Origin: Candidatus Aenigmatarchaeota archaeon
GTDB lineage: Archaea; Aenigmatarchaeota; Aenigmatarchaeia; Aenigmatarchaeales; JACQIB01
Length of the DNA stretch: 61,483 bases
Assembly (NCBI GenBank): GCA_046760225.1
Contig: JBHIDR010000001.1
Span: 1-61,483 of the forward strand
Direction of reading: 5' to 3'
A model generated the notes under the pieces. The model saw only the letters and a program-made list of their open reading frames with translations, was not told where the DNA came from and did no database searches. Below are positions 1-61,483 of this stretch, piece after piece. Both the position numbers and the translations under genes were made by a program. The first letter of the stretch is position 1. Every line of letters starts with the position of its first letter.

Positions 1-881
1 GAAGAGGCTCCCTGGTTCTTTTGTCATGCGAGGCATTTGGCGGTGACCAAAAAAAAGCAGTAAGAACAGCTGCTGCAATGCAGATGTCAGAAGAATGGCT
101 CCTGGTGCATGATGACTGGGAAGATGATTCTGATGAGAGAAGGGGGAAACCAGCCCTGCACAAGATGTATGGTGACAAGGTTGCAGTCAATGCAGGAGAC
201 ATGCTGCACCTGATGATGTGGAAAATATTGATAGACAACAGGGAAGTGCTTGATGAAGAAACAACATTCAAGGTGCTCAAGGAATTTTCAAGATTTCTAT
301 ACATTACAGCAAGGGGACAGCACCTGGAGTTAAGCTTGATTTACAAGAAACCAATAGAGGAGCTTGAGTACAAGGACTATGAGGACGTGGTCTATGGAAA
401 GACATGCGAATATACAATAGCAGGACCACTAAGGCTAGGTGCAATAATAGCTGGCCAAGGAGAAGAAGTACTGAAGAAGATAACTGAAATTGGAATAGCA
501 CTGGGAAAGGGGTTCCAGATAAGGGACGACCTTCTGAATATTATTGGAGAAGGTTCTGTATATGGAAAGGAGATTGGCGGAGATGTTTTTGAGGGAAAGA
601 GGACACTCATGGTGATACACCTGATAAAGAACACAGAGGGGGAGGAGCACAAGAAGGTTATAGAAATAATGACAAAGAAGAGAAAGGACAAAACCCCTGA
701 AGAGGTCCAGTACATAATAGACCTTATGAAGAAAAGAGGCTCTATAGAATTTGCTGAAAAGGCAGCGCAAGAATTTGCAAAGGAAGCAAAGGAAAAGTTC
801 AACAAATATTTCCCTAACATCAAGAAAAGAGAAGAGATTGAGGCAGCTATTGACTTTTTTGCAGTAAAAAGAAACCTCTAA
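1..881 (+). CDS. trans-isoprenyl (geranylgeranyl-type) diphosphate synthase, 5' end cut by window edge
   Basis: The frame is open from the window start. It has the first Asp-rich motif LLVHDDWEDDSDERRGKP and the second motif GKGFQIRDDLLN of class I trans-prenyltransferases. Confidence 0.85.
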   Translation, partial: RGSLVLLSCEAFGGDQKKAVRTAAAMQMSEEWLLVHDDWEDDSDERRGKPALHKMYGDKVAVNAGDMLHLMMWKILIDNREVLDEETTFKVLKEFSRFLYITARGQHLELSLIYKKPIEELEYKDYEDVVYGKTCEYTIAGPLRLGAIIAGQGEEVLKKITEIGIALGKGFQIRDDLLNIIGEGSVYGKEIGGDVFEGKRTLMVIHLIKNTEGEEHKKVIEIMTKKRKDKTPEEVQYIIDLMKKRGSIEFAEKAAQEFAKEAKEKFNKYFPNIKKREEIEAAIDFFAVKRNL

Positions 882-940
882 GGTATCAATTGCCATATTC
901 TTTTCACAAGGCATTTAAAGCTTTTGACTTAATCTTTATC

Positions 941-1597
941 ATGGAAATAGTACCAAGGGGCAAGGTCACTGCTGATGCATTTACTTCACGTTATGATAGG
1001 ATTGAGCTTGTCCTGAAGGAGCATGGCAAGGTGCTTGAACTAGGGTCCATGCCAATGGCTTACAAGAAAGTAAGCGAGGACAAGAGGCCAGGAATACTTT
1101 CAGGAGTGGGTGAATATTCAGAAATAATAGGAAAGTGCATGGATCCAGAAGTGGACATTGTGCACAGCAACAACAACTATAGTTTTGAGCACAGGGGCAA
1201 GATTTCTTTTTACAGGGGCGCAAGGTCAATGGGAAACTGTAAAGTAAAAGCTAATAACTTCAGATTTACAGTGCATGAGTTTGCAATAGCAGAGAATGAG
1301 AGAGGCAAAGGATATGGAAAAGAAGCTCTTGAAGCAACCTTGGAATATGGCAGGATAATAGGAAAGATTCCTATATTTGAAGTATGTGACATGAGTGATG
1401 CATTTAGCTTTCTGGTAGATCAGGGAATTGAAGTATGGGGATATCCCAGGGATATTGATGAATATGCATATCTGATTCATCCTGATCATGTAAAGCTTAT
1501 GAAAAAGAGCTATGGTTTAGAAAAACATGATGGAAGCAAGATAAAGACCATAAAGGACTTTGCAGAACTTGTAAGAGAAGCTACGCAGGAACTATAA
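941..1597 (+). CDS. hypothetical protein, possible GNAT-like acetyltransferase domain
   Basis: The segment FAIAENERGKGYGKEAL resembles GNAT motif A (R/QxxGxG/A). The start was taken at MEIVPRG. I recognise nothing else. Confidence 0.3.
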   Translation: MEIVPRGKVTADAFTSRYDRIELVLKEHGKVLELGSMPMAYKKVSEDKRPGILSGVGEYSEIIGKCMDPEVDIVHSNNNYSFEHRGKISFYRGARSMGNCKVKANNFRFTVHEFAIAENERGKGYGKEALEATLEYGRIIGKIPIFEVCDMSDAFSFLVDQGIEVWGYPRDIDEYAYLIHPDHVKLMKKSYGLEKHDGSKIKTIKDFAELVREATQEL

Positions 1598-1633
1598 TTA
1601 ATCTTTTTATTCTTTGGGAAACAATCAAGAAGT

Positions 1634-2197
1634 ATGATATCAGAAAGCAGTGGCAAATTCCTGGTCCAGCTTGCCAGGGACGTCATAGTATCAGAGCTCA
1701 AGGAGGAAGTGATAGTCATACCTCCGGAATATCCTAGGGAACTTGACCAGAGAACAGGCATATTTGTCACACTTTTCAAGAAAATGAGTGGTTTCAGGCA
1801 GCTGAGGGGATGCATAGGCCTGGCATACCCAGAAAAGCCGCTTGTAGAGGGCTGTGTGCAGGCTGCTATTGCTGTTCTCAAGGATGACAGGTTCCCTGCA
1901 ATCAAGCTTGAGGATGTGGACAGCATAGAAGTAGAGGTCTCTGTGCTCACTGAGCCCACAAGGATGACAGTGGAGAAACCAGAGGACTATCTTGAAAAAA
2001 TAGAGATAGGCAGGGACGGGCTGATAATAAAGAAGGGCATAATGTCTGGGTTGCTTCTGCCACAAGTGCCTGTTGAGCAGGCATGGGATGTGCAGCAGTA
2101 CCTGAATAACCTGTGCATAAAGGCAGGGCTCTCAGAAAATACCTGGCTCGACCCTGCTGCAGAAATATACAGGTTCAAATCACAGATTTTCAAATAG
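1634..2197 (+). CDS. AMMECR1 domain protein
   Basis: It has the hallmark LRGCIG motif and a typical size of 187 aa. Confidence 0.85.
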   Translation: MISESSGKFLVQLARDVIVSELKEEVIVIPPEYPRELDQRTGIFVTLFKKMSGFRQLRGCIGLAYPEKPLVEGCVQAAIAVLKDDRFPAIKLEDVDSIEVEVSVLTEPTRMTVEKPEDYLEKIEIGRDGLIIKKGIMSGLLLPQVPVEQAWDVQQYLNNLCIKAGLSENTWLDPAAEIYRFKSQIFK

Positions 2198-2235
2198 GTC
2201 TTGCATTTTTAAGTTTTCTAGAAGACTATTTATTT

Positions 2236-3258
2236 ATGGAATCCCTGGATAGCTTTGGTTATGTCTGGATGGCTCCAAGCCCGTTCACTGATAACTTAAA
2301 AGCAATAAAAAAGGCCATTGATGCGGGCGTAGACACTATTGTTCTTAAATCAGTAACATCCTCAGCCAGGGCAGGAGAACCTAAAAAGGGAAAAAGGATA
2401 ATCAAGAAGGGCTTTACAGCAAATATTGACCAGACCCTTTTTGTTCCGTATGAGGTTTTTGATGAAAGCACTGGTGAGACAAGGGCATCAAAAACCCTGT
2501 TTTGCACATCAACAGACCTGGACATAGAAATACTTTCTTTTGAGGAGGCAAATGCACTCTATGACCAGGTAAAGGAATATTCCCCAGAGACCAAAGTCAT
2601 ACAGAGCTTCAAGCCGCACAGGTTAGCTGATTTCCCAGAGGCCAAAAAGCTAAAAGCCGATGCAATTGAATTCAATCCACGATGGTATGAAACATCAAAT
2701 CCTAGGCCCTGTCCTGCAGTGGTCTGGAAGGACCATGACATATTTACCTCTGATGACCTTGGTCTTCCTCCTGAGATTAGGAAGGATGTCCAGGACTCCT
2801 TGTTGCTAAGGGAAGAGGCCATAAGAAAGGCTGAAGAATTCAAAAAGGGCCTTTCTAGCCTCAGGCTTGATATCCCAGTGCTTTACAAGTTTGTAAGGGA
2901 GCACTGGGAAATGGGGCTAGAGGAGCAGATTTGTTTTCCAGCAGACGGCTATACCTATGCTGATTCGAGAAAAGTGGGTTCATACCAGACAAAGGATGGC
3001 TATTGTCGCCTTCAATGGGGAAAGGGCTCACTCTGCGGTGAGATTCTCAAAGAAGACACAAGGGGTATGATAAAGATGCTGCGATCCAGAAAGCCAGAGA
3101 CCTATATCTCTGCTTCTGGTGGGATAATGGCCCTGGAAGACGCGCTGTACTGCCTGGAGAACGGGGCCGATTCTGTGCAGCTTTGCAGTGCGGTTTATTT
3201 TGATGGCTTTCGTGCAGTTAAGAAGATTGTTGAGGGTGTGGCCAAGGCTTTCAAATAA
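2236..3258 (+). CDS. dihydroorotate/dihydropyrimidine dehydrogenase-like FMN TIM-barrel protein
   Basis: The C-terminal ISASGGIMALEDALYCLENGADSVQLCSAVYFDG matches the GGI..A..GA..VQ..SA phosphate-binding end of the DHOD family. The start was moved to internal MESLD (2236), because the upstream part overlaps the AMMECR1 gene. Confidence 0.45.
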   Translation: MESLDSFGYVWMAPSPFTDNLKAIKKAIDAGVDTIVLKSVTSSARAGEPKKGKRIIKKGFTANIDQTLFVPYEVFDESTGETRASKTLFCTSTDLDIEILSFEEANALYDQVKEYSPETKVIQSFKPHRLADFPEAKKLKADAIEFNPRWYETSNPRPCPAVVWKDHDIFTSDDLGLPPEIRKDVQDSLLLREEAIRKAEEFKKGLSSLRLDIPVLYKFVREHWEMGLEEQICFPADGYTYADSRKVGSYQTKDGYCRLQWGKGSLCGEILKEDTRGMIKMLRSRKPETYISASGGIMALEDALYCLENGADSVQLCSAVYFDGFRAVKKIVEGVAKAFK

Positions 3259-3658
3259 GGTCAGGGTAGTTTTTCCTGATATTTTCTTCAAGTTCCATGA
3301 TTTTCCTGTCCTTTTCCTCTTTCTCAATTCTTCCAATCCACTGGGAGACCCTTAGTTCATGCTTGCCAAAGAGCTCTGCAAGCTTGGGCTTTGGATATTT
3401 TGTTTTCCTGTAAGGAATCTCTTCCTCATCAGCTGGATAGCCGTCTGGAAGCCTGTGGTTCCTGAAAACAAATGACCTTTCCTTGAACTCCACTGATATG
3501 AAGCGCTCAAGAAGACCATAAAGGGGCAGGAACATGAGGCTGTGGCCATCCTCATTGTAATAAAGCTCGTTCATGCGCTTGTAGGTACCCCGGACAACTA
3601 GCTTGTAGTTGTTCTTGTCAAGATACTTGTCCAGCCACTCGAGCTTTGTTTTTTCCAT
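3251..3658 (-). CDS. hypothetical protein
   Basis: This is the 135-aa part of ORF 3251..3865, starting at MEKTKLEW. The N-terminal extension of the track ORF is antisense to a better plus-strand mini-ORF. Confidence 0.5.
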   Translation of the reverse strand: MEKTKLEWLDKYLDKNNYKLVVRGTYKRMNELYYNEDGHSLMFLPLYGLLERFISVEFKERSFVFRNHRLPDGYPADEEEIPYRKTKYPKPKLAELFGKHELRVSQWIGRIEKEEKDRKIMELEENIRKNYPDLI

Positions 3659-3719
3659 TACCAGATAATCATATGAAAAATATTTAAGATAGACTGTACA
3701 ATGCTTTAGAATGGACACA

Positions 3720-3875
3720 ATGTGCAAGGCAAATGTTCTTAATGTAAAGGGCAGCAGGGCTATTGTTGACATAAACGGCACAAGAAAGGCTGTTTCTGTT
3801 AGGGAAGGAGTCAAAATAAGGAAAGGAGACACTGTTCTGATTGCTTTTGGCTCTATTATTGACAAGCTGAGATAA
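3720..3875 (+). CDS. HypC/HupF-like small OB-fold protein (51 aa)
   Basis: It is not in the ORF track because it is under 60 aa. MCKANVLNVKGSRAIVDINGTRKAVSVREGVKIRKGDTVLIAFGSIIDKLR follows the HypC pattern, with an N-terminal Met-Cys and ...V.VGDyVLvh.GfAi.kl. An alternative ATG lies at 3711. Confidence 0.45.
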   Translation: MCKANVLNVKGSRAIVDINGTRKAVSVREGVKIRKGDTVLIAFGSIIDKLR

Positions 3876-3971
3876 CGGCATCTGACGAATGCTAAACCTA
3901 TATTTAAGCATTTCTATACTCGAGCAAAGAAAAAGAAGCTTTAATATGGGATTTTTCCATAAGAAATATAG

Positions 3972-4253
3972 GTGAAAAAAATGGTAGCAGACATGGTATG
4001 GCTAGGAATCGCGCTACTATTAGCGCCAGCGCTGGCAGAGTACGGAAAGATGAGAGCAAAGGCAGCTCAGGGATTTGCATGGGTAGCAGCAGGAGGAGTT
4101 TCCCTGCTCTTGGCAGAAGTATTTACAGTTGATCTAGCTGCTTTCGGAATCACAGCAGAGACACTTGCTTGGGGAACAGCGCTGTTTGGTGTTATCGGGC
4201 TAATTTTGGCACTTATAGGAACAATCCTTGTTTTGAAGTCAGTTCTTATGTAA
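3972..4253 (+). CDS. small membrane protein
   Basis: The 93-aa ORF has three hydrophobic Ala/Gly/Leu-rich helices. A hairpin plus T-tract follows the stop. Confidence 0.5.
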   Translation: MKKMVADMVWLGIALLLAPALAEYGKMRAKAAQGFAWVAAGGVSLLLAEVFTVDLAAFGITAETLAWGTALFGVIGLILALIGTILVLKSVLM

Positions 4254-4375
4254 GCCCGAAGAAGGCCTTCTTTTACTTTTTCTTTTCTTTTTTCATGCTT
4301 AGCCCTTATAAGAAATCCTATAATTTATAGTAGAAGCTAAAAATTATATTTAAAGGCAGAGGAGGAATAAATATT

Positions 4376-5188
4376 ATGTCATTTTATTTGAAATTGAGGC
4401 AGAAAATGGCAAAAAAGCTGAGCAAGAATGAGCTGGAACAGCTTCCAAGGAGCTACCAGATTATTGGGAAGATACTTCTGCTCAAGCTCAAGCCATCCCT
4501 ATACAGTAAGAGGAAGGCAATAGGCAGGGCAGTGCTCGAGCTGCTGCCCTATGTGCATTCAGTATTCCTGCAAAAGGGTATAGTGGACATAGAGAGGAAG
4601 CCGGAGATAGAGCTATTGGCAGGCTGCAGGGAAACACAGACGCTCCACAGGGAGCATGGCTGCAGGTTTTTGCTGGATGTGGGAAAGATAATGTGGTCCA
4701 AGGGCAACAAACAGGAAAAACTAAGAATGATCAAGCTTGTGAAGCCTGGGGAGACCATGGTTGACATGTTTGCAGGTGTAGGATACTGGTCAATCCTGGT
4801 TGCAAAGCACACAAAGGCAAGCAAGATCTATGCAATAGACATTAGCCCTGCTGCAATCAAGTACCTGGAGAAGAATGTCTGGCTGAATCAGGTGCAGGAT
4901 GAGATAGAAATCCTAAAAGGCGACTGCAGGGACTTTGCAGGACCACTCAAAAACATAGCTGACAGGGTGATAATGGGATACTTTCCTGCTAGCAAGCTCC
5001 TGCCAGCAGCAATGAGGATGGCAAAGAAGGGCGCTGTCATACATTATCATGATACCATGAAGGCAGAGGAACTGGGAAAGCTGAGGAAAGAGCTTAGGAG
5101 CAGGGGCCTGAAGGTCAAGAAGACAACAATTGTCAAGACCTATGCCCCTAATATCCTCCATGTTGTTCTGGACCTGCAAAATCCATAG
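4376..5188 (+). CDS. Trm5/Taw2 (Met-10+ like) tRNA methyltransferase
   Basis: It has the SAM motif VDMFAGVGYWSI and the overall Met-10+ layout. Size is 270 aa. Confidence 0.75.
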   Translation: MSFYLKLRQKMAKKLSKNELEQLPRSYQIIGKILLLKLKPSLYSKRKAIGRAVLELLPYVHSVFLQKGIVDIERKPEIELLAGCRETQTLHREHGCRFLLDVGKIMWSKGNKQEKLRMIKLVKPGETMVDMFAGVGYWSILVAKHTKASKIYAIDISPAAIKYLEKNVWLNQVQDEIEILKGDCRDFAGPLKNIADRVIMGYFPASKLLPAAMRMAKKGAVIHYHDTMKAEELGKLRKELRSRGLKVKKTTIVKTYAPNILHVVLDLQNP

Positions 5189-5230
5189 ATTTATATACCA
5201 CTGAATAGTAAATAATATATAGGTGGTTAA

Positions 5231-5920
5231 GTGATACCAGTATACTTCATGAGGACAGAGGGGGTCAGGGACGATGAATATAACACTGTTTGGAGAGCTG
5301 CAAAGGATATCCTTAGAATCAGTGGTGCGAGCAGAATAGTAAAGAATTTTGGTGTCTGGAGGGAAAAGGACTGGAAAGAAGATGGAAAGCTGAAGCCCTG
5401 GAGGTCCATTGACTGGTATGTTGAGGAATGCATGATGCATGGGAAAGATGAGGGCCATGGAGATCAGGTTAATGCATCAAAATTATTGGATATGCTTTAT
5501 CGCGAACCCTGGAAGAGGAAAGAGGATCATTATGATTTTTTTGTGGTTGACAAGGACCTGGCAAGAGGACCTGAAGATGCCTGGGTGGTAGGCGGCAGAA
5601 TTACCAACAGCACAGTAATATCAGTCAGCAGATGGAGGAGAATCAAGCCGTACTCATTCAGGATGGAGGTCCTGAAAACACAGGCCTACCATGAAGGAGG
5701 ACATGTCTTCGGAGCAGCAACCAGGGCCAGAGACGACACAATAGAACTGCTGGGCAGCCATTGTACTGAGTACGGATGCTCTATGAAGCAAGGAATGAGT
5801 ATTAGGGAGTGGAAGAAAAATACAGAAGAGAGAATAGATGCAGGCCAGCCATATTGCGGGAAGTGTACAGATGAGATAAAGGAATATGGCAGAAAAATCA
5901 GAGGCAGAAAGGTGATTTGA
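5231..5920 (+). CDS. amzA: archaemetzincin (zinc metalloprotease)
   Basis: HEGGHVFG...HCTEYGCSMKQG...CGKC fits the archaemetzincin HExxHxxG...C..C.M...CxxC signature. Confidence 0.85.
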   Translation: MIPVYFMRTEGVRDDEYNTVWRAAKDILRISGASRIVKNFGVWREKDWKEDGKLKPWRSIDWYVEECMMHGKDEGHGDQVNASKLLDMLYREPWKRKEDHYDFFVVDKDLARGPEDAWVVGGRITNSTVISVSRWRRIKPYSFRMEVLKTQAYHEGGHVFGAATRARDDTIELLGSHCTEYGCSMKQGMSIREWKKNTEERIDAGQPYCGKCTDEIKEYGRKIRGRKVI

Positions 5921-6150
5921 TGACAATGTACAGGAACAGCGGAAAGCCATTGAAGATAGGCAAGCCAAAGAAGAAAGCAAAGGATGAGGACCTGGAAGCT
6001 GCAAAAAAGGCAGCTGAGCAAGGAAATACCACAATGGCCAGAGCATACCTGAGCAAGGCATTTACAATGTACATCAAGGACGGTAATACAGACCTTGCAA
6101 AGATAAGGAAGAAGATAGAGGAAATTGAAAAGCAGTACAACCTGAGGTAA
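5917..6150 (+). CDS. small basic hypothetical protein
   Basis: The 77-aa Lys-rich ORF overlaps the preceding stop in an ATGA-type junction. Confidence 0.5.
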   Translation: MMTMYRNSGKPLKIGKPKKKAKDEDLEAAKKAAEQGNTTMARAYLSKAFTMYIKDGNTDLAKIRKKIEEIEKQYNLR

Positions 6151-6155
6151 TTATT

Positions 6156-6638
6156 ATGGCAGAATATGACATTGATTCTGAAAGGGAGAAATTCAAGAAA
6201 GAAATAGAGGAAGGCAGGAAAAAAATGAGAAAGGATATAGAAGAGGCAAGGACAGGTAGGAATTACAAGTATGATGAGGGGGAAGAGAAGTTTGAAGAAG
6301 CACAGGACGAATATGTGACAATCACTGTTAATGACAAACCTTCTCAGGAGCCTGAGGAGGAAAGATATGAGGAGAAGGCCAAGCTCATAAATGAGATGGA
6401 AGGTGAGCTAGAGCATATATCCTCGCTTGCTGCTATTGAATCAAAGGATTTGCCTTTCAAGGTTTATGTTCAAACCATGATGAGAGTAATGAAAGAAACC
6501 CTTAGCCAGGACGAGTATGCTGATGAACTTTTGAATTTAGCTGAGCTTGCAGCTCTTGACAAGGAAGACCGATATGAGCTTGTAGATTTTGAAGAGTTCA
6601 AAAGCCTGAGGAAGCAAGGGTTTTACAACAGTAAGTAA
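6156..6638 (+). CDS. acidic hypothetical protein
   Basis: The 160-aa Glu/Asp-rich ORF lies 5 nt after the previous gene. Confidence 0.55.
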   Translation: MAEYDIDSEREKFKKEIEEGRKKMRKDIEEARTGRNYKYDEGEEKFEEAQDEYVTITVNDKPSQEPEEERYEEKAKLINEMEGELEHISSLAAIESKDLPFKVYVQTMMRVMKETLSQDEYADELLNLAELAALDKEDRYELVDFEEFKSLRKQGFYNSK

Positions 6639-6652
6639 CAGGGTGAAATAAA

Positions 6653-6802
6653 ATGATAGAGCCAAACAAGGATTCGTTCGACTATTATTGGGAGCAGAAG
6701 GAAGCGCTAGAAGCAGATGAGAGCTGGGAGGACGTGTACAGGCTGAACGGCGTGAACCCGTTCTATAACAAGAGCCCAGACCACAGGGCTACAAAACCTT
6801 GA
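6653..6802 (+). CDS. possible 49-aa mini-ORF
   Basis: ATG at 6653 follows GGGTGA. It encodes MIEPNKDSFDYYWEQKEALEADESWEDVYRLNGVNPFYNKSPDHRATKP. Its end overlaps the convergent gene by 14 nt. Confidence 0.3.
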   Translation: MIEPNKDSFDYYWEQKEALEADESWEDVYRLNGVNPFYNKSPDHRATKP

Positions 6803-7556
6803 TATCGAGCCTGATCTTCATCCTGTAAGGTGCATAGGGCAGTACTTTCTGGCTTGACAATACCCTTATCTTTCTGTTGTGCTGCTTTGCAGCCAGCTTC
6901 ACCTTTTCCTTGAAGTCAGAGAAGTCCTTTTGCCTTGAGATGCCATAGAGATGTATTATTGCACCTTTCTTGGCTGCCTTGAAGGCAACATCCAGGTATT
7001 CCACTGCTTTCTCAGGAAGTGGCATTATTATCCTGTTGAACCTGCCAAGTCCTGCTGCATCGCGCACGTCCCAGCAATAGTTCCTTATGTTATAGGTCAT
7101 GTTAAGCCTGAGGTTCTCGTTCGCATAGTCCACTGCATCATTGTTTATCTCAATGCATACTATCTCTGCTTCTGGCTGTTTCTTTGCAATTGCTATTGCA
7201 ATTGGCGCGATTCCAGAGAACATGACCAGCACACGCTCCTTCTTCTTCACCTTCTCGGCCAGCCTCTGCCTTTCTGTTGATTCCCTTGGAGAGAAAAAGA
7301 CCTTTTTCGGGTCCAGTTTGAAGAGCATTCCGTGCTCCTTGTGGATTACTTCTGTTTTCCTGCTGCCTCCGGCAATCCTCAGGTTGTAAATCCTGTATAT
7401 GCCCCCCCTGGGGCTCCTTTTCACGAGCACAGACTTGATGTGGTTATATCTCGACATGATGTCCTTGGCTACTTGCTTTTCCTTCCCATTGGGCCTGGAG
7501 TCTATTATTGCAACGGCCTTTTCCTTGCTCCCTATTACATCAAATGCTATCCTCAT
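6789..7556 (-). CDS. second Trm5/Taw2 (Met-10+ like) methyltransferase paralog
   Basis: It has the SAM motif VLVMFSGIAPIAIAIAKK and the same domain order as 4376..5188. Its start overlaps the TFB stop. Confidence 0.7.
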   Translation of the reverse strand: MRIAFDVIGSKEKAVAIIDSRPNGKEKQVAKDIMSRYNHIKSVLVKRSPRGGIYRIYNLRIAGGSRKTEVIHKEHGMLFKLDPKKVFFSPRESTERQRLAEKVKKKERVLVMFSGIAPIAIAIAKKQPEAEIVCIEINNDAVDYANENLRLNMTYNIRNYCWDVRDAAGLGRFNRIIMPLPEKAVEYLDVAFKAAKKGAIIHLYGISRQKDFSDFKEKVKLAAKQHNRKIRVLSSQKVLPYAPYRMKIRLDIKVL

Positions 7557-8464
7557 ATGAACTCCTCCAAATCAAGGTTGTCCTTGTACAAGCTATAAAT
7601 CTTCCTTATTGATACCTCTGTGACATCAGAGGCATTTGCTACCTCTCTTTGGCTTCTTATTTCATTGTTCAGTTTTGTGCTCGTATATGTTGCACCAGCT
7701 GCAATAACAACAGGATTTCTCCCCCTTGTTATGCCCTTCTCCTTGTCTCTCTTTATGAGCTGTCTTGCTATGTTCTGCGTATCAATTGACAGCTTTAACT
7801 CAGAACACAGCCATGAAAGGTAGTCCTCGGCTTCAGGGATATTGACGCTCTTGAGCTCCCTTATCTTCTTTTTAAGTGCCTTTACAGCCTTTCCTGCCCC
7901 CCTTCTTTCACAATTGCATTTCTTGGAAATCATGTCAATTGACCTTGGTATGCCGCGTTTCTTGCATAGAATATCAAATATTCCTGCTATAAGCTCATCA
8001 TAAGAACGGCCGCGGGTCAGCGTGCCCCTGGCTTCCCAAAGGTAATAGGCTGCCTCCTCCCTTATGCTGCTTGGCAAGCCAATCTTAGAGCCGTACATGT
8101 CCAGCTTCTCCAAGCCATCCTTAAAACTTCTATCCTTCTCTACTATTGTCTGCCAGTTCAGCCTGCTGAGCCTTCTTGCTGTTTTCTTGTCTTTGACATC
8201 CTTGTAATCGCCTTTTCTTCCACCTATTGTTGTTGATACACCCTTGTCATGCCTCCTGTATGTAGATTTTGGCCTGTAGATGGGCCTGCCTTCGCCATCA
8301 TATTCATGCTTTCCTGTGCCGCTGGCAAATATGCTTTCATCAGGAACATAGCCACATTCTTCGCAGTACTTTTCTCCCATATCATACTCCTTGACAATGC
8401 GGCCCTCACATTCAGGGCACTTGTCCATGTCTTCAGGCTTCTTCTCTGAATCAGAACCTTCCAT
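7553..8464 (-). CDS. tfb: transcription initiation factor IIB
   Basis: It has an N-terminal Zn ribbon (CPECEGRIVKEYDMGEKYCEECGYV) followed by two cyclin-like repeats. Size is 303 aa. Confidence 0.9.
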   Translation of the reverse strand: MEGSDSEKKPEDMDKCPECEGRIVKEYDMGEKYCEECGYVPDESIFASGTGKHEYDGEGRPIYRPKSTYRRHDKGVSTTIGGRKGDYKDVKDKKTARRLSRLNWQTIVEKDRSFKDGLEKLDMYGSKIGLPSSIREEAAYYLWEARGTLTRGRSYDELIAGIFDILCKKRGIPRSIDMISKKCNCERRGAGKAVKALKKKIRELKSVNIPEAEDYLSWLCSELKLSIDTQNIARQLIKRDKEKGITRGRNPVVIAAGATYTSTKLNNEIRSQREVANASDVTEVSIRKIYSLYKDNLDLEEFI

Positions 8465-8516
8465 AATTAGAATTAGTAAATGAAGGTTTAAATAAATCAG
8501 GGGGCGATTAAGACGT

Positions 8517-9215
8517 ATGCTTTATTTGATAGGCCTTGGCCTTGGGGATGAGAAGAGCCTGAGCCTTGAGGCAATAGAGGCAGCAAAGAAATGCAAGTGC
8601 TACTGTGAACTGTACACGAACAAATGGTTCGGCAACATAGCTGGCTTGGAAAGACTGGTAGAAACAGGTGTAAAGGAGCTGAAGAGGAAGGACCTGGAAG
8701 AGGGGACAGAGGAAATAGTGAGGGAAGCAAGGCAAAAAGACATAGCAATCTTTGTTCCAGGCGATCCCCTGGCTGCTACCACGCACGTGGAGCTTGTTCT
8801 AGAGGCCAAAAAGCAAGGTACAGAGGTCAAGATAATCCATAATTCATCCATATTCTCAGCTGTGGCTGAAAGCGGGCTGCAGCTGTACAAGTTCGGCAGG
8901 ACAGCAACTGTGCCATTTAGCGGCCAGATGGAGGCAGTAAAAGAAGCGCTTGAAGCAAACAGGGCAGCAGGGCTTCATACCCTGCTTCTCCTGGACCTGG
9001 ATGTAGAGGGAAAGAAGTACATGACAGTGCCAGAAGCCCTGAAAATGCTTGGGAACCTCGTCCAGGGCAAGGTTATAGCTGCTTCCAGACTTGGCTACCA
9101 GCCGAAAATAGCCTATGGGGCAAAGGAGGACATGAGAGACATAGGCACGCCTGCTGTGCTTGTTGTTCCTGGAAAGCTGCACTTCAAGGAAGAGGAGTTC
9201 CTAAAAAGCTTATAA
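8517..9215 (+). CDS. dph5: diphthine synthase
   Basis: It has the MLYLIGLGLGDEKSLSLEAIEAAKKC N-terminus and the tetrapyrrole-methylase fold signature GDPLAATTH. Confidence 0.9.
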   Translation: MLYLIGLGLGDEKSLSLEAIEAAKKCKCYCELYTNKWFGNIAGLERLVETGVKELKRKDLEEGTEEIVREARQKDIAIFVPGDPLAATTHVELVLEAKKQGTEVKIIHNSSIFSAVAESGLQLYKFGRTATVPFSGQMEAVKEALEANRAAGLHTLLLLDLDVEGKKYMTVPEALKMLGNLVQGKVIAASRLGYQPKIAYGAKEDMRDIGTPAVLVVPGKLHFKEEEFLKSL

Positions 9216-9238
9216 GTCTTTTTCCCCTAATTTAAGGT

Positions 9239-9709
9239 ATGGAAGAAGCTAAAGAACCAAAAAAAGAGGATGTACAAAAAATTCTGGATTATCTGAATGG
9301 TGAGATGAACATTGACGAGCTCAAACAAGGGCTTGGACCAGAATACGGAGGGAGCGACATATCTAAAGAAGACTATACGCTTGCTTCTGGACTACCTGTG
9401 ATTAATTCAATCCGCGATTTTTATGATACTTGCCGAAAACTAAGCAAGGTTGAGAAGGAAGCATATGCTGCGCTATACCTTAAAGCAATTGAAGCCAATT
9501 CCAAGGAGGCTGGTCTTGATACCAAGAACATAATGTACATGGCTCAAGGCGCTGTCCATTCAATTGTGTATGACAATAGAGAACCCCCATTTACAGTGAA
9601 TGAGATGATGGAGTTCTGGAAAAGAGGTGCACAAAGGGCTGCGCGGAAGGAACTACTTCAGAACCTCTCAGAAATAGAGAAACATGTGACACTGCATCCA
9701 AGTCTGTAA
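9239..9709 (+). CDS. hypothetical protein
   Basis: The 156-aa ORF is the only long frame here. I recognise no motif. Confidence 0.5.
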   Translation: MEEAKEPKKEDVQKILDYLNGEMNIDELKQGLGPEYGGSDISKEDYTLASGLPVINSIRDFYDTCRKLSKVEKEAYAALYLKAIEANSKEAGLDTKNIMYMAQGAVHSIVYDNREPPFTVNEMMEFWKRGAQRAARKELLQNLSEIEKHVTLHPSL

Positions 9710-9784
9710 TTTCAGTAAAAACGATTTTACCCTTATTTTCGAGGTCTATGGATTTTATGCGTAAAGGGCGCTAATTATTAATTA

Positions 9785-10141
9785 ATGCCGATCGTACCTA
9801 AGGGGTGGGATTGGCAATATGACTGGCATAAGAAAAGAGGCTATTGGGTACCAGAAGGCTGGGAATTTCAGCCAGATTACAGTTTTCTAGAGAGAACGAA
9901 CTGGGGCTTTAAAGAACCGTTCAAAGTGGAGAGCTACTTAAGGAGGGTAAGGTTAGGCCTAATAAGTACTGGAGAACCACGATACAATACAAGGCCATTA
10001 TACCGAGAAATTGACTTATCACCATCCCTACCCCCGAGAAGGAATAATAACAGAGAGGAGGCTAGAAATACGAATTCTTTTCCAAGAGATCTGATAGAAA
10101 AAACAATAAGAAGCATTCGAAATTATATGTCACTTCTATAA
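9785..10141 (+). CDS. hypothetical Trp/Arg-rich protein
   Basis: The 118-aa ORF lies in a visibly AT-richer stretch. I recognise no motif. Confidence 0.4.
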   Translation: MPIVPKGWDWQYDWHKKRGYWVPEGWEFQPDYSFLERTNWGFKEPFKVESYLRRVRLGLISTGEPRYNTRPLYREIDLSPSLPPRRNNNREEARNTNSFPRDLIEKTIRSIRNYMSLL

Positions 10142-10184
10142 CGCTCAATTACATGTTTTTAAATTAAAAATACTAATTTAATCC

Positions 10185-10490
10185 ATGCCAGAGGAGTTTG
10201 ACAGAACAATTGAAAACATTGCTGTATGCAAGGAGGTTGCTGAGAAGCTCTTGAAGGAAAGGGAAAGGCTGATTGGCAAAGACATAGAGCTCGACCGCAG
10301 GTATCCTCACATGGCAGCCAAGTACAGGGGCAGGATAACCGACATACAGGAGAGGAACGACCAGGTATTTATCAACATCGAGCTGAAACCAGGCAAGGTA
10401 CAGGCATTTCTTGTTGCTTCAGCTGATGACAAGTTTGCCCAGAACCTGATCAGGCATGCTGAGAAAACAAGGATTAGGATAAAATTTTAA
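10185..10490 (+). CDS. hypothetical protein
   Basis: The 101-aa ORF has no recognisable motif. Confidence 0.5.
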   Translation: MPEEFDRTIENIAVCKEVAEKLLKERERLIGKDIELDRRYPHMAAKYRGRITDIQERNDQVFINIELKPGKVQAFLVASADDKFAQNLIRHAEKTRIRIKF

Positions 10491-10515
10491 ATAGTTTAGC
10501 ATCGATTTCTAAAGG

Positions 10516-10680
10516 ATGAGGCGCAAAGTGATAGATGTAAGGAAAAGGAAGGAAGGGGAGAGTGTTGAAGAAATCATAGGAGAGATAGAAAGGCTGAATG
10601 AAAGGGGCAAGTACAGAGGAAGGAAGGGAGAATTCAGCTATTCTGGTGATGGTGACAAAATAATATTCAAACCCTATTAG
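10516..10680 (+). CDS. possible 54-aa basic mini-ORF
   Basis: It fills the gap between its neighbours exactly and encodes MRRKVIDVRKRKEGESVEEIIGEIERLNERGKYRGRKGEFSYSGDGDKIIFKPY. It is below the ORF-track cutoff. Confidence 0.35.
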   Translation: MRRKVIDVRKRKEGESVEEIIGEIERLNERGKYRGRKGEFSYSGDGDKIIFKPY

Positions 10681-10691
10681 GATGATCAAAT

Positions 10692-10937
10692 ATGGAGGAC
10701 AAAATAGAGCCCCAGGAAATTACTAGGTGGCTTGAGAAGCTCGAGCCCCTGCTGGAAAAGATAGAGGTGGTTGACTCCAGGGGCGAGGCACAGCTGCAGA
10801 ACCTGAAGGCATATGTGTCTGACAGCAGGCACTTCCTTGAAAACAGCAATCTGGTGAAGTCCTTTGAGGCCATGGTCTGGGCATGGGCCATATTTGAACT
10901 ATGTAAAGAGCTGGAAATTTTCCAGATTTACGGTTAA
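10692..10937 (+). CDS. DUF357-like small protein
   Basis: KAYVSDSRHFLENSNLVKSFEAMVWAWAIFE resembles the DUF357 helical-hairpin pattern. Confidence 0.4.
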   Translation: MEDKIEPQEITRWLEKLEPLLEKIEVVDSRGEAQLQNLKAYVSDSRHFLENSNLVKSFEAMVWAWAIFELCKELEIFQIYG

Positions 10938-11024
10938 AAGGGTTAAAAGTAAGCTTTAAATACTACTCTATAGTAAATATATAGTAGAGATACTTACTGA
11001 ATGGTGGTTAATTAGGGTGTAAAA

Positions 11025-11681
11025 ATGGCTATGTCAATTGAAGATGCTGTGGCTATTTTGAATGAAAGAATTCAAAAGCTAGAGGAAAAGATGGAAGAAG
11101 AAGATAAACCTGAATCATATAGAGATTTGACTCTATGGGATACCACGATAGGCGACTTGGACAGATATATAATTGAACCTATGAAAGGTAAGCCGAAACA
11201 GCAGCCAAGCATGGTCATGGACGACCTTTTTGGTGTGTGGCACGATCCTTTGACAGCAAGATTCCACATGTATGTTGATAATGTACGGGGTCCACCTGAC
11301 AGATACGAATGGGTAAGAGGTTTCTACTGGTTGCCATTGATACTTGAGCCCATTGAAGAATTTTTCGATTTCCCGAGAAGGGAAGCCGCTGATGCAGTGG
11401 TTGATTACAAGAAGAGATTGGCAGAAATTGAAAAAGATTACAACATTGAAAAGATAGATATTGTTACAAAACTTGGAGGGGCTGCAAAGGCTACAGGAAG
11501 CCCAGGCAACAGCCCTGAAGAGGCGCAGCATTATGCTAATACGCATATGGCAGAAGAACTGTACAATAAAGTGCAAGAGAACAGAGATATGGTAAAGGAT
11601 ATAATTAAGCTAGGTGTTGCAAACTACCATAGCGAAGGGTTGGGTGCAGGATTTTACAAAACAGCAAAAGTTGAAGGGTGA
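11025..11681 (+). CDS. hypothetical protein, first gene of charged/coiled-coil operon
   Basis: The 218-aa ORF has an N-terminal coiled-coil-like segment. Its stop overlaps the next start. Confidence 0.6.
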   Translation: MAMSIEDAVAILNERIQKLEEKMEEEDKPESYRDLTLWDTTIGDLDRYIIEPMKGKPKQQPSMVMDDLFGVWHDPLTARFHMYVDNVRGPPDRYEWVRGFYWLPLILEPIEEFFDFPRREAADAVVDYKKRLAEIEKDYNIEKIDIVTKLGGAAKATGSPGNSPEEAQHYANTHMAEELYNKVQENRDMVKDIIKLGVANYHSEGLGAGFYKTAKVEG

Positions 11682-13558
11682 TAGTGTTGGTAGAGATTTC
11701 AGATGCTGACTATAGAGCAATGATAGGGATTATAATGAAGCAGCAGCAGGATTTAACCTATCTTAAGGCAGAGCTCGAAAAATATCAGGGCGGAAGAACT
11801 GAGGTAGGCAGCGAAGCAAAGAAAGATGATACAGAAGCTTCCCCATATACAGACCCGAATGTAGAGGCAGTACCTCGTGCAGAACCGATAAATGACAAGG
11901 ACAGTGGCGAGGCTGCACCTGCTCCAAAGAAAGCTGATGCTTATGGTTTTCTTACTATAACCCCGAACTATGTCAGTCTCTATAATAAAATTAAGGACAT
12001 GAGCAAGGACGAGAAGGAGATTGCTGCAACCTCGTTCAGGATCTCCCTAATGGAGAACTGGAAGGACGCAGGGCTTGGTGACTATACCCTCCAAGTATTT
12101 GATGACATATTGAGTTATGCTTTGCGCAAGATGGTCTATGACGGTCAGAAGCCAGACTTTACAGTAAAAGAGCTTGTGGTTGCTGCTAATGAGGCTGAGG
12201 AAAAGAGAGATGTAAAGAGAAAATTGAGATACCTTTTGCAAAGGGAATCAGAAAGACAGGAAGCAGAAGCTCCAAGGAGAATAGAAGGAACTGAAGAAGA
12301 GGAAGCTAGAGAGGAGTATGAAGAAGAGAAGCCTGAAAGGAAACTAGAACCTTGCGGAGTGTTCAGGACAAAGGCCTACAAGATTGATGCTCTCAAGAGA
12401 GCAAACGAAGAGAGTGATTTCTTTGACAATGTGGAAGTCAAGGAGGTCCGTGAATGGGGCAACCTTGGCAAGTGGTACCTCGGAAGCAGGGAAAGGTTAG
12501 TGGAAGTAAGGGGAAAGAAAGAGGACATTGACTATTTGAGGAGCATTATTGATGAGGCGGACTATGAGCCAGAAGTTGTGGAATCTGGCAAAACAATAGA
12601 GAGAATGGATGTTGATATGGAGCTATATGAGGACGTATTAAAGAAGTTCAACAAACCTCTCTTGAAGAACACCAAGGTCGACAAATATAAAGACAAAGTT
12701 TCTGGTGATACAACCTATCACATATATGGGGACCCTGAGGATATAGAAAAGATCAGAGAAGTTATTGATGACTTTGATGTCCATGATTACACAGATTTTA
12801 AGGTAGAAAAGGTCGAGAAGAAGGTTGAAAAGAAACCAAGGAAAAAGGTTCCAAAGAGAATAGAGTTGCCAAAGAGGAGGAAGAGGACTCTAAAGAAAGT
12901 AAAAAAGGAAGATGATTTTCACATGGGTGAGTTGTTCGACAAAGTGAAAATGGAGGACGAACCTTCTGATGAATACGATACTTTTGATGATGAAGATTTT
13001 GACATGGGCGGTGAAGAGTTTCACAAGGAAGAATCTGCAAAAATATACAAGCCTGGAGGGGAGCCCGGAAAGATAGTTGATCTTACTTACGAGGAAATCC
13101 CTGCGGATGAAGGAGTAACCTTTATGAGGTATTCTGGAGGAGAACTTTCAGAAGAAATGCAAGATGAATTGGAAAAGGTTGAAGGTGTTACTCCACAGGT
13201 GGATGGAGCCCATGTACCAGAGGACAAGGTCCCCGAAGTAGAAGGACTGTATAATGAATTCCTCAAAAAAGAGCTCGACAAAACGATGGAGAAGATCAAC
13301 GATGAGCCTGAAGCAAAAGAAGATGAACATTATGAGCCTCTTCCTAAGGATATGGACGAAATCGAACCAGCAGACGAAGAAAATGGAGCAATCAGCAAAA
13401 AAGAGGAAGCAAAGGAAGAAACCACTGTAAAAGAACCTTATGAGGAGGACGAATTTTACAGGAACAACCCAAACCTGCATGACAAGATCAAATCCCAGAA
13501 AGATCTGGAATACTACAAGGAACTTTTCGGAATAACTGAAGAATTTGAAGAGGAATAA
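11678..13558 (+). CDS. large highly acidic hypothetical protein
   Basis: The 626-aa ORF has long Glu/Asp/Lys tracts and one basic patch (KKPRKKVPKRIELPKRRKRTLKKVKK). The antisense ORFs are low-complexity shadows. Confidence 0.65.
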   Translation: MIVLVEISDADYRAMIGIIMKQQQDLTYLKAELEKYQGGRTEVGSEAKKDDTEASPYTDPNVEAVPRAEPINDKDSGEAAPAPKKADAYGFLTITPNYVSLYNKIKDMSKDEKEIAATSFRISLMENWKDAGLGDYTLQVFDDILSYALRKMVYDGQKPDFTVKELVVAANEAEEKRDVKRKLRYLLQRESERQEAEAPRRIEGTEEEEAREEYEEEKPERKLEPCGVFRTKAYKIDALKRANEESDFFDNVEVKEVREWGNLGKWYLGSRERLVEVRGKKEDIDYLRSIIDEADYEPEVVESGKTIERMDVDMELYEDVLKKFNKPLLKNTKVDKYKDKVSGDTTYHIYGDPEDIEKIREVIDDFDVHDYTDFKVEKVEKKVEKKPRKKVPKRIELPKRRKRTLKKVKKEDDFHMGELFDKVKMEDEPSDEYDTFDDEDFDMGGEEFHKEESAKIYKPGGEPGKIVDLTYEEIPADEGVTFMRYSGGELSEEMQDELEKVEGVTPQVDGAHVPEDKVPEVEGLYNEFLKKELDKTMEKINDEPEAKEDEHYEPLPKDMDEIEPADEENGAISKKEEAKEETTVKEPYEEDEFYRNNPNLHDKIKSQKDLEYYKELFGITEEFEEE

Positions 13559-13562
13559 ATAG

Positions 13563-14531
13563 GTGTATTTCATGGCAAGGAAGGTTGCATACAGCAAAAT
13601 TATTGAGATGGCGGAAAAGCTTGAAAAGCCAGTAGAAGAAGTTTATAACGATTATGTAGAGGCCGGTGTAGTTGTAGAGCTTGACGGGCAATCCTATCAG
13701 GATTTTGAAAATCTCAAGAAAGAGCTGGAAGCAAAACAAGAAGAGAGTATAAAATATGAGTCACAGATTGATGATCTTAAGGAACAGCTTAAGAATGATA
13801 AGGAAAAATATGATTCTGAATTGCAGGGGATTACTGCAGATTCTGAAGCCCAAATAAATGAACTTAACACTAAACTCGAAGAGAAAAGGAAAAAGATTGA
13901 TGAACTTAAGAAAAGAGAAGAAGAGTATGAAGCAGAAATGAAAAACATTAACAAGGAACTTGAGGAAGAAAAAAAGAAAAATAAGAGTTATGATGCTAAG
14001 ATAAAGGTTCTCGAAGATAAGTACAAGAAAGAGAAAGATATAAGTGTAAACCTTAAATCTCAACTTAAAGAACTTGAAAAAATAACAGAAAGCCAGCAAA
14101 ATGATATGGAAGAACTTACACTTGATAAGCAAAAACTGGAGAATGAAATCAGAAATGTAAAGATTGAACTGGAAACTGAAAAACTGAGCAGTCAGGCTTT
14201 GCTCGAGGAAAATATTAAGTTGGGCAAAGATCCTGAAGAATTTGAAGCTGAATGGAGAGAAAGAAAGAAAAAGCTAGAAGAAGAGTACGAGGAAATGAGG
14301 CTGGAAAGAGAGAAGAAAGAGAAAATGAAAGAAGGTGCACACCCGGGTGAGAACGGCGTGGTAAGCACCACAAAGCCTGGCACCAAAGAGGGTGATGTAA
14401 CCCAGCCAAATTACGTAAGTCCTAATGGTAATGGAGCTGATGTAGAGGATTGGATAAAAAAGGGAGAGGCTTACTCCAAGAAAAAGAAATTGAAAAAGAA
14501 AACTTCAAAGAAAAAAAGAAAAAAGGTGTAA
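13563..14531 (+). CDS. coiled-coil protein with basic tail
   Basis: The 322-aa ORF has continuous heptad-like KE-rich sequence and a C-terminal KKKKLKKKTSKKKRKKV. Confidence 0.65.
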   Translation: MYFMARKVAYSKIIEMAEKLEKPVEEVYNDYVEAGVVVELDGQSYQDFENLKKELEAKQEESIKYESQIDDLKEQLKNDKEKYDSELQGITADSEAQINELNTKLEEKRKKIDELKKREEEYEAEMKNINKELEEEKKKNKSYDAKIKVLEDKYKKEKDISVNLKSQLKELEKITESQQNDMEELTLDKQKLENEIRNVKIELETEKLSSQALLEENIKLGKDPEEFEAEWRERKKKLEEEYEEMRLEREKKEKMKEGAHPGENGVVSTTKPGTKEGDVTQPNYVSPNGNGADVEDWIKKGEAYSKKKKLKKKTSKKKRKKV

Positions 14532-14534
14532 TAA

Positions 14535-17171
14535 ATGGGCGAGGATAGTAAAGGGATGAAGGAAAAGTTCGTAGAATTTATATCAAAGGATTACGGTGAC
14601 GAAGTTGATCAGGAAGCCGTAGATTTCATTAAGTATATCCTTACAAAGGAGACTGGATACCTTCAAAAGGTTCTTGAAGATCCTTATATTTACAGCATTG
14701 CAAGCCAGTTTGTTGATAAAAATTATAGCGAAAGATCAAATATAGTCGAAGAACAAGAGAAATTAAATAAAGAAAAGGAGGAAGATTTAAGAAAAAGGGA
14801 AATGGAAGTTGCGCTATTGCGGGAAGAGCTGACAAAGGCTATACAGAAAAAGAGCGAAGAAACAAAACTAGTAGCAGAGATGAGTAAAGATGCCAGAGAA
14901 CGAGTGGAGAAAATAGAACAGGTTCGTGGTTATCTTGATACAGAAGCGGACAAGTTAAAAGAAGACAGAAAAAAGCTAGATTCTGGCTTGGAAAACCTCA
15001 AAAAGGAAGAGGATAAGCTGGCCCAAGACAGGAAAGCTTATGATTCTGATGCAGAGAAGCTGGAGAAGGCAAGAAAAGCCCTTGTCCAGGAAGTAGAAAA
15101 ATACACTACAAAAGCGGAAGAGCTGAAGGAAGACAGGGCAAAATACGAGAAAGATATGGAAAAGCTAGACGAGGACAGAGAGAAAGCCAGGGTAGAACTC
15201 GAAGACCTGGGATATGAAAAAGAAGGCCTGGCTGAAGAAAGGAAAAGAATTGATGATTATGAAAGGATGCTTAAAGAGAAATACGAGAAGAAGAGGAAAG
15301 AGTTTCTTGGAATTGCAGAAAGGCTGGCAGAAGAAGAAGAGATGTACAAGGAGAAGACGAGGATTCTTAAACAAAAAGGGGAAAAGGTCAAGAAAAGAGA
15401 AAGAAATGTCAATGAACTAGTCAAAGAAATGGAAATCAGGTTGAAATCCTATGAAGACAGTGACAAGGTTAGCAAGGAACTGGTAAAGAAAGCACAGCAG
15501 CTTGAAGCTGTGGAGAGGAGACTTAAAGAGAAAGAAAAGGAGTACAAGAAGCTGGAAGACAAATACGGAGCAAAGGAAAAGGAACTAAGAGCAAAGAAGG
15601 AAGAACTAGCTAATCAAGCCAAGGAACTGATGGAGATTAAAAATAATTTAGAAGAAAAAGAAGAAAAACTGAAGAAAGAGCTAGAGAAAAAGAAAAGGAA
15701 GGACGTTACCGAAACAATGGAGGAACTAGAGTATGGTGCTCTGCAGAGGAAACGAAAGGAGCTAGAAGAGGAAAAGAAAGAATACGAGGCAAAGGAAGAA
15801 AAACTCAAGGATAATGCTGCAAAACTGGAAAAACTCAAGACCGCATTAGACAAGAAAGACAAGGACCTTACATACAAAGAAAAAGAGCTGGACAAAAGAG
15901 AAAAAGAACTAAAGAAAGCAGAAACAGTGATTCCCAAAACGGCGGCAGAATACAAGGCCATGGAAAAACGTGAAAAGGAACTAGAGAGCAGGGAGAAAGA
16001 GCTCAAAAAACTTGAAAAGGAGCTTTATGAGCTGAAGGAGAACCTTGGTAAAAAGGAAGAGAAACTGGATGACGAGAGGGCTACTATTGAGCAGATGGAA
16101 GATACTTATAATAAAATGAAGAAGGAGATTGAGAAAACTAAGGATGGTCTGGACAAAAAAGAACGTGAGCTCTATAAAAGAGAAGAGGAGCTGAAGTACG
16201 GGGCAACTTCTGAGGAAACGGCTGCTGAAATAGAGAAGTTAAGAAAGGAAGTGGACACAAAGGAGGGCCACCTTGAAAAATACAGAGTTGAAACTACTGA
16301 CCAAAAACTTAAGATTGAGAAGCAAGAAAAAGAGCTGAAAAAGAAAGATAAGGAACTGGAAGGAAAAGATCAAGAAATGGATAAGTTGCAGGAGAAATTG
16401 GTTGAACTGCAGGGAGAAGTCGAGACAGGAGGTAAGGTTGATTATTCTAAGGTATTGAGGGTATTCACACCACAGCAATTAGGGCTGCCATCTAATCTTG
16501 ATAAATTGAACTCCAAAATGAATAAACTGGGTCTGAGTAAAAAAGTAAAATATTGGGTAGATCCAAAAAAAGATACTAAAGATGTGGATACGATTATCCC
16601 TTTGTATGTTCTTGGTCACAAAGAATTTTATGCTGCATATAAGAAATTGATTAAGATGGCTGAGGAGACTGCAAAAGAAGAAGCCATCGAAGTAACAGAA
16701 TACGAGGACACTGATAAGTTAAGAGAAGAAATTATGCAAGAAATAAGAGTAGAAGGTGGAACTGTTGCAGAAAGAGCCAAGGTACAGACAGTAAAGACAG
16801 GATACAGGCAAGACGAAATAGAGGGTGCATATGAGGCCGCATGGCTTGCTGTTACAGATGAGGATTCCCTTGACAAAATGGAGAAGAAAGGTGGAATCAT
16901 ACGGCATATAGATTTTGATGTTTTTGGAGAAGAGGACGAAAGGGGCAACTTTAAGAGAATAGATTATCTGAAGCCCAGAAATGAAGGAGCCAGGAAGTTC
17001 TTTAAAGAAAGGAGAGAGTTAATGGAGAAATACATGAGAGAAAAGGATAGAGGAATGAAGGCGCTCAGGAGAACAGGAAAAAAGGGCAAGAGCGCCAGAA
17101 AGAAAGCTGCTAGTGCTAAAGATAAGCTCAGTAAAGTCGGAAAATTAAAAAAGAAGCGCAGGAAGAAATAA
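14535..17171 (+). CDS. giant coiled-coil protein with globular C-terminal domain and basic tail
   Basis: The 878-aa ORF has about 600 aa of KE-rich coiled coil, then a non-repetitive domain (VLRVFTPQQLGLP...IRHIDFDVFGEED), then a Lys-rich tail. I saw no Walker motifs. Confidence 0.7.
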   Translation: MGEDSKGMKEKFVEFISKDYGDEVDQEAVDFIKYILTKETGYLQKVLEDPYIYSIASQFVDKNYSERSNIVEEQEKLNKEKEEDLRKREMEVALLREELTKAIQKKSEETKLVAEMSKDARERVEKIEQVRGYLDTEADKLKEDRKKLDSGLENLKKEEDKLAQDRKAYDSDAEKLEKARKALVQEVEKYTTKAEELKEDRAKYEKDMEKLDEDREKARVELEDLGYEKEGLAEERKRIDDYERMLKEKYEKKRKEFLGIAERLAEEEEMYKEKTRILKQKGEKVKKRERNVNELVKEMEIRLKSYEDSDKVSKELVKKAQQLEAVERRLKEKEKEYKKLEDKYGAKEKELRAKKEELANQAKELMEIKNNLEEKEEKLKKELEKKKRKDVTETMEELEYGALQRKRKELEEEKKEYEAKEEKLKDNAAKLEKLKTALDKKDKDLTYKEKELDKREKELKKAETVIPKTAAEYKAMEKREKELESREKELKKLEKELYELKENLGKKEEKLDDERATIEQMEDTYNKMKKEIEKTKDGLDKKERELYKREEELKYGATSEETAAEIEKLRKEVDTKEGHLEKYRVETTDQKLKIEKQEKELKKKDKELEGKDQEMDKLQEKLVELQGEVETGGKVDYSKVLRVFTPQQLGLPSNLDKLNSKMNKLGLSKKVKYWVDPKKDTKDVDTIIPLYVLGHKEFYAAYKKLIKMAEETAKEEAIEVTEYEDTDKLREEIMQEIRVEGGTVAERAKVQTVKTGYRQDEIEGAYEAAWLAVTDEDSLDKMEKKGGIIRHIDFDVFGEEDERGNFKRIDYLKPRNEGARKFFKERRELMEKYMREKDRGMKALRRTGKKGKSARKKAASAKDKLSKVGKLKKKRRKK

Positions 17172-17201
17172 TTTAAATATTAGGTATTCCAACTAATTTC
17201 T

Positions 17202-17780
17202 ATGGTAGCACCTGTGTTTAATATTGAGTACATGATATTCGAGCAGATACTGAAGATATCCTCAACAACACTTGCAAGGTATCCTGAGCTCACTGACAAG
17301 CTCCTTTACCTGATTCTCATACCCCATGTAGTGCTTTTGCTCTTCCTTTGGTCATTCGGGATATGGGCGGCAAGAGGGCACAGGGGCTTCCAGATGCTCA
17401 TATCAATAGCAGGCTACTTGTTCTTCATATTGAGCGGTATATACGGCTCATTCCTGGCACCCATTATATCAGGCTTCTTCATATTATGGTTAGGAATTGC
17501 ATTCCTTACGTTCATAGTTGTAAGGATAATACCACCGATTTACGGGCCTGGTGTCAGGGGGTTCGGCAAGGCAGTGGCCCAGAAAGCTGCAGAGAAGACA
17601 GTGGCCAAGACAGCCAAAAAAAAGGCCCTCAAGAAGCAGCTGGAGCTTGTTAACAAGAGAATAAAGGAAACACAGAGGAAGTGGCCAACAACAGAAGAAG
17701 CGCGCCGGGCCAGAGAGCTTAAGCTGCAGGAGCTGAGGGACCTCAGGGTCCAGATAGAGCATGAATTAGAGGAGTTGTAA
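17202..17780 (+). CDS. membrane protein with C-terminal coiled-coil
   Basis: The 192-aa ORF has about 4 TM helices followed by KKKALKKQLELVNKRIKETQRK... Confidence 0.6.
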   Translation: MVAPVFNIEYMIFEQILKISSTTLARYPELTDKLLYLILIPHVVLLLFLWSFGIWAARGHRGFQMLISIAGYLFFILSGIYGSFLAPIISGFFILWLGIAFLTFIVVRIIPPIYGPGVRGFGKAVAQKAAEKTVAKTAKKKALKKQLELVNKRIKETQRKWPTTEEARRARELKLQELRDLRVQIEHELEEL

Positions 17781-17782
17781 GC

Positions 17783-18268
17783 ATGAGCGTTCCGCTGCAG
17801 TTCTTTGGGCTTAGCAACGAGACACTGATAGCATCGCTCTTTATTCTGGCAGTTGTGTTCGGAGTTCTGGAGCTGAGCAATGTCTTCAAGAACAGGGCAG
17901 TTCATTTTGTTGTGTCCCTTGCTGTTGCTTTCTTTGCTTCAACCTACCCCCCACTCGTAAGCGCGCTCTGGACATATCTTCCGAGCATAACATGGTTCTT
18001 CATAGTCATGTTCTTCATAGCATTTGCCCTGGAGCTGTTCGGTGTCAGGAAAGGTAAGGAAGTCGAGGTGCAGAGCATGGTTGTTGGTGGAGGTGTCCTG
18101 CTTGTGCTGCTCTCAATAGGCTGGACGATGCTCCAGTATTATCCTATTGAATTCCCATTGATTGGCGGCGGGGAGAACCTTTTGCTGCTGTTAGGGATAA
18201 TATTCATACTCTCACTGTTCTGGGGTGCATTGAAACTGGGACCAGGGCCGCAACCGCAGAAGGGTTAA
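17783..18268 (+). CDS. polytopic membrane protein, paralog family member 1
   Basis: The 161-aa ORF shares blocks with the next two genes (..VFGVLELSNVFKNRAVHFVVSLAVAFFAS.. and ..ALELFGVRKG..). Confidence 0.65.
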   Translation: MSVPLQFFGLSNETLIASLFILAVVFGVLELSNVFKNRAVHFVVSLAVAFFASTYPPLVSALWTYLPSITWFFIVMFFIAFALELFGVRKGKEVEVQSMVVGGGVLLVLLSIGWTMLQYYPIEFPLIGGGENLLLLLGIIFILSLFWGALKLGPGPQPQKG

Positions 18269-18297
18269 TTTTATATTGATGCTAATCAAAAGGATAT

Positions 18298-18804
18298 GTG
18301 ATTGGAATGGCAATAACAGAGGTCATCTTGGCGCTCAGGGAAGCAGGGTTCGCACTTGTCTTATTGTGGGTGCTCACACTGGCGATTGTTTACGGGCTTC
18401 TCCAGCATGCCAACATGCCAAAATCTATTTCAGCCAGGGGAGTTATTGCAATTGCATCTGCATTCCTTGTTCTGCTTGCAGCTGCAGCAACACCTGCTGT
18501 GGCATTCCTTGAGAACCTGATAACAGCTTCCATAATAATAGCATTCGGGCTCTTACTAACAGTGATATTTTTAGAGATAGCTGGTGTGAAAGTTGGTGAG
18601 GCAAAGACATCCATATTCGCAGCGCATCCCAGATTTTTTGGCGGGATAATACTCGTGCTTGCTGTAATGATATTCATAGGTGCTGGTGGGCTGCAGGTCA
18701 TAGGCCTGCCCAGGATAGTCATAACAGAGGCCATACTCACCTTTTTGCTCCTGATAGGAGTCATGATAGCAGCAGTATATGTGCTGCTGAAAGAAAGCAA
18801 ATGA
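18298..18804 (+). CDS. polytopic membrane protein, paralog family member 2
   Basis: IVYGLLQHANMPKSISARGVIAIASAFLVLLA, VIFLEIAGVK and MIFIGAGGLQVIG align with 18840..19376. Confidence 0.7.
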   Translation: MIGMAITEVILALREAGFALVLLWVLTLAIVYGLLQHANMPKSISARGVIAIASAFLVLLAAAATPAVAFLENLITASIIIAFGLLLTVIFLEIAGVKVGEAKTSIFAAHPRFFGGIILVLAVMIFIGAGGLQVIGLPRIVITEAILTFLLLIGVMIAAVYVLLKESK

Positions 18805-18839
18805 TTTATATAAGAAAGTCAAATAAATAGTGTGATAAA

Positions 18840-19376
18840 ATGGTGACCGACCCGATAACAGCGTACCTGACCACCTTGGGATTCCCGCAGATAATGCTAT
18901 GGCTGCTCTCATTTGCAGCACTATATGGCCTTATGAGCCAGGCAAGCGTGCCAAAGGACAAACCCTCAAGGGCAATAATATCCATAGTTGCCGCGTTCTT
19001 CGTGATACTTGCAACACCGACTGCTCTTATAGAAGTCATTGAAAGGATGTCAACAAGCCTGATACTTGTTGTGCTGGGCATACTACTCATAATAGTGTTT
19101 CTAGAAGTTGCTGGAATCAAGGCACATGTAGTTACAAGGAAACAAACAAAAGAGGGGGTTAAAGAAGAAGTGGTCGCAGTCCCTATTTTTGAGAGATATG
19201 GAACAGCTTTTGCACTTATATTCATAATAATTGCGGTGCTCATATTCATAGGTGCAGGTGGCTTGAACTTACTTGGATTTAACATCAGTCTTACAGGAGT
19301 AAACACAATGACAATCCTTTTCTTCATTGTGATAATACTTGCTGTCATGTGGATGATTTTTGAGAGAGGCGGGTAA
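18840..19376 (+). CDS. polytopic membrane protein, paralog family member 3
   Basis: ALYGLMSQASVPKDKPSRAIISIVAAFFVILA, IVFLEVAGIK and LIFIGAGGLNLLG align with 18298..18804. Confidence 0.7.
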   Translation: MVTDPITAYLTTLGFPQIMLWLLSFAALYGLMSQASVPKDKPSRAIISIVAAFFVILATPTALIEVIERMSTSLILVVLGILLIIVFLEVAGIKAHVVTRKQTKEGVKEEVVAVPIFERYGTAFALIFIIIAVLIFIGAGGLNLLGFNISLTGVNTMTILFFIVIILAVMWMIFERGG

Positions 19377-19422
19377 AAGAAAGAATTATTATTTTATATA
19401 ACGGTAAGTACTATTTCTATGC

Positions 19423-20523
19423 ATGAAAGGGGATGTAATCGAAGCCATAAAGGAGGTTGCTGGTCAGGTTCTGAAAGATTATGACGGAAGGATAAAGGCA
19501 ATATGGATATATGGCTCTGCTGTGAGGAAAGGAGAGTTCAAGAAGACCTCGGACATAGACATGATGTTTCTGATTGATGATTCTGACAGGGATGTGAAGA
19601 GGAGCGAGCTGGCTGAGATTGATAACACAATAACCAAGATAATCAAGAAGGTGAAGAAGGAGAAGAAGATTTCCCTTCACCCACAGTCTCCTAAAAGACT
19701 GAGTGATTGGTGGGACCTGCTGAGGTCAGGTGAGCCATGGGTGTTCACGAGCATGAGGGATGCTATCCCTGTTTATGATCCCTCAGGCTATCTGGAGCCC
19801 ATACAGAGGCTTCTTCGCGGGGGAAGGCTGCATGGGACATGGGAAAGGGCGCAGATGCTCATAGAGAGGGCACCTGCCAGGATAGACAAGGCAAAGAGGA
19901 TATTCCTTAATGAGATAACAGCTGACCTTCTGGTTGCAATGGTTGAAAGCTCACAGGCAGTGCTCATGTTTGCTGGTGTGGTACCGCCTGCTGCACCTTC
20001 AATAGGGATAGAGCTGAAAAAGAACTTTGTGCCAAAAAACCTGGAGCAGGGCTATATAGAATGGTATGAGGACTTCTTTGAAGTAACAAGGAAGATAGAG
20101 CACGGCCAGATGACAAAGGTCTCAGGAAGGGAGCTGGAGAAATGGATTGGCAGGACAAAGGCATACCTTATGAGGATGGAGAAGCTGTTCTCCATGCTGG
20201 AGGAAAAGAAGAAGAAGGAGCTCATAGAGGAGGCACACAAGGAAAGCATTGAGGCATGCCTGATGGCTCTGAAGAAAGTGGGCAAGAAGCCAAAAGAAAA
20301 GGAAGTGCTGAAGTATGTTAATGAATACCTGATAAAGCCAGGGCTGGTTGACAAGGCATACCTTGAACTGCTAAAGAAGATATTCGGGCTGAAGACAGCC
20401 CTTGAGAAGGGCAAGCTGGAAGAGCTGCCTGAGAAGGACATATACTCATCTGTGATGTATGCCAAGAACCTCAGGAACATAATGAAAGGTGTTAAAGTTG
20501 AAAAAAAGCCTAAGCGCGATTAA
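19423..20523 (+). CDS. minimal (pol-beta superfamily) nucleotidyltransferase domain protein with long helical C-terminal region
   Basis: IWIYGSAVRKGEFKKTSDIDMMFLIDD matches the hG[GS]...DxD NTase signature. Size is 366 aa. Confidence 0.7.
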   Translation: MKGDVIEAIKEVAGQVLKDYDGRIKAIWIYGSAVRKGEFKKTSDIDMMFLIDDSDRDVKRSELAEIDNTITKIIKKVKKEKKISLHPQSPKRLSDWWDLLRSGEPWVFTSMRDAIPVYDPSGYLEPIQRLLRGGRLHGTWERAQMLIERAPARIDKAKRIFLNEITADLLVAMVESSQAVLMFAGVVPPAAPSIGIELKKNFVPKNLEQGYIEWYEDFFEVTRKIEHGQMTKVSGRELEKWIGRTKAYLMRMEKLFSMLEEKKKKELIEEAHKESIEACLMALKKVGKKPKEKEVLKYVNEYLIKPGLVDKAYLELLKKIFGLKTALEKGKLEELPEKDIYSSVMYAKNLRNIMKGVKVEKKPKRD

Positions 20524-21256
20524 GAAATTTGTTGAGCAATTGATAAGGAGGTACAAGGAAATAGTCAAGGCAATATGGCTGATAAAGGAAGAGAAGGAGC
20601 ATACCCTGATAATACTGATAGATGATACAGACAGGCTGGACGAGACATCTGTAAACAGGCTAAAGGTTGACGCAGCTGATCTTGCAATGACAGTCAGCAA
20701 GGAGAAGAAGATAAAGATTGATGTTAATTTCTATTTGCTAACTGATTACTGGGAACTGCTGAGGCATGGCTCACCAGTAACATTTGCTGAAATAAGGGAA
20801 GGCATACCTGTATATGACCCCTCGGGCTTCTTCATTCCACTGAAGAAGCTGCTCTCGCAGGGAAGGATACCAGGCACAAAGGAGGCAATGAGAACGCTCC
20901 TTGAGGAGGCTCCAATAAAGCTCCTGAGAATAGAGAGGCTGTATACAGCCAGAATAATAGAGGAGCTCAGCAATGCTTGTATTGATGCAGGCCAGGCACC
21001 ATTGCTCATGATAGGTGTTGCACCTCCAGTGCCAAGAGAAGTGGGAAAAAAGCTGAAGATACATTTTGTTGACAAGGGCATGCTGGAAGCAGAGTATGTG
21101 AGATACTGCGATGACATGGTGAAGCTTGCCAAGCAGATAGAGCACGGAGAGAAGAAGAAAATAGAAGGCAAGGACATAGAGGCTGCGCTTGATAAGACAG
21201 CGCGCTTTGTTGAAAGAATGGAAAAGCTAATGGAGAAGCTGACAAAGGAAGCCTAG
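20489..21256 (+). CDS. paralog of preceding NTase-domain protein with degenerate catalytic motif
   Basis: The middle region aligns with the previous gene (DYWELLRHGSPVTFAEIREGIPVYDPSGF versus DWWDLLRSGEPWVFTSMRDAIPVYDPSGY). The GS/DxD site reads IWLIKEEKEHTLIILIDDTD. Confidence 0.6.
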   Translation: MLKLKKSLSAIKKFVEQLIRRYKEIVKAIWLIKEEKEHTLIILIDDTDRLDETSVNRLKVDAADLAMTVSKEKKIKIDVNFYLLTDYWELLRHGSPVTFAEIREGIPVYDPSGFFIPLKKLLSQGRIPGTKEAMRTLLEEAPIKLLRIERLYTARIIEELSNACIDAGQAPLLMIGVAPPVPREVGKKLKIHFVDKGMLEAEYVRYCDDMVKLAKQIEHGEKKKIEGKDIEAALDKTARFVERMEKLMEKLTKEA

Positions 21257-21918
21257 GTCTTTTTCTTTTTCTTAAGGCTGGAAAATGCCTTGAAGGCCTT
21301 TTCAAGTGCAGAAATCCTTGTCTCGAGCTTTCCAATCTCTGTTTTCAGACCGTCTAGCTGCCTGAAGAATGTGCTCTCTTCCTTTTTTTCTTCTTTCTTC
21401 ATTTCTAGCATCTTGCTTTCAAATTCCTCGATTTTTTCCTCTCTTTCCTCATCCCTTTTCTCGATTTCCTTTATCTTCTTTTCAGCCTCTTTCCATTTCT
21501 CCTCTACAACCGATTCCACAAGTTCTTCCACACTTATCTTTGGAACAGCTGCAACTGGTCTTGGTTTTACAGTTGGTGGTGGAGGCATTATCTCGGGTGG
21601 CCCCTTGGCCTCGGGCACAGTAATCTTTACAGGCGGGGGTGCAAGTTCAGGGGGCATGCCTTTTGGTGGTGCCGGCCTTCTGGCAACCTCAGCTGGTTTT
21701 GGCCGTGCAGGAACAGCAGGCCTTGCAGGAGGAGCAGGAACCCTTTTTATTTCCTCTGGCTTTGTGACCTCTGCCTTGAGTGCTTCCTTTATTGCCTTGT
21801 CAATCTGGGAAGGGCTGAAGCCGTGCGCACGGAGCTCTGCTATTATCTGGGGCTCTGACTTGCCCTGTGCAGCAAGCTTCTGTACAAACTCAGTTGGGAT
21901 GAACTCCTTTTTTGCCAT
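21253..21918 (-). CDS. Pro-rich / coiled-coil protein with small N-terminal helical domain
   Basis: The start was taken at MAKKEF, 4 nt after the upstream stop. The order is a compact helical N-domain (IPTEFVQKLAAQGKSEPQIIAELRAHGFSPSQIDKAIKEAL), a PAPPARPAVPARPKP linker, then a KE-rich coiled coil. Confidence 0.6.
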   Translation of the reverse strand: MAKKEFIPTEFVQKLAAQGKSEPQIIAELRAHGFSPSQIDKAIKEALKAEVTKPEEIKRVPAPPARPAVPARPKPAEVARRPAPPKGMPPELAPPPVKITVPEAKGPPEIMPPPPTVKPRPVAAVPKISVEELVESVVEEKWKEAEKKIKEIEKRDEEREEKIEEFESKMLEMKKEEKKEESTFFRQLDGLKTEIGKLETRISALEKAFKAFSSLKKKKKT

Positions 21919-21922
21919 GGAA

Positions 21923-22252
21923 TCACTTCTTCTTGAAGGGGCTGTAAAGCTCGACAAGGTGCTGGAGCTCTGCCACTTCTGATTTGCGTGCTGTCTTTTC
22001 CATGAGCTTGTTTATCTTGGTTATATCATTGTCAATCCTGAGCAGTGCTTCCTCTATCTCCTTCAGTGCCTTGGTGATTGCATCAAACCTTTTCTTCATG
22101 CTTTCATGTGACTTGAGCATGTCATCCTGTATGGTGTCCAGCCTGTTCTCAAGAACATCGCTCCTTTCCTCGAGTGCGCGAAGCCTTCTCGTGTTTTCAT
22201 TCAGCCTCCTGTAGGCTTCGTTCAAAACAGTCTGTATATCAACCTCAGCCAT
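21923..22252 (-). CDS. small coiled-coil protein
   Basis: The 109-aa heptad-rich ORF is divergent from the secretion ATPase. Confidence 0.6.
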   Translation of the reverse strand: MAEVDIQTVLNEAYRRLNENTRRLRALEERSDVLENRLDTIQDDMLKSHESMKKRFDAITKALKEIEEALLRIDNDITKINKLMEKTARKSEVAELQHLVELYSPFKKK

Positions 22253-22322
22253 AAAATCACAATATTTATTTACTGGTTATAATATAATTAAGTCTGTATA
22301 TAAATATTGTTGAGGGCTGTGC
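22253..22322. promoter_or_regulatory. AT-rich divergent promoter region
   Basis: The 70-nt intergenic stretch carries several TATA-like elements (atatttatttac, tataatataatt, tatataaatatt) between divergent operons. Confidence 0.4.
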
Positions 22323-25300
22323 ATGGTATATGAGATAGAAATAAAGAACGGAGTTCTGAGGATGAACTGCCTAGGAGGAATTTTCGGAGCGAACATAGAG
22401 GACTTTGATGTGATAATGGCAAGGGTAATTGACAGGCTCATAACAGACAGGAAGGTGCACACAATAATCCTTACAGAAACAAGGGACAGCGAATACGATA
22501 CAGAGCAGACAAAGATGCTTGTTGAGATTGCTGATGCAATAAGGGAGATACTCAAGGAAAGGAAACTGGTTTCTGTCAAGAGAATGGGTCCCAAGTGCGA
22601 CAAGTACCGTTCAGCATGGTATTCATGGCTCTATAACATGGCAGCATTCCAGATGAGGGGGGACCCAATAGGAGCATACGTGAGCCTGCTAAGGCAGATA
22701 AGGCACATAGAGATACTTGAGAAGAAAGGGGAAGACCCAGAATGCATGAGGGCATACCTGAACAACATACTTGTGCCGATAAGGGAGATACTTGAGGACA
22801 CAGCACTGATAAGCAAGGCAAAGCCCTTTCTTGCAGGTCACAAGATCGGGGACAGGTCAATATACAGGAGGTTCCTGCATCCCCTGACAAGGCCGAGCTT
22901 CATGTTCACCAAGTTCGTGACCAAGCCGCCCAAAGGGGATTTGCTGACAAAGTATAATATCGGCGATATACGCGTTGAGATCTACAGGGTTCCGGGAAAA
23001 GTAAGGCCTGTTTATTTTGTAACCCCGCCTGAGTTCAGGCTCACAGAACAGGAATACACTCTTCTTGATGATGCAAGGAGGGTGCTGGAAAAGAGAAGGC
23101 CGCATGAGCTGGAGATGAGGGACCAGGCAAGGATGAGGGAGCTGTTCAAGTCAATCAGCGAGGAGCTAATAAGAGATTTGGCTGATGTAAGGCGCTTCAA
23201 GCTCACAAGCAAGCAGATACACGACCTTGCAACAATCCTTACAAGGTATACAGCAGGCCTTGGGATAATAGAGCCCCTGCTTGCTGACCCAAGGATAGAG
23301 GATGTCAATCTCAACAGCCCATTGGGAATGCAGCCGCTTTATGTTTATCACCGAAATTATGATGAATGTGAGACAAACCTGGTTCCCACTATGATGGACG
23401 GTGATAGGCTGGCAACAAGGTTCAAGCTCCTGAGTGGAAGACCGCTTGATGAGGCAAATCCTGTTCTTGATACAGAGATAATTGTTCCAGGAGGGATTGC
23501 AAGAGTGGCTGCAATAGGGCCCAGGTTATCGCCCGAAGGCCTGGCATTCGCATTGAGAAAGCACAGGTTCAAGCCATGGACATTCCCGCTCTATCTTGAT
23601 GTTGGTTTTTTCAATCCCCTGTTTGGTGGGCTGCTGTGGTTCATGGCATCCTATGGGAGGACCCTGCTGGTTGCAGGCACCAGGGGCGCGGGAAAGACAT
23701 CACTTCTCGGGTCAATAATGCTACAGGTGATTCCCTACTACAGGATAATCACGGTTGAGGACAGTGTTGTAGGTGATAGTGAAATCGTAATTGAAAGGAA
23801 CGGCTCTATTGAGCGAACAACAGTTGGCGAGCTGATAGATGAGCAAATATCCAGATATGGTTCAACACCTAGCCTAAGTGGGCATGAGATTTTGGACAAG
23901 AACAAAGAAAACATAAGGGTCTTTTCCATGGGTTCAGATGGCAAAATCGGTCTGACAACTGTAGATAGTTTCATAAGGCACAAAGTGGATAAAAAGATTT
24001 TTGAAATAAGAACCAGGACAGGAAGGAAAATAAGGGTGACTACTGATCATTCGCTCTTCACGATCAGTCATGATGGCTCCATAGCGCCAGTGAGGGCAGG
24101 GGAGCTTTCTGTTGGGAAATATTTGGCTGTGCCGAGGGCACTCAATATATCTGGTAAGCAGAAAGACTGCATAAATCTAGTAAATTACCTGCATTTGTTA
24201 GACGGGCTTTATGTTTTGGGCGAACCTGTACATGATTTGATTAAGCAGCACTGGGGTGATATCAAAACCCTGGCAAAGGAGCAGAAATACTCGCGCAGCA
24301 TACCTTCTGCATGGAAGAGAAGGGGCATATTGCCCTGTGGTATTGCAGCAAAGCTCATGAAAAAGACGAGCATAAGGCCAGAAGGGGTCTGGATAAAGGG
24401 CTTGCGTCAATCCAAGCCAATTCCAGCTAAAATCTTCCTTGATAACGATTTTCTGGAGTTTGTAGGGATGTGGCTGGCTGATGGGTGTTACGATAGAAGC
24501 TCTGTAATAATATCAGCAACAGATACCGAGACAAGGAAAATGGTTCGTCGCGTTGCCAAAAAACTAGGCCTCAGAGCAAGGTTGCATAGTGACAAGTGGT
24601 CCCTTATGCTAAATTCCCTTGTCCTGAAAAGAATTATGATGGAAGTTTTGGAGCTCAAAGGCAATGCATATACAAAACGGATTCCAGGATGGGTTTACGG
24701 GCTGTCAAAATCCCAGAAAGCAGCTGTTCTGCGCGGGCTTTTCAGCGGGGATGGGCATGTCTCAAAGACCGAGCTGATAATAGCACTGTCATCTGAAAAA
24801 ATGATAAAGGATATCCAGACGCTTTTGCTCGGATTTGGTGTATTATGCAATGTCTCAAGGCTGAATGAGCGCGATAAGACCTATAGGTGCACAACTGGCA
24901 GTATAAGGTTCCTGAGGCCCTTTGCAGCTGAAATAGGCTTTCTGCAGCATGCAAAGAACTCTGCACTCAAATCCCTGTGCGCCAGAGTTTCGACCCATGA
25001 TACCCTGGATGTGGTGCCTCTTCCATTAGAGCTAAAGCAAAGGCTGCCTCCGCTTTTCGGAACAAGAAGGCAGGACTATATCACGCGAAACAACAATATC
25101 GGGAGGGAGAGGCTAAGGTATTTTGTACAAAAGACGCCAGTAGACGGTGGCGGGGCTATCATGCAGAGATTGAGCATGCTTGCTGATTCTGATTTATTCT
25201 GGGACAGGATTGTTGAAATAAAGTGCACAGAGGGTGGGGACTATGTTTATGATTTTTCAGTATTTGGGAAGGAGAACTTTGTATGCGAAAACATAATTGC

Positions 25301-26099
25301 CCACAACACTTTTGAGCTTCCTGTTGAGGCTCTGCGAAGGCTGGGCTACAATATCGAGAGGCTGAAGTCCCGCTCTGTTATCACAAGGGTGGAGCTCGAG
25401 CTTCCTGCAGAAGAAGTACTGAGAACAGCTCTTAGATTGGGAGACAGCTGCCTGTTCATTGGAGAAGTGAGGAGTGTTGAGGCAAAGGCACTGTACGAGG
25501 CAATGAGAATAGGTGCACTGGCAAATGTTGTTGCAGGAACAATACATGGTGAAAGCGCCTATGGTGTGTTTGACAGGGTGGTGAATGACCTGGGCGTGCC
25601 CCCGACATCATTCAAGGCAACTGACCTTGTTGTAATATGCAATAAGCTCAGGACAGCAGATGGCCTGAGGACATTCAGGAGAGTGACAGCTGTTACAGAA
25701 GTGAGGAAGCACTGGATGCATGATCCTGTGGAGGAGCATGGATTTTTGAATCTTTTGGAGTACAGCAGCAGGGAGGATAGCCTGAAGCCCACGGACACAC
25801 TGCTGAACGGGGAGAGCTTTGTTCTGAACCAGGTTGCAAAGAACGTGCCTGGCTGGGCAGGAAGATGGGATGCTGTCTGGGACAACATACTCCTGAGGGG
25901 CAAAATCCTGGAAACAATAAAGGACATAGCAAACCAGACTGGCAAGAGGGACCTGATGGAAGCAGAGACAACTGTTGCTGCAAACCAGATGTTCCATGCA
26001 CTAAGTGAGAAAAGTAGGCTGGAAGTCGGGGAAGTTGACAGCAAGTATGTTTATGATGAATGGCTGAAATGGTTCAAGGGAGTTGCCAAGAGAGCATAG
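22323..26099 (+). CDS. type II/IV secretion (FlaI/PilB/KlbA-VirB11-like) ATPase, interrupted by an intein
   Basis: Walker A is LVAGTRGAGKTS. The Asp box is RIITVED|..|TFELP. Walker B-like is LFIGEVRSVEA and the His box is VAGTIHGES. The extein total is about 743 aa. Confidence 0.9.
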   Translation: MVYEIEIKNGVLRMNCLGGIFGANIEDFDVIMARVIDRLITDRKVHTIILTETRDSEYDTEQTKMLVEIADAIREILKERKLVSVKRMGPKCDKYRSAWYSWLYNMAAFQMRGDPIGAYVSLLRQIRHIEILEKKGEDPECMRAYLNNILVPIREILEDTALISKAKPFLAGHKIGDRSIYRRFLHPLTRPSFMFTKFVTKPPKGDLLTKYNIGDIRVEIYRVPGKVRPVYFVTPPEFRLTEQEYTLLDDARRVLEKRRPHELEMRDQARMRELFKSISEELIRDLADVRRFKLTSKQIHDLATILTRYTAGLGIIEPLLADPRIEDVNLNSPLGMQPLYVYHRNYDECETNLVPTMMDGDRLATRFKLLSGRPLDEANPVLDTEIIVPGGIARVAAIGPRLSPEGLAFALRKHRFKPWTFPLYLDVGFFNPLFGGLLWFMASYGRTLLVAGTRGAGKTSLLGSIMLQVIPYYRIITVEDSVVGDSEIVIERNGSIERTTVGELIDEQISRYGSTPSLSGHEILDKNKENIRVFSMGSDGKIGLTTVDSFIRHKVDKKIFEIRTRTGRKIRVTTDHSLFTISHDGSIAPVRAGELSVGKYLAVPRALNISGKQKDCINLVNYLHLLDGLYVLGEPVHDLIKQHWGDIKTLAKEQKYSRSIPSAWKRRGILPCGIAAKLMKKTSIRPEGVWIKGLRQSKPIPAKIFLDNDFLEFVGMWLADGCYDRSSVIISATDTETRKMVRRVAKKLGLRARLHSDKWSLMLNSLVLKRIMMEVLELKGNAYTKRIPGWVYGLSKSQKAAVLRGLFSGDGHVSKTELIIALSSEKMIKDIQTLLLGFGVLCNVSRLNERDKTYRCTTGSIRFLRPFAAEIGFLQHAKNSALKSLCARVSTHDTLDVVPLPLELKQRLPPLFGTRRQDYITRNNNIGRERLRYFVQKTPVDGGGAIMQRLSMLADSDLFWDRIVEIKCTEGGDYVYDFSVFGKENFVCENIIAHNTFELPVEALRRLGYNIERLKSRSVITRVELELPAEEVLRTALRLGDSCLFIGEVRSVEAKALYEAMRIGALANVVAGTIHGESAYGVFDRVVNDLGVPPTSFKATDLVVICNKLRTADGLRTFRRVTAVTEVRKHWMHDPVEEHGFLNLLEYSSREDSLKPTDTLLNGESFVLNQVAKNVPGWAGRWDAVWDNILLRGKILETIKDIANQTGKRDLMEAETTVAANQMFHALSEKSRLEVGEVDSKYVYDEWLKWFKGVAKRA
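23763..25307 (+). mobile_element. 515-aa intein with LAGLIDADG homing-endonuclease domain
   Basis: It starts with Ser (SVVGDSEIVI). Block B is RVTTDHSLFT. The LAGLIDADG motifs are FVGMWLADGCY and LRGLFSGDGHV. Block F is YVYDFSV. It ends IIAHN, followed by Thr+1. It is in frame, and the flanking residues restore the Asp box ITVED-TFEL. Confidence 0.85.
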
Positions 26100-26108
26100 G
26101 TGCAGTAG

Positions 26109-28256
26109 ATGGCCCTTTTTAGGAAGAAGGACAAAAGGAAGAAACTGGAGGAAGCAAGGAGGAAGGCAGCGGCAGCCAAGAAAAAGGAACTGGAAAAAAT
26201 AATAAAGGTGGGCAGGCTGGAGCTTCCCAAGAAGAAGAAGCTCATCACAAAACCAACTGAATACAGGGAGTTCCTGCTTGAGATAAGGGAGCAGCCCAGG
26301 ACAATTCTGGAAAAAGCATGCGCTGTATCAGAAAAAATACTGCCAATAGAGCCTCCGCCAAGCATAGCAAAGGGAATGCAGGAGGACATAAAGGCAGGCT
26401 ATCTGGGGGTCACTCCCAAGGGAATATTCTCCTTGACAATACTTTCCTTTTTCATTCTCTTCATCCTCACTATGGTTTCAATGATCTACAATCTCGGGTT
26501 CTTTACAGTCATACTTTTCATAATAATGGTGGGTGCTGCATACTACATCTTCAACTACCCTGCTGCAAATGCAAAAAGGGTGACGCTGCGGATGTCAGCT
26601 GATTCGGTTCTTGCTATTCTTTACATGATAATCTACATGAGGACCAGCCCCAACCTTGAGGGCGCACTCAAGTTCACATCAGAAAACCTGAAAGGCCCGC
26701 TTGCATGGGACCTGAAGAAACTTCTCTGGGACATACACGTGGGCGTGTATGCAAGTGCTGACAGGGCAATTGCAACCTATATCGACAAGTGGAAGACAAA
26801 GAACGAGGAGTTCGCAGAAGCACTCAACCTGCTCAGGAGCTCTGCACTTGAGAAGGGGAGAAGGGAAAGGCTGTTTGACGAGACACTGAACGTGATACTG
26901 AACGGAACAAGGGAAAGGACAAAGCATTATGTGAGTGGCCTGAGGATGCCTGTTATGCTCATACATGCAATGGGGGTCCTTCTTCCTGTTATGGGGCTTG
27001 TGCTGTTCCCGATAATCGTCATATTCATGGCTGATGTGGTGAAGCCTGCAATGCTATTTTTGGGCTATAATTTCATACTCCCTGTTTTCCTCTGGGTGTT
27101 CATAGACTATATCCTGCGCGCAAGGCCGCCAACATTCTCCCAGCCCGATATCTCCCTTGCAAAGGATGTTCCACCATTGGGGAAAATAAGGATAGGCGAG
27201 AGGCTTGTCCCTATATGGGTATTCTCACTGATTGTGGTGCTTCCTATAGTCATGATGTCGCTTTTTGCAATTGGTCCGTGCATAAGCCCTGCAACAGCAG
27301 AGGCAGAGGCCCTCTGCACAGCAAGAAGCTTTGCAACAGTCAACATGTCTTTGCTCTTCACAATAGGCCTTGCACTCGGCATAGCACTGTACTGCATGCT
27401 GGACAGCCTGCAGAAGATGAAGATAAGGAATGATATTGAGAAAATAGAGGAGGAGTTCTCTGTTGCACTGTTCCAGCTGGGCAACCAGATTTCAGGCGGC
27501 ACCCCTATTGAGCTGGCAGTTGACAGGGCTGCTGTGAACCTCAAGGGCATGAAGATAGCCGAGCTTTTCAAGATGACGAGCAGCAACATGAGGAAGTTCG
27601 GCATGACATTTGAGCAGGCGCTTTTCGATGAAAAGGTTGGCGCGGTATGGTACTATCCTTCCAGATTGATAAGGTCAATAATGGTGACTGTGACCGAGGC
27701 AAGCAAGAAAGGAATGGCTGCTGCATCAAGCGCAATGATAACGGTGTCCAAATACCTGAAGGGAGTGCATGATGTCAAGGAGGAGGTGAGGGAAGTGCTG
27801 GGAGAGACAATCTCAAGCATGAAGTTCCTTTCAATGTTCCTTACACCTCTTGTTGCAGGCGTCACGATCACAATGGCAGTTATAATAATAACCATCCTCT
27901 CGAACCTGGGTGCACAGATTTCCAAGCTTGTTGCAACAGGAGGAGAGGGACTGAACTCCTTCCAGTACAGCTTTCTTTTCGGACCGTCAATGATGGGAGG
28001 AAAGATGCCCATCGGTCCGGCAGAGTTCCAGATAATAGTGGGAATATACATGATTGAGACAATAATCCTGCTCTCTGTTTTCATAAACAGGATAGAGTTT
28101 GGCGAGGATGCCGTTGGAATGAGGTCGACCCTGGGCAAGGCACTAATTACAGGCGTTTTCATCTATGTGATCAGCTGGTTCGTAACTTATCTCATGTTCG
28201 GGCCGGCAATAACTGATTTGCTGACACCAGCAACACTGCAACTGGGAGGCGGATGA
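26109..28256 (+). CDS. polytopic membrane platform protein (FlaJ/TadC/PilC-like by context)
   Basis: The 715-aa ORF lies 10 nt after the ATPase. It has a Lys-rich cytoplasmic N-terminus, then multiple TM helices in two blocks separated by a soluble domain, as in T2SSF-type platforms. Confidence 0.6.
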   Translation: MALFRKKDKRKKLEEARRKAAAAKKKELEKIIKVGRLELPKKKKLITKPTEYREFLLEIREQPRTILEKACAVSEKILPIEPPPSIAKGMQEDIKAGYLGVTPKGIFSLTILSFFILFILTMVSMIYNLGFFTVILFIIMVGAAYYIFNYPAANAKRVTLRMSADSVLAILYMIIYMRTSPNLEGALKFTSENLKGPLAWDLKKLLWDIHVGVYASADRAIATYIDKWKTKNEEFAEALNLLRSSALEKGRRERLFDETLNVILNGTRERTKHYVSGLRMPVMLIHAMGVLLPVMGLVLFPIIVIFMADVVKPAMLFLGYNFILPVFLWVFIDYILRARPPTFSQPDISLAKDVPPLGKIRIGERLVPIWVFSLIVVLPIVMMSLFAIGPCISPATAEAEALCTARSFATVNMSLLFTIGLALGIALYCMLDSLQKMKIRNDIEKIEEEFSVALFQLGNQISGGTPIELAVDRAAVNLKGMKIAELFKMTSSNMRKFGMTFEQALFDEKVGAVWYYPSRLIRSIMVTVTEASKKGMAAASSAMITVSKYLKGVHDVKEEVREVLGETISSMKFLSMFLTPLVAGVTITMAVIIITILSNLGAQISKLVATGGEGLNSFQYSFLFGPSMMGGKMPIGPAEFQIIVGIYMIETIILLSVFINRIEFGEDAVGMRSTLGKALITGVFIYVISWFVTYLMFGPAITDLLTPATLQLGGG

Positions 28257-28257
28257 T

Positions 28258-28797
28258 ATGAAGGGGATTTCCAAGGAGGTGACAATGAACATCTTCTGGA
28301 TAATCTTTGCAATAGTTGCTGTTATGGGTATCTTTATCATGGGCCAGTTCATATTCGGTCTTCTGCAGCCCATTGACATAGGGGCAGAAGATTCTGGAAT
28401 CAGCTTTGACGGCGAGAAGGGCACAGTATGCCTTGATGCAGATCCAAGAAAAGCAGACTGCAGGAGATGTGCGACAACACCATTGCTAGGAACCTGCCAG
28501 GGAGAGCAGTATGTCAACATAGAGGAAAAGTTCGGCGCTGTTGTGGCTGACATAGTAAAGGTCTGTACAATTGCGCGGTTCTCAGTGGGCAAGACAGAAA
28601 TAAAGTATAGGGTACTGTATGATGACGACAAGAAAAGGGAAAAGACAAAAGAGGCATACCCCGGAAGGGAAGTGTGCCATACATTTGATTTTGAAACAGG
28701 CGTAATACTAAGGGAAGTTTCAGCAGTCACAGGTGTGGGTGCAATGGACAGGTTTACTGTGGAGTTCACTGTTTACCAGGAAGAAAAGGTTGATTAG
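28258..28797 (+). CDS. pilin-like protein (class III signal-peptide-type N-terminus)
   Basis: It starts MKGISKEVTMNIFWIIFAIVAVMGIFIMG and continues into a Cys-containing soluble domain. It starts 2 nt after the platform gene. Confidence 0.6.
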   Translation: MKGISKEVTMNIFWIIFAIVAVMGIFIMGQFIFGLLQPIDIGAEDSGISFDGEKGTVCLDADPRKADCRRCATTPLLGTCQGEQYVNIEEKFGAVVADIVKVCTIARFSVGKTEIKYRVLYDDDKKREKTKEAYPGREVCHTFDFETGVILREVSAVTGVGAMDRFTVEFTVYQEEKVD

Positions 28798-28798
28798 T

Positions 28799-28972
28799 AT
28801 GGAAGAAAAATCAATAATGATGGTGATATACCTGCTCTTTGGCATGGCCATACTGCTGGTCGTGATAGGCCTGCTCGCATACACAGGCCAGCTGAAGTTC
28901 CCGCAACTGGACTTCTGGGGCATGCTGGGCAGCTTTTTTGATTTGCTTGAAGGAGCACTTCCTCCAATTTAG
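28799..28972 (+). CDS. mini pilin-like/membrane protein (57 aa)
   Basis: MEEKSIMMVIYLLFGMAILLVVIGLLAYTG. The ATG lies 2 nt after the previous stop. Confidence 0.5.
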   Translation: MEEKSIMMVIYLLFGMAILLVVIGLLAYTGQLKFPQLDFWGMLGSFFDLLEGALPPI

Positions 28973-28980
28973 GTGTGGTC

Positions 28981-29163
28981 ATGAAGGTAACAAAAGAATC
29001 CATATGGCTTGTTGTCACTGTCATAATAGTGGTTGTGATATTCCTGGTGCTCATATTTGTGCTGTCAGGCTCAACACCAGGCGACATATTCAATGCAATA
29101 CAGAACGTGTTCACTGTTGTGGCCCTGTTCATGATAGCGCAACTACAAGCAATACTGAGGTGA
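28981..29163 (+). CDS. mini pilin-like/membrane protein
   Basis: MKVTKESIWLVVTVIIVVVIFLVLIFVLSG. AGGTG lies upstream, and an alternative GTG start is at 28975. Confidence 0.5.
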   Translation: MKVTKESIWLVVTVIIVVVIFLVLIFVLSGSTPGDIFNAIQNVFTVVALFMIAQLQAILR

Positions 29164-29167
29164 AAAA

Positions 29168-29356
29168 ATGCCAGTACCTGTTTCAGAGGAGTCGATGTGG
29201 TTCCTGATTGTACTGATAATAGGGCTTGTAATACTGGGAATATTTGTTGCATTTGTTGTTATGCAGGGACCAGAGAGCTTTATCTGGCAGTATACGCGCA
29301 GCCTTTTCTATGACGTGATTTACTTCTTCTTCGGACCAAGGATAGTGGAAGTATGA
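29168..29356 (+). CDS. mini pilin-like/membrane protein
   Basis: MPVPVSEESMWFLIVLIIGLVILGIFVAFVVMQG resembles the previous gene (..ESIW/ESMW plus a helix). Confidence 0.5.
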   Translation: MPVPVSEESMWFLIVLIIGLVILGIFVAFVVMQGPESFIWQYTRSLFYDVIYFFFGPRIVEV

Positions 29357-29398
29357 AAAGCATTTTAAATAGCTGTTACAATTATTATTAGTGATCAA

Positions 29399-31258
29399 AT
29401 GAAGGGGATTGCTGTCCGGACTCTTGTGATGGTTGTTGGCCTCATAATAATATCCCTACTTCTTATCAGCCTGCTTGTTGCAGCTGGTGATCTGGCTGTG
29501 ATACTTCCTGAACTGTTCCTGGGATGGATACCTGAGATGAAGCCCCAGCTTGGTTATTCATCATTTGGGGGGGTTGAGATAGTTGACATTGCTGGTGATG
29601 GTCAGCCAATGACAGCCACACAAGTGGGGTGCGCGCTGGCAAGGACAGTAAGGGATGACTTTGCAGTCTACGGAGAGTCTGAGTCTGCTGCAAGGGGAAA
29701 GACCCTTGAGCCACTGACAGACGAGCTCAGGCTAATTGATGCAAAGAGATTCAGCATAGGCTTGGACAGGGTTCATTACAAGGACTTTATGCATTACTGG
29801 GAGTCAAAGAACCTCAACAGCACGCAAAAACAGAACCTCTTGGAAGGATGCGACCTAAAAGATGAAGTTACTGCTCTTCCGAATAAAGGAAATGGCTGCC
29901 CTGTTCACCTTGATGAGGCCTGTGTTTCCCTGATGATGTCAAAAATGGAGGTAGGCGAAAGGGATTTCTGCACAGGAGATAAAACCCTTATAGCAGGCGA
30001 CGGAAGGCCCTATAAGTTCGGGAACAATGAGTGCGAATACAAACCATTGGCTGAGATTCCTGTATGGCTACAGATCAGTGGTATTACTGAAGAAGAAATC
30101 CCAGGTGAGTCAACCATATCCCCTGACTGGAGACAATCATGTGCAGTCTGCAAAGGAGGTGACAGGATAAAGGGATGGATTGCTGGTGGACCAGACTATG
30201 ACAAGTACGTAAAGGACAATGAATATACAGTCAGCCTTTACAAGGTAAAGGACATGCAAACCCAGTTCTTCCCACCAGGATACGAGACATGCCCGGTTTA
30301 TCAGTATTCTTCTGGAACCCCACAAGTCCCCTATCCAAGATACGAAAAGATCAGGGACGAGGCATGCACTCCTGACTACATGTATACGGTTTACTGGAGT
30401 ACCAAAGGAAGATATTATCAGATAGAGTTCCCAAGGATACCCAAGGGCGAGTATCTAGGCAAAAAGGATGTAAATACGCTTATACTGAATGAACTTGCCC
30501 ATCCTTTCATGTACAATGATTTTGCTGCTAGAAAGTCAACAGCAGGAGTATTATACCCTGAACTCAGGATGGTAAGGAACATAACCTTCACACCTGAAAA
30601 AGACGTTCTGATAAATGACTTTGTTGACAGGTTTCTGAGGGATCTTAATTCTGGATACATGGCTGATGGTGTTGATTGGACACCAGAGTACAATGACTGC
30701 TTGGGAGAGGACTGCTACACGCTCTTCCCGAAATGGGTAATGTATCATGAGGCCTGGAAGAAGAAGAGCCCAGAAGGAGGAACAGCTGGGTGGTTTATAG
30801 ATCCTATAACAACTGCCATTACTTACGGGATAGAGTGGGCTTCTGATAAGATTCTAGGGGATGCAAACAAAGAAGTGTTTCACGAGATATACAACTGTGG
30901 AAAGGAGTTCAAGAAGAAGAACCCGGACTACAAGACAATACAGGTGCACACAAACCTGATTCCGAATGAGGACTACCTCAACTCAACCAAGAGTTACAAT
31001 ATTATCCTGACCTATTGGGCCAAGGTGAAGTATGGAAGGCAGAAGGACACGGGAAGCGAGGGGGGCTGCAGGCTTGGTGTGCCAGGTGAGTGCAGGTACT
31101 GTGTAAAGAGCTGCACTGACCACACATACAGGTGGTCTTACAACTGCATTGGCGGCACAGGCTTCACCCATGACAGGACAAATACAGTATACTTCGACCA
31201 TTCCCTGATAATTGTTGACACGGAAAGGATGGGTGCATTTGCAGGTGTTGGGCCATGA
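29399..31258 (+). CDS. large Cys-rich secreted protein with pilin-type N-terminus
   Basis: The 619-aa ORF starts MKGIAVRTLVMVVGLIIISLLLISLLVAAG. It has more than 25 Cys spread over the soluble part. Confidence 0.65.
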   Translation: MKGIAVRTLVMVVGLIIISLLLISLLVAAGDLAVILPELFLGWIPEMKPQLGYSSFGGVEIVDIAGDGQPMTATQVGCALARTVRDDFAVYGESESAARGKTLEPLTDELRLIDAKRFSIGLDRVHYKDFMHYWESKNLNSTQKQNLLEGCDLKDEVTALPNKGNGCPVHLDEACVSLMMSKMEVGERDFCTGDKTLIAGDGRPYKFGNNECEYKPLAEIPVWLQISGITEEEIPGESTISPDWRQSCAVCKGGDRIKGWIAGGPDYDKYVKDNEYTVSLYKVKDMQTQFFPPGYETCPVYQYSSGTPQVPYPRYEKIRDEACTPDYMYTVYWSTKGRYYQIEFPRIPKGEYLGKKDVNTLILNELAHPFMYNDFAARKSTAGVLYPELRMVRNITFTPEKDVLINDFVDRFLRDLNSGYMADGVDWTPEYNDCLGEDCYTLFPKWVMYHEAWKKKSPEGGTAGWFIDPITTAITYGIEWASDKILGDANKEVFHEIYNCGKEFKKKNPDYKTIQVHTNLIPNEDYLNSTKSYNIILTYWAKVKYGRQKDTGSEGGCRLGVPGECRYCVKSCTDHTYRWSYNCIGGTGFTHDRTNTVYFDHSLIIVDTERMGAFAGVGP

Positions 31259-31419
31259 AAGGGATTGAAGCTTCCTTGCAGATGGTGGTTTTCGCAGTAA
31301 TAGTAATAATCATTGTTGCTGTTGCAATATACATTGCTTACCAGGCTTTTATAGGAGGGCTGGAAATAGCAACACCAGGATTTTTGCATGACATACTCAG
31401 TGTTTTCGGAGGGGGATGA
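31255..31419 (+). CDS. mini-pilin ORF (54 aa), not in ORF track
   Basis: MKGIEASLQMVVFAVIVIIIVAVAIYIAYQAFIGG... Its ATG overlaps the previous TGA (ATGA). Confidence 0.55.
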   Translation: MKGIEASLQMVVFAVIVIIIVAVAIYIAYQAFIGGLEIATPGFLHDILSVFGGG

Positions 31420-31514
31420 AAATGAAAGGTGTGACAGAACAGACAATAAGTTTCCTGATAATGATAATACTTGCTGCCCTGATAGCATTCGTGATATGGA
31501 GGGTAATAAGCTAG
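31416..31514 (+). CDS. mini-pilin ORF (32 aa), not in ORF track
   Basis: MKMKGVTEQTISFLIMIILAALIAFVIWRVIS. Its ATG overlaps the previous stop (ATGA). Confidence 0.45.
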   Translation: MKMKGVTEQTISFLIMIILAALIAFVIWRVIS

Positions 31515-31524
31515 GTGATCAGTA

Positions 31525-31683
31525 TTGAAGAAAATACCAATATGGTTTTTGCTGGTCATAGTGATTGCAGTTGCACTGCTGGTCATCTGGCTTGTTGTTT
31601 CAGTAGCCCTGTCCGAAACAGCAGGCGGACCAGCACAGTGGCTTGTTGATTTTTTCAACAAGCTGCTCAGAAGAGGTGTATAA
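31525..31683 (+). CDS. mini membrane ORF (52 aa, TTG start), not in ORF track
   Basis: (L)KKIPIWFLLVIVIAVALLVIWLVVSVALSETAGGPAQWLVDFFNKLLRRGV. The start codon is uncertain. Confidence 0.35.
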   Translation: MKKIPIWFLLVIVIAVALLVIWLVVSVALSETAGGPAQWLVDFFNKLLRRGV

Positions 31684-31685
31684 AC

Positions 31686-31841
31686 ATGAAAGGGGTCGAG
31701 TTGCCAATCAAGATGATAATAATAATCATAGTGCTTCTCTTGGTGGCAATAATATCTGTAATAGTAATTTCAATGGTCTATGGTGTTTCTATCCCGCTGC
31801 TTGACCAGCTGAAGATGCTCATAGGAGGTGCAAAAGCATGA
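31686..31841 (+). CDS. mini-pilin ORF (51 aa), not in ORF track
   Basis: MKGVELPIKMIIIIIVLLLVAIISVIVISMV... Its stop overlaps the next ATG (ATGA at 31838). Confidence 0.55.
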   Translation: MKGVELPIKMIIIIIVLLLVAIISVIVISMVYGVSIPLLDQLKMLIGGAKA

Positions 31842-32170
31842 GGGGCGCGATAAGCCTGCCTGTTATGATAGTGATCCTGATAGTGATAGGTGTGATTGTG
31901 GTGATTGTGAGCTATTTCTTGCTCGCTCCATTGCTCAGTGTTGGCGGAGGGCAGACTGCTGCTGCATCGCTTTCCAGCTGCTGCGCGAACTTCGTGCTTG
32001 GTGGCTATTGTTCAAAGGACGAGGCAGGGAACTTTGTTGGTTTTGAGGACATAGAATGCTCAGTGGACAAGAGCCTGGACCAGACTGGAAAGATGAAGAT
32101 AACACGGCTTGCTGGTGAGGCAGGATTTTCAGCAAGCTCGGACGGCGTGCAGAAAGCATGCTGCAGGTAA
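31838..32170 (+). CDS. Cys-rich pilin-like protein
   Basis: It starts MRGAISLPVMIVILIVIGVIVVIVSYF, followed by a small domain with SSCCANF..YCS..ECS..ACC. Confidence 0.6.
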   Translation: MRGAISLPVMIVILIVIGVIVVIVSYFLLAPLLSVGGGQTAAASLSSCCANFVLGGYCSKDEAGNFVGFEDIECSVDKSLDQTGKMKITRLAGEAGFSASSDGVQKACCR

Positions 32171-32201
32171 AACTTTTTAACCAGCATTTACAACTATTGG
32201 T

Positions 32202-34472
32202 ATGCGCGGCACTTCCTATGTTGTGATGCTCGGTGTTTCTGTGCTAATAGCAGTGCTGACCCTGATTCTGATATATGTTGTTTTCCCGCGCTCGCACTGC
32301 GATGAGCTTGCACAGCTGAGTGCCCAGGAGATCAAGAGGGCAATAGAATGCGCTGCAAATTATGAGGACTACAGGGACCCGATAACAGGACGGCTCTGCA
32401 ATGCTGCTTCTGTGAAGCTATGCCAGGAGGACACGTTCAGTGTCTATGGTGTTGGTTATGTACAGGCATATCTCGGGCTCATGGTACCGGAATACATGGT
32501 CTACTACAAGCAGTTCCCCAAGAAGCGCGTTCATAGTATCTTTACACCAGGAATAGAGATGGGAGAAAGGTTTAGCATGAGCTTTTCAGAGTCCTATCCA
32601 TTTGAGAGGGCATACCTGGGCCAGAGGCCATGGGACATTAGGCCCACGCTCACGCAGTTCAAGGAGTTCTTCAAGACAAAGTACCTTGAGCAACCCTGCA
32701 CAAGTGAGAACGCGCTCTGCTTCAACATAAGGGGCAGGGAGGAGGTAGTGAAGATAGATGCACCCAGTGTGAAGAATGTAAGGATTGCAAGGCAGGGCAT
32801 GGGAATTGCAGAAACCAATCCAAGGTTCTATATTGTTGCGCCCTGCTATGCAAAAGTGAAGTTCGTGAGAGGGGACAGCATATTCCTTTTGCCAGAGGAT
32901 ATTCAGGAAGGTGAAGAAGAACAAGAAGACATAATTTATGGTTATGTTGACAGGTGCGGTGCAGGGGATGCTTCAAACTACTGCTATACTGATGAGGGCA
33001 CGCTTTCTGCGCTCGTGTCAGCCTATGCTGCTGAAACAACATGCTATGCACTTGACTATATCACAGACATACTTTCCTTTGGCACCAAGGCAGGTGTAAA
33101 AGCAGGTGCAAAGGCAGGAGTCAAGACAGCTGGCAAGAAAGTAGGAAGGGAGGTAAGTGAAAAAGCTGCAGAAGAGATGAGCGAAAGGATAGCAAGGGAG
33201 GTCATGCAGGAAGCTGAAGAACATTTTGCAAAGACAGGGCAGAGAATGACAGGAAAACAGATGCAAAGGTTAGCTGCGAAAAAGGGTGCACAAGTATTCG
33301 GAAGGGAGATAGGAGAAGAAGCAGCTGAGGAAATAGCTACAGATGTTTCATCAAGGCTTGCAACCAGGTATGCGTGGAAGAGCTCTGCAAAAGGCAAGCT
33401 TCTTGCAAGGGCCAGTGCAAGAAGAGCAGGAAAGATGTTCGGCATACCAACTAGCGGTGCTGAACTCACAAGGATGCTTGCGCCCTTGCCCTGTGTTGAC
33501 ATAGACTACTGCAGGGGTGCTGGTTCATGCGCAGAAGCAGCTGCACTGTGGCCGGGCTGGCCGTTCAAGCCTTTGACAGAATCAAGCATGCCGAAATGCA
33601 GGAGCTATGAGAGCGCGAGCGCAGTGCTCATGCCATGCTGCCTGAAGTATGAATACGGTGCTGAGAAGAACATCTCGAGGATAACATGCGAGAATCCTTC
33701 TGACCTGGTTGACCTGCTCAAGCCTGACATGGGGCTGGAGCCAAAGGACAATGTCACGCTCAAGAACCTGGCAAACTACCTGAGAATGAGCGAGGACAGG
33801 ATTGATGTTGTGTGCTCGCTTGTAAAAGGAAATTCAACAAAGGAATGCATAGACGCCCTGGAAGTGCGGGAGCACCATCTCTGGGACACATGCAGCAGCT
33901 TTGACAGTCATACATATGATTTTGAAAGGGTAAGGGATGAGACAACGCTTACTGTCTCGTTCGGGGGCTTTGGCAGTGACTGCCAGACAGAAGTTGCAAC
34001 AGAGATTTCAAAGGACAAGAAAGAATGGGAGACATTAAACGAAACAACAATACAGGGATATCCTGAGGTAGACAGGATAGTATTGAAGGGAGAATACAGC
34101 TTCAGGTACCTGAGAATAAGGGACACAGAAGAGAGGTGCCATTTGGACTGGAGCTTTGTTGCACTCGGCTCTGAAAGAGAGGGCAAGATAGAGGCAGTAA
34201 AGGGGGTTGATTACAACCTCGCGCCCTTCAGGTATGTATACTTCATAGTGCCTCCTGACTATTCCACGCAGGCGTCTGTGCTCTGCGAGGAAATCGAGCA
34301 CTGTGACTCTATTGCAGCATGGGTGGCAACTGAGGGAAGCTGGCTGAAGTATTATGCTGAAGCTGGAAAAGAGGACTTCATAATAACAGGCGGGGACGAG
34401 ATAGGAATATACACAACAGACTACAGCAAGGTCAGGTTCGGTGAGGCTGCGCCAGAGGAGGGAGTAGAATGA
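32202..34472 (+). CDS. giant Cys-rich secreted protein with pilin-type N-terminus
   Basis: The 756-aa ORF starts MRGTSYVVMLGVSVLIAVLTLILIYVV. It has an internal Ala/Lys-rich helical insert (GTKAGVKAGAKAGVKTAGKKVGRE...). Confidence 0.65.
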   Translation: MRGTSYVVMLGVSVLIAVLTLILIYVVFPRSHCDELAQLSAQEIKRAIECAANYEDYRDPITGRLCNAASVKLCQEDTFSVYGVGYVQAYLGLMVPEYMVYYKQFPKKRVHSIFTPGIEMGERFSMSFSESYPFERAYLGQRPWDIRPTLTQFKEFFKTKYLEQPCTSENALCFNIRGREEVVKIDAPSVKNVRIARQGMGIAETNPRFYIVAPCYAKVKFVRGDSIFLLPEDIQEGEEEQEDIIYGYVDRCGAGDASNYCYTDEGTLSALVSAYAAETTCYALDYITDILSFGTKAGVKAGAKAGVKTAGKKVGREVSEKAAEEMSERIAREVMQEAEEHFAKTGQRMTGKQMQRLAAKKGAQVFGREIGEEAAEEIATDVSSRLATRYAWKSSAKGKLLARASARRAGKMFGIPTSGAELTRMLAPLPCVDIDYCRGAGSCAEAAALWPGWPFKPLTESSMPKCRSYESASAVLMPCCLKYEYGAEKNISRITCENPSDLVDLLKPDMGLEPKDNVTLKNLANYLRMSEDRIDVVCSLVKGNSTKECIDALEVREHHLWDTCSSFDSHTYDFERVRDETTLTVSFGGFGSDCQTEVATEISKDKKEWETLNETTIQGYPEVDRIVLKGEYSFRYLRIRDTEERCHLDWSFVALGSEREGKIEAVKGVDYNLAPFRYVYFIVPPDYSTQASVLCEEIEHCDSIAAWVATEGSWLKYYAEAGKEDFIITGGDEIGIYTTDYSKVRFGEAAPEEGVE

Positions 34473-34924
34473 AAGGAGGCACGCAGCTCTATGACATAAT
34501 CGTGCTCATAGGCATAGTAATACTCATATTTGTCCTGATTTACTGGTCAATGACATATGGTGCGCAGATTGTTGCGGAAATGCTCTTTTCTGCACCAGAG
34601 ACAGTGCAGGACTCCCTGGCCAGCTTTATGGGTGCGGGCTGCGCTCCAGGCAACATGACAGTTGTGTTTTCAATAACACCCACTCCTTTGACAGCTTTTG
34701 TGGACAATGACACAATAAATGTTCTTCCACCTGAATACGGCTATTATTATGGAAGGGAGGTTGAAAGAGGAGGCTATATAAGGTTTGACCCGCCTGAGCC
34801 CATTGCTTATGTCAAGTGCAAGGGTGTCAGTGTTGTGACAGGTTCTGTTGACTTTGAGCCAAGAAAACACACAGCCTTTGTTGTGAACAAGACACTCAAT
34901 GAAATCGGTGTAGGTGTTAAGTAA
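34469..34924 (+). CDS. pilin-like protein
   Basis: MKGGTQLYDIIVLIGIVILIFVLIYW, with an ATGA overlap to the upstream gene. Confidence 0.6.
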   Translation: MKGGTQLYDIIVLIGIVILIFVLIYWSMTYGAQIVAEMLFSAPETVQDSLASFMGAGCAPGNMTVVFSITPTPLTAFVDNDTINVLPPEYGYYYGREVERGGYIRFDPPEPIAYVKCKGVSVVTGSVDFEPRKHTAFVVNKTLNEIGVGVK

Positions 34925-35334
34925 TGGAGATAGCTGAATTCCTGCTGAAAATGATGACTGTTGTAATACTGATACTGGGAATACTGGGAATGGTGATGCA
35001 GTCTGCTGCATATCAGGGCAATATCATCATATATGATGCTGACAGGCTCGCGCTGAACCTTGGGCATGCGCTGCTCTCTGCGCCCTGCCTGACAGAAGAA
35101 GTGGACGGAGAGCCAAGGAGAGGGATCTTCGAGGTTGGAAAACTGGATTCAGTAAAAGACCTTTGCATGGATGTGGATGCAGTATACAACATAAAGGTAG
35201 CAGGAGGGGGCAAGAGCTGGGAGTTCGGAAAGACAGTGACCAAAGGAGAATCCAGAAAATTCCCTGTTGCACTAAAGTTTTCTGATACCAGAATAGTTGC
35301 AGGTGAGATTGTTGTTAAGGTCCAGGCTATCTAA
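34924..35334 (+). CDS. pilin-like protein
   Basis: MEIAEFLLKMMTVVILILGILGMVM, with a TAATG overlap to the upstream gene. Confidence 0.55.
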   Translation: MEIAEFLLKMMTVVILILGILGMVMQSAAYQGNIIIYDADRLALNLGHALLSAPCLTEEVDGEPRRGIFEVGKLDSVKDLCMDVDAVYNIKVAGGGKSWEFGKTVTKGESRKFPVALKFSDTRIVAGEIVVKVQAI

Positions 35335-35350
35335 GAAAAGGAAAGGGGGG

Positions 35351-35806
35351 GTGTGGTACCTCTCTGACATAATCACATTCATATCATCGCTTTTCGGAAC
35401 ACTCACAATGCTCTTCATAGCAGCACTTGTTATTTTCATAATGCATGTGAATGTTTATGTATATGTGAACGGGGTGCTACTGTACGATGTACCCAACACT
35501 GACAATATCTTAATGACCTATATGGAAACAACCAACCAGGGATACAGGATGAGGGACCTCCTGACATATGCTGTTTACATGGAGAACATGAGCTTCAGAA
35601 TAGGTGATACTGAAGTTGATTTACAGAGAACAAGCCCGATAATAATGAACACCCTGACTAAAAAGCCCTATACCTTAACATTAGAGACAGACCTATCTAG
35701 CTATGAGCTTGCAAAAGCAGGGGTGCCTGGAGAACATGCTGTTGCCAAGCATACTATTGTACAGGCTGGTGAGAAAAGGGCGCTGCTGAGACTATGGAGC
35801 GGATGA
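35351..35806 (+). CDS. membrane-anchored protein of pilus locus
   Basis: A GTG start after GAAAGGGGGG gives VWYLSDIITFISSLFGTLTMLFIAALVIFI. The track ORF start at 35297 overlaps the previous gene. Confidence 0.5.
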   Translation: MWYLSDIITFISSLFGTLTMLFIAALVIFIMHVNVYVYVNGVLLYDVPNTDNILMTYMETTNQGYRMRDLLTYAVYMENMSFRIGDTEVDLQRTSPIIMNTLTKKPYTLTLETDLSSYELAKAGVPGEHAVAKHTIVQAGEKRALLRLWSG

Positions 35807-35807
35807 T

Positions 35808-36794
35808 ATGAGAAAGATGAAAGGCGTAGGACCAGCATTCGTGCTAGGATTAGTGATGATCATAATAGTCACTGTAATATTTGTTCTGGACAAGACAGTT
35901 GAGTATGATGAAAGGGCGACTATTTCCAGCAGTGCACGCTATGCTTATGATACACTGAGTGCTTCAGAAGAGCTGAAGAGGACAACTGATTCTGCTGTTG
36001 GTTTTGCTGCTGTTCAGCTGACCTCGCTTGGAGCAGAAGGAGGTGGTTTCATCAAGTGGAGCAGGGAATCGCCTACAATGGAGGACCTGGTTGAGAAGTA
36101 TACGGATGAGCTGGAGAGCAGTGTGAGCGAAGTAAAGGAAATAGAGGATTTCAGGGGCATGACAGTGGGATGGAGGACAGCAAACATAGAGCTGGAATAC
36201 AGTGACAAGAACATCACGCTCACAGGAAGCAATGGGTTCGTGATAATGAGGCATGAGAACCCCCAGGTCATGGTGCAGGCAGGCAACAATTTCAAAAGAA
36301 CAGCACAATCATCTTATTTCAGGCTGCTGCAGATAGGAAGGAACCTGTTTGAGAACCAGAGATGGAAAGTGGACGAGGATGTGATAAGCCTTGCTGTGGG
36401 TGATATGGGGGACGAGTGCAAGGAAGTGACAAACACAACATATGAGCCTGTTGTGGAGGACTTCCTGAAGTATTCGTTCCAGTGCGGTCTTGAGGGCTAT
36501 GATGGCCTGGCCTCACTTGACAGCTATACTGAAGATGAGGCTGACCTTCTGATATATAATATAGCAGATGAACTGGGTTTCTACCTAAGGGATGAATATG
36601 GCTTTGATTTCAATATCACAGCTGAGAAGGATGTTCTTGAAAGGACAGACAGTGTCCTGGTAAAGCTAAGGATAGATGTCATAATAGAGGATGAGGATTC
36701 CCTTACAATCTATGAGGAGGGATTTGATAGCCTGAGGCTGGAATTCTCAACAAACTACCAGTTTGATGTGCCCAAGGAGGCAAGCCCAGAATGA
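35808..36794 (+). CDS. pilin-signal secreted protein (328 aa)
   Basis: MRKMKGVGPAFVLGLVMIIIVTVIFVL. The start lies 2 nt after the previous stop. Confidence 0.6.
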   Translation: MRKMKGVGPAFVLGLVMIIIVTVIFVLDKTVEYDERATISSSARYAYDTLSASEELKRTTDSAVGFAAVQLTSLGAEGGGFIKWSRESPTMEDLVEKYTDELESSVSEVKEIEDFRGMTVGWRTANIELEYSDKNITLTGSNGFVIMRHENPQVMVQAGNNFKRTAQSSYFRLLQIGRNLFENQRWKVDEDVISLAVGDMGDECKEVTNTTYEPVVEDFLKYSFQCGLEGYDGLASLDSYTEDEADLLIYNIADELGFYLRDEYGFDFNITAEKDVLERTDSVLVKLRIDVIIEDEDSLTIYEEGFDSLRLEFSTNYQFDVPKEASPE

Positions 36795-36805
36795 ATATTT
36801 ATATA
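36794..36805 (+). promoter_or_regulatory. TATA-box promoter of first small pilin gene
   Basis: AATATTTATATA lies about 30 nt upstream of the ATG at 36835. The same element recurs at 37149. Confidence 0.5.
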
Positions 36806-36834
36806 GCGAGAAAGACAAATATAGGTCGATTGAA

Positions 36835-37149
36835 ATGAGGAAAGGAATAGAGCTCCCAATAAATGTCCTAGTCATACTAGTGATAGCAGTGATAGTGCTG
36901 ATTACCCTCATATTGCTTGTTATCAGTCCTCCAAGCTTGAACTGTGATACAGCAAAGGCAGGTGGCTGCCTTAAGATGATTCAGGACTGCGAAGCCGACC
37001 CATCTGCCATACCAGTTGACGATTTCAACTACCAGGGCAATGTGATAGATGACCTGCAGGATGTTTGCACGCACTGCTATGGCAAGGTCACAACAGACGA
37101 GTGCAGGGAGTTATGTGGCTGCCAAATCACTCCAGCGGGTGCAGAATAA
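36835..37149 (+). CDS. small Cys-rich pilin (candidate major subunit)
   Basis: It starts MRKGIELPINVLVILVIAVIVLITLILLVI, followed by a 70-aa domain with 8 Cys. It has its own TATA box. Confidence 0.65.
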   Translation: MRKGIELPINVLVILVIAVIVLITLILLVISPPSLNCDTAKAGGCLKMIQDCEADPSAIPVDDFNYQGNVIDDLQDVCTHCYGKVTTDECRELCGCQITPAGAE

Positions 37150-37160
37150 ATATTTATATA
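37149..37160 (+). promoter_or_regulatory. TATA-box promoter of second small pilin gene
   Basis: AATATTTATATA is followed by the AAGGAG SD and the ATG at 37193. The 19-nt block cagaatRaatatttatata is shared with 36787. Confidence 0.5.
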
Positions 37161-37192
37161 TACGGCTTCAAATACAGACTAAGGAGATAGCT

Positions 37193-37519
37193 ATGAAAGG
37201 CATAGAACTTCCAGTGAACGTGTTAGTGATCATAGCGGTGGCTGTTCTGGTCATGCTCGGCCTGGTTGCAATATACTTTGCAAATCCAGGTGATGTTCTT
37301 GCTAAGTCAGCAGCAACAAACGAAGCATGCGGTGAGCTGCAGCAGAAAGGGTGCAGGGAAGGCAACCTCAACAACATTCCATTCGGCTATGGTGCCTATG
37401 ACAGCTTGTATGACTATTGTGTAGACACGTGCAAAGACTATGTAGATGTGGACAAGTGCTGCAGAGCCATTATTTGTGGTGGCGCATGTCCAGGACTTCC
37501 GAAACCAGAGCGAAAATAA
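37193..37519 (+). CDS. small Cys-rich pilin (candidate major subunit), paralog
   Basis: It starts MKGIELPVNVLVIIAVAVLVMLGLVAIYF, followed by a Cys-rich domain. The track ORF N-terminus (37049) overlaps the previous gene. Confidence 0.65.
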   Translation: MKGIELPVNVLVIIAVAVLVMLGLVAIYFANPGDVLAKSAATNEACGELQQKGCREGNLNNIPFGYGAYDSLYDYCVDTCKDYVDVDKCCRAIICGGACPGLPKPERK

Positions 37520-37553
37520 AACCAGTATACTGAAAACAAAGGGGGTGTAACCA

Positions 37554-37838
37554 ATGGCAGAAAACGCAGACAGCAATGTTGTTTTTATAGGAAAGAAACC
37601 AGCAATGAGCTATGTACTGGCCTGTGTGACACAGTTCAATGACGGGAAGCCTGAGGTGATACTCAAGGCAAGAGGAAGGGCAATAAGCCATGCAGTTGAC
37701 GTTGCAGAGATTGTGAGGAACAAGTTCGTGACAGACACGGATGTAAAAGCAGTGGCAATAGGAACTGAGCAGGTGAGCGCAGAGGGCGGAGAGAAGCTCA
37801 ACGTGAGTAGCATCGAGATAGTGCTGGCAAAGAAGTGA
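37554..37838 (+). CDS. albA: DNA/RNA-binding protein Alba
   Basis: [51 protein letters not shown] is canonical Alba. Size is 94 aa. Confidence 0.9.
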
Positions 37839-37846
37839 CATTTTTG

Positions 37847-37880
37847 GCGGGCTTCGGCCCGTACATTTCTATTTTTATTT
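37847..37880 (+). terminator. hairpin plus T-rich tract after alba
   Basis: The GCGGGC-TTCG-GCCCGT stem-loop is followed by catttctatttttattt. Confidence 0.3.
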
Positions 37881-37902
37881 ACCTTAAACATAATAACATA
37901 GC

Positions 37903-38109
37903 ATGGTAAAAAGGCTTTACAGGTCAGGAAAGGACAGGATACTAGGAGGGGTTTGCGGAGGAATTGCAGAATACCTAGGAGTAGATCCTGTTATAATCAG
38001 GCTGATATGGGCTGTACTTACCCTGGCTTCCCTTGGTGTAGGGCTTCTGGCTTATGTTATAGCATGGTTTCTCGTACCAAGGAACCCAAATCACAAATGG
38101 CAGGACTGA
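37903..38109 (+). CDS. PspC domain membrane protein
   Basis: RLYRSGKDRILGGVCGGIAEYLGVDPVIIRLIWAVLTL matches the PspC domain. Confidence 0.8.
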   Translation: MVKRLYRSGKDRILGGVCGGIAEYLGVDPVIIRLIWAVLTLASLGVGLLAYVIAWFLVPRNPNHKWQD

Positions 38110-38114
38110 TTATT

Positions 38115-38540
38115 CTAAGCCTTGAGAAGCTCGCACTCCTCTTCCAACATCCCTGCCAGTATTTTTTCATCGTCGTATGGAACCTCTTCTATGCGCCAAA
38201 AGATTTTGCTTACAAATGCTTCATGCTCATTTCCAATAACAGCTTCTCCTACACTTTCTCTTATCTGCAGCATCTTTTCCCTGTCCATTACCCTTGCCCA
38301 TATGTTCACTTTCCCTTCAGAGCATTCTAGCCCAGGATATCCCTGTATGTGCATGACCTTTGTGGGGTCCTTCTTGAGTTCGTAAAAGAAGTGAACATCA
38401 TGCTCATTGTGGGAATGAAAATCGATTACTATTCCTAACTTGCAATAATAGTGGCCAAGACTGTTCAGCAGTGAATTAATCCTTTCTCTTGGCTCCTTCC
38501 TGTATTCCGGCTCGTCTCCCATGATACCCATATGAACCAA
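38115..38540 (-). CDS. hypothetical protein
   Basis: The 141-aa ORF has no recognisable motif. The plus-strand ORFs here are shadows. Confidence 0.5.
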   Translation of the reverse strand: MVHMGIMGDEPEYRKEPRERINSLLNSLGHYYCKLGIVIDFHSHNEHDVHFFYELKKDPTKVMHIQGYPGLECSEGKVNIWARVMDREKMLQIRESVGEAVIGNEHEAFVSKIFWRIEEVPYDDEKILAGMLEEECELLKA

Positions 38541-38575
38541 AAAGGATTTAAATCCCGCATTGGGGGGAACAAATT

Positions 38576-38845
38576 TTATTTTTTCAGAAATCTCTCAAAT
38601 AAAAAGATAGGGATGCAAACGCTGAATGCCTCTGCCAATAAAACGGTGAGCGGGACCCCGAATACCTGGAACGGTATTGTGAATGTGTAATATCCCAAAC
38701 TCACTGATGTTGCGTCGAAAATAAAGGCAAAGAGTGTCCCGCTAACAGCATAATAGAGCCAGCGCCTGTCCTTTTCATTCAGAAGAATCAGGAAGAAAGC
38801 AATTGCACTTGCAACAACATAGCCAGTCCAAATTAACAGGCTCAT
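38576..38845 (-). CDS. 3-TM membrane protein, tandem paralog B
   Basis: The start was moved to MSLLIW, giving an ATGA overlap with the upstream gene. SLGYYTFTIPFQVFGVPLTVLLAEAF parallels TLGFWHYSATPKIF in the neighbour. Confidence 0.5.
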   Translation of the reverse strand: MSLLIWTGYVVASAIAFFLILLNEKDRRWLYYAVSGTLFAFIFDATSVSLGYYTFTIPFQVFGVPLTVLLAEAFSVCIPIFLFERFLKK

Positions 38846-39117
38846 AATCTTCTCCTCAACAAATTCCCGGCAAAATAGGTGTATGACAACCAAGGAAAGT
38901 ATGCAAACAGGGAAAAGGCCGCAACAGTGAAGATTTTGGGTGTTGCAGAATAGTGCCAGAATCCAAGTGTTGTTGATATCAATTCAAAAAGGAAAGCAAG
39001 AACTAAGGTAACGATTCCAAGAAGAACATACTGCTTTATGTTTTTTCGGTCGTGATAAAATACAAGAATCAATGGGGCTGAATAAATCATCAGAAGACCT
39101 ATATTTTCCATGACCAT
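38842..39117 (-). CDS. 3-TM membrane protein, tandem paralog A
   Basis: The 91-aa ORF has three hydrophobic helices. It might be lycopene-cyclase-domain-like, but that is unverified. Confidence 0.5.
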   Translation of the reverse strand: MVMENIGLLMIYSAPLILVFYHDRKNIKQYVLLGIVTLVLAFLFELISTTLGFWHYSATPKIFTVAAFSLFAYFPWLSYTYFAGNLLRRRL

Positions 39118-39169
39118 AATTAAAATCTTGTTTTAAAAAAGATTTAGATCCATAGAAAATACAGCAGTT

Positions 39170-39673
39170 TTATTTCCACTTGATTTCTAGGCTTTCAAGG
39201 TCCTTTGCAGGCTCAGGCTTGATAAATCTGAAAACCATGAAATGAAGATGAGGCACGATGGACCATCCTGTATTCCCGCTATATCCGAGAATTTCACCAG
39301 CCTTTACATTCTGTCCTCTCTTCACCAGAACCCCTTTGTACCTCAGATGACTGTAGATAGAGAATTCGTTGTTAGCGTGCTTAATAACAACATAATTACC
39401 GTCCTGTTTTTCCTCTGGCATGACATCCTCACTTGGCAGTTCCCATCCACTATAATTTTCCTTTACGTCATCAACCATAGCGACAACTTCTCCATCTGAA
39501 GCTGCTTTGATAGGGGTTCCTTCGTCGCAGAGAAAATCAACAGCATGTGTTAGGTCATATACCTCACCAGTTTTTTCACTGCGGTACCTCTTGTGAGCTG
39601 GAGACTCTTTAGTAGCGATTTTCTGAATATCTTCTTCTTTGATTGGACGCGAATAAGTGTTCTCTGTTTCCAT
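39170..39673 (-). CDS. M23 (LytM-type) metallopeptidase
   Basis: HAVDFLCDEGTPIKAASDGEVV matches HxxxD...GtPv.A...G.V, and GWSIVPHLHFMVF matches the HxH motif. The start was set at METENTY because the track N-terminus runs through tRNA-Ala. Confidence 0.8.
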   Translation of the reverse strand: METENTYSRPIKEEDIQKIATKESPAHKRYRSEKTGEVYDLTHAVDFLCDEGTPIKAASDGEVVAMVDDVKENYSGWELPSEDVMPEEKQDGNYVVIKHANNEFSIYSHLRYKGVLVKRGQNVKAGEILGYSGNTGWSIVPHLHFMVFRFIKPEPAKDLESLEIKWK

Positions 39674-39703
39674 GCTCAATAATTGGAAGATAGAATTTAA
39701 ATA

Positions 39704-39806
39704 TGGTGGACTCGCGGGGACTCGAACCCCGAACCTCCACCTTGCATTCACCCTCCAATTCAATGAACTGGAGTAGGGTGGCGATCTTCCATTGATCTAC
39801 GAGCCC
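39704..39806 (-). tRNA. tRNA-Ala(UGC) with 28-nt intron, CCA encoded
   Basis: The reverse complement is GGGCTCG TA GATC AATGGAA GATC G CCACC CT[intron 39747-39774]TGCAA GGTGG AGGTT CGGGG TTCGAGT CCCCG CGAGTCC A CCA. The G3:U70 Ala identity pair is present. Confidence 0.85.
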
Positions 39807-39843
39807 TTATTGTAAAAGTATGATGTAGAGAATTTAAAGGTTT

Positions 39844-40407
39844 CTAAAGATACTCCAGCATGCTGTCAAGAAGGAACCTGCATGCCCTGTATTCTTTCTC
39901 AACAAGTGGCCTTGCTTCCTCTATCATGATTTTCTCGTTCCAGTCCCCGTCAATCTTGTCAGATGCCCATTTTAATTTCTTCTCAGGTTCATCCTTGAAC
40001 TTCTCTCCTGTCAAGAGGAAGAGAATCGGGAAGCACTGGAAATGCGACATTGCATCTGCTGTAGTAAGTATCTTTGCCTCGATTGTCTCTGGCACAAGTT
40101 CTCTGTTGCTGCCCCTGTGGGTTCTTATGCAGGAGGCAACTTTTTCTGCTGTTTCCTCTGGGTATCCCAGGTCTGTGAGAAATGCATAAGCAATTTCAGC
40201 GCCGCGTATGTCATGGTCCTTTTTGCTATGTTCCTTTAAATCTGCCCTTGCAATATCATGCAGGTATGCTGCAAGTTCCACTATTTCCCTATTGGCATTC
40301 TTTATCTCAGCAAGCTTTAGAGAGTTCTTTACAACAGGAATAACATGGTACTTCCAATCCATCATGTCGTATGTGTTTTTTGCTAGTTCTATGACCTTGT
40401 CTTTCAT
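39844..40407 (-). CDS. HD-domain phosphohydrolase
   Basis: It has LAAYLHDIARAD (the H..HD motif) and further His/Asp ligands (RTHRGS, TADAMSH). Size is 187 aa. Confidence 0.8.
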   Translation of the reverse strand: MKDKVIELAKNTYDMMDWKYHVIPVVKNSLKLAEIKNANREIVELAAYLHDIARADLKEHSKKDHDIRGAEIAYAFLTDLGYPEETAEKVASCIRTHRGSNRELVPETIEAKILTTADAMSHFQCFPILFLLTGEKFKDEPEKKLKWASDKIDGDWNEKIMIEEARPLVEKEYRACRFLLDSMLEYL

Positions 40408-40501
40408 GCTCTGAATTGGAGAATAAAGGATAAATGCTTAATGCTGGCGAGTTTTAATGCTCCAATGCGTTGCCCACGGGTATTTCCAATTAAATGGAAA
40501 T

Positions 40502-40542
<41 letters not shown>

Positions 40543-40543
40543 T

Positions 40544-40892
40544 ATCAAGGTGAAAAATAGCAGACGCGGTTCCCATCCCTAAAAGAAGAAATATTGCCTT
40601 TATTGGACTTCCATGGGCTGGTATTACGTTTCAATTTGAAGTTCTCTCTGGGAAGATTCAAGTTGTTGCTCCACTTTCCAGTCAAATCCTCCTTGTGTGT
40701 AGTTTCTGCATACACATCCACTTTTATCCTCTCTTCCGGAACCCATTCTTTCAGTATGTCAACTGTGAACCGAATTATGGAATCCGAGGAGTTGAATATC
40801 TGTATATGCTTTCTATTGATGAAACCGTCACCAACTATCAGTCCAGAAATCCAATAGAGATGAGAATCGCCTGGAGCCATCTTGTCACCTTT
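40544..40892 (-). mobile_element. 16S intron inside the 1492 primer site
   Basis: The exon reads ggctaccttgtt | 349 nt | atgactt, where GGYTACCTTGTTACGACTT is expected. Confidence 0.7.
40545..40880 (-). CDS. short single-motif LAGLIDADG endonuclease-like ORF (111 aa, possibly degenerate)
   Basis: It has one LAGLIDADG motif (YWISGLIVGDGFI). The ORF fills the intron almost end to end. Confidence 0.55.
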   Translation of the reverse strand: MAPGDSHLYWISGLIVGDGFINRKHIQIFNSSDSIIRFTVDILKEWVPEERIKVDVYAETTHKEDLTGKWSNNLNLPRENFKLKRNTSPWKSNKGNISSFRDGNRVCYFSP

Positions 40893-41049
40893 ATGACTTT
40901 CGACCTCCAGAAAAGCTGTTGTTCATTCTATATAACTCTTACTGAAGTTAGCCTTCCTCGCGGGCCCCCGGCTCGACTCTGCCCGCTCCTATTGCTAGGT
41001 CACGGAGAGAGCCTCACCGAGAATCCACTCAGATGGCTTGACAGGCGGT

Positions 41050-41763
41050 TTACACGAGATGGTAGTGACGTTTCAAGATATCTCTAACAAGTTTATTTTT
41101 CTCAGTGCCTTTATGAGAACCCCTAACAGTTTTAAGGCCTTTAATAAACCCAATCTTTTCATGGAACTTTTTTATTTCAGACTTTCTCTTTATGAAAACA
41201 AGTGATGTTCCCCTTACACCAACCTTGATATCAACTTTTTTGAACATCTGGATTATCTGGTGCCGTAAAATCGGATGTCCAACCCGAACAATTACTTCAT
41301 CGTTTCTTTTATCAGAGCCTACTACAGGTCCTCCATCACAAGAGCAAAATATTTTCAGATATTCTGCTGTTTCCTTTGGTCCGGCTTTCAAGACTGACTT
41401 TGGGAAGGATGCTGGTGGATAAAATTTTTCATCAAACCCTATAGGCTTACATCTCTTGCAGCTTGGTCCTAATTGACTAGTACCCTTAGTTACCGGGCAA
41501 GCATTTTGTTGACCGGTTGCACATGGCATTGTCCTAAAACTCGTAGACAAGTCAAAAAGAGTCTCACATAGAGGTTTTGAAAATACTTCAAACTGTTTAC
41601 TATTTTTTCGACAAACCTTATATCCCAAATCCTTTGCCAGATCTCGAAAAACTTTTTGTAAAACCTCTGTTGTATTTGTGAACGTGACCCTTTGGTCTTT
41701 ATGTCTGACACCTCCTTCTGCAAGCAGGAGAACAGCCATCTTATTGACTATTTTTTTCTTCAT
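41050..41763 (-). CDS. double-motif LAGLIDADG homing endonuclease with Cys-rich linker
   Basis: The motifs are MAVLLLAEGGV and LKIFCSCDGGPV, with the linker CATGQQNACPV...CKRC between them. The ATG start was taken at MKKKIVNK. Confidence 0.7.
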   Translation of the reverse strand: MKKKIVNKMAVLLLAEGGVRHKDQRVTFTNTTEVLQKVFRDLAKDLGYKVCRKNSKQFEVFSKPLCETLFDLSTSFRTMPCATGQQNACPVTKGTSQLGPSCKRCKPIGFDEKFYPPASFPKSVLKAGPKETAEYLKIFCSCDGGPVVGSDKRNDEVIVRVGHPILRHQIIQMFKKVDIKVGVRGTSLVFIKRKSEIKKFHEKIGFIKGLKTVRGSHKGTEKNKLVRDILKRHYHLV

Positions 41764-41773
41764 ATGTATATGC
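41050..41773 (-). mobile_element. 16S intron inside the 1392/1406 site
   Basis: The exon reads gacaggcggt | insertion | gtgtgcaa, where GACGGGCGGTGTGTGCAA is expected. Confidence 0.65.
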
Positions 41774-41781
41774 GTGTGCAA

Positions 41782-41886
41782 CTAGTATAAATAACAAGGG
41801 TCCCACAAAGGCAAAACTCACTTTCAGGTCACCACTCATCCCTGTGTGCTTCTCCGAAGATTAGCCTCGACTAAGTCTTCTAAAGA
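41782..41886 (-). other. ORF-less ~105-nt insertion next to the 1392 site
   Basis: In archaeal 16S, gtgtgcaa is normally followed directly by GGAGCAGGGAC. Here aaagagcagggac appears only about 105 nt later. The boundaries are approximate. Confidence 0.4.
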
Positions 41887-42017
41887 GCAGGGACTTATTC
41901 AGCGAACGAATCCATGTGCTGGAAAAATTAGTGCAGCTTCTCTCAGCACTTTATGACGTTCGCTTATTCTCCTAGGTGGCCGCCCTTGAAGCGGACATCT
42001 ATCTAGAGATTCCAGCT

Positions 42018-42851
42018 TCATGAGGACGAGTTACAGTCCTTAGGACCTGATAAAGCATTCAAAACAAAATTAAGTTTTTTCCAGTCTTCATATTCTATAA
42101 TTTCTATAACTTGTGAGATGTTCCTAAATTTTTTAACAAACTTTATGTATGGTGTTATTATTATTCTGAAATTAGGATCACTGTTTATTGCTTGTAGCAA
42201 TCGTTTAAGTTTGTTCTCAAAATAATCCTTGTTTCTATAACCCATGAATTCGAGATATGTTGGAATTTTGTTTGACAGCTCACTAATGAACATGTCAAAG
42301 CAAATATAGCTTATGTATTCCATTTCAACAGACTTAATTGCAAATTTCTTTCTTTGTAATTCAACGTTTATGGCTGTCATACCTCTTGAGTATAAAAACT
42401 CTGCAATTTTTTCTTCCCCTTCTGAAATCCAGCCACTTTTCTTTCTTTTTGGAAAATTGGGCGAAAAGGGTCCAAGCTCATTATCAACTATTTTTCGTCC
42501 ACCTTTTCTTGCCCATTCTGCTAGCCGTTTACCATGTTTTAATTGAAGTGCTTTGTTTGCCTTGAAATATCCCCAGTTTGCATTCAGTACCTTAGCAATC
42601 AAAGGTTCGATTTCTTTTATATCAATTTCTGAAAGTTCTATGCATTTTTGCACGATTGTTGCTGGAGTTGTAATCTCTTCATTAAGCCAATTTGAAAAGG
42701 TGTTCTTCGGTACGTTCAACAATTTGTAAAGTTCTTTCCATTGGGTTAGTCCTAATTTGAATTTCACAAGACTGAAAAATTCATTAGCTTTACCTGATTT
42801 CCATTTTATTCTCTTGTCTGTTGAATTTTTTTGAAAATTTTTAATTTTCAT
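42018..42851 (-). CDS. intron ORF: HTH + putative Vsr/DUF559-like nuclease (divergent member)
   Basis: It has an N-terminal HTH-like segment (KLGLTQWKELYKLLNVPKNTFSNWLNEE). The C-terminal part reads SEGEEKIAEFL...CFDMFI...YLEFMGY. The stop codon lies in the exon sequence cttcatgagg. Confidence 0.55.
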   Translation of the reverse strand: MKIKNFQKNSTDKRIKWKSGKANEFFSLVKFKLGLTQWKELYKLLNVPKNTFSNWLNEEITTPATIVQKCIELSEIDIKEIEPLIAKVLNANWGYFKANKALQLKHGKRLAEWARKGGRKIVDNELGPFSPNFPKRKKSGWISEGEEKIAEFLYSRGMTAINVELQRKKFAIKSVEMEYISYICFDMFISELSNKIPTYLEFMGYRNKDYFENKLKRLLQAINSDPNFRIIITPYIKFVKKFRNISQVIEIIEYEDWKKLNFVLNALSGPKDCNSSS

Positions 42852-42957
42852 GGGTTAACTTAGGTGAAGCGCCCTTATCTGTTTTTGTGGTGGTTGACAC
42901 CACCCCCGTAAGGGGCAAAAACAGAATATGGGCGCTGAGTCATGCACACTTTATCAG
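42041..42957 (-). mobile_element. 16S intron (917 nt) in the ~1310-1330 region
   Basis: The exon reads gagttacagtcct | insertion | tcaatccgaactgagg. The termini are complementary (ctgataaag 42047-55 and ctttatcag 42949-57). The 5' part folds into a long nested hairpin (42869-42936). Confidence 0.75.
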
Positions 42958-43255
42958 TCAATCCGAACTGAGGCCAGGTTTAGGAGATTGGCTTTGCCTT
43001 TCGGCATTGCATCCCATTGTCCTGGTCATTGTAGGCCGCGTTTGGCCCCAAGCGGGCAGATTTTGAATTTGCTCATCTACCAACCTGGTGTAGCCGGGGG
43101 CATTAGGGCCATACGGTTATAGCCAAGCATACAAAACTTGCATGTCTCGGTACCTATCGTTGCCCACACCTTCCTCTGATTTAACACCAGCGGTCCCACC
43201 AGAGTGCCCACATTCCGGAGAACGTGGTGGCAACTGGTGGCGTGGGTCTCGCTCG

Positions 43256-43296
43256 ATAGTCGCGAGAGAAACTACATGGTGTAGCCTCGAGTCGCT
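43256..43296 (-). other. 41-nt ORF-less insertion in the 1100 site
   Basis: The sequence reads gggtctcgctcg | atagtcgcgagagaaactacatggtgtagcctcgagtcgct | ttaaccgacttaacggcac, where GGGTCTCGCTCGTTGCCTGACTTAAC is expected. It contains the hairpin ctaca-tgg-tgtag. Confidence 0.5.
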
Positions 43297-43387
43297 TTAA
43301 CCGACTTAACGGCACGCCTCAAGGTACGAGCTGACGATGGCCATGCAACTCCGCTCAGCGCGTCTGGTAACCCCTTCAGAGTGACCT

Positions 43388-44140
43388 TCATCCTGCTGTC
43401 AGTCCCCGTAAGATGTCCGGCGTCGAATCCAATTGAACCGCAGCATGTGGTGCTAGAAAACCGCGCAAGTTTTTAAGGTCTTTCATTTCAAAAATAATAT
43501 CAAAGTCTTCTAATCTCCTTTTGAGATTGTAGGTTAGATTGTTAGGTACTATTGCAATAATAATCAAATTGTTTATGTTGTTCTTTAGTTTTATTGCTCT
43601 AAGATTTAAAGACTCCAATTTCTGCCTCCTTCTAGATTCTGTGACTTCTATTATTATTTTCTCTTCATTTATTCGAATAAAGAAGTCGACATTTACTGGA
43701 CCTATGCTGGTATAGAAAGTTTTGTGGATTTCAACTTTAAGTTTCAGCTGTCTAATCAAGGACAAAATCTTCTTTTCTTGGCTTGTTAATTTTGCTTTTT
43801 CAGCCCTTTTAATTGCTTGTCTTTGTCCTCCGAGTGAAAGTTTGGTTATCTTTTCATAATTTTTTTCTATTATTTCAAAGGGTTCTAGTTTTCTTATATT
43901 CTTTTTAACCCATTTCGTTACCTTCTTGTTCACGGTCTTTCTTTTCCCTCTTTCAGTCTCTGAGATCGCAGCATAACTTAAACCAACAAGTTCCCCAAAT
44001 TCTTTCAGGCTCTTACCAACATCAAGTCTAATTAATGTCAGTGTTCTGGGGTTTTTTTCTAGCAAATTTAAGGTACTTACATTTCGATTATCCGGATATA
44101 TTTCTTTCAAATACCTTAAACCGCTCTTTGTTGGAGGCAT
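43388..44140 (-). CDS. intron ORF: XRE-type HTH + Vsr/DUF559-like (PD-(D/E)XK) nuclease
   Basis: The HTH is GKSLKEFGELVGLSYAAISETERGKR. The C-terminal part is LTSQEKKILSLIRQLKLKVEIHK...VNVDFFI...IIIEVTES. The last 56 nt of the ORF run into the downstream exon. Confidence 0.6.
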   Translation of the reverse strand: MPPTKSGLRYLKEIYPDNRNVSTLNLLEKNPRTLTLIRLDVGKSLKEFGELVGLSYAAISETERGKRKTVNKKVTKWVKKNIRKLEPFEIIEKNYEKITKLSLGGQRQAIKRAEKAKLTSQEKKILSLIRQLKLKVEIHKTFYTSIGPVNVDFFIRINEEKIIIEVTESRRRQKLESLNLRAIKLKNNINNLIIIAIVPNNLTYNLKRRLEDFDIIFEMKDLKNLRGFLAPHAAVQLDSTPDILRGLTAG

Positions 44141-44187
44141 GGTTCAACATATTGTGTTTTGTACCTCTTATGTGTTACGACTTTCTT
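43444..44187 (-). mobile_element. 16S intron (~744 nt) in the ~930-940 region
   Basis: The exon reads attgaaccgcag | insertion | gcatctccacctcttgtgtgctcccccgcc, where AAACCGCAGGCTCCACC..GTGCTCCCCCGCC is expected. Confidence 0.7.
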
Positions 44188-44255
44188 GCATCTCCACCTC
44201 TTGTGTGCTCCCCCGCCAAATCGGGGAAAAGAAGAAATCCCTTCCTTTCTTTCCC

Positions 44256-45068
44256 TTAAGTTCGCTGTCGGTGGTCCGACAGATCAATCGAACTAAGGAA
44301 CTTTTCTAAAGCACCTGCCGACTTAGCAACATAATCAAATTCCCTTTTTACAATTTCCTTTACCATAAGAGGTAACAAACTGCTAACAATCACAAATAAG
44401 GCTTTTGGATAGATTTCTTTCAAAACTCTATTTCTGTATGCATATGCTTGATAAAGAACTGGAAGGTCATGCCTGCGATTGGTTGCTTCTATGAAACAAA
44501 CAGGTCTCGAGTTTTTGTAAATCACAAAGTCGACATTCATATTGATTAGTGGGTTTTTGACAAGTTTATGTATTTTATAGCTGAATTTTAATTTGTCAAG
44601 TACAGCTGCTATATCTTTTTCTTGTGATGTCAGGCGTTGCATGGAATTAGTTTTCATTGCGCCTAGTCTTCCCCATGCCTGCCTTTGACTCCGTGAAGTT
44701 ACTTTTAAAGAAAGCTTTTGCAGTTGTTTGGCACGTTCGGATGTCATGTGGACACCATGCTTCATTGATTCAAACTTTTTATAATTCATATCGATAGTCT
44801 TTATATCAATATTTTTTGGTGCATACCTTGCTATGGTCTTTGCTAACGATTTTCGCATACGCTTGGTCTTTCCTTTTTCATGCTTTATTAGCATGGTATG
44901 TGATAGTGCGTATTTCAGCCTTCTCAAGAACTGTCGCTGACTAAGTCCAGCGGCCAATCTCAACGCAAAAACACTTCCTGGTTTTATTGCTAAGAGTTTT
45001 TCGACCTCTCCAGCCTTTGTAGCTAGTCGTAGTGCTTTAGAGAGCTCCATTAATTCCGATTTTTCCAT
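44256..45068 (-). CDS. intron ORF: XRE-type HTH + Vsr/DUF559-like (PD-(D/E)XK) nuclease
   Basis: The HTH is LRLAAGLSQRQFLRRLKYALSHTMLIKHEKGK. The C-terminal part is LTSQEKDIAAVLDKLKFSYKIHK...MNVDFVI...CFIEATNRR. It is clearly paralogous to 43388..44140. Confidence 0.6.
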   Translation of the reverse strand: MEKSELMELSKALRLATKAGEVEKLLAIKPGSVFALRLAAGLSQRQFLRRLKYALSHTMLIKHEKGKTKRMRKSLAKTIARYAPKNIDIKTIDMNYKKFESMKHGVHMTSERAKQLQKLSLKVTSRSQRQAWGRLGAMKTNSMQRLTSQEKDIAAVLDKLKFSYKIHKLVKNPLINMNVDFVIYKNSRPVCFIEATNRRHDLPVLYQAYAYRNRVLKEIYPKALFVIVSSLLPLMVKEIVKREFDYVAKSAGALEKFLSSIDLSDHRQRT

Positions 45069-45082
45069 CGAACCGCCCGAAT
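44263..45082 (-). mobile_element. 16S intron (~820 nt) inside the 915 site region
   Basis: The exon reads ...cccttaagtt | insertion | tcagccttgcggccgta, where CCTTTAAGTTTCAGCCTTGCGGCCGTA is expected. Confidence 0.7.
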
Positions 45083-45099
45083 TCAGCCTTGCGGCCGTA

Positions 45100-45156
45100 T
45101 TTGGGGAAAGGCCGCATAGTATAATTTGTTTTTATATTCATAAATACGACCCTTCT
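45100..45156 (-). other. 57-nt AT-rich ORF-less insertion in the ~880 region
   Basis: The sequence reads gcggccgta | tttggggaaaggccgcatagtataatttgtttttatattcataaatacgacccttct | ctccccaggcggc, where GCGGCCGTACTTCCCAGGCGGC is expected. Confidence 0.5.
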
Positions 45157-45257
45157 CTCCCCAGGCGGCCCGTTTAACATCTACACTCCGGCACTGCATA
45201 TCCACGTAGGACATGCAACACCAAACGGGCATCGTTTACAGCTGGGACTAACTGGGT

Positions 45258-46011
45258 GTTTAGTGGGATGGTAGAAAACATTTAATTCTGGCAATCTTTG
45301 CCGGGTGGGATATAAAAACAATATCACAGAATTTGGCAATGTTTTGTTTACCGTAAATGTATATTTCATATTCGGGATTTTTTCTTCTATATCTTTCATA
45401 GAGACTCAATTTGATTTTTTTCTTCTGTAAAAACTCTATTATGAAATCATAGAGTTCGATGCAGCTGGTAGTGAAATTTATTTTTGCTTGTCTTTTACCA
45501 ACGTGCCCTTCTGAGTCAAAAAGACCTCCGGTATAACTTGCCTTTAACTCATCACTTAGACCATTGATGAATGTTGGAAGTTTCAGTTTTTTTCGTACTG
45601 AGCCCCTAGGCACCTCAAGTACTTCTGTGAAGTACCTGAAAAGAATGCTGTTTTTTACATGACTGTAATATGAACTCCTTTTCTTATCGTGGAAAATGTT
45701 TAATTGGATTCCAAATACATTTTTGAACATTTTGTTCAAGACCTTCTTATGGAATTCTAAACATTTGTCGGTGATATGAATTATTTGGAAAGACATATTA
45801 CCATCGCCATGAATTTCTCCCAACAATCTACAAAGGTCATTTGTAAAGTCTGTTGGAAGCTTTACAGCATATGGAGATCTTGCGCAAGTGAATTTTTTGT
45901 TTCTTTTTTGGATGTCTCTGTGTCTTTGAAGAAAATCCCTTACCCGGCATTCTAATATAGTAATATATTAGAATAGTCGCCAAGGATTCTTATTATTTTC
46001 TCTTCTCCCAT
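45258..46011 (-). mobile_element. 16S intron (~754 nt) inside the 806 primer site
   Basis: The exon reads gggactaactgggt | insertion | atctaatcc, where GGACTACnnGGGTATCTAATCC is expected. Confidence 0.75.
45260..45826 (-). CDS. double-motif LAGLIDADG homing endonuclease
   Basis: The motifs are MLGEIHGDGNM and YTGGLFDSEGHV. Size is 188 aa. It is AT-rich relative to the flanking exons. Confidence 0.75.
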   Translation of the reverse strand: MLGEIHGDGNMSFQIIHITDKCLEFHKKVLNKMFKNVFGIQLNIFHDKKRSSYYSHVKNSILFRYFTEVLEVPRGSVRKKLKLPTFINGLSDELKASYTGGLFDSEGHVGKRQAKINFTTSCIELYDFIIEFLQKKKIKLSLYERYRRKNPEYEIYIYGKQNIAKFCDIVFISHPAKIARIKCFLPSH

Positions 46012-46278
46012 ATCTAATCCAGGTCGCTCCCCCAGCTTTCGTCCCTCACCGTCGGACTCGTTCTAATCTGGCGCCTTCGCCACAGGCGGTCCTCCACGGA
46101 TTAAAGGATTTAACCCCTACACGTGGAATACCCCAGATTTCTCCCGATCCCAAGCCCAGTAGTATCCTCAGCACGCCCTGCAGTTAGCTGCAGGATTTCA
46201 CCAAGGACTTGCTGAGCCGGCTACGGACGCTTTAGGCCCAATAATTGTGATCACCACTCGCAGCGCGGGTATTACCGC

Positions 46279-46315
46279 TTACCGTGCTGGCAGCCAATTA
46301 CTTAACTACTAGCAT
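46279..46315 (-). other. 37-nt insertion splitting the 515/519 universal site
   Basis: The sequence reads gtattaccgc | ttaccgtgctggcagccaattacttaactactagcat | ggcggctggc, where GTATTACCGCGGCGGCTGGCAC is expected. Confidence 0.55.
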
Positions 46316-46501
46316 GGCGGCTGGCTTACGGAGATAGCAGCCATATTAACCACTAAAAATATTTTGACTACTATCTTACCCGTCTGGCCCACTGCTTATT
46401 CCTCCAGCGATCGAGACTGGAGAAAAGGCTATGCAGAGCATAGCCACTCGAGGTCCCCTTCTCACGCGTGAGCGCATTGGAAAGTTTTCGCGCCTGCTGC
46501 G

Positions 46502-46535
46502 ACTTCTACCGAGGTAAGAACGCATCTTCACCTCG
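46502..46535 (-). other. ~34-nt insertion splitting the ~340 site
   Basis: The sequence reads ttttcgcgcctgctgcg | acttctaccgaggtaagaacgcatcttcacctcg | tccgtaggccc, where ..CTGCTGCGCCCCGTAGGGCC is expected. The insert forms a hairpin (gaggtaaga/tcttcacctc). Confidence 0.5.
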
Positions 46536-47157
46536 TCCGTAGGCCCTGCCTTCATGTCTCAGAAGGCATCTGGGGGCTCCCACTCTCATGGCCCCTACGC
46601 GTTATCGGTTTGTGAGGATTTTACCCTCACAACGGCCTGATACGCCGCAGTCCCATCCTTAGGCGCCGGAGCTTTCAGCTTCGGAACATTCCAGTATCCG
46701 AAGCCTATGGGGCATTGAGCTCAGTTTCCCGAGTGTATTCCCCACCTAAGGGCAGGTTAACTACGTGTTACTCAGCAGTGCGGCGAGGGCTTAACCCCTC
46801 TCGCCTCGCATGGCTTAGTCGGACCCCGATAGCGGTGATCTCCGGCAGGATCAACCGGAATTACGGAGAAAAACACACATGCACAAATTGTAATGTGTCC
46901 CTGTGCATTAGAGTTTCACCTACTCGCCAACATCAGACAAAAATATTAACTTTTGCCCTCATTCTTTTGCGGGGTTGGAAATAATTCTTCATCGCAGCCC
47001 GTGGTTCTGAAAGCCACGCATTAAGCGTTTACATCATTACCGCATGCCTATGGCTGAACTCGAATTAAGCCGAAAATTGCAAGCACTTCCGTGCCCGCAG
47101 TAACATAGCACAGCAGCGCTGTGTTATTTCCCCCGCAGTAAGAAAAATACTTCTTAC

Positions 47158-47170
47158 CTATTTATATAGC
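47158..47170 (-). promoter_or_regulatory. candidate TATA box of the 16S transcription unit
   Basis: The minus-strand sequence GCTATATAAATAG lies about 300 nt upstream of the 16S 5' end, just after the antiporter stop. Confidence 0.35.
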
Positions 47171-47191
47171 TTTGTTTAACCTTTTTAAAGC

Positions 47192-48457
47192 TTACCTTTT
47201 TCGCGACCTTCTCTTTTTCCTGGGTTTCTTTGGCTTTTCTGCAGCAGCTTCTTCAGCAGGCGGCGCCTCTGTGACAGGAGCCCTCTTTGAAATCAGGCCT
47301 GTCATTATTGAAGTGTAAACAACTGTGCCGAGAATCACAACAAAGGCTATGTTGGAATATATCTCAGCACCAGGCAGGCCGAACACAAGGGGCAACTGTG
47401 CAAGCACGGCTGCTGCAAGCCCTCTTGGCCCCATTATCTTTGCTATGTTTGCTTCCAGGGGCGTGAGTGCCATCTTCAAGGTTGCAATCCTGACACCTAC
47501 TGCCCTGAGGAACAGGAGTATTACTGTGATTGCAAGACCATAGAGCACGTACTGCGGGTTTATTGCGACTATCAGTCCCATGTACACGAAGAAGAAGGAG
47601 CGGATGAAAAATGATATTTCAGTATGGAACTTCTTCAGAAGCGCGTCAACAGTGAATATCTTACCGAGCCTGAACATCCTTGAGAAGACCTTGGAATTGC
47701 CAAGGACTATTCCGAATGCCAGCACAGCAAGCGCACCACTGCCTTTCACTGACTCGGTGAAGACATAAAGGATGAAGAGCAATGCAAGTGTGAGCATGTA
47801 ATCAAATGGCCTGCCTTTCAGCTTGTCAAGCACAGAAAGCCATACAATGCCTACTATGGAGCCCACCACTATTGCTATTGAAAACGCACTGAGTATGTTG
47901 CCTACAGTGGATGATATTGGTGCACCTGACCTTATGACCTCCAGCAGTGCAAGTGCTATGACTATTGTGAAGGGGTCGGTGAGTATTGATTCCAGCTGGA
48001 GCAGGGTCTGCACATTTGGCCTTACATTGAGCCCTCTCATTATGGTAATGACAATAGGCGAGCTGGTGCCTCCTACTATTGCTCCGAGGAGAAGTCCCTG
48101 CATGCTGTCAAAACCGAAGACAAACATCGAGAAAGCGCCTATTGCTGCCATTGAAAGGGAAAGGTTGACAAGGGACATCAGGGTGCCCCTTGGCACGCCC
48201 TTTATCATCTGATAGAAGTCCATGTTCAGGCCTGCGTCATAAAGCAGTATTATCAGTGCCAGTGCTGCCATGAGGGATGATATACCAATAAAGAGCTCAG
48301 TAGGAAATATCTGAAGCACAGGACCGAGTATCAGGCCGAGTATCATGAGCCATATTATGTCAGGTATTTTTGTTCTTTCAAAGACAATCAGGCCTATATA
48401 GCCTAGAATAATCGTGATGCTGAGCAACAGAAGAATACTGAATGCTTCTACAACCAT
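47192..48457 (-). CDS. monovalent cation:proton antiporter (CPA1/NhaP-type)
   Basis: The 421-aa ORF has about 11-12 TM helices and a typical N-terminus (LLLSITIILGYIGLIVFERTKIPDIIWLMILGLILGP). The C-terminal tail is basic. Confidence 0.7.
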   Translation of the reverse strand: MVVEAFSILLLLSITIILGYIGLIVFERTKIPDIIWLMILGLILGPVLQIFPTELFIGISSLMAALALIILLYDAGLNMDFYQMIKGVPRGTLMSLVNLSLSMAAIGAFSMFVFGFDSMQGLLLGAIVGGTSSPIVITIMRGLNVRPNVQTLLQLESILTDPFTIVIALALLEVIRSGAPISSTVGNILSAFSIAIVVGSIVGIVWLSVLDKLKGRPFDYMLTLALLFILYVFTESVKGSGALAVLAFGIVLGNSKVFSRMFRLGKIFTVDALLKKFHTEISFFIRSFFFVYMGLIVAINPQYVLYGLAITVILLFLRAVGVRIATLKMALTPLEANIAKIMGPRGLAAAVLAQLPLVFGLPGAEIYSNIAFVVILGTVVYTSIMTGLISKRAPVTEAPPAEEAAAEKPKKPRKKRRSRKR

Positions 48458-48528
48458 ACTTATTATAAAAAAAGCCTGAATATAAAGTTTTGCAAAAGCT
48501 TAAGTTCTGGTTTTTATAAAAGGATTTT

Positions 48529-49500
48529 ATGGTAGCTGACATCTTAACAAATGTTATAGTGCTGCTCGCATCCTTGATCTTGCTCATAATAACAAGCCAG
48601 TGGGTCATAGAGAACTCGATAAAGATAGCACATCTGGCAAGGGTGAGCGAGGTTGTAATAGGCTTCATATTCATTGCAATTGCCACGAGCATTCCTGAGC
48701 TTGCTGTTTCTGTTTCAGCCATAATGTCAGCAGACATAGGCATTGCAATAGGCAACCTGTTGGGAAGCAATGTGGCTGACATAGCCCTGATAGTGGGAAT
48801 TGCCTCGTTCTTTGGTCCTGTGATCATACGGAGGAGACTGCTGAGGGAAATCTCAACAATTCTATTCCTTACTTCACTGATTCCCCTGATTCTTCTTAAT
48901 GTAAGGCAGTCAGGAAGGATAGTTGGGTTCGTGCTGCTGATCATGTTCTTTTTGTTTGTGTACTATTCTATGAAGAGGAACCTTAAGCTCAGGATGGGAA
49001 GGGCGCCTGCTGAGAAAATAGACCATCACTTCAGGGCAAAGGTATGGGTTGTTACTTTATTGTTCTTCTTCCTGGGTATAGCAGGCGTGTTCATAAGCTC
49101 CAGGTTTGTTGTTGATTCTGCTGTTGGAATTGCATTTCAATTAGGAATAGCAGAGGCAGTGATAGGTGCAACCATCATAGCAATAGGAACATCCCTGCCT
49201 GAGCTGGCTGTTGACATCACTGCAATAAGAAAGGGACACTGGGGCCTTGCTTTTGGCGATGCAATAGGCTCTGCGCTGACCAACCTCACGCTTGTGCTTG
49301 GAATGGTGCTTGTTGTTGCGGGTCTTCCTGTTGATATCAGGATATTCGAGACACTCATAATGTTCCTCTTGGCAACAAACATGATACTCTGGTACTTCAT
49401 AGGCAAGGGAAGGCTTGACAGGAAGGAAGGAATAATTTTATTATTTGTCTACCAGATATTCCTTATGACAATATTCGGTGTGCAACTGGTGATACTTTGA
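48529..49500 (+). CDS. Ca2+/cation antiporter (CaCA, YrbG/MaX1-like)
   Basis: It has two alpha-repeats: ATSIPELAVSVSA..GNLLGSNVADIALIVG and GTSLPELAVDITA..GDAIGSALTNLTLVLG. Confidence 0.85.
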   Translation: MVADILTNVIVLLASLILLIITSQWVIENSIKIAHLARVSEVVIGFIFIAIATSIPELAVSVSAIMSADIGIAIGNLLGSNVADIALIVGIASFFGPVIIRRRLLREISTILFLTSLIPLILLNVRQSGRIVGFVLLIMFFLFVYYSMKRNLKLRMGRAPAEKIDHHFRAKVWVVTLLFFFLGIAGVFISSRFVVDSAVGIAFQLGIAEAVIGATIIAIGTSLPELAVDITAIRKGHWGLAFGDAIGSALTNLTLVLGMVLVVAGLPVDIRIFETLIMFLLATNMILWYFIGKGRLDRKEGIILLFVYQIFLMTIFGVQLVIL

Positions 49501-51302
49501 AGCAACAACTGAGCTTTTTCGAGATACTGGCGCTCTGCATAGGCTCGATTGTGGGCACAGGAATATTCCTTATCCCAGGAATAGTTGCAGGGTCCATGGG
49601 GCCCAGCACTGTGCTGATATGGCTTGCTATTGCTATTTTCACAATACCAATGGGCTTTTCATTTGCAGAGCTTGCAAGCATGTTCAGCAGGAGCGGGGGG
49701 CCTGTTGTTTTTGCCAAGACAGCATTCGGCAGCTTCTGGGGCTTTATAGCAGGATGGGTGTCATGGATTGTTGCAACTGTTACAATAAGCAGCCTGGCAA
49801 TAGCAATCTCCTTTTATGCATCGTTCTTCATTGAGCTCGGCACAATGGGAAGGATAGCACTGTCTGTTGCAGCGATTGCTGTGCTGACCCTGATAAACTA
49901 CCTGGGTGTAAAGCACGGAGCAAAGACACAGAAGATTCTGACAGGCATCACTGTGCTCTTGCTCTTGGCCTTCATAATAATAGGGTTCCCGAACGTGAGG
50001 ATGGAGAACTTCACACCGCTCTTCCCGCTTGGTCTGGGTGCCTTGGGGTTTGCACTGCTGTTTGCACTCGAACCCTTTATAGGATGGGAGGCATGCACAA
50101 TAATCGCAGGCGAGGTCAGGAACTCCAGGAAGTATGTGCCAAAGGCAATAATCATCACCACCCTGTTCATTGCTGCGCTCTACATGGGAATAATATTCGT
50201 TGCACTAGGTGCAGCTGGATGGGATGTGCTTGCTGCATCATCAGCACCACTGGCAGAGGCCGTAGGCGGCTGGGCCTTGTTCATCGTGGTGGTGAGCCTG
50301 GTAGTGAACCTTGCATCACTAAATTCCTGGGTCTTCACAACAGCAAGACTGCCATATTCCCTTGCAAAGGAGAAAATATTCATGAAAAGGTTTGGAAGAC
50401 TGTCAAGATATGGCACACCAGGCCACTCATTGATTATGCAGGCACTGCTTGCAGGCATGATTGCTTCAACAGGGAACTATGAGCTCTCAATATTTCTCCT
50501 TCTGTCAGCTGCACTCATACTCTATGCAATGTGCTTCCTTTCACTGATAAAGCTGAGGAAGAGTCAGAAGGCTATTTTCAGGGCACCATGGTTCTTTCCC
50601 TTTATTTCCCTTTTCTTTGTGGCCTTCCTGCTCACGCAGATTAACATCATGGTGTTTGTGCTGGGCATCCTGATAACCCTCCTGGGGGTTCCTGGTTATA
50701 TTGGCGTGAAGATATTCACAGACAAGAGATTTGTGGAGAACTTCTGGGACAGGCTCTACTTTGTTCTGGATGCCTATATCCCGATATTCTACAGGCCGCA
50801 CCATTTGAGGCATGTGCTTGACAATGCAAAGCTGAGAAAGGGCCAGACTGTTCTGGACTATGGCTGCGGCACAGGAAGGTCAACAGAGGAGATAGTAAAA
50901 AGAGTGAGGCCAGGAAAGGTAGTTGCAGCTGACCTCTCAAAGAAGCAGCTGAGAATGACAGTCAGGAGGGTGAAGAAGAAGAAACTGCCCCATGTCATGC
51001 TTGTCAAGCTGAGCAAGCCAGCTCCTTTCCCGAAACAGAGCTTTGACAGGATAGTATCTACAGTTGCAATAAACTATTTCATAAGGCCAGAAAAAGAGCT
51101 AAGGGCGCTGCACAGGACACTGAAGAGAAGAGGAATAGCCAGCTTCCTTGCACTGGAAGTTCCAGGTGTGCCTGTTCATGACTTCCTGAGGCACGACTTC
51201 AGCATAAAGAACTCCTTCAAGCTGTCAGGGTTCAAGACGGTCAAGGTTGAGAGGGAGAAGAGGATAGGAAGAGAATACATTTATATCACAGCTAAGAAAT
51301 AA
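49497..51302 (+). CDS. APC-family amino-acid permease fused to a C-terminal class I SAM methyltransferase
   Basis: The N-terminal ~430 aa form a 12-TM APC-like domain (ALCIGSIVGTGIFLIPG). The C-terminal part has VLDYGCGTGRSTEEI, VVAADLS and FDRIVSTVAINYF. The TTG start overlaps the upstream stop. Confidence 0.75.
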   Translation: MKQQLSFFEILALCIGSIVGTGIFLIPGIVAGSMGPSTVLIWLAIAIFTIPMGFSFAELASMFSRSGGPVVFAKTAFGSFWGFIAGWVSWIVATVTISSLAIAISFYASFFIELGTMGRIALSVAAIAVLTLINYLGVKHGAKTQKILTGITVLLLLAFIIIGFPNVRMENFTPLFPLGLGALGFALLFALEPFIGWEACTIIAGEVRNSRKYVPKAIIITTLFIAALYMGIIFVALGAAGWDVLAASSAPLAEAVGGWALFIVVVSLVVNLASLNSWVFTTARLPYSLAKEKIFMKRFGRLSRYGTPGHSLIMQALLAGMIASTGNYELSIFLLLSAALILYAMCFLSLIKLRKSQKAIFRAPWFFPFISLFFVAFLLTQINIMVFVLGILITLLGVPGYIGVKIFTDKRFVENFWDRLYFVLDAYIPIFYRPHHLRHVLDNAKLRKGQTVLDYGCGTGRSTEEIVKRVRPGKVVAADLSKKQLRMTVRRVKKKKLPHVMLVKLSKPAPFPKQSFDRIVSTVAINYFIRPEKELRALHRTLKRRGIASFLALEVPGVPVHDFLRHDFSIKNSFKLSGFKTVKVEREKRIGREYIYITAKK

Positions 51303-51309
51303 TTCTGTT

Positions 51310-51774
51310 ATGCTTGTCAGGAAGGTAATGAGGAGGAAAGTAATAACAGTGAAGGAGGAAGACACACTGCATGATGTCCTGAAGAAGTTCGTGAAGCACA
51401 ATATTTCTGGAATGCCTGTTGTAAGGGACAAGAAAGTTGTGGGCATAGTCACTGAGAGCGATGTGATAAGGGCAATAGATGCCTTCTTGCCCAAGATACA
51501 TTATGACACAGCAACTGGCTTTGCAGTCATACTCTCTGCACTCAAGCATGGAAGCTGCTTTGAGGCAGCCAGGAAAGACATTATCAGGACAGGAAAACTG
51601 AAAGTAAAGGACTTCATGAAGAAGAAGGTAATAACAATAAGAGCGGATGATGACTTGGGGACAGCAGCAAGGATCATGACCAGGCACAAGGTCAAGAGGC
51701 TGCCTGTTGTAAAGAACAAGAAACTTGTTGGCATAATTGCCCGCGCTGACCTGATAAGGGCTCTTGGGAAATGA
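51310..51774 (+). CDS. CBS domain pair protein
   Basis: It has two CBS repeats (VMRRKVITVKEEDTLHDVLKKFVKHNISGMPVV and FMKKKVITIRADDDLGTAARIMTRHKVKRLPVV). Confidence 0.85.
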   Translation: MLVRKVMRRKVITVKEEDTLHDVLKKFVKHNISGMPVVRDKKVVGIVTESDVIRAIDAFLPKIHYDTATGFAVILSALKHGSCFEAARKDIIRTGKLKVKDFMKKKVITIRADDDLGTAARIMTRHKVKRLPVVKNKKLVGIIARADLIRALGK

Positions 51775-51775
51775 A

Positions 51776-51888
51776 TGGGGCCGGGAGCGGGAATTTCACA
51801 CCTCCGTCCGTGTGCACTTCGGGAAGTGCTTTGAACCCGCGACGAAGGCTCCACAGGCCCGTATGTTACCAGGCTACACCATCCCGGC
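51776..51888 (-). tRNA. tRNA-His(GUG) with 37-nt T-loop intron, CCA encoded
   Basis: The reverse complement is GCCGGGA TG GTGT AGCCTGGTA ACAT A CGGGC CTGTGGA GCCTT CGTC GCGGG TTCAAA[intron 51793-51829]T CCCGC TCCCGGC C CCA. The mature length is 76 nt. Confidence 0.8.
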
Positions 51889-51928
51889 CATGCTAAAAGA
51901 ATTAACCTTAGAATATAAAAACTTTAAA

Positions 51929-52693
51929 CTACTGTGTAATTTCCCTGAAAACCCTCATGCATTCCTCTACTTCATACAGCTTCCTGTCAAGGTCCACATC
52001 ATACCTCTTTGTTCCAAGCAGGCCGTCCCTGTCCTTTTCTTTGAGGTTTTCAAAACCTATTGCAATGCATGGTTTTACTTCTGTCCTCTTGAGGTCACCT
52101 ACTACAATTGCCATGTATTCTGGCCTGACGCATACTGCCTTGAAATCATAGGTCTTGGCTTCCCAGCATGTATTGAGTATGCTCCTGTCGTCTGCTTCTG
52201 GCCTAAGGTTTGTATGGTCAATCATGCTGGCGTATTCACGGAGCTTCTGGGTTTCTCCAATGGCCTTTAGTGCTTCCATCATTATCTTTGGGCCAGAACT
52301 TGTGCCTATTCTTGTTACCCCGGCTGCAGTGTATTCCTTCATCTTATCAAAGCTCTTTATTCCTCCGGCAGCCTTTACTTCAAGAGGATGTGCTGCATCC
52401 TTCATCAGCTGTACGTCTTCGAGCGTGGCACCTCCAGGACCAAAGCCAGTTGAGGTCTTTACAAAATCAGCTCCATACTTCTTTGCCCATTTGCAGACAA
52501 GCTTTTTCTGATTATCATTCAAGTAACAGGTTTCCAGGATAATCTTTGTGATTATGCGCTCGTCTGGCTCTTCATATTCCCTTATTGTCTTTAGAATCGT
52601 GCTTATCTCGTTCTCAACATACTCTCTTTCTCCCTTAATCATCCTGTGGACATTTATGGGAAAATCAAATTCTATTGGATAAGATTCAGGCAT
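51929..52693 (-). CDS. deoC: deoxyribose-phosphate aldolase, circularly permuted
   Basis: Residues 1-140 match the DERA C-terminal part: IEFDFPINV, KIILETCYL, ADFVKTSTGFGPGGAT, VKAAGGI and RIGTSSG. Residues 157-254 match the DERA N-terminal part: IDHTNLRPEA, FKAVCVRPEY and IAIGF. Confidence 0.8.
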   Translation of the reverse strand: MPESYPIEFDFPINVHRMIKGEREYVENEISTILKTIREYEEPDERIITKIILETCYLNDNQKKLVCKWAKKYGADFVKTSTGFGPGGATLEDVQLMKDAAHPLEVKAAGGIKSFDKMKEYTAAGVTRIGTSSGPKIMMEALKAIGETQKLREYASMIDHTNLRPEADDRSILNTCWEAKTYDFKAVCVRPEYMAIVVGDLKRTEVKPCIAIGFENLKEKDRDGLLGTKRYDVDLDRKLYEVEECMRVFREITQ

Positions 52694-52750
52694 GCCATAA
52701 TTATGGGGGCAAAAAGATTTAAATGGGCAATCAAAAAAGATTCTCTCTTC

Positions 52751-53281
52751 TCAGCATACTGCTTTGTCTTGGGACCTGTAGTTCTGGTACTGCTCCAGAG
52801 AATCTAGCTCTGCAATAAGGTCCCTTCCGTTTGACTTGTAAACAAGTGTCCTGCTGTCCCATTCACTGGGGAACTCGTCAATAAGGCTCATCCTCAGCAA
52901 GGCCCTTATGTCGCGCCTTATAGCAGACTCGTTCCTTCCAGTCAAAGTTGTGATTTCCTTTACTGTAAGACCATAATCTTCTGCTTCCTTGACAAGAACA
53001 TAGACTTCACCTTGCCTCACAGAAGGATACTCTGTCTTATGTTCATCAGTAATAGCCATGTCAAAGGGGAAGAACTTCCTGTAAATGCCTATTTTTTCTG
53101 ATTTTAGGTACTCAAAGCCCTCCAGGACATTTATATGATGCGATATGGAGCCGTTGTTCAGATTAAGTATATCCTTTATGATGCTATAGTGTATTCCAGG
53201 GTTCCAGAAAACCAGGTTGTATATGCTGTTTCTTACCGGGTTGTCGAGCACCATCTCCTGGGTTATGTGCCTACTTCTCAT
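52751..53281 (-). CDS. winged-helix transcriptional regulator (two wHTH-like units)
   Basis: It has an ArsR-like unit (NPVRNSIYNLVFWNPGIHYSIIKDILNLNNGSISHHINVLEGFEYL) and a second unit (GLTVKEITTLTGRNESAIRRDIRALLRMSLI). Confidence 0.55.
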   Translation of the reverse strand: MRSRHITQEMVLDNPVRNSIYNLVFWNPGIHYSIIKDILNLNNGSISHHINVLEGFEYLKSEKIGIYRKFFPFDMAITDEHKTEYPSVRQGEVYVLVKEAEDYGLTVKEITTLTGRNESAIRRDIRALLRMSLIDEFPSEWDSRTLVYKSNGRDLIAELDSLEQYQNYRSQDKAVC

Positions 53282-53341
53282 AGACCTGAATTGGCATGAA
53301 GAAACTTAAATAATATGTTCTGGGTTAGGCGATTGCCGAAA

Positions 53342-53508
53342 TGGTGCGGGAGGTGAGAGTTTCGCTTCCACCTTCGTGCACCGAAGGCGGTGCTTCGAAC
53401 TCACGAAGGGACTATTGTGGACCTCTTCCCTTTTGATTAACCTTTTGGGAAAAGGTTACCCACAAGGTTCTGAGCCTTGCACCGTTGACCTGGCTTGGCG
53501 ACTCCCGC
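53342..53508 (-). tRNA. tRNA-Leu(CAG) with two introns (variable arm 43 nt, T-loop 35 nt), CCA encoded
   Basis: The reverse complement is GCGGGAG TC GCCAAGCCAGGTCAACGGT G CAAGG CTCAGAA CCTTG TGGGT[53415-53457]TAGTCCCTTC GTGAG TTCGAA[53359-53393]T CTCAC CTCCCGC A CCA. The mature length is 89 nt. Confidence 0.75.
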
Positions 53509-53562
53509 CTAGAAAATAGTAATTGTGCAAACCATTTAAAATACTAATGTTCAATAGTTAGC

Positions 53563-54360
53563 ATGGCAGCAAAGCCAAAGGTAATAGATGTACATTGTCA
53601 CCCATGGTTCAGGGACCCTGTGGGCAAGAAAATAGCCAAAGAAGCTGGGATTAATTTTTCCATGAAGGGGCTTCTTGAGGATTTCAGGAAGAACAATGTT
53701 GTAAAGGCAATCCTGATTTCAGATGACAACAAGGTACTTGTTGACACTGTGAAGAAATATCCTAAGCTCTTTATTGGTGCTCCCATAGTACATCCACCAA
53801 AAGCCCAAAAAGACCTAAAGGAGATAAAGGCTGGCATTGGTGCAGGATATTTCGGTGCAATCAAGATACTTCCAGGATACTTTAATTTTTATCCGAGTGA
53901 CAAGGTGTACTGTCCCTTCTACAAGCTGGCTGCCAAGCACAACATTCCTGTAATTATCCATACAGGAGATACACTGAAGGGCGAGAAGGGGCGCCTGAAG
54001 TATGCCAGGCCAATACATGTTGATGATGCTGCTGTTGATTTCCAGGATGTCAACTTCATCCTCTGCCATATGGGCTGCCCCTGGTTCATGGAGGCTGCAG
54101 AGGTTGCCTACAAGAACCCCAATGTCTGGACAGACATATCAGGCATAGTGACCCATGAGCTCAACGACACTGACAAGAAGTACATAGTATATAGGCTGTC
54201 TGAGGCCATAAACTATGTTGGCCCGGAAAAAGTGCTCTTTGGAACAGACTATCCCCTTATCTCCCATAAGGAACTGCTTGATTTCACAAGGATGCTGGAT
54301 GTGACCAAGTCAGAACTAAGGCAGATACTTCACACCAATGCCTCCAAACTCCTGAAATAA
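53563..54360 (+). CDS. metal-dependent amidohydrolase-fold (TIM barrel) hydrolase
   Basis: It has KVIDVHCHPW, IIHTGD, ILCHMGCPW and FGTDYP, matching the Amidohydro_2-type ligand pattern. Confidence 0.7.
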   Translation: MAAKPKVIDVHCHPWFRDPVGKKIAKEAGINFSMKGLLEDFRKNNVVKAILISDDNKVLVDTVKKYPKLFIGAPIVHPPKAQKDLKEIKAGIGAGYFGAIKILPGYFNFYPSDKVYCPFYKLAAKHNIPVIIHTGDTLKGEKGRLKYARPIHVDDAAVDFQDVNFILCHMGCPWFMEAAEVAYKNPNVWTDISGIVTHELNDTDKKYIVYRLSEAINYVGPEKVLFGTDYPLISHKELLDFTRMLDVTKSELRQILHTNASKLLK

Positions 54361-54385
54361 ATGTTTTCTGGTCCAAGAATATCCT

Positions 54386-54772
54386 ATGGGATACCTCGAG
54401 AACAAGCGGAAAATGATAGAGAGTGGGGAGCTTATTCCTTTTGAATCTAAGGAGGCTGCTGTAGAGGCTCTGCAGGAGCAGCGCTATTGTTCTGATGCTG
54501 AAATTAAGGTCAAGGAGCGTGAGATAAGCAGGGAGCAATTGGAGGAGGATGGAGCAACAAAGAGGTACCTGGTCACCAAAGTTGTGGAGGAATATGACCC
54601 GGACGAGGCAAATCGTCAGTTCTACATCAAAGCAGTCCAAGATGGCTCAATTGAGCTTTACAGGAACAGGGAAGGCACCTTAGTGGTAATAATGCCGGAC
54701 AAGGTCCTTGAAAAATGGGACAAGGAAAGAGAGGCAAATTCTGTAAGATTTTTATATACCCCAGATAATTAA
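54386..54772 (+). CDS. hypothetical protein
   Basis: The 128-aa ORF has no recognisable motif. Confidence 0.5.
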   Translation: MGYLENKRKMIESGELIPFESKEAAVEALQEQRYCSDAEIKVKEREISREQLEEDGATKRYLVTKVVEEYDPDEANRQFYIKAVQDGSIELYRNREGTLVVIMPDKVLEKWDKEREANSVRFLYTPDN

Positions 54773-54788
54773 ATAAAGAGGTTAAAAC

Positions 54789-55199
54789 ATGAGAGATTTG
54801 GTTTTATATGCCCATTTAATACTGGGATTTGCTCTCATAGTGCTGTCAATAGTAATTTTACTTGAATCAAAGAAGAAATCTTCTTGGCTCAAGCCGCTTT
54901 CCGCTATAACTGCTGGCATAAGCTGGCTACACATGATTCCATCCGCCAGCCTCTACATAACATTTTATCCTGCAACAAAGAGCCTTATCAAGGCTGGCGC
55001 ATGGCCATGGGCACACCTGATTTTCATGGAAACAAAGGAGCACTGGAGTTTGCTTGTTCCGATCATAGCCACGCTTGCAGCCTGGCTGGTTTTCAGGGGC
55101 AAAATAGAAGAAAGCAAAAGATGGTGGATTCTTGTTATAGCCCTTACAGTACTGGTTGGAGTAATGGGAAGAGTTGTTACACTGGGGGCATTCATATGA
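54789..55199 (+). CDS. 4-TM membrane protein
   Basis: The 136-aa hydrophobic ORF has a stop that overlaps the next ATG. Confidence 0.55.
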   Translation: MRDLVLYAHLILGFALIVLSIVILLESKKKSSWLKPLSAITAGISWLHMIPSASLYITFYPATKSLIKAGAWPWAHLIFMETKEHWSLLVPIIATLAAWLVFRGKIEESKRWWILVIALTVLVGVMGRVVTLGAFI

Positions 55200-55486
55200 A
55201 GAAATTCAATTTTTATTTGGGGGCAAGCGTAAGCGCATGGCTGCTTGCAGTTTTGGTTATCGTGGCAGAGCTTGCAGAACCATTCAAAGCACTTCTAAAG
55301 ACAACGTTCGGGCATCACTGGACTGCCAAGGCAGTTATCATAACTTTGGCCTTCCTGGCCTTTGGCTATTTGCTGGGGGAAAGAAAAAGGGTTGGAAAGT
55401 TTTCAGACGACAGCGCAGCTTGGTACAGTGTGCTTGGCAGTTTGGCTGTAATCTTCCTGTTTTATGTGATTGAATTTTTTGTATGA
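55196..55486 (+). CDS. 3-TM membrane protein
   Basis: The internal Met of track ORF 54884..55486 (MKKFNFYLGASVSAWLLAVLVIV...) is used as the start, giving an ATGA overlap with the upstream gene. Confidence 0.5.
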   Translation: MKKFNFYLGASVSAWLLAVLVIVAELAEPFKALLKTTFGHHWTAKAVIITLAFLAFGYLLGERKRVGKFSDDSAAWYSVLGSLAVIFLFYVIEFFV

Positions 55487-55489
55487 GGC

Positions 55490-55921
55490 GTGGAAATGAA
55501 GAAAGAAAGGGCAATCGGTCTGGTAATCATCATAATTTTTGTAGGCATAACAGCGTATTTCTTCATTTCTTCAGAGGTCTTGGAACCGGGCGAGATCCCG
55601 TCTTATGTAACAGGCGAAATGCGCGCAATGTACGAGTGGTCAAACACCCCGGAAGGTGGAGCTCTGCTGGAGTATATGCCCTGCTACTGCGGATGCAAAT
55701 TTGAAGGTCATAAACATACAAGACATTGCTTTTGGAGGGATGACGGGACATTTGATAAGCACGGGATAACCTGTTCTGTTTGCCTTGACATAGCAAAGAA
55801 GACAAAGCAGATGCACGAGGAAGGAAAGGACATATGCGAGATAAGGAAGGAAATAGACAGCTTTTATGCCCCAAATGTAGAGCTTGGAACCGAAACACCA
55901 ATGCCTGCAGGCTGTGAATAA
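55490..55921 (+). CDS. PCYCGC-motif membrane-anchored protein
   Basis: It has an N-terminal TM helix, then MPCYCGCKFEGHKHTRHCFW...CSVC. The PCYCGC motif is present literally. Confidence 0.7.
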   Translation: MEMKKERAIGLVIIIIFVGITAYFFISSEVLEPGEIPSYVTGEMRAMYEWSNTPEGGALLEYMPCYCGCKFEGHKHTRHCFWRDDGTFDKHGITCSVCLDIAKKTKQMHEEGKDICEIRKEIDSFYAPNVELGTETPMPAGCE

Positions 55922-55939
55922 GATAATGCGGTGAGGAGG

Positions 55940-56011
55940 ATGGCAAAAAAGAAAGGTAAGAAAAAGGGGAAAAAGAAGAGGAAGAAAAAAAAGGTCTGTG
56001 AAGTCTGTTAG
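55940..56011 (+). CDS. 23-aa poly-Lys micro-ORF ending CxxC
   Basis: A strong SD (GGTGAGGAGG) sits directly upstream. It encodes MAKKKGKKKGKKKRKKKKVCEVC. Confidence 0.35.
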   Translation: MAKKKGKKKGKKKRKKKKVCEVC

Positions 56012-56029
56012 CTGCTTAAGGAGATAAAA

Positions 56030-56737
56030 TTGGTCGAGGGACTTACATTAGGAATAGTGGTTGCAGCAGCATTAGCTGACAGCATAAATCCCTGTGTATT
56101 CGGTGTTTTGATATTCCTTCTTGCATACATGGTCAAGGTTTTTAAGAACAAAACAAGGATGCTGATTGCAGCCCTGATATACATAACTGCTGTCTATATC
56201 ACGTATTTCTTGCTTGGTGTGGGCATATTTACATTGGCCTATACAGCAGGGCTTGCAAAGCCCTTTTACTGGTTTGCTGCTGCCATAGCCATAGCAGCAG
56301 GCATCTTTGAAGTAAAGGACTTCTTCTGGTATGGAAGATGGTTCTCCTTGCAGATAATTCCGGGAGGGCAAGAAAGGATAAGGAGGTATATCAAGACAAT
56401 GCAGAGGATGGAGACCAAGCACCCCTCACTTAGTTTGGTGATAGCGGCCCTGCTTGGGGTTCTCGTGGTCTTTGTTGAACTGCCCTGCACAGGGGCGCCG
56501 TATCTGGCAATTTTAGGAATACTGTCAGCAGGCGAATATGCTACAGGAATACCTTTGTTACTGCTTTACAACTTGGCATTCATTCTACCGCTCTTTGTCA
56601 TAGTAGGGCTTGTGTACTTTGGCCGAACCTCCAGGAAGCTTGAGAGATGGAGGAAGGAGCATCGCGGGTTTATGAGATTGGGAATCGGCCTGCTTTTATT
56701 GGCATTGGGCGCATACATGATATGGGCAGTTATTTGA
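56030..56737 (+). CDS. CcdA/DsbD-family thiol:disulfide electron-transfer membrane protein
   Basis: ALADSINPCVFGVLIFLL and VELPCTGAPYLAILG are the two conserved Cys-in-TM motifs of the DsbD_2/CcdA family. Confidence 0.75.
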   Translation: MVEGLTLGIVVAAALADSINPCVFGVLIFLLAYMVKVFKNKTRMLIAALIYITAVYITYFLLGVGIFTLAYTAGLAKPFYWFAAAIAIAAGIFEVKDFFWYGRWFSLQIIPGGQERIRRYIKTMQRMETKHPSLSLVIAALLGVLVVFVELPCTGAPYLAILGILSAGEYATGIPLLLLYNLAFILPLFVIVGLVYFGRTSRKLERWRKEHRGFMRLGIGLLLLALGAYMIWAVI

Positions 56738-56739
56738 TT

Positions 56740-57504
56740 CTATAAGAACAGCTTTGTAAGGATTGCTGTTCCCAGAATTATGCTAAATATCCCTATAGCA
56801 ATCTTTAGTTTTTTCGGATGGAATTTCCTGACCACATAGGCTGCTAGGGGTATTGAAGCAAGAGCGCCAATTAACAGGGAAACAATTAAGGACCAGTTTA
56901 AATGAACAAGCGTATTTATAGAGAGGTAGCCAAGCACGCCAATAATGCAGATTAGGCCTTCTGCAACCGAGGCAATGCCAACTGCTTTCTTGCCATCTAT
57001 CCCCGCTATAATCTGCCCTCCCACAATAACCGACCCGTAGCCGCCTCCTGTCATGCCCTTGTTGAAGGCAGCAAGTGAGCCAAGGCCAGTTATCTTTTTC
57101 CAGGAAAAGGGACGTTTTTTCTTGTGCCTGACCAGAACAAATATTCCAACAGTCAGGACAAGCAAGCCAATATAAGCCTTCAGGATGTTCTCAGGCAGTT
57201 CTACAGCAATCAAAGTGGCTATTAGGATTCCCAGCGCACCAAAAACAGTTAAAACCAGTGTTGTTTTGAAATACTTGCTCTTAAACCTCAAATCAACATT
57301 CTCAAACCTGTGATGGAAAAAGCCAGCAACAGGTCCGATAACAGCATTGGTAAGGAGGACGGTGGGTATAGCTTCCAGGGGAGCGAAACCCATGAGCAAC
57401 AGCAAAGGAGCCAGGGTGGTCCCATAACCCATGCCCAGGGAGGCATCAAAAAATTCCAGTATAAATGCTATTATAATAATTGAGAACATCAGTTCCGGGA
57501 ACAT
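56740..57504 (-). CDS. TauE/SafE-family (DUF81) anion exporter-like membrane protein
   Basis: The 254-aa ORF has about 8 TM helices and Gly-rich repeats (GMGYGT..., GGGYGSVIVGG). Confidence 0.6.
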   Translation of the reverse strand: MFPELMFSIIIIAFILEFFDASLGMGYGTTLAPLLLLMGFAPLEAIPTVLLTNAVIGPVAGFFHHRFENVDLRFKSKYFKTTLVLTVFGALGILIATLIAVELPENILKAYIGLLVLTVGIFVLVRHKKKRPFSWKKITGLGSLAAFNKGMTGGGYGSVIVGGQIIAGIDGKKAVGIASVAEGLICIIGVLGYLSINTLVHLNWSLIVSLLIGALASIPLAAYVVRKFHPKKLKIAIGIFSIILGTAILTKLFL

Positions 57505-57533
57505 GCTAAGAAATAGATTTTTAATTTAATAAA

Positions 57534-57546
57534 TGGTGCGGGAGAC
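57534..57546 (-). pseudogene. isolated copy of the tRNA-Leu 3' end (..CTCCCGCACCA)
   Basis: atggtgcgggag is identical to the 3' ends of both tRNA-Leu genes. No T-arm or 5' half is found nearby. Confidence 0.3.
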
Positions 57547-57731
57547 ACGCACTCCTACTGAAACAGAAAAACCGATGCTGTTTTTGAGCCCTGATTTCGG
57601 CCTCCAAATCAGTGGCTATGAGCTATTTTGGGCTGCTGGAATATAAGGATTTGGATATTAAACAGTAATCTTCTAAAATTAGTTACGTTATAGTAGTTAA
57701 GTACAAATGTGTTAACCTTCATTTATTTAAT

Positions 57732-58658
57732 ATGCAAGACTTCAGATATTTTTCAAAAGACAATATTGCAATACTCCAAAGGGAATTGACCATATTGCAA
57801 GGCACTTATGATGATAAGTATCATCCAGAGGATGAGCTTGTTACAGGCTATAATTACTACCTTTCTGATGCCCTTGACCCAAAGGCCCTGGTCATAGCAA
57901 TAAGCCTCTTACAGAGGGCAAAGAAACTCAAGAAAGAATTTTACAAGGACTTAAGGTCAAATCCACATACTCGTGTACTTTTGTCTGAAGAGAGAACAAG
58001 AGAAATCCCCCTTGAGAGGGACAAGCGTGCAATTTATCGTGCTGGTCCACTCTTTGAGATTCAAAGAGATCCTGAAACAAAAGAACTGGACAAGGACACT
58101 ATCCTATTTGACCTGGAAACCTTTGAAGACATACCTGAGGACATAGTTGAAAGGTGCAAATATGCAAAGGATGTAACAAAAATTGAACCAAAGTATAAGC
58201 ATATAGGCATAAAGGAGCTTGGTGGCTATGACATCATCCTTAACATAAAAAAGAAAAAAGAAGCACAGGAAGTATTGAAGCTTCTTAGAAGGAAGTCATC
58301 TCGTTACGAGTTGGGTATCGATGGAATGCCTCTCAGGGATAAACATAACAAAATAATAAAGAAAGACCCCGATAAAATATGGCCAGGAGCTGATGAAACA
58401 CCATGTATTATTTTAGGTGAGAAAATAGAAGAGTTTCTGGGCGAAGAACTATTGGATTTCACAAAATGTACCAAGACTTATATAATAAAGGAAATAGAGG
58501 AAGTCAGTTTCCTAACCTGCAAGACCACACCACAATTATTGCGGCATAAATCATATTTGAGTTTGAAATCACACTTTGGTAGCCTGATGGGTGAACCAGT
58601 TCTGGCATATGTTAACAATTATATGGTTAGGGAGTATATTGATGTGGTTGTAGAATAG
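57732..58658 (+). CDS. hypothetical protein
   Basis: The 308-aa ORF lies in an AT-rich stretch. I recognise no motif. Confidence 0.5.
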   Translation: MQDFRYFSKDNIAILQRELTILQGTYDDKYHPEDELVTGYNYYLSDALDPKALVIAISLLQRAKKLKKEFYKDLRSNPHTRVLLSEERTREIPLERDKRAIYRAGPLFEIQRDPETKELDKDTILFDLETFEDIPEDIVERCKYAKDVTKIEPKYKHIGIKELGGYDIILNIKKKKEAQEVLKLLRRKSSRYELGIDGMPLRDKHNKIIKKDPDKIWPGADETPCIILGEKIEEFLGEELLDFTKCTKTYIIKEIEEVSFLTCKTTPQLLRHKSYLSLKSHFGSLMGEPVLAYVNNYMVREYIDVVVE

Positions 58659-58693
58659 AAAGATTTAAAGGTTCCAAACCACAATAAATAAAT

Positions 58694-58966
58694 ATGGCTG
58701 GTAAGATGAGCTTAAGGAATATTGACATTATGGAGCCGAGCAAAGAAGAGGCAAAGTTCATCCTGAGCCTCTTAGATGAAGAATCGAGAAAATATCCGAA
58801 AACAATACATGTTGTAGTTCAAGAATATCATCCCAATGCCGGCTGTAATACGAGGATAAGAACAATAGATGTTGCTCGAGACTTATATAATCAAAGAGAA
58901 CATGCCCCCTATGTTTCGTGGTTTGCAACAAGAGAATATTATGAGAAGATAGTGGGAGATACGTGA
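58694..58966 (+). CDS. hypothetical protein
   Basis: The 90-aa ORF has no recognisable motif. Confidence 0.45.
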   Translation: MAGKMSLRNIDIMEPSKEEAKFILSLLDEESRKYPKTIHVVVQEYHPNAGCNTRIRTIDVARDLYNQREHAPYVSWFATREYYEKIVGDT

Positions 58967-59014
58967 GGTTTATGACAAACAGATTTTGAAAAAACATTCC
59001 TTCCATTTGAATCA

Positions 59015-59176
59015 TGGTGCGGGAGGCAGGATTCTCGGACTCCACCCTCAAGGAAGAGGGTAGAGGGAGAAACGTAGTTTCTCCTCTTTCGAACCTGCGA
59101 AGGGACTAACCCACTAGGTCCTAAGCTTCGCCTAAAAATTTATCTAGCGCCTTAGACCTGGCTTGGCGACTCCCGC
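59015..59176 (-). tRNA. tRNA-Leu(UAG) with two introns (anticodon stem 17 nt, T-loop 56 nt), CCA encoded
   Basis: The reverse complement is GCGGGAG TC GCCAAGCCAGGTCTAAGGC G CTAG[59127-59143]G CTTAGGA CCTAG TGGGTTAGTCCCTTC GCAGG TTCGAA[59032-59087]T CCTGC CTCCCGC A CCA. The mature length is 89 nt. Confidence 0.75.
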
Positions 59177-59904
59177 AATTCTGAAGTTTTGAAGTATAGA
59201 CCATAGTACTCCTTCTGGTATTTTTTATTTACCCATTGGTCTATATGAACATTTACATTCAGGTCTTTTAAAATAGCTGTAAGATCATCTCTAAAGCCTT
59301 TTGATGCAGTTGAAATTCTTGTATAAATTTTCTTCCTTTTGCCACCTTCAGTATCAATAACACCTCTAAGAAATGCCATTTTTATCTTACTACGAGAATT
59401 TTTAATCATAGGATGAATTGTTATTATATGACTTTTCTTACCCTTTGGTATCTTGAATATATCAGTTAAAATTAGACAAATAGGTTTGTTATTTATATCA
59501 AATCTGTACCTTAACTTTCTATTTTTTCTCTTATCTAAAATTAAAATATATCTTACATTGATATCAAATGTTTTATTTAATAATCTTGAAAATTTCCTTG
59601 CAAAGTCAGGTTTTGTAGTATCAAGTGATATTCTATACTTTCTTTTGGTTATATGACCATCACCCATTACAATGCCTATAAAGAATGCTAAATCCGTTGT
59701 GATTTTTAATGGTATTTTAGTTATATTGGTAGAGCCCTTTATTGGTCTAATATGGACATTATTCCTGTCCAATTTCACGACTTTTAAATTAGAAGCAGAG
59801 TTCATCTTGTTCAAGACAATATCCTTAAATTTCATAAAAAATATTATGATATTTTTTATATCTATTTCTATGCATAGCACCTTTGTATGTAGGCTTCCGC
59901 CCAA
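59152..59904 (-). CDS. free-standing double-motif LAGLIDADG endonuclease
   Basis: The motifs are FFIGIVMGDGHI and FLRGVIDTEGG. The last 25 nt overlap the 5' end of tRNA-Leu(UAG). Confidence 0.7.
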   Translation of the reverse strand: MGGSLHTKVLCIEIDIKNIIIFFMKFKDIVLNKMNSASNLKVVKLDRNNVHIRPIKGSTNITKIPLKITTDLAFFIGIVMGDGHITKRKYRISLDTTKPDFARKFSRLLNKTFDINVRYILILDKRKNRKLRYRFDINNKPICLILTDIFKIPKGKKSHIITIHPMIKNSRSKIKMAFLRGVIDTEGGKRKKIYTRISTASKGFRDDLTAILKDLNVNVHIDQWVNKKYQKEYYGLYFKTSELRESPSQV

Positions 59905-59933
59905 GTAAGAATTCAGAATTATAGTTTAAATAT

Positions 59934-60296
59934 TTATTCGCTCTCTTCCCCTATCTTTTTCCAGGCCTCTTCCAGCTCCTTGTATAGGACTTCCATCTTT
60001 TCAGGCGTATCTGCTGTAGAAGTAAGTTGGAAGATTTTCTTGAAAGCATTAACAACCTGATCAGCCTTTTTTTCAGAAAAATTCTTAAAATAATCCAATA
60101 ATTTCCTTTCCAAGAGCAAATAATTTTCTTTGTCAATTTTGTCTTTTAAAATATCCATATTCAGTTCGGCAAAGTTTCCTATATAGGAATCAATCTTTCT
60201 TCTGTAACTTGATTTCACAAGTTCTAACTCTTCCTTCATCTCATTGATATCTTTTCTGATCATCTCTCTATACTCTTTGATAGCATTTCCTTCCAT
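59934..60296 (-). CDS. small coiled-coil protein
   Basis: The 120-aa ORF is KE-rich and helical. Confidence 0.5.
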   Translation of the reverse strand: MEGNAIKEYREMIRKDINEMKEELELVKSSYRRKIDSYIGNFAELNMDILKDKIDKENYLLLERKLLDYFKNFSEKKADQVVNAFKKIFQLTSTADTPEKMEVLYKELEEAWKKIGEESE

Positions 60297-60367
60297 TTTG
60301 CTCTCACCTTTCCGAATATTAATAGAATAGTAATCTTTAAATAGTTATCACTTTAAGGTAGAAAATA

Positions 60368-61483
60368 TCATTTCTTTTTTAATCCCTTCTTGTGTTCCCT
60401 GTAATGTTCACCTTCTACCAATTTTCTTGCCTTTTCCATATCTCTTTCTTTTATAGCCTTAAGAAGTTGTTGTTTATGATGCTTCTTTGCTATATCAAAA
60501 TGTTCATCTTTTCTGATTTCATAGTTATTCTGATTTGTTTCAAAAAGAGCTGCATCTGAACCACGAAATGCCATTATAGTGGCAACGATTTCCTTTCTCC
60601 TATAGGCCTCCTTTAATTCAGGTGGAACTGGTTGTTTTTCTACTCTGACAGGTAGAGGTCTGTAAAACCTGACAAGCCAATTCCTATACCTTTCGTCTAC
60701 CCTCTCTTCCTTTTCTGTAACAGCGGCCTTCAGATTCTTTATCTCCTCCCCTCTCTTTTCATGTTCTTCCTTTACTAGCGTTTCAGCTATATTGTATATC
60801 TTTGCATTATCCGTGTAATACTCCTTCAATTTCTCTACTATCTTTTCTCCAATATTTTTCCTTATATCCTCTTCTTTGTTTTTATAAATCTCTTTTTTTA
60901 GCTTATTTTCTATTCCCTTTCTGATATCTTTCTCTTCGGTCTCTGTAACATACTCCCTTCTCATTTTTTCTTTCAATTCACCTATCTTGGTGTCTATCTT
61001 CTTTCTATATACCTTAGATACCTCCTTTCTTCTTTTGGTTAGGATATTAATTTTCTTTTGATATCCTTCTCTAATCGTCTTCTTCATTTCAGTCTCGATT
61101 TTCTTCTTGTACTCCCCTTTTCTAATATCGCTTTCAACCTCTTCTTTGATTTTCTTCTTGTACTCTCCTTTTAGTTCCTTGCTCCTGAAATTGTGTATAA
61201 GACCGAGAATCTCGCCTCTTTGCTGTTTCAATTTTTTATCTTTCAACTTGTCCTTAAACGTGTTCAAATAACTCTCAACACGTCTAAGAAGCCTTCTGTC
61301 TCTATTGTAGGCTACCTTGTATTCCCCACGGTTGCGGTATTCTATAAAGTTGATGTTGTCCATTGTCTTTGCTTCCAGATGTGGTCTGACAAGTGCACCT
61401 AGAACCTCGACAATTATTTTTTGGTCCCTTCCGTACTGCTCATATGACGCCTTTCCTATTTTCTTCCATAGCGGCAGGACCTT
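60368..61483 (-). CDS. KE-rich coiled-coil protein, probably 5'-truncated by window edge
   Basis: The frame stays open upstream of the first Met (61363) to the window end. It has repeated GEYKKKI.E motifs. Confidence 0.5.
   Translation of the reverse strand, partial: KVLPLWKKIGKASYEQYGRDQKIIVEVLGALVRPHLEAKTMDNINFIEYRNRGEYKVAYNRDRRLLRRVESYLNTFKDKLKDKKLKQQRGEILGLIHNFRSKELKGEYKKKIKEEVESDIRKGEYKKKIETEMKKTIREGYQKKINILTKRRKEVSKVYRKKIDTKIGELKEKMRREYVTETEEKDIRKGIENKLKKEIYKNKEEDIRKNIGEKIVEKLKEYYTDNAKIYNIAETLVKEEHEKRGEEIKNLKAAVTEKEERVDERYRNWLVRFYRPLPVRVEKQPVPPELKEAYRRKEIVATIMAFRGSDAALFETNQNNYEIRKDEHFDIAKKHHKQQLLKAIKERDMEKARKLVEGEHYREHKKGLKKK

Follow-up and report, generated by a model that had tools for sequence, protein, structure and literature searches.

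The DNA analysed in this study, referred to as the window, is an entire contig of 61,483 nt (61 kb) from a Candidatus Aenigmatarchaeota archaeon. The nearest relatives of the locus described here belong to the Aenigmatarchaeota, a DPANN lineage. ORF listing and translation bore out the gene content proposed in the initial annotation. A co-directional block on the plus strand (22323-37519) opens with the gene for a secretion ATPase, continues with that for a polytopic protein of 715 aa, and ends in an uninterrupted series of 17 helix-first genes of 32-756 aa each (g03-g19; 28258-37519, plus strand). Two Logan assemblies that cover this locus, in which genes were called independently, gave the identical gene set. 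The proposed tight packing also held, with 11 out of 17 junctions showing an overlap or a gap of at most 4 nt. The remaining gaps measure 8, 10, 31, 40, 42, and 43 nt. The overlapping start and stop codons point to a single operon of the array with the machine genes.

The first gene of the block (22323..26099, plus strand) encodes 1258 aa and matches the Pfam families T2SSE, Intein_splicing, and LAGLIDADG_3. After splicing, its predicted 743-aa product is a secretion/assembly ATPase of the FlaI/GspE/TadA clade whose N-terminus is longer by a region of ~215-225 aa and whose C-terminus is extended as well. As judged from its sequence, it was shown to carry all nucleotide-binding motifs of this clade (Walker A GTRGAGKT, Asp box IITVEDTFE, Walker B DSCLFIGEVR, and His-box TIH). 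In comparisons with PDB entries the spliced extein matched the archaeal GspE of Archaeoglobus (afGspE, 2OAP; 1.7e-31), FlaI (4II7; 3.9e-20), and CpaF (6e-18), and VirB11 only at ~3e-5. Bit scores were 112 for archaeal GspE, 75 for FlaI, 68 for Tad CpaF, and 26 for VirB11, and the NCBIfam models gave 130 bits for FlaI, 107 for TadA, 63 for the bindosome ATPase BasE, and 53 for VirB11.

A conjugative/VirB11-type type IV secretion system or an archaellum might be considered for this locus, because the homologs of the ATPase (more than 3400, with 63-82% full-length identity in DPANN) bear generic JGI labels, namely 'VirB11/archaellum biosynthesis ATPase' or 'FlaI'. However, models and structures of VirB11 and TrbB score far under those of FlaI, GspE, and CpaF, and even among plasmids, in a database with many conjugation systems, the top matches were haloarchaeal T4P-type ATPases and CpaF. 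Clustering with VirB11, named in the initial annotation as grounds for abandoning a pilus reading, was not seen in these scores; the ATPase groups with GspE, FlaI, and CpaF instead. Furthermore, no VirB4, VirD4, or relaxase was found, and searches of the locus and the window yielded no FlaH/KaiC, FlaF, FlaG, or archaellin gene. For practical purposes the scores and the missing genes refute both systems, to which we assign only a marginal probability.

The ATPase gene contains an intein that was absent from the initial annotation. This element of 515 aa with a LAGLIDADG homing-endonuclease domain (23763..25307, plus strand; aa 481-995 of the ATPase ORF) is inserted into the Asp box between IITVED and TFELP. 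It begins with Ser, ends with His-Asn, and is followed by Thr at +1. Profile matches to Intein_splicing (3.6e-25) and LAGLIDADG_3 (8.7e-16) were obtained in Pfam, and PI-PkoII was the top PDB match (3.3e-21). Intein-free ATPase orthologs read IITVEDTFELPVEALR, which is exactly the predicted spliced junction, and the orthologs P0107 and P0113 harbor an intein at the same site.

The second gene (26109..28256, plus strand) encodes the 715-aa polytopic membrane protein. The copy in the window itself had no Pfam or NCBIfam match above thresholds, which counts against the pilus reading. In an alignment of this copy with 27 orthologs sharing 52-75% identity with it, 26 out of 28 sequences matched Pfam T2SSF (best match 1.4e-10). 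Because the orthologs match this family, we regard the protein as a divergent platform of the TadB/TadC/FlaJ (T2SSF) type. It is encoded directly 3' of the ATPase in 70 out of 84 related loci.

All 17 proteins of the array possess one N-terminal hydrophobic segment (best 19-aa Kyte-Doolittle mean 2.4-3.8) and no other transmembrane segment. A class III motif had been claimed for about 17 genes. This claim stands for 12 of them, in which a basic leader of 3-11 residues ending in [KR]G directly precedes a hydrophobic helix of ~20 residues, including g16 with its 11-residue leader ending in KRKG. It fails for five tiny or otherwise helix-first genes without [KR]G, namely g04 (28799), g05 (28981), g06 (29168), g10 (31525), and g15 (34924), and these count against the pilus reading. 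The [KR]G sites agree with the cleavage contexts known from experiments in archaea, KG/IS in UpsB and KG/Q in Epd pilins (PMC4371748), as KG/IS and KG/QV (the slash marks the cleavage site). The soluble domains are Cys-rich, as had been noted before: the parts following the helix contain 3.1% Cys, compared to 0.69% in the 38 other proteins of the window, and the Cys count is even in every protein of the 17. None of the 17 proteins matched a Pfam or NCBIfam family, which also counts against the pilus reading.

The members of the array evolve fast, and all of them lie on the plus strand. The pilin-like g03 (28258..28797; 179 aa, 6 Cys) starts with MKG/ISKE followed by the helix, its KG/IS site being the cleavage-site context of Sulfolobus UpsB (PMC4371748). 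The adjoining g04, g05, and g06 (28799..29356; 57, 60, and 62 aa), likewise called in the Logan assemblies, encode tiny single-helix membrane proteins, and comparable trios of helix-only genes of 55-75 aa occur in the related loci L005, L008, L016, and L049. A TATA-like element lies in the 42-nt gap 5' of the pilin-like g07 (29399..31258; 619 aa, MKG/IAVR, 18 Cys), which had no sequence relatives in Pfam, NCBIfam, or PDB and no tblastn match in 84 related loci. Head-less, helix-only pilin-like proteins are encoded by g08 (54 aa, MKG/IE), g09 (32 aa, MKMKG/VT), g10 (52 aa, no KG, TTG start), and g11 (51 aa, MKG/VELP), which together occupy 31255..31841. In size and architecture they would resemble the head-less Flp/EpdE-type pilins described in 10.64898/2026.04.22.720090. 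The alignment revealed an N-terminal G-x-[ES]-L-P motif common to g11, g18, g19, and the pilin-like g12 (31838..32170; 110 aa, MRG/AISLP, 6 Cys).

The largest protein of the array, g13 (32202..34472; 756 aa), combines MRG/TS and the helix with an N-domain rich in Cys, a charged and variable helical insert, and, at the C-terminus, a beta-sandwich predicted to be discoidin/CBM32-like. Its AF2 model has a mean pLDDT of 68, with mostly 75-92 in the C-terminal region 560-750, and Foldseek matched it to neuropilin b1b2 (2e-6), discoidin II, and several CBM32 modules (TM 0.40-0.54 on target). The earlier statement that the soluble domains lack recognizable motifs is largely correct with respect to sequence families. 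Because of its C-terminal domain g13 resembles an adhesin, and we consider it a putative one. In 17 homologs the G at -1 and many Cys are conserved. The subsequent minor-pilin-like module g14-g17 (34469..36794) consists of g14 (151 aa, MKG/GT), g15 (136 aa, no KG), g16 (164 aa, KRKG/GVW, TTG start), and g17 (328 aa, MRKMKG/VG). The gene order recurs in L087 (GCA_016198755.1), where a large g13-like gene is followed by genes of ~116, ~150, ~130, ~160, ~340, ~100, and ~120 aa and by Alba, and similar runs of ~145-190-aa genes after the large protein were found in L016 and L058.

The array ends with the paralogous small pilin-like genes g18 (104 aa, MRKG/IELPIN) and g19 (108 aa, MKG/IELPVN), located at 36835..37519 and encoding 8 Cys each. 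Each is preceded at ~35 nt by a TATA-like element (ATATTTATATA). They are candidates for the major subunits. The g19 family comprises 151 representative clusters at E<=1e-3. In an alignment of 45 diverse members K2 is invariant and G3 is present in at least 90%, L6, P7, and six Cys are conserved, and the ectodomain varies. This conservation speaks for selection on a processing site and against a plain membrane anchor. The AF2 model of g19 (pLDDT 93) is a pilin-like lollipop, with a long N-terminal helix (8-30, a break, and 34-52) and a small head. This head is helical in contrast to the usual pilin beta-sheet, which counts against the pilus reading, and g19 had neither a fold nor a sequence match in PDB and no match in Pfam. 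Neither the 17 proteins nor the 45 family members matched a Pfam pilin or class III family or a solved pilin or archaellin.

This lack of homology to known pilins would also be expected if the 17 proteins were common type II (signal-anchored) proteins of the membrane or surface that rely on Sec/YidC for insertion and never undergo class III processing. Their place beside the ATPase and platform genes would then reflect co-regulation of envelope genes instead of a substrate relationship. Such an explanation accommodates the five members without [KR]G, and the 3-residue leader lies below the limit of FlaK/ArlK and at the known lower limit of PibD, which cuts leaders as short as 3 residues (PMC10117864). 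It is also in line with the search for an A24 prepilin peptidase, which covered the whole contig of 61 kb and the surroundings of the ATPase gene in 86 related loci and yielded none. This result counts against the pilus reading; we therefore infer the processing step. The earlier claim that genes for prepilin peptidase, FlaH/KaiC, and archaellin are missing was confirmed. A census from 2016 listed two nanoarchaeal genomes without A24 peptidase (PMC4858521). However, K2 and G3 are retained in the g19 family while the ectodomain varies, overlapping codons point to one operon of the array with the machine, and the motif is confined to the block. The six frames of the window hold 1011 ORF starts with ATG for products of 28 aa or more. 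A strict motif (M[KRM]0-3[KR]G and then a hydrophobic 17-mer) was found at 13 of these starts, which represent 11 genes and all lie on the plus strand within 28258-37519, and at none elsewhere in the window. In 40 related loci from several DPANN phyla, with the upstream genes as control, a single N-terminal helix was found in 50% of the genes downstream of the platform gene versus 10% upstream, and [KR]G in 20% versus 1.6%. Same-strand runs of at least 6 genes occurred downstream in 20 out of 40 loci, compared to an upstream maximum of 3. We thus consider plain signal anchors highly improbable.

Outside the region annotated before, two divergently transcribed coiled-coil genes (21253..22252, minus strand; 221/234 aa and 109 aa) matched only generic coiled-coil Pfam families. 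According to tblastn the pair lies beside the ATPase gene in 40-41 out of 84 related loci, and counterparts of similar size and orientation occur in L003 and L005. They probably assist the machine as accessory proteins in the cytoplasm. At 17202..19376 on the plus strand lie the genes of four small polytopic membrane proteins (192, 161, 165/168, and 178 aa), which are syntenic with the ATPase and possibly belong to the system. These proteins had no significant Pfam family. Those of 161, 165/168, and 178 aa occur in 12-13 related loci, compared to 4 for the 192-aa protein, and in the Nanoarchaeota loci L005 and L006 genes of the same size and order (192, 162, 170, and 180 aa) are located 5' of the ATPase.

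The synteny comparison called for earlier demonstrated that the ATPase-platform pair is kept across DPANN phyla, with 45-82% identity in at least 569 species genomes. Downstream of the pair, similar hypervariable arrays of Cys-rich helix-first genes are often found. In many related loci the pair lacks an adjoining pilin array. This, together with the unusual conservation and near-universal presence of the pair in DPANN, which suits an essential role better than an optional adhesin, and with the many head-less or tiny subunits, would fit a short pseudopilus or bindosome-like envelope structure built by the same machine for uptake of DNA or nutrients from a host, or for secretion, by analogy to competence pseudopili, T2SS, and the Sulfolobus bindosome. 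Import of DNA or nutrients via DPANN pili has already been proposed (PMC9563170). Yet the locus encodes no substrate-binding protein, ABC transporter, ComEC-like channel, or nuclease, and the ATPase scores less than half as high with BasE as with FlaI. The predicted discoidin/CBM32-like domain of g13 points to binding of external glycans, and thin filaments consistent with pili have been observed on other DPANN cells (PMC11329633). Hence, a pseudopilus appears unlikely, less so than plain signal anchors.

In outline, this kind of locus is already known. DPANN 'dark-matter' type IV pilus islands with FlaI, TadC, and unrecognizable pilins were outlined in 2019 by Makarova, Wolf, and Koonin (PMC6393860, Fig. 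2A), and Tad-like clusters have been reported for Undinarchaeota and Nanohaloarchaeota (PMC9563170). By these published outlines, the present locus shares with them the DPANN host and the arrangement, in which genes for a FlaI-like ATPase and a TadC-like platform precede a large number of genes that defy annotation, have an N-terminal signal or helix, and are predicted to encode pilins. The pilins are likewise too divergent for homology recognition. To these outlines we add an intein in the ATPase gene, the division of the array into 12 proteins with and 5 without KG, the conserved MKG.ELP family with 8 Cys and a helical head, a putative adhesin of discoidin/CBM32-like type, and the synteny of the coiled-coil and membrane-protein genes upstream. 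Euryarchaeal 'system 2 / clade 2' T4P such as Haloferax PilB/PilC (Makarova 2016, PMC4858521; Sivabalasarma and Albers 2026, bioRxiv 10.64898/2026.04.22.720090) likewise have extended N- and C-terminal ATPase regions, a single platform gene, SPIII pilins mixed with pilin-like proteins without SPIII, and large adhesin-like proteins in the locus, and the best solved ATPase relative, 2OAP, is a further likeness. Unlike system 2, our locus has no PilA-type (Pilin_N) pilin by Pfam and no MinD or KaiC partner. The Epd pilus of Methanococcus maripaludis and bacterial Tad-Flp systems resemble it in the multi-gene operon (11 genes for Epd), several minor pilins, a very short head-less major pilin, KG/Q-type cleavage contexts, and the relation of the ATPase to TadA/CpaF. 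In contrast, both have two platform genes (TadB and TadC, EpdJ and EpdK) and a co-encoded peptidase (EppA/TadV), and the motif found here, G/[IV]-E-L-P, lacks the +1 Gln and +5 Glu that mark EppA substrates. With the PibD substrates of Sulfolobus Ups and Aap the locus shares the KG/IS site, short leaders within the tolerance of PibD, and presumably a peptidase encoded elsewhere in the genome, whereas those systems have 2 pilins each with beta-rich heads and neither Cys-rich helical heads nor a tiny helix-only array. Since multi-pilin loci have been published for Epd, system 2, and the DPANN islands, the earlier view that the array goes far beyond a simple adhesive pilus was overstated, and such an array is not unusual.

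The type-IV-pilus-like reading itself was supported by every test that could be run, including those on the ATPase, platform, cleavage context, organism, and adhesin. We consider it likely that the machine encoded here assembles a type IV filament (archaeal T4P/Tad-like) in a tiny, symbiotic DPANN archaeon resembling the Aenigmatarchaeota. The subunits would be cut after Gly by a PibD-type (A24) peptidase encoded at an unlinked site, and the hexameric ATPase, docked on the platform, would pull the mature subunits out of the membrane. Joined through the N-terminal helices, these may polymerize to a thin filament on the cell surface. Its shaft would be formed by g18 and g19, which are small, contain 8 Cys, and have their own TATA-like promoters, and possibly also by the head-less g08, g09, and g11. 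The five proteins without KG, the coiled-coil pair, and the four small membrane proteins may serve as accessories in assembly or anchoring, and disulfide-rich ectodomains would stabilize the exposed parts. A priming or tip complex of g13 with g14-g17, and perhaps g07, may bind glycans on a partner cell or surface. As already suspected for an episymbiotic archaeon, the filament probably is used for attachment to other cells.

The 19 genes between 22323 and 37519 are tightly packed in one block on the + strand, as derived from ORF listing and translation, and two Logan assemblies with an identical locus, in which genes were called independently, yielded the same set. The block consists of an ATPase gene (22323-26099, +, 1258 aa as encoded), a gene for a polytopic membrane protein (26109-28256, +, 715 aa), and 17 genes designated g03 to g19 (28258-37519, +, 32 to 756 aa), and ends at an Alba gene (37554-37838). 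At 11 out of 17 junctions the genes overlap or are separated by no more than 4 nt, and larger gaps were found upstream of g07, g13, g18, and g19. The 16S rRNA gene and a putative TFB gene, recognized by eye from its translation, identify the window as archaeal. TATA-like elements were read by eye, as archaeal promoters are outside the coverage of the sigma-70 promoter scanner. Such an A/T-rich element precedes each of the ATPase gene, g07, g18, and g19. Identical copies of ATATTTATATA are located at 36795-36805 and 37150-37162, about 35 nt before g18 and g19, respectively, which suggests that both genes may have separate strong promoters inside the operon.

Pfam assigned Intein_splicing and LAGLIDADG_3 to the 1258-aa ORF, with a weak and split T2SSE signal. 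Residues 481-995 (nt 23763-25307, +) constitute an intein of 515 aa that contains a homing-endonuclease domain of the LAGLIDADG type and is inserted inside the Asp box of the ATPase. It displays all features expected of an intein, namely an N-terminal Ser or Cys (Ser1), block B TxxH (TTDH), a C-terminal HN (...AHN) followed by Ser, Thr, or Cys at +1 (Thr+1), and restoration of the host motif. Its excision yields IITVED/TFELPVEALR, the exact sequence of intein-free orthologs. Orthologs occur both with and without an intein at this site; one ATPase ortholog, P0120, appears to hold an intein at another position. Because the intein splits the Asp box, the motor is functional only after protein splicing. 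This is of relevance for annotation, as the gene has twice the normal length and is only weakly recognized by T2SSE in Pfam.

In the 743-aa extein, i.e. the ATPase without the intein, Walker A, Asp box, Walker B, and His box were all located. Among solved structures, Archaeoglobus GspE (2OAP; 1.7e-31) scored better than FlaI (3.9e-20) and CpaF (6e-18), with PilT and VirB11 at 1e-4 to 1e-6. The NCBIfam order agreed with this order from the PDB, all scores being below the equivalog cut-offs. Relative to FlaI and GspE, the ATPase possesses approximately 215-225 additional N-terminal residues and a C-terminal extension. The Pfam T2SSE match, the structure matches, and the four motifs place it in the FlaI/PilB/TadA clade. 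In a tblastn search of plasmids, a collection in which conjugation systems abound, haloarchaeal T4P-type ATPases (38-43% identity in the core) and CpaF ranked above VirB11; the Haloterrigena neighbourhood gave no further clue. Thus, a grouping with VirB11, which would have refuted the initial annotation, was not observed in the PDB, NCBIfam, and plasmid tblastn comparisons, in all of which GspE, FlaI, or CpaF outscored VirB11.

A conjugative type IV secretion system or an archaellum is extremely improbable. VirB11 reached no more than 26 bits in the PDB and had an NCBIfam score of 53 bits vs. a cut-off of 250, and neither VirB4 nor a coupling protein or a relaxase was found among the proteins of the locus and its flanks. 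With 130, FlaI stays far under the 550 that NCBIfam requires for an equivalog, and the partner families of an archaellum, FlaH/KaiC, FlaF/G, and archaellin, are absent from locus and flank proteins according to Pfam and NCBIfam. No substrate-binding protein was found among these proteins.

The 715-aa membrane protein on its own had no match in Pfam, NCBIfam, or the PDB. In an alignment of this protein with 27 orthologs of 52-75% identity to it, 26 out of 28 sequences matched Pfam T2SSF (PF00482; best 1.4e-10). As the profile derived from the alignment retrieved nothing from the PDB sequences, T2SSF membership is shown via the Pfam matches of the orthologs, several of which carry the JGI label TadB. 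Judged by these sequence relationships, the protein is a divergent TadC/FlaJ-type platform. Through orthology, a platform of the T2SSF type (PilC/TadC/FlaJ) is therefore placed beside the ATPase.

All 17 proteins g03-g19 contain exactly one hydrophobic segment, which is situated at the extreme N-terminus. In 12 of the genes, a short basic leader stands directly before it, and the last two residues of the leader are [KR]G, corresponding to residues -2/-1 of a class-III-like cleavage site. With the slash marking the predicted cut, these leaders are MKG/IS, MKG/IA, MKG/IE, MKMKG/VT, MKG/VE, and MRG/AI in g03-g12, and MRG/TS, MKG/GT, ...KRKG/GV, MRKMKG/VG, MRKG/IE, and MKG/IE in g13-g19. The motif is missing in g04, g05, g06, g10, and g15, four of which encode 52-62 aa and comprise little beyond a helix. 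Our rule-based approximation of FlaFind (short basic leader, [KRDE][GA] at -2/-1, hydrophobic helix of about 20 residues) hence retained 12 of the approximately 17 class-III-signal-peptide genes initially proposed and removed these five. A strict pattern, which requires a hydrophobic 17-mer directly after M[KRM]0-3[KR]G, was applied to all 1011 ATG-started ORF starts in six frames. Since all 11 matching genes are inside the block and none elsewhere in the window, the pattern cannot be attributed to chance. Pilins of one filament usually share their N-terminus, and G-[IVA]-[ES]-L-P-[IV] is common to the N-termini of g11, g12, g18, and g19. The +1 residues of the locus are I, V, A, T, or G, and the cleavage contexts agree with experimentally supported archaeal sites, which are KG/IS in UpsB and KG/QV or KG/QI in Epd pilins (PMC4371748). 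A 3-residue leader has been described to be processed by PibD and to be outside the range of FlaK/ArlK (PMC10117864).

Cysteine accounts for 3.1% of the residues after the helix in the g03-g19 proteins vs. 0.69% in the other proteins of the window, and its number after the helix is even in every one of the 17. Elsewhere in the window, a PCYCGC-motif protein (Pfam 1.6e-22) adjoins a DsbD/CcdA-type membrane protein (55490-56737, +). This pair may represent a thiol-disulfide system outside the cytoplasm, and such a system would be in keeping with the abundant even-numbered cysteines of the pilin-like ectodomains.

An A24 prepilin peptidase was detected neither in the 61-kb window, which equals the entire contig, nor around the ATPase in 86 related loci by filtering for a GxGD motif and at least four TM segments; the only candidate passing this filter was false. 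Pfam searches with 10 polytopic ORFs from representative loci resulted in Bestrophin-like and M50 matches only. Of the four small upstream membrane proteins, all of which came into question as divergent peptidases, those of 161 aa and 168 aa were rejected, as they contain no Asp at all. It was correctly noted at the outset that prepilin peptidase, FlaH/KaiC-like, and archaellin genes are lacking, and this applies to the locus as well as to the window. The PibD of archaea is commonly encoded away from pilus loci, and the missing local peptidase is therefore no evidence against processing; as none was found in the window or related loci, processing is what we infer. In a 2016 census, two nanoarchaea were without any A24 peptidase (PMC4858521), and the Tad-like clusters of Nanohaloarchaeota and Undinarchaeota are reported to include one (PMC9563170). 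The proteins of the block might also be unprocessed, signal-anchored envelope proteins which are merely co-located. In view of the confinement of the strict pattern to this block of the window, we regard such an explanation as improbable.

None of the 17 downstream proteins matched a Pfam or NCBIfam family, and no significant match to known pilin families (Pfam Pilin_N, Class_IIIsignal, archaellin; solved archaeal pilins) was obtained. g07 and g17 had no detectable relatives in the PDB sequence search. For g13 (756 aa), 17 homologs were found that keep the Gly at -1, the helix, and many cysteines. Its AF2 model has a mean pLDDT of 68, with mostly 75-92 in a C-terminal beta-domain for which Foldseek returned neuropilin b1b2, discoidin II, and several CBM32 modules. 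A galactose-binding-like fold is typical of adhesins. On the basis of the model, the C-terminal domain of g13 probably adopts such a galactose-binding-like, adhesin-type fold, which makes this protein a candidate glycan-binding adhesin. The family of g19 (108 aa) and its paralog g18 comprises 151 representative clusters of approximately 100-135 aa. K2 is invariant in this family, there is hardly any variation at G3, L6, and P7, and six cysteines are conserved. In the very confident AF2 model of g19 (pLDDT 93), a break at Pro-Gly-Asp separates helix 8-30 from helix 34-52, and the head is compact and helical; the predicted shape is a pilin-like lollipop. Foldseek identified no fold relative of this model in the PDB; likewise, the family has no sequence relative in the PDB, and 45 of its members had no Pfam match.

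For the spliced ATPase, more than 3400 homologs were found. Identity ranges from 56-82% among the top 120, which are labelled Aenigmatarchaeota, Micrarchaeota, Nanoarchaeota and similar, and the intein-free homologs among them are 62-82% identical with a full-length match. When each species was represented by one genome, the ATPase was present in at least 569 genomes, the best 80 of which belong to the Aenigmat-, Nano-, Woese-, Nanohalo-, and Undinarchaeota. A few genomes are labelled Methanosarcinales, and one homolog from the protein search is labelled Heimdallarchaeaceae; these labels may result from mis-binning. The closest relatives are Aenigmatarchaeota, with 82% identity for the ATPase and 75% for the platform.

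The platform gene directly follows the ATPase gene in 70 out of 84 loci. In a tblastn search of the 17 proteins against the same 84 loci, g13, g15, and g19 had 4 matches each, g18 had 3, g16 had 1, and the others had none. Matches to these proteins were nearly absent even where the ATPase of the locus is 60-70% identical. As tblastn yielded almost nothing, conservation was judged by architecture in 40 loci in which 5 kb or more follow the platform, using the genes upstream of the ATPase as control. A single N-terminal helix was present in 50% of the called genes downstream of the platform vs. 10% upstream of the ATPase, and [KR]G in 20% vs. 1.6%. Same-strand runs of at least 6 genes occurred downstream in 20 of the 40 loci, and the upstream maximum was 3. 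In GCA_016198755.1, the end of the locus is found again as a large g13-like gene followed by genes of about 116, 150, 130, 160, 340, 100, and 120 aa and Alba. Many relatives, among them the loci L003/L004 (ERZ27254836, ERZ27254759), L010, L012, and L017, have the ATPase/platform pair without an adjacent pilin array, and in L003 a 358-aa reverse-strand gene separates the two. In these genomes the pilin sets are either encoded elsewhere or absent, as has been remarked for nanoarchaea (PMC4858521).

On the other side of the ATPase, a divergently transcribed coiled-coil pair (21253-22252, -) was detectable in approximately 40 of the 84 loci, and four small polytopic membrane genes (17202-19376, +) were found in up to about 12, one of these in a Nanoarchaeota genome. 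Both groups keep their position beside the ATPase in distant DPANN lineages such as the Nanoarchaeota (loci L005/L006), and may be unrecognized parts of the machine. For the conserved upstream genes, the platform, and the 17 downstream proteins taken together, Pfam and NCBIfam returned nothing informative, only generic coiled-coil matches and a weak LNT_N match. Two adjacent nucleotidyltransferase-like genes (19423-21256, +), the first with a Polbeta/NTP_transf_2 match, separate the membrane genes from the coiled-coil pair and are absent at the corresponding position in L005. They resemble the DPANN-specific MNT-HEPN family (NEQ050), described as an enigmatic gene in a housekeeping context by Makarova et al. 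2019 (PMC6393860). Further upstream, three consecutive, extremely K/E-rich predicted coiled-coil proteins of 626, 322, and 878 aa (11678-17171, +) had no family match and no homolog in the 84 related loci.

The contig also seems to be unusually rich in homing endonucleases. An archaeal 16S rRNA gene is present in pieces (42935-46858, -), matching positions 4-828 and 890-1284 of the Rfam model, and its 3'-end was not found by this model in the window. Long insertions in this gene carry ORFs, namely a LAGLIDADG endonuclease (45260-45826) and others at 44256-45068 and 43388-44140, and look like multiple rRNA introns. Free-standing LAGLIDADG-type ORFs are located in low-GC stretches at 59152-59904 (-), with a Pfam match, and at 40545-41781 (-), recognized by eye; the 243-aa ORF at 41050-41781 (-) had no Pfam match at E<=0.001.

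DPANN islands with FlaI, TadC, and many unrecognizable signal-bearing "pilins" were described in 2019 (PMC6393860), and Tad-like clusters without annotatable pilins are known from Undinarchaeota and Nanohaloarchaeota (PMC9563170). DPANN pilins were reported to be "not annotatable" (PMC9563170, PMC4858521). The euryarchaeal "system 2" resembles our locus in several respects, as SPIII pilins occur along with pilin-like proteins lacking the motif, large adhesins are present, the ATPase is extended at its termini, and there is only one platform gene (10.64898/2026.04.22.720090). Epd is known to include head-less pilins and a galactose-binding protein with SPIII. In contrast, bacterial Tad and archaeal Epd (system 1) comprise two platform genes (TadB and TadC or EpdJ and EpdK) and a dedicated peptidase in the locus, whereas one 715-aa platform and no peptidase were found here, and Epd pilins have Gln at +1, which does not occur in our set. 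Membership in these systems was therefore rejected. Cryo-ET papers on DPANN attachment organelles give no gene names. The type of locus is already known; at the lineage level, the intein, the MKG.ELP family with its helical head, the CBM32-like adhesin, and the extended synteny are new.

The locus unites an intact, intein-interrupted ATPase of the FlaI/GspE/TadA clade, a TadC-type platform, and 12 class-III-like N-termini in one operon, with an adhesin-type domain on g13, the largest of the downstream proteins, and an architecture conserved across DPANN. We consider it probable that it encodes a type IV filament machine. In such a machine, an unlinked PibD-type enzyme would cut after the Gly, and subunits would be extracted in an ATP-driven manner and polymerized through their N-terminal helices. 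The shaft would be formed by g18 and g19, which are small and have 8 cysteines and putative promoters of their own, perhaps also by the head-less g08, g09, and g11. g13 together with g14-g17 would constitute a tip or priming complex binding glycans of the partner cell, and the accessories would be the mini-proteins without KG, the pair of coiled-coil proteins, and the four membrane proteins. The same motor, platform, and subunits could build a short pseudopilus or an uptake device; given the adhesin-type domain, we regard this as rather unlikely.

DPANN archaea rely on physical contact with their hosts, and to our knowledge the molecules making this contact are largely unknown. It is conceivable, though speculative, that a nearly universal DPANN-wide core of ATPase, platform, coiled-coil pair, and small membrane proteins with lineage-specific hypervariable pilin/adhesin cassettes is the host-contact organelle underlying episymbiosis, acting in attachment and/or uptake, and that the MKG.ELP 8-Cys shaft is a structurally new all-helical, disulfide-locked type IV pilin, possibly with non-canonical A24-independent processing. 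For one DPANN lineage the locus provides a concrete parts list, which includes a candidate glycan-binding adhesin and conserved accessory genes outside the obvious operon. MKG-x-E-L-P-[IV]-N is a conserved and easily recognized signature for about 150 clusters of candidate major pilins. These parts may be used for mining pilins in other DPANN genomes and for selecting targets for antibodies, cryo-ET, and proteomics, and the list opens the way to testing the highly conserved ATPase as the motor of host attachment.
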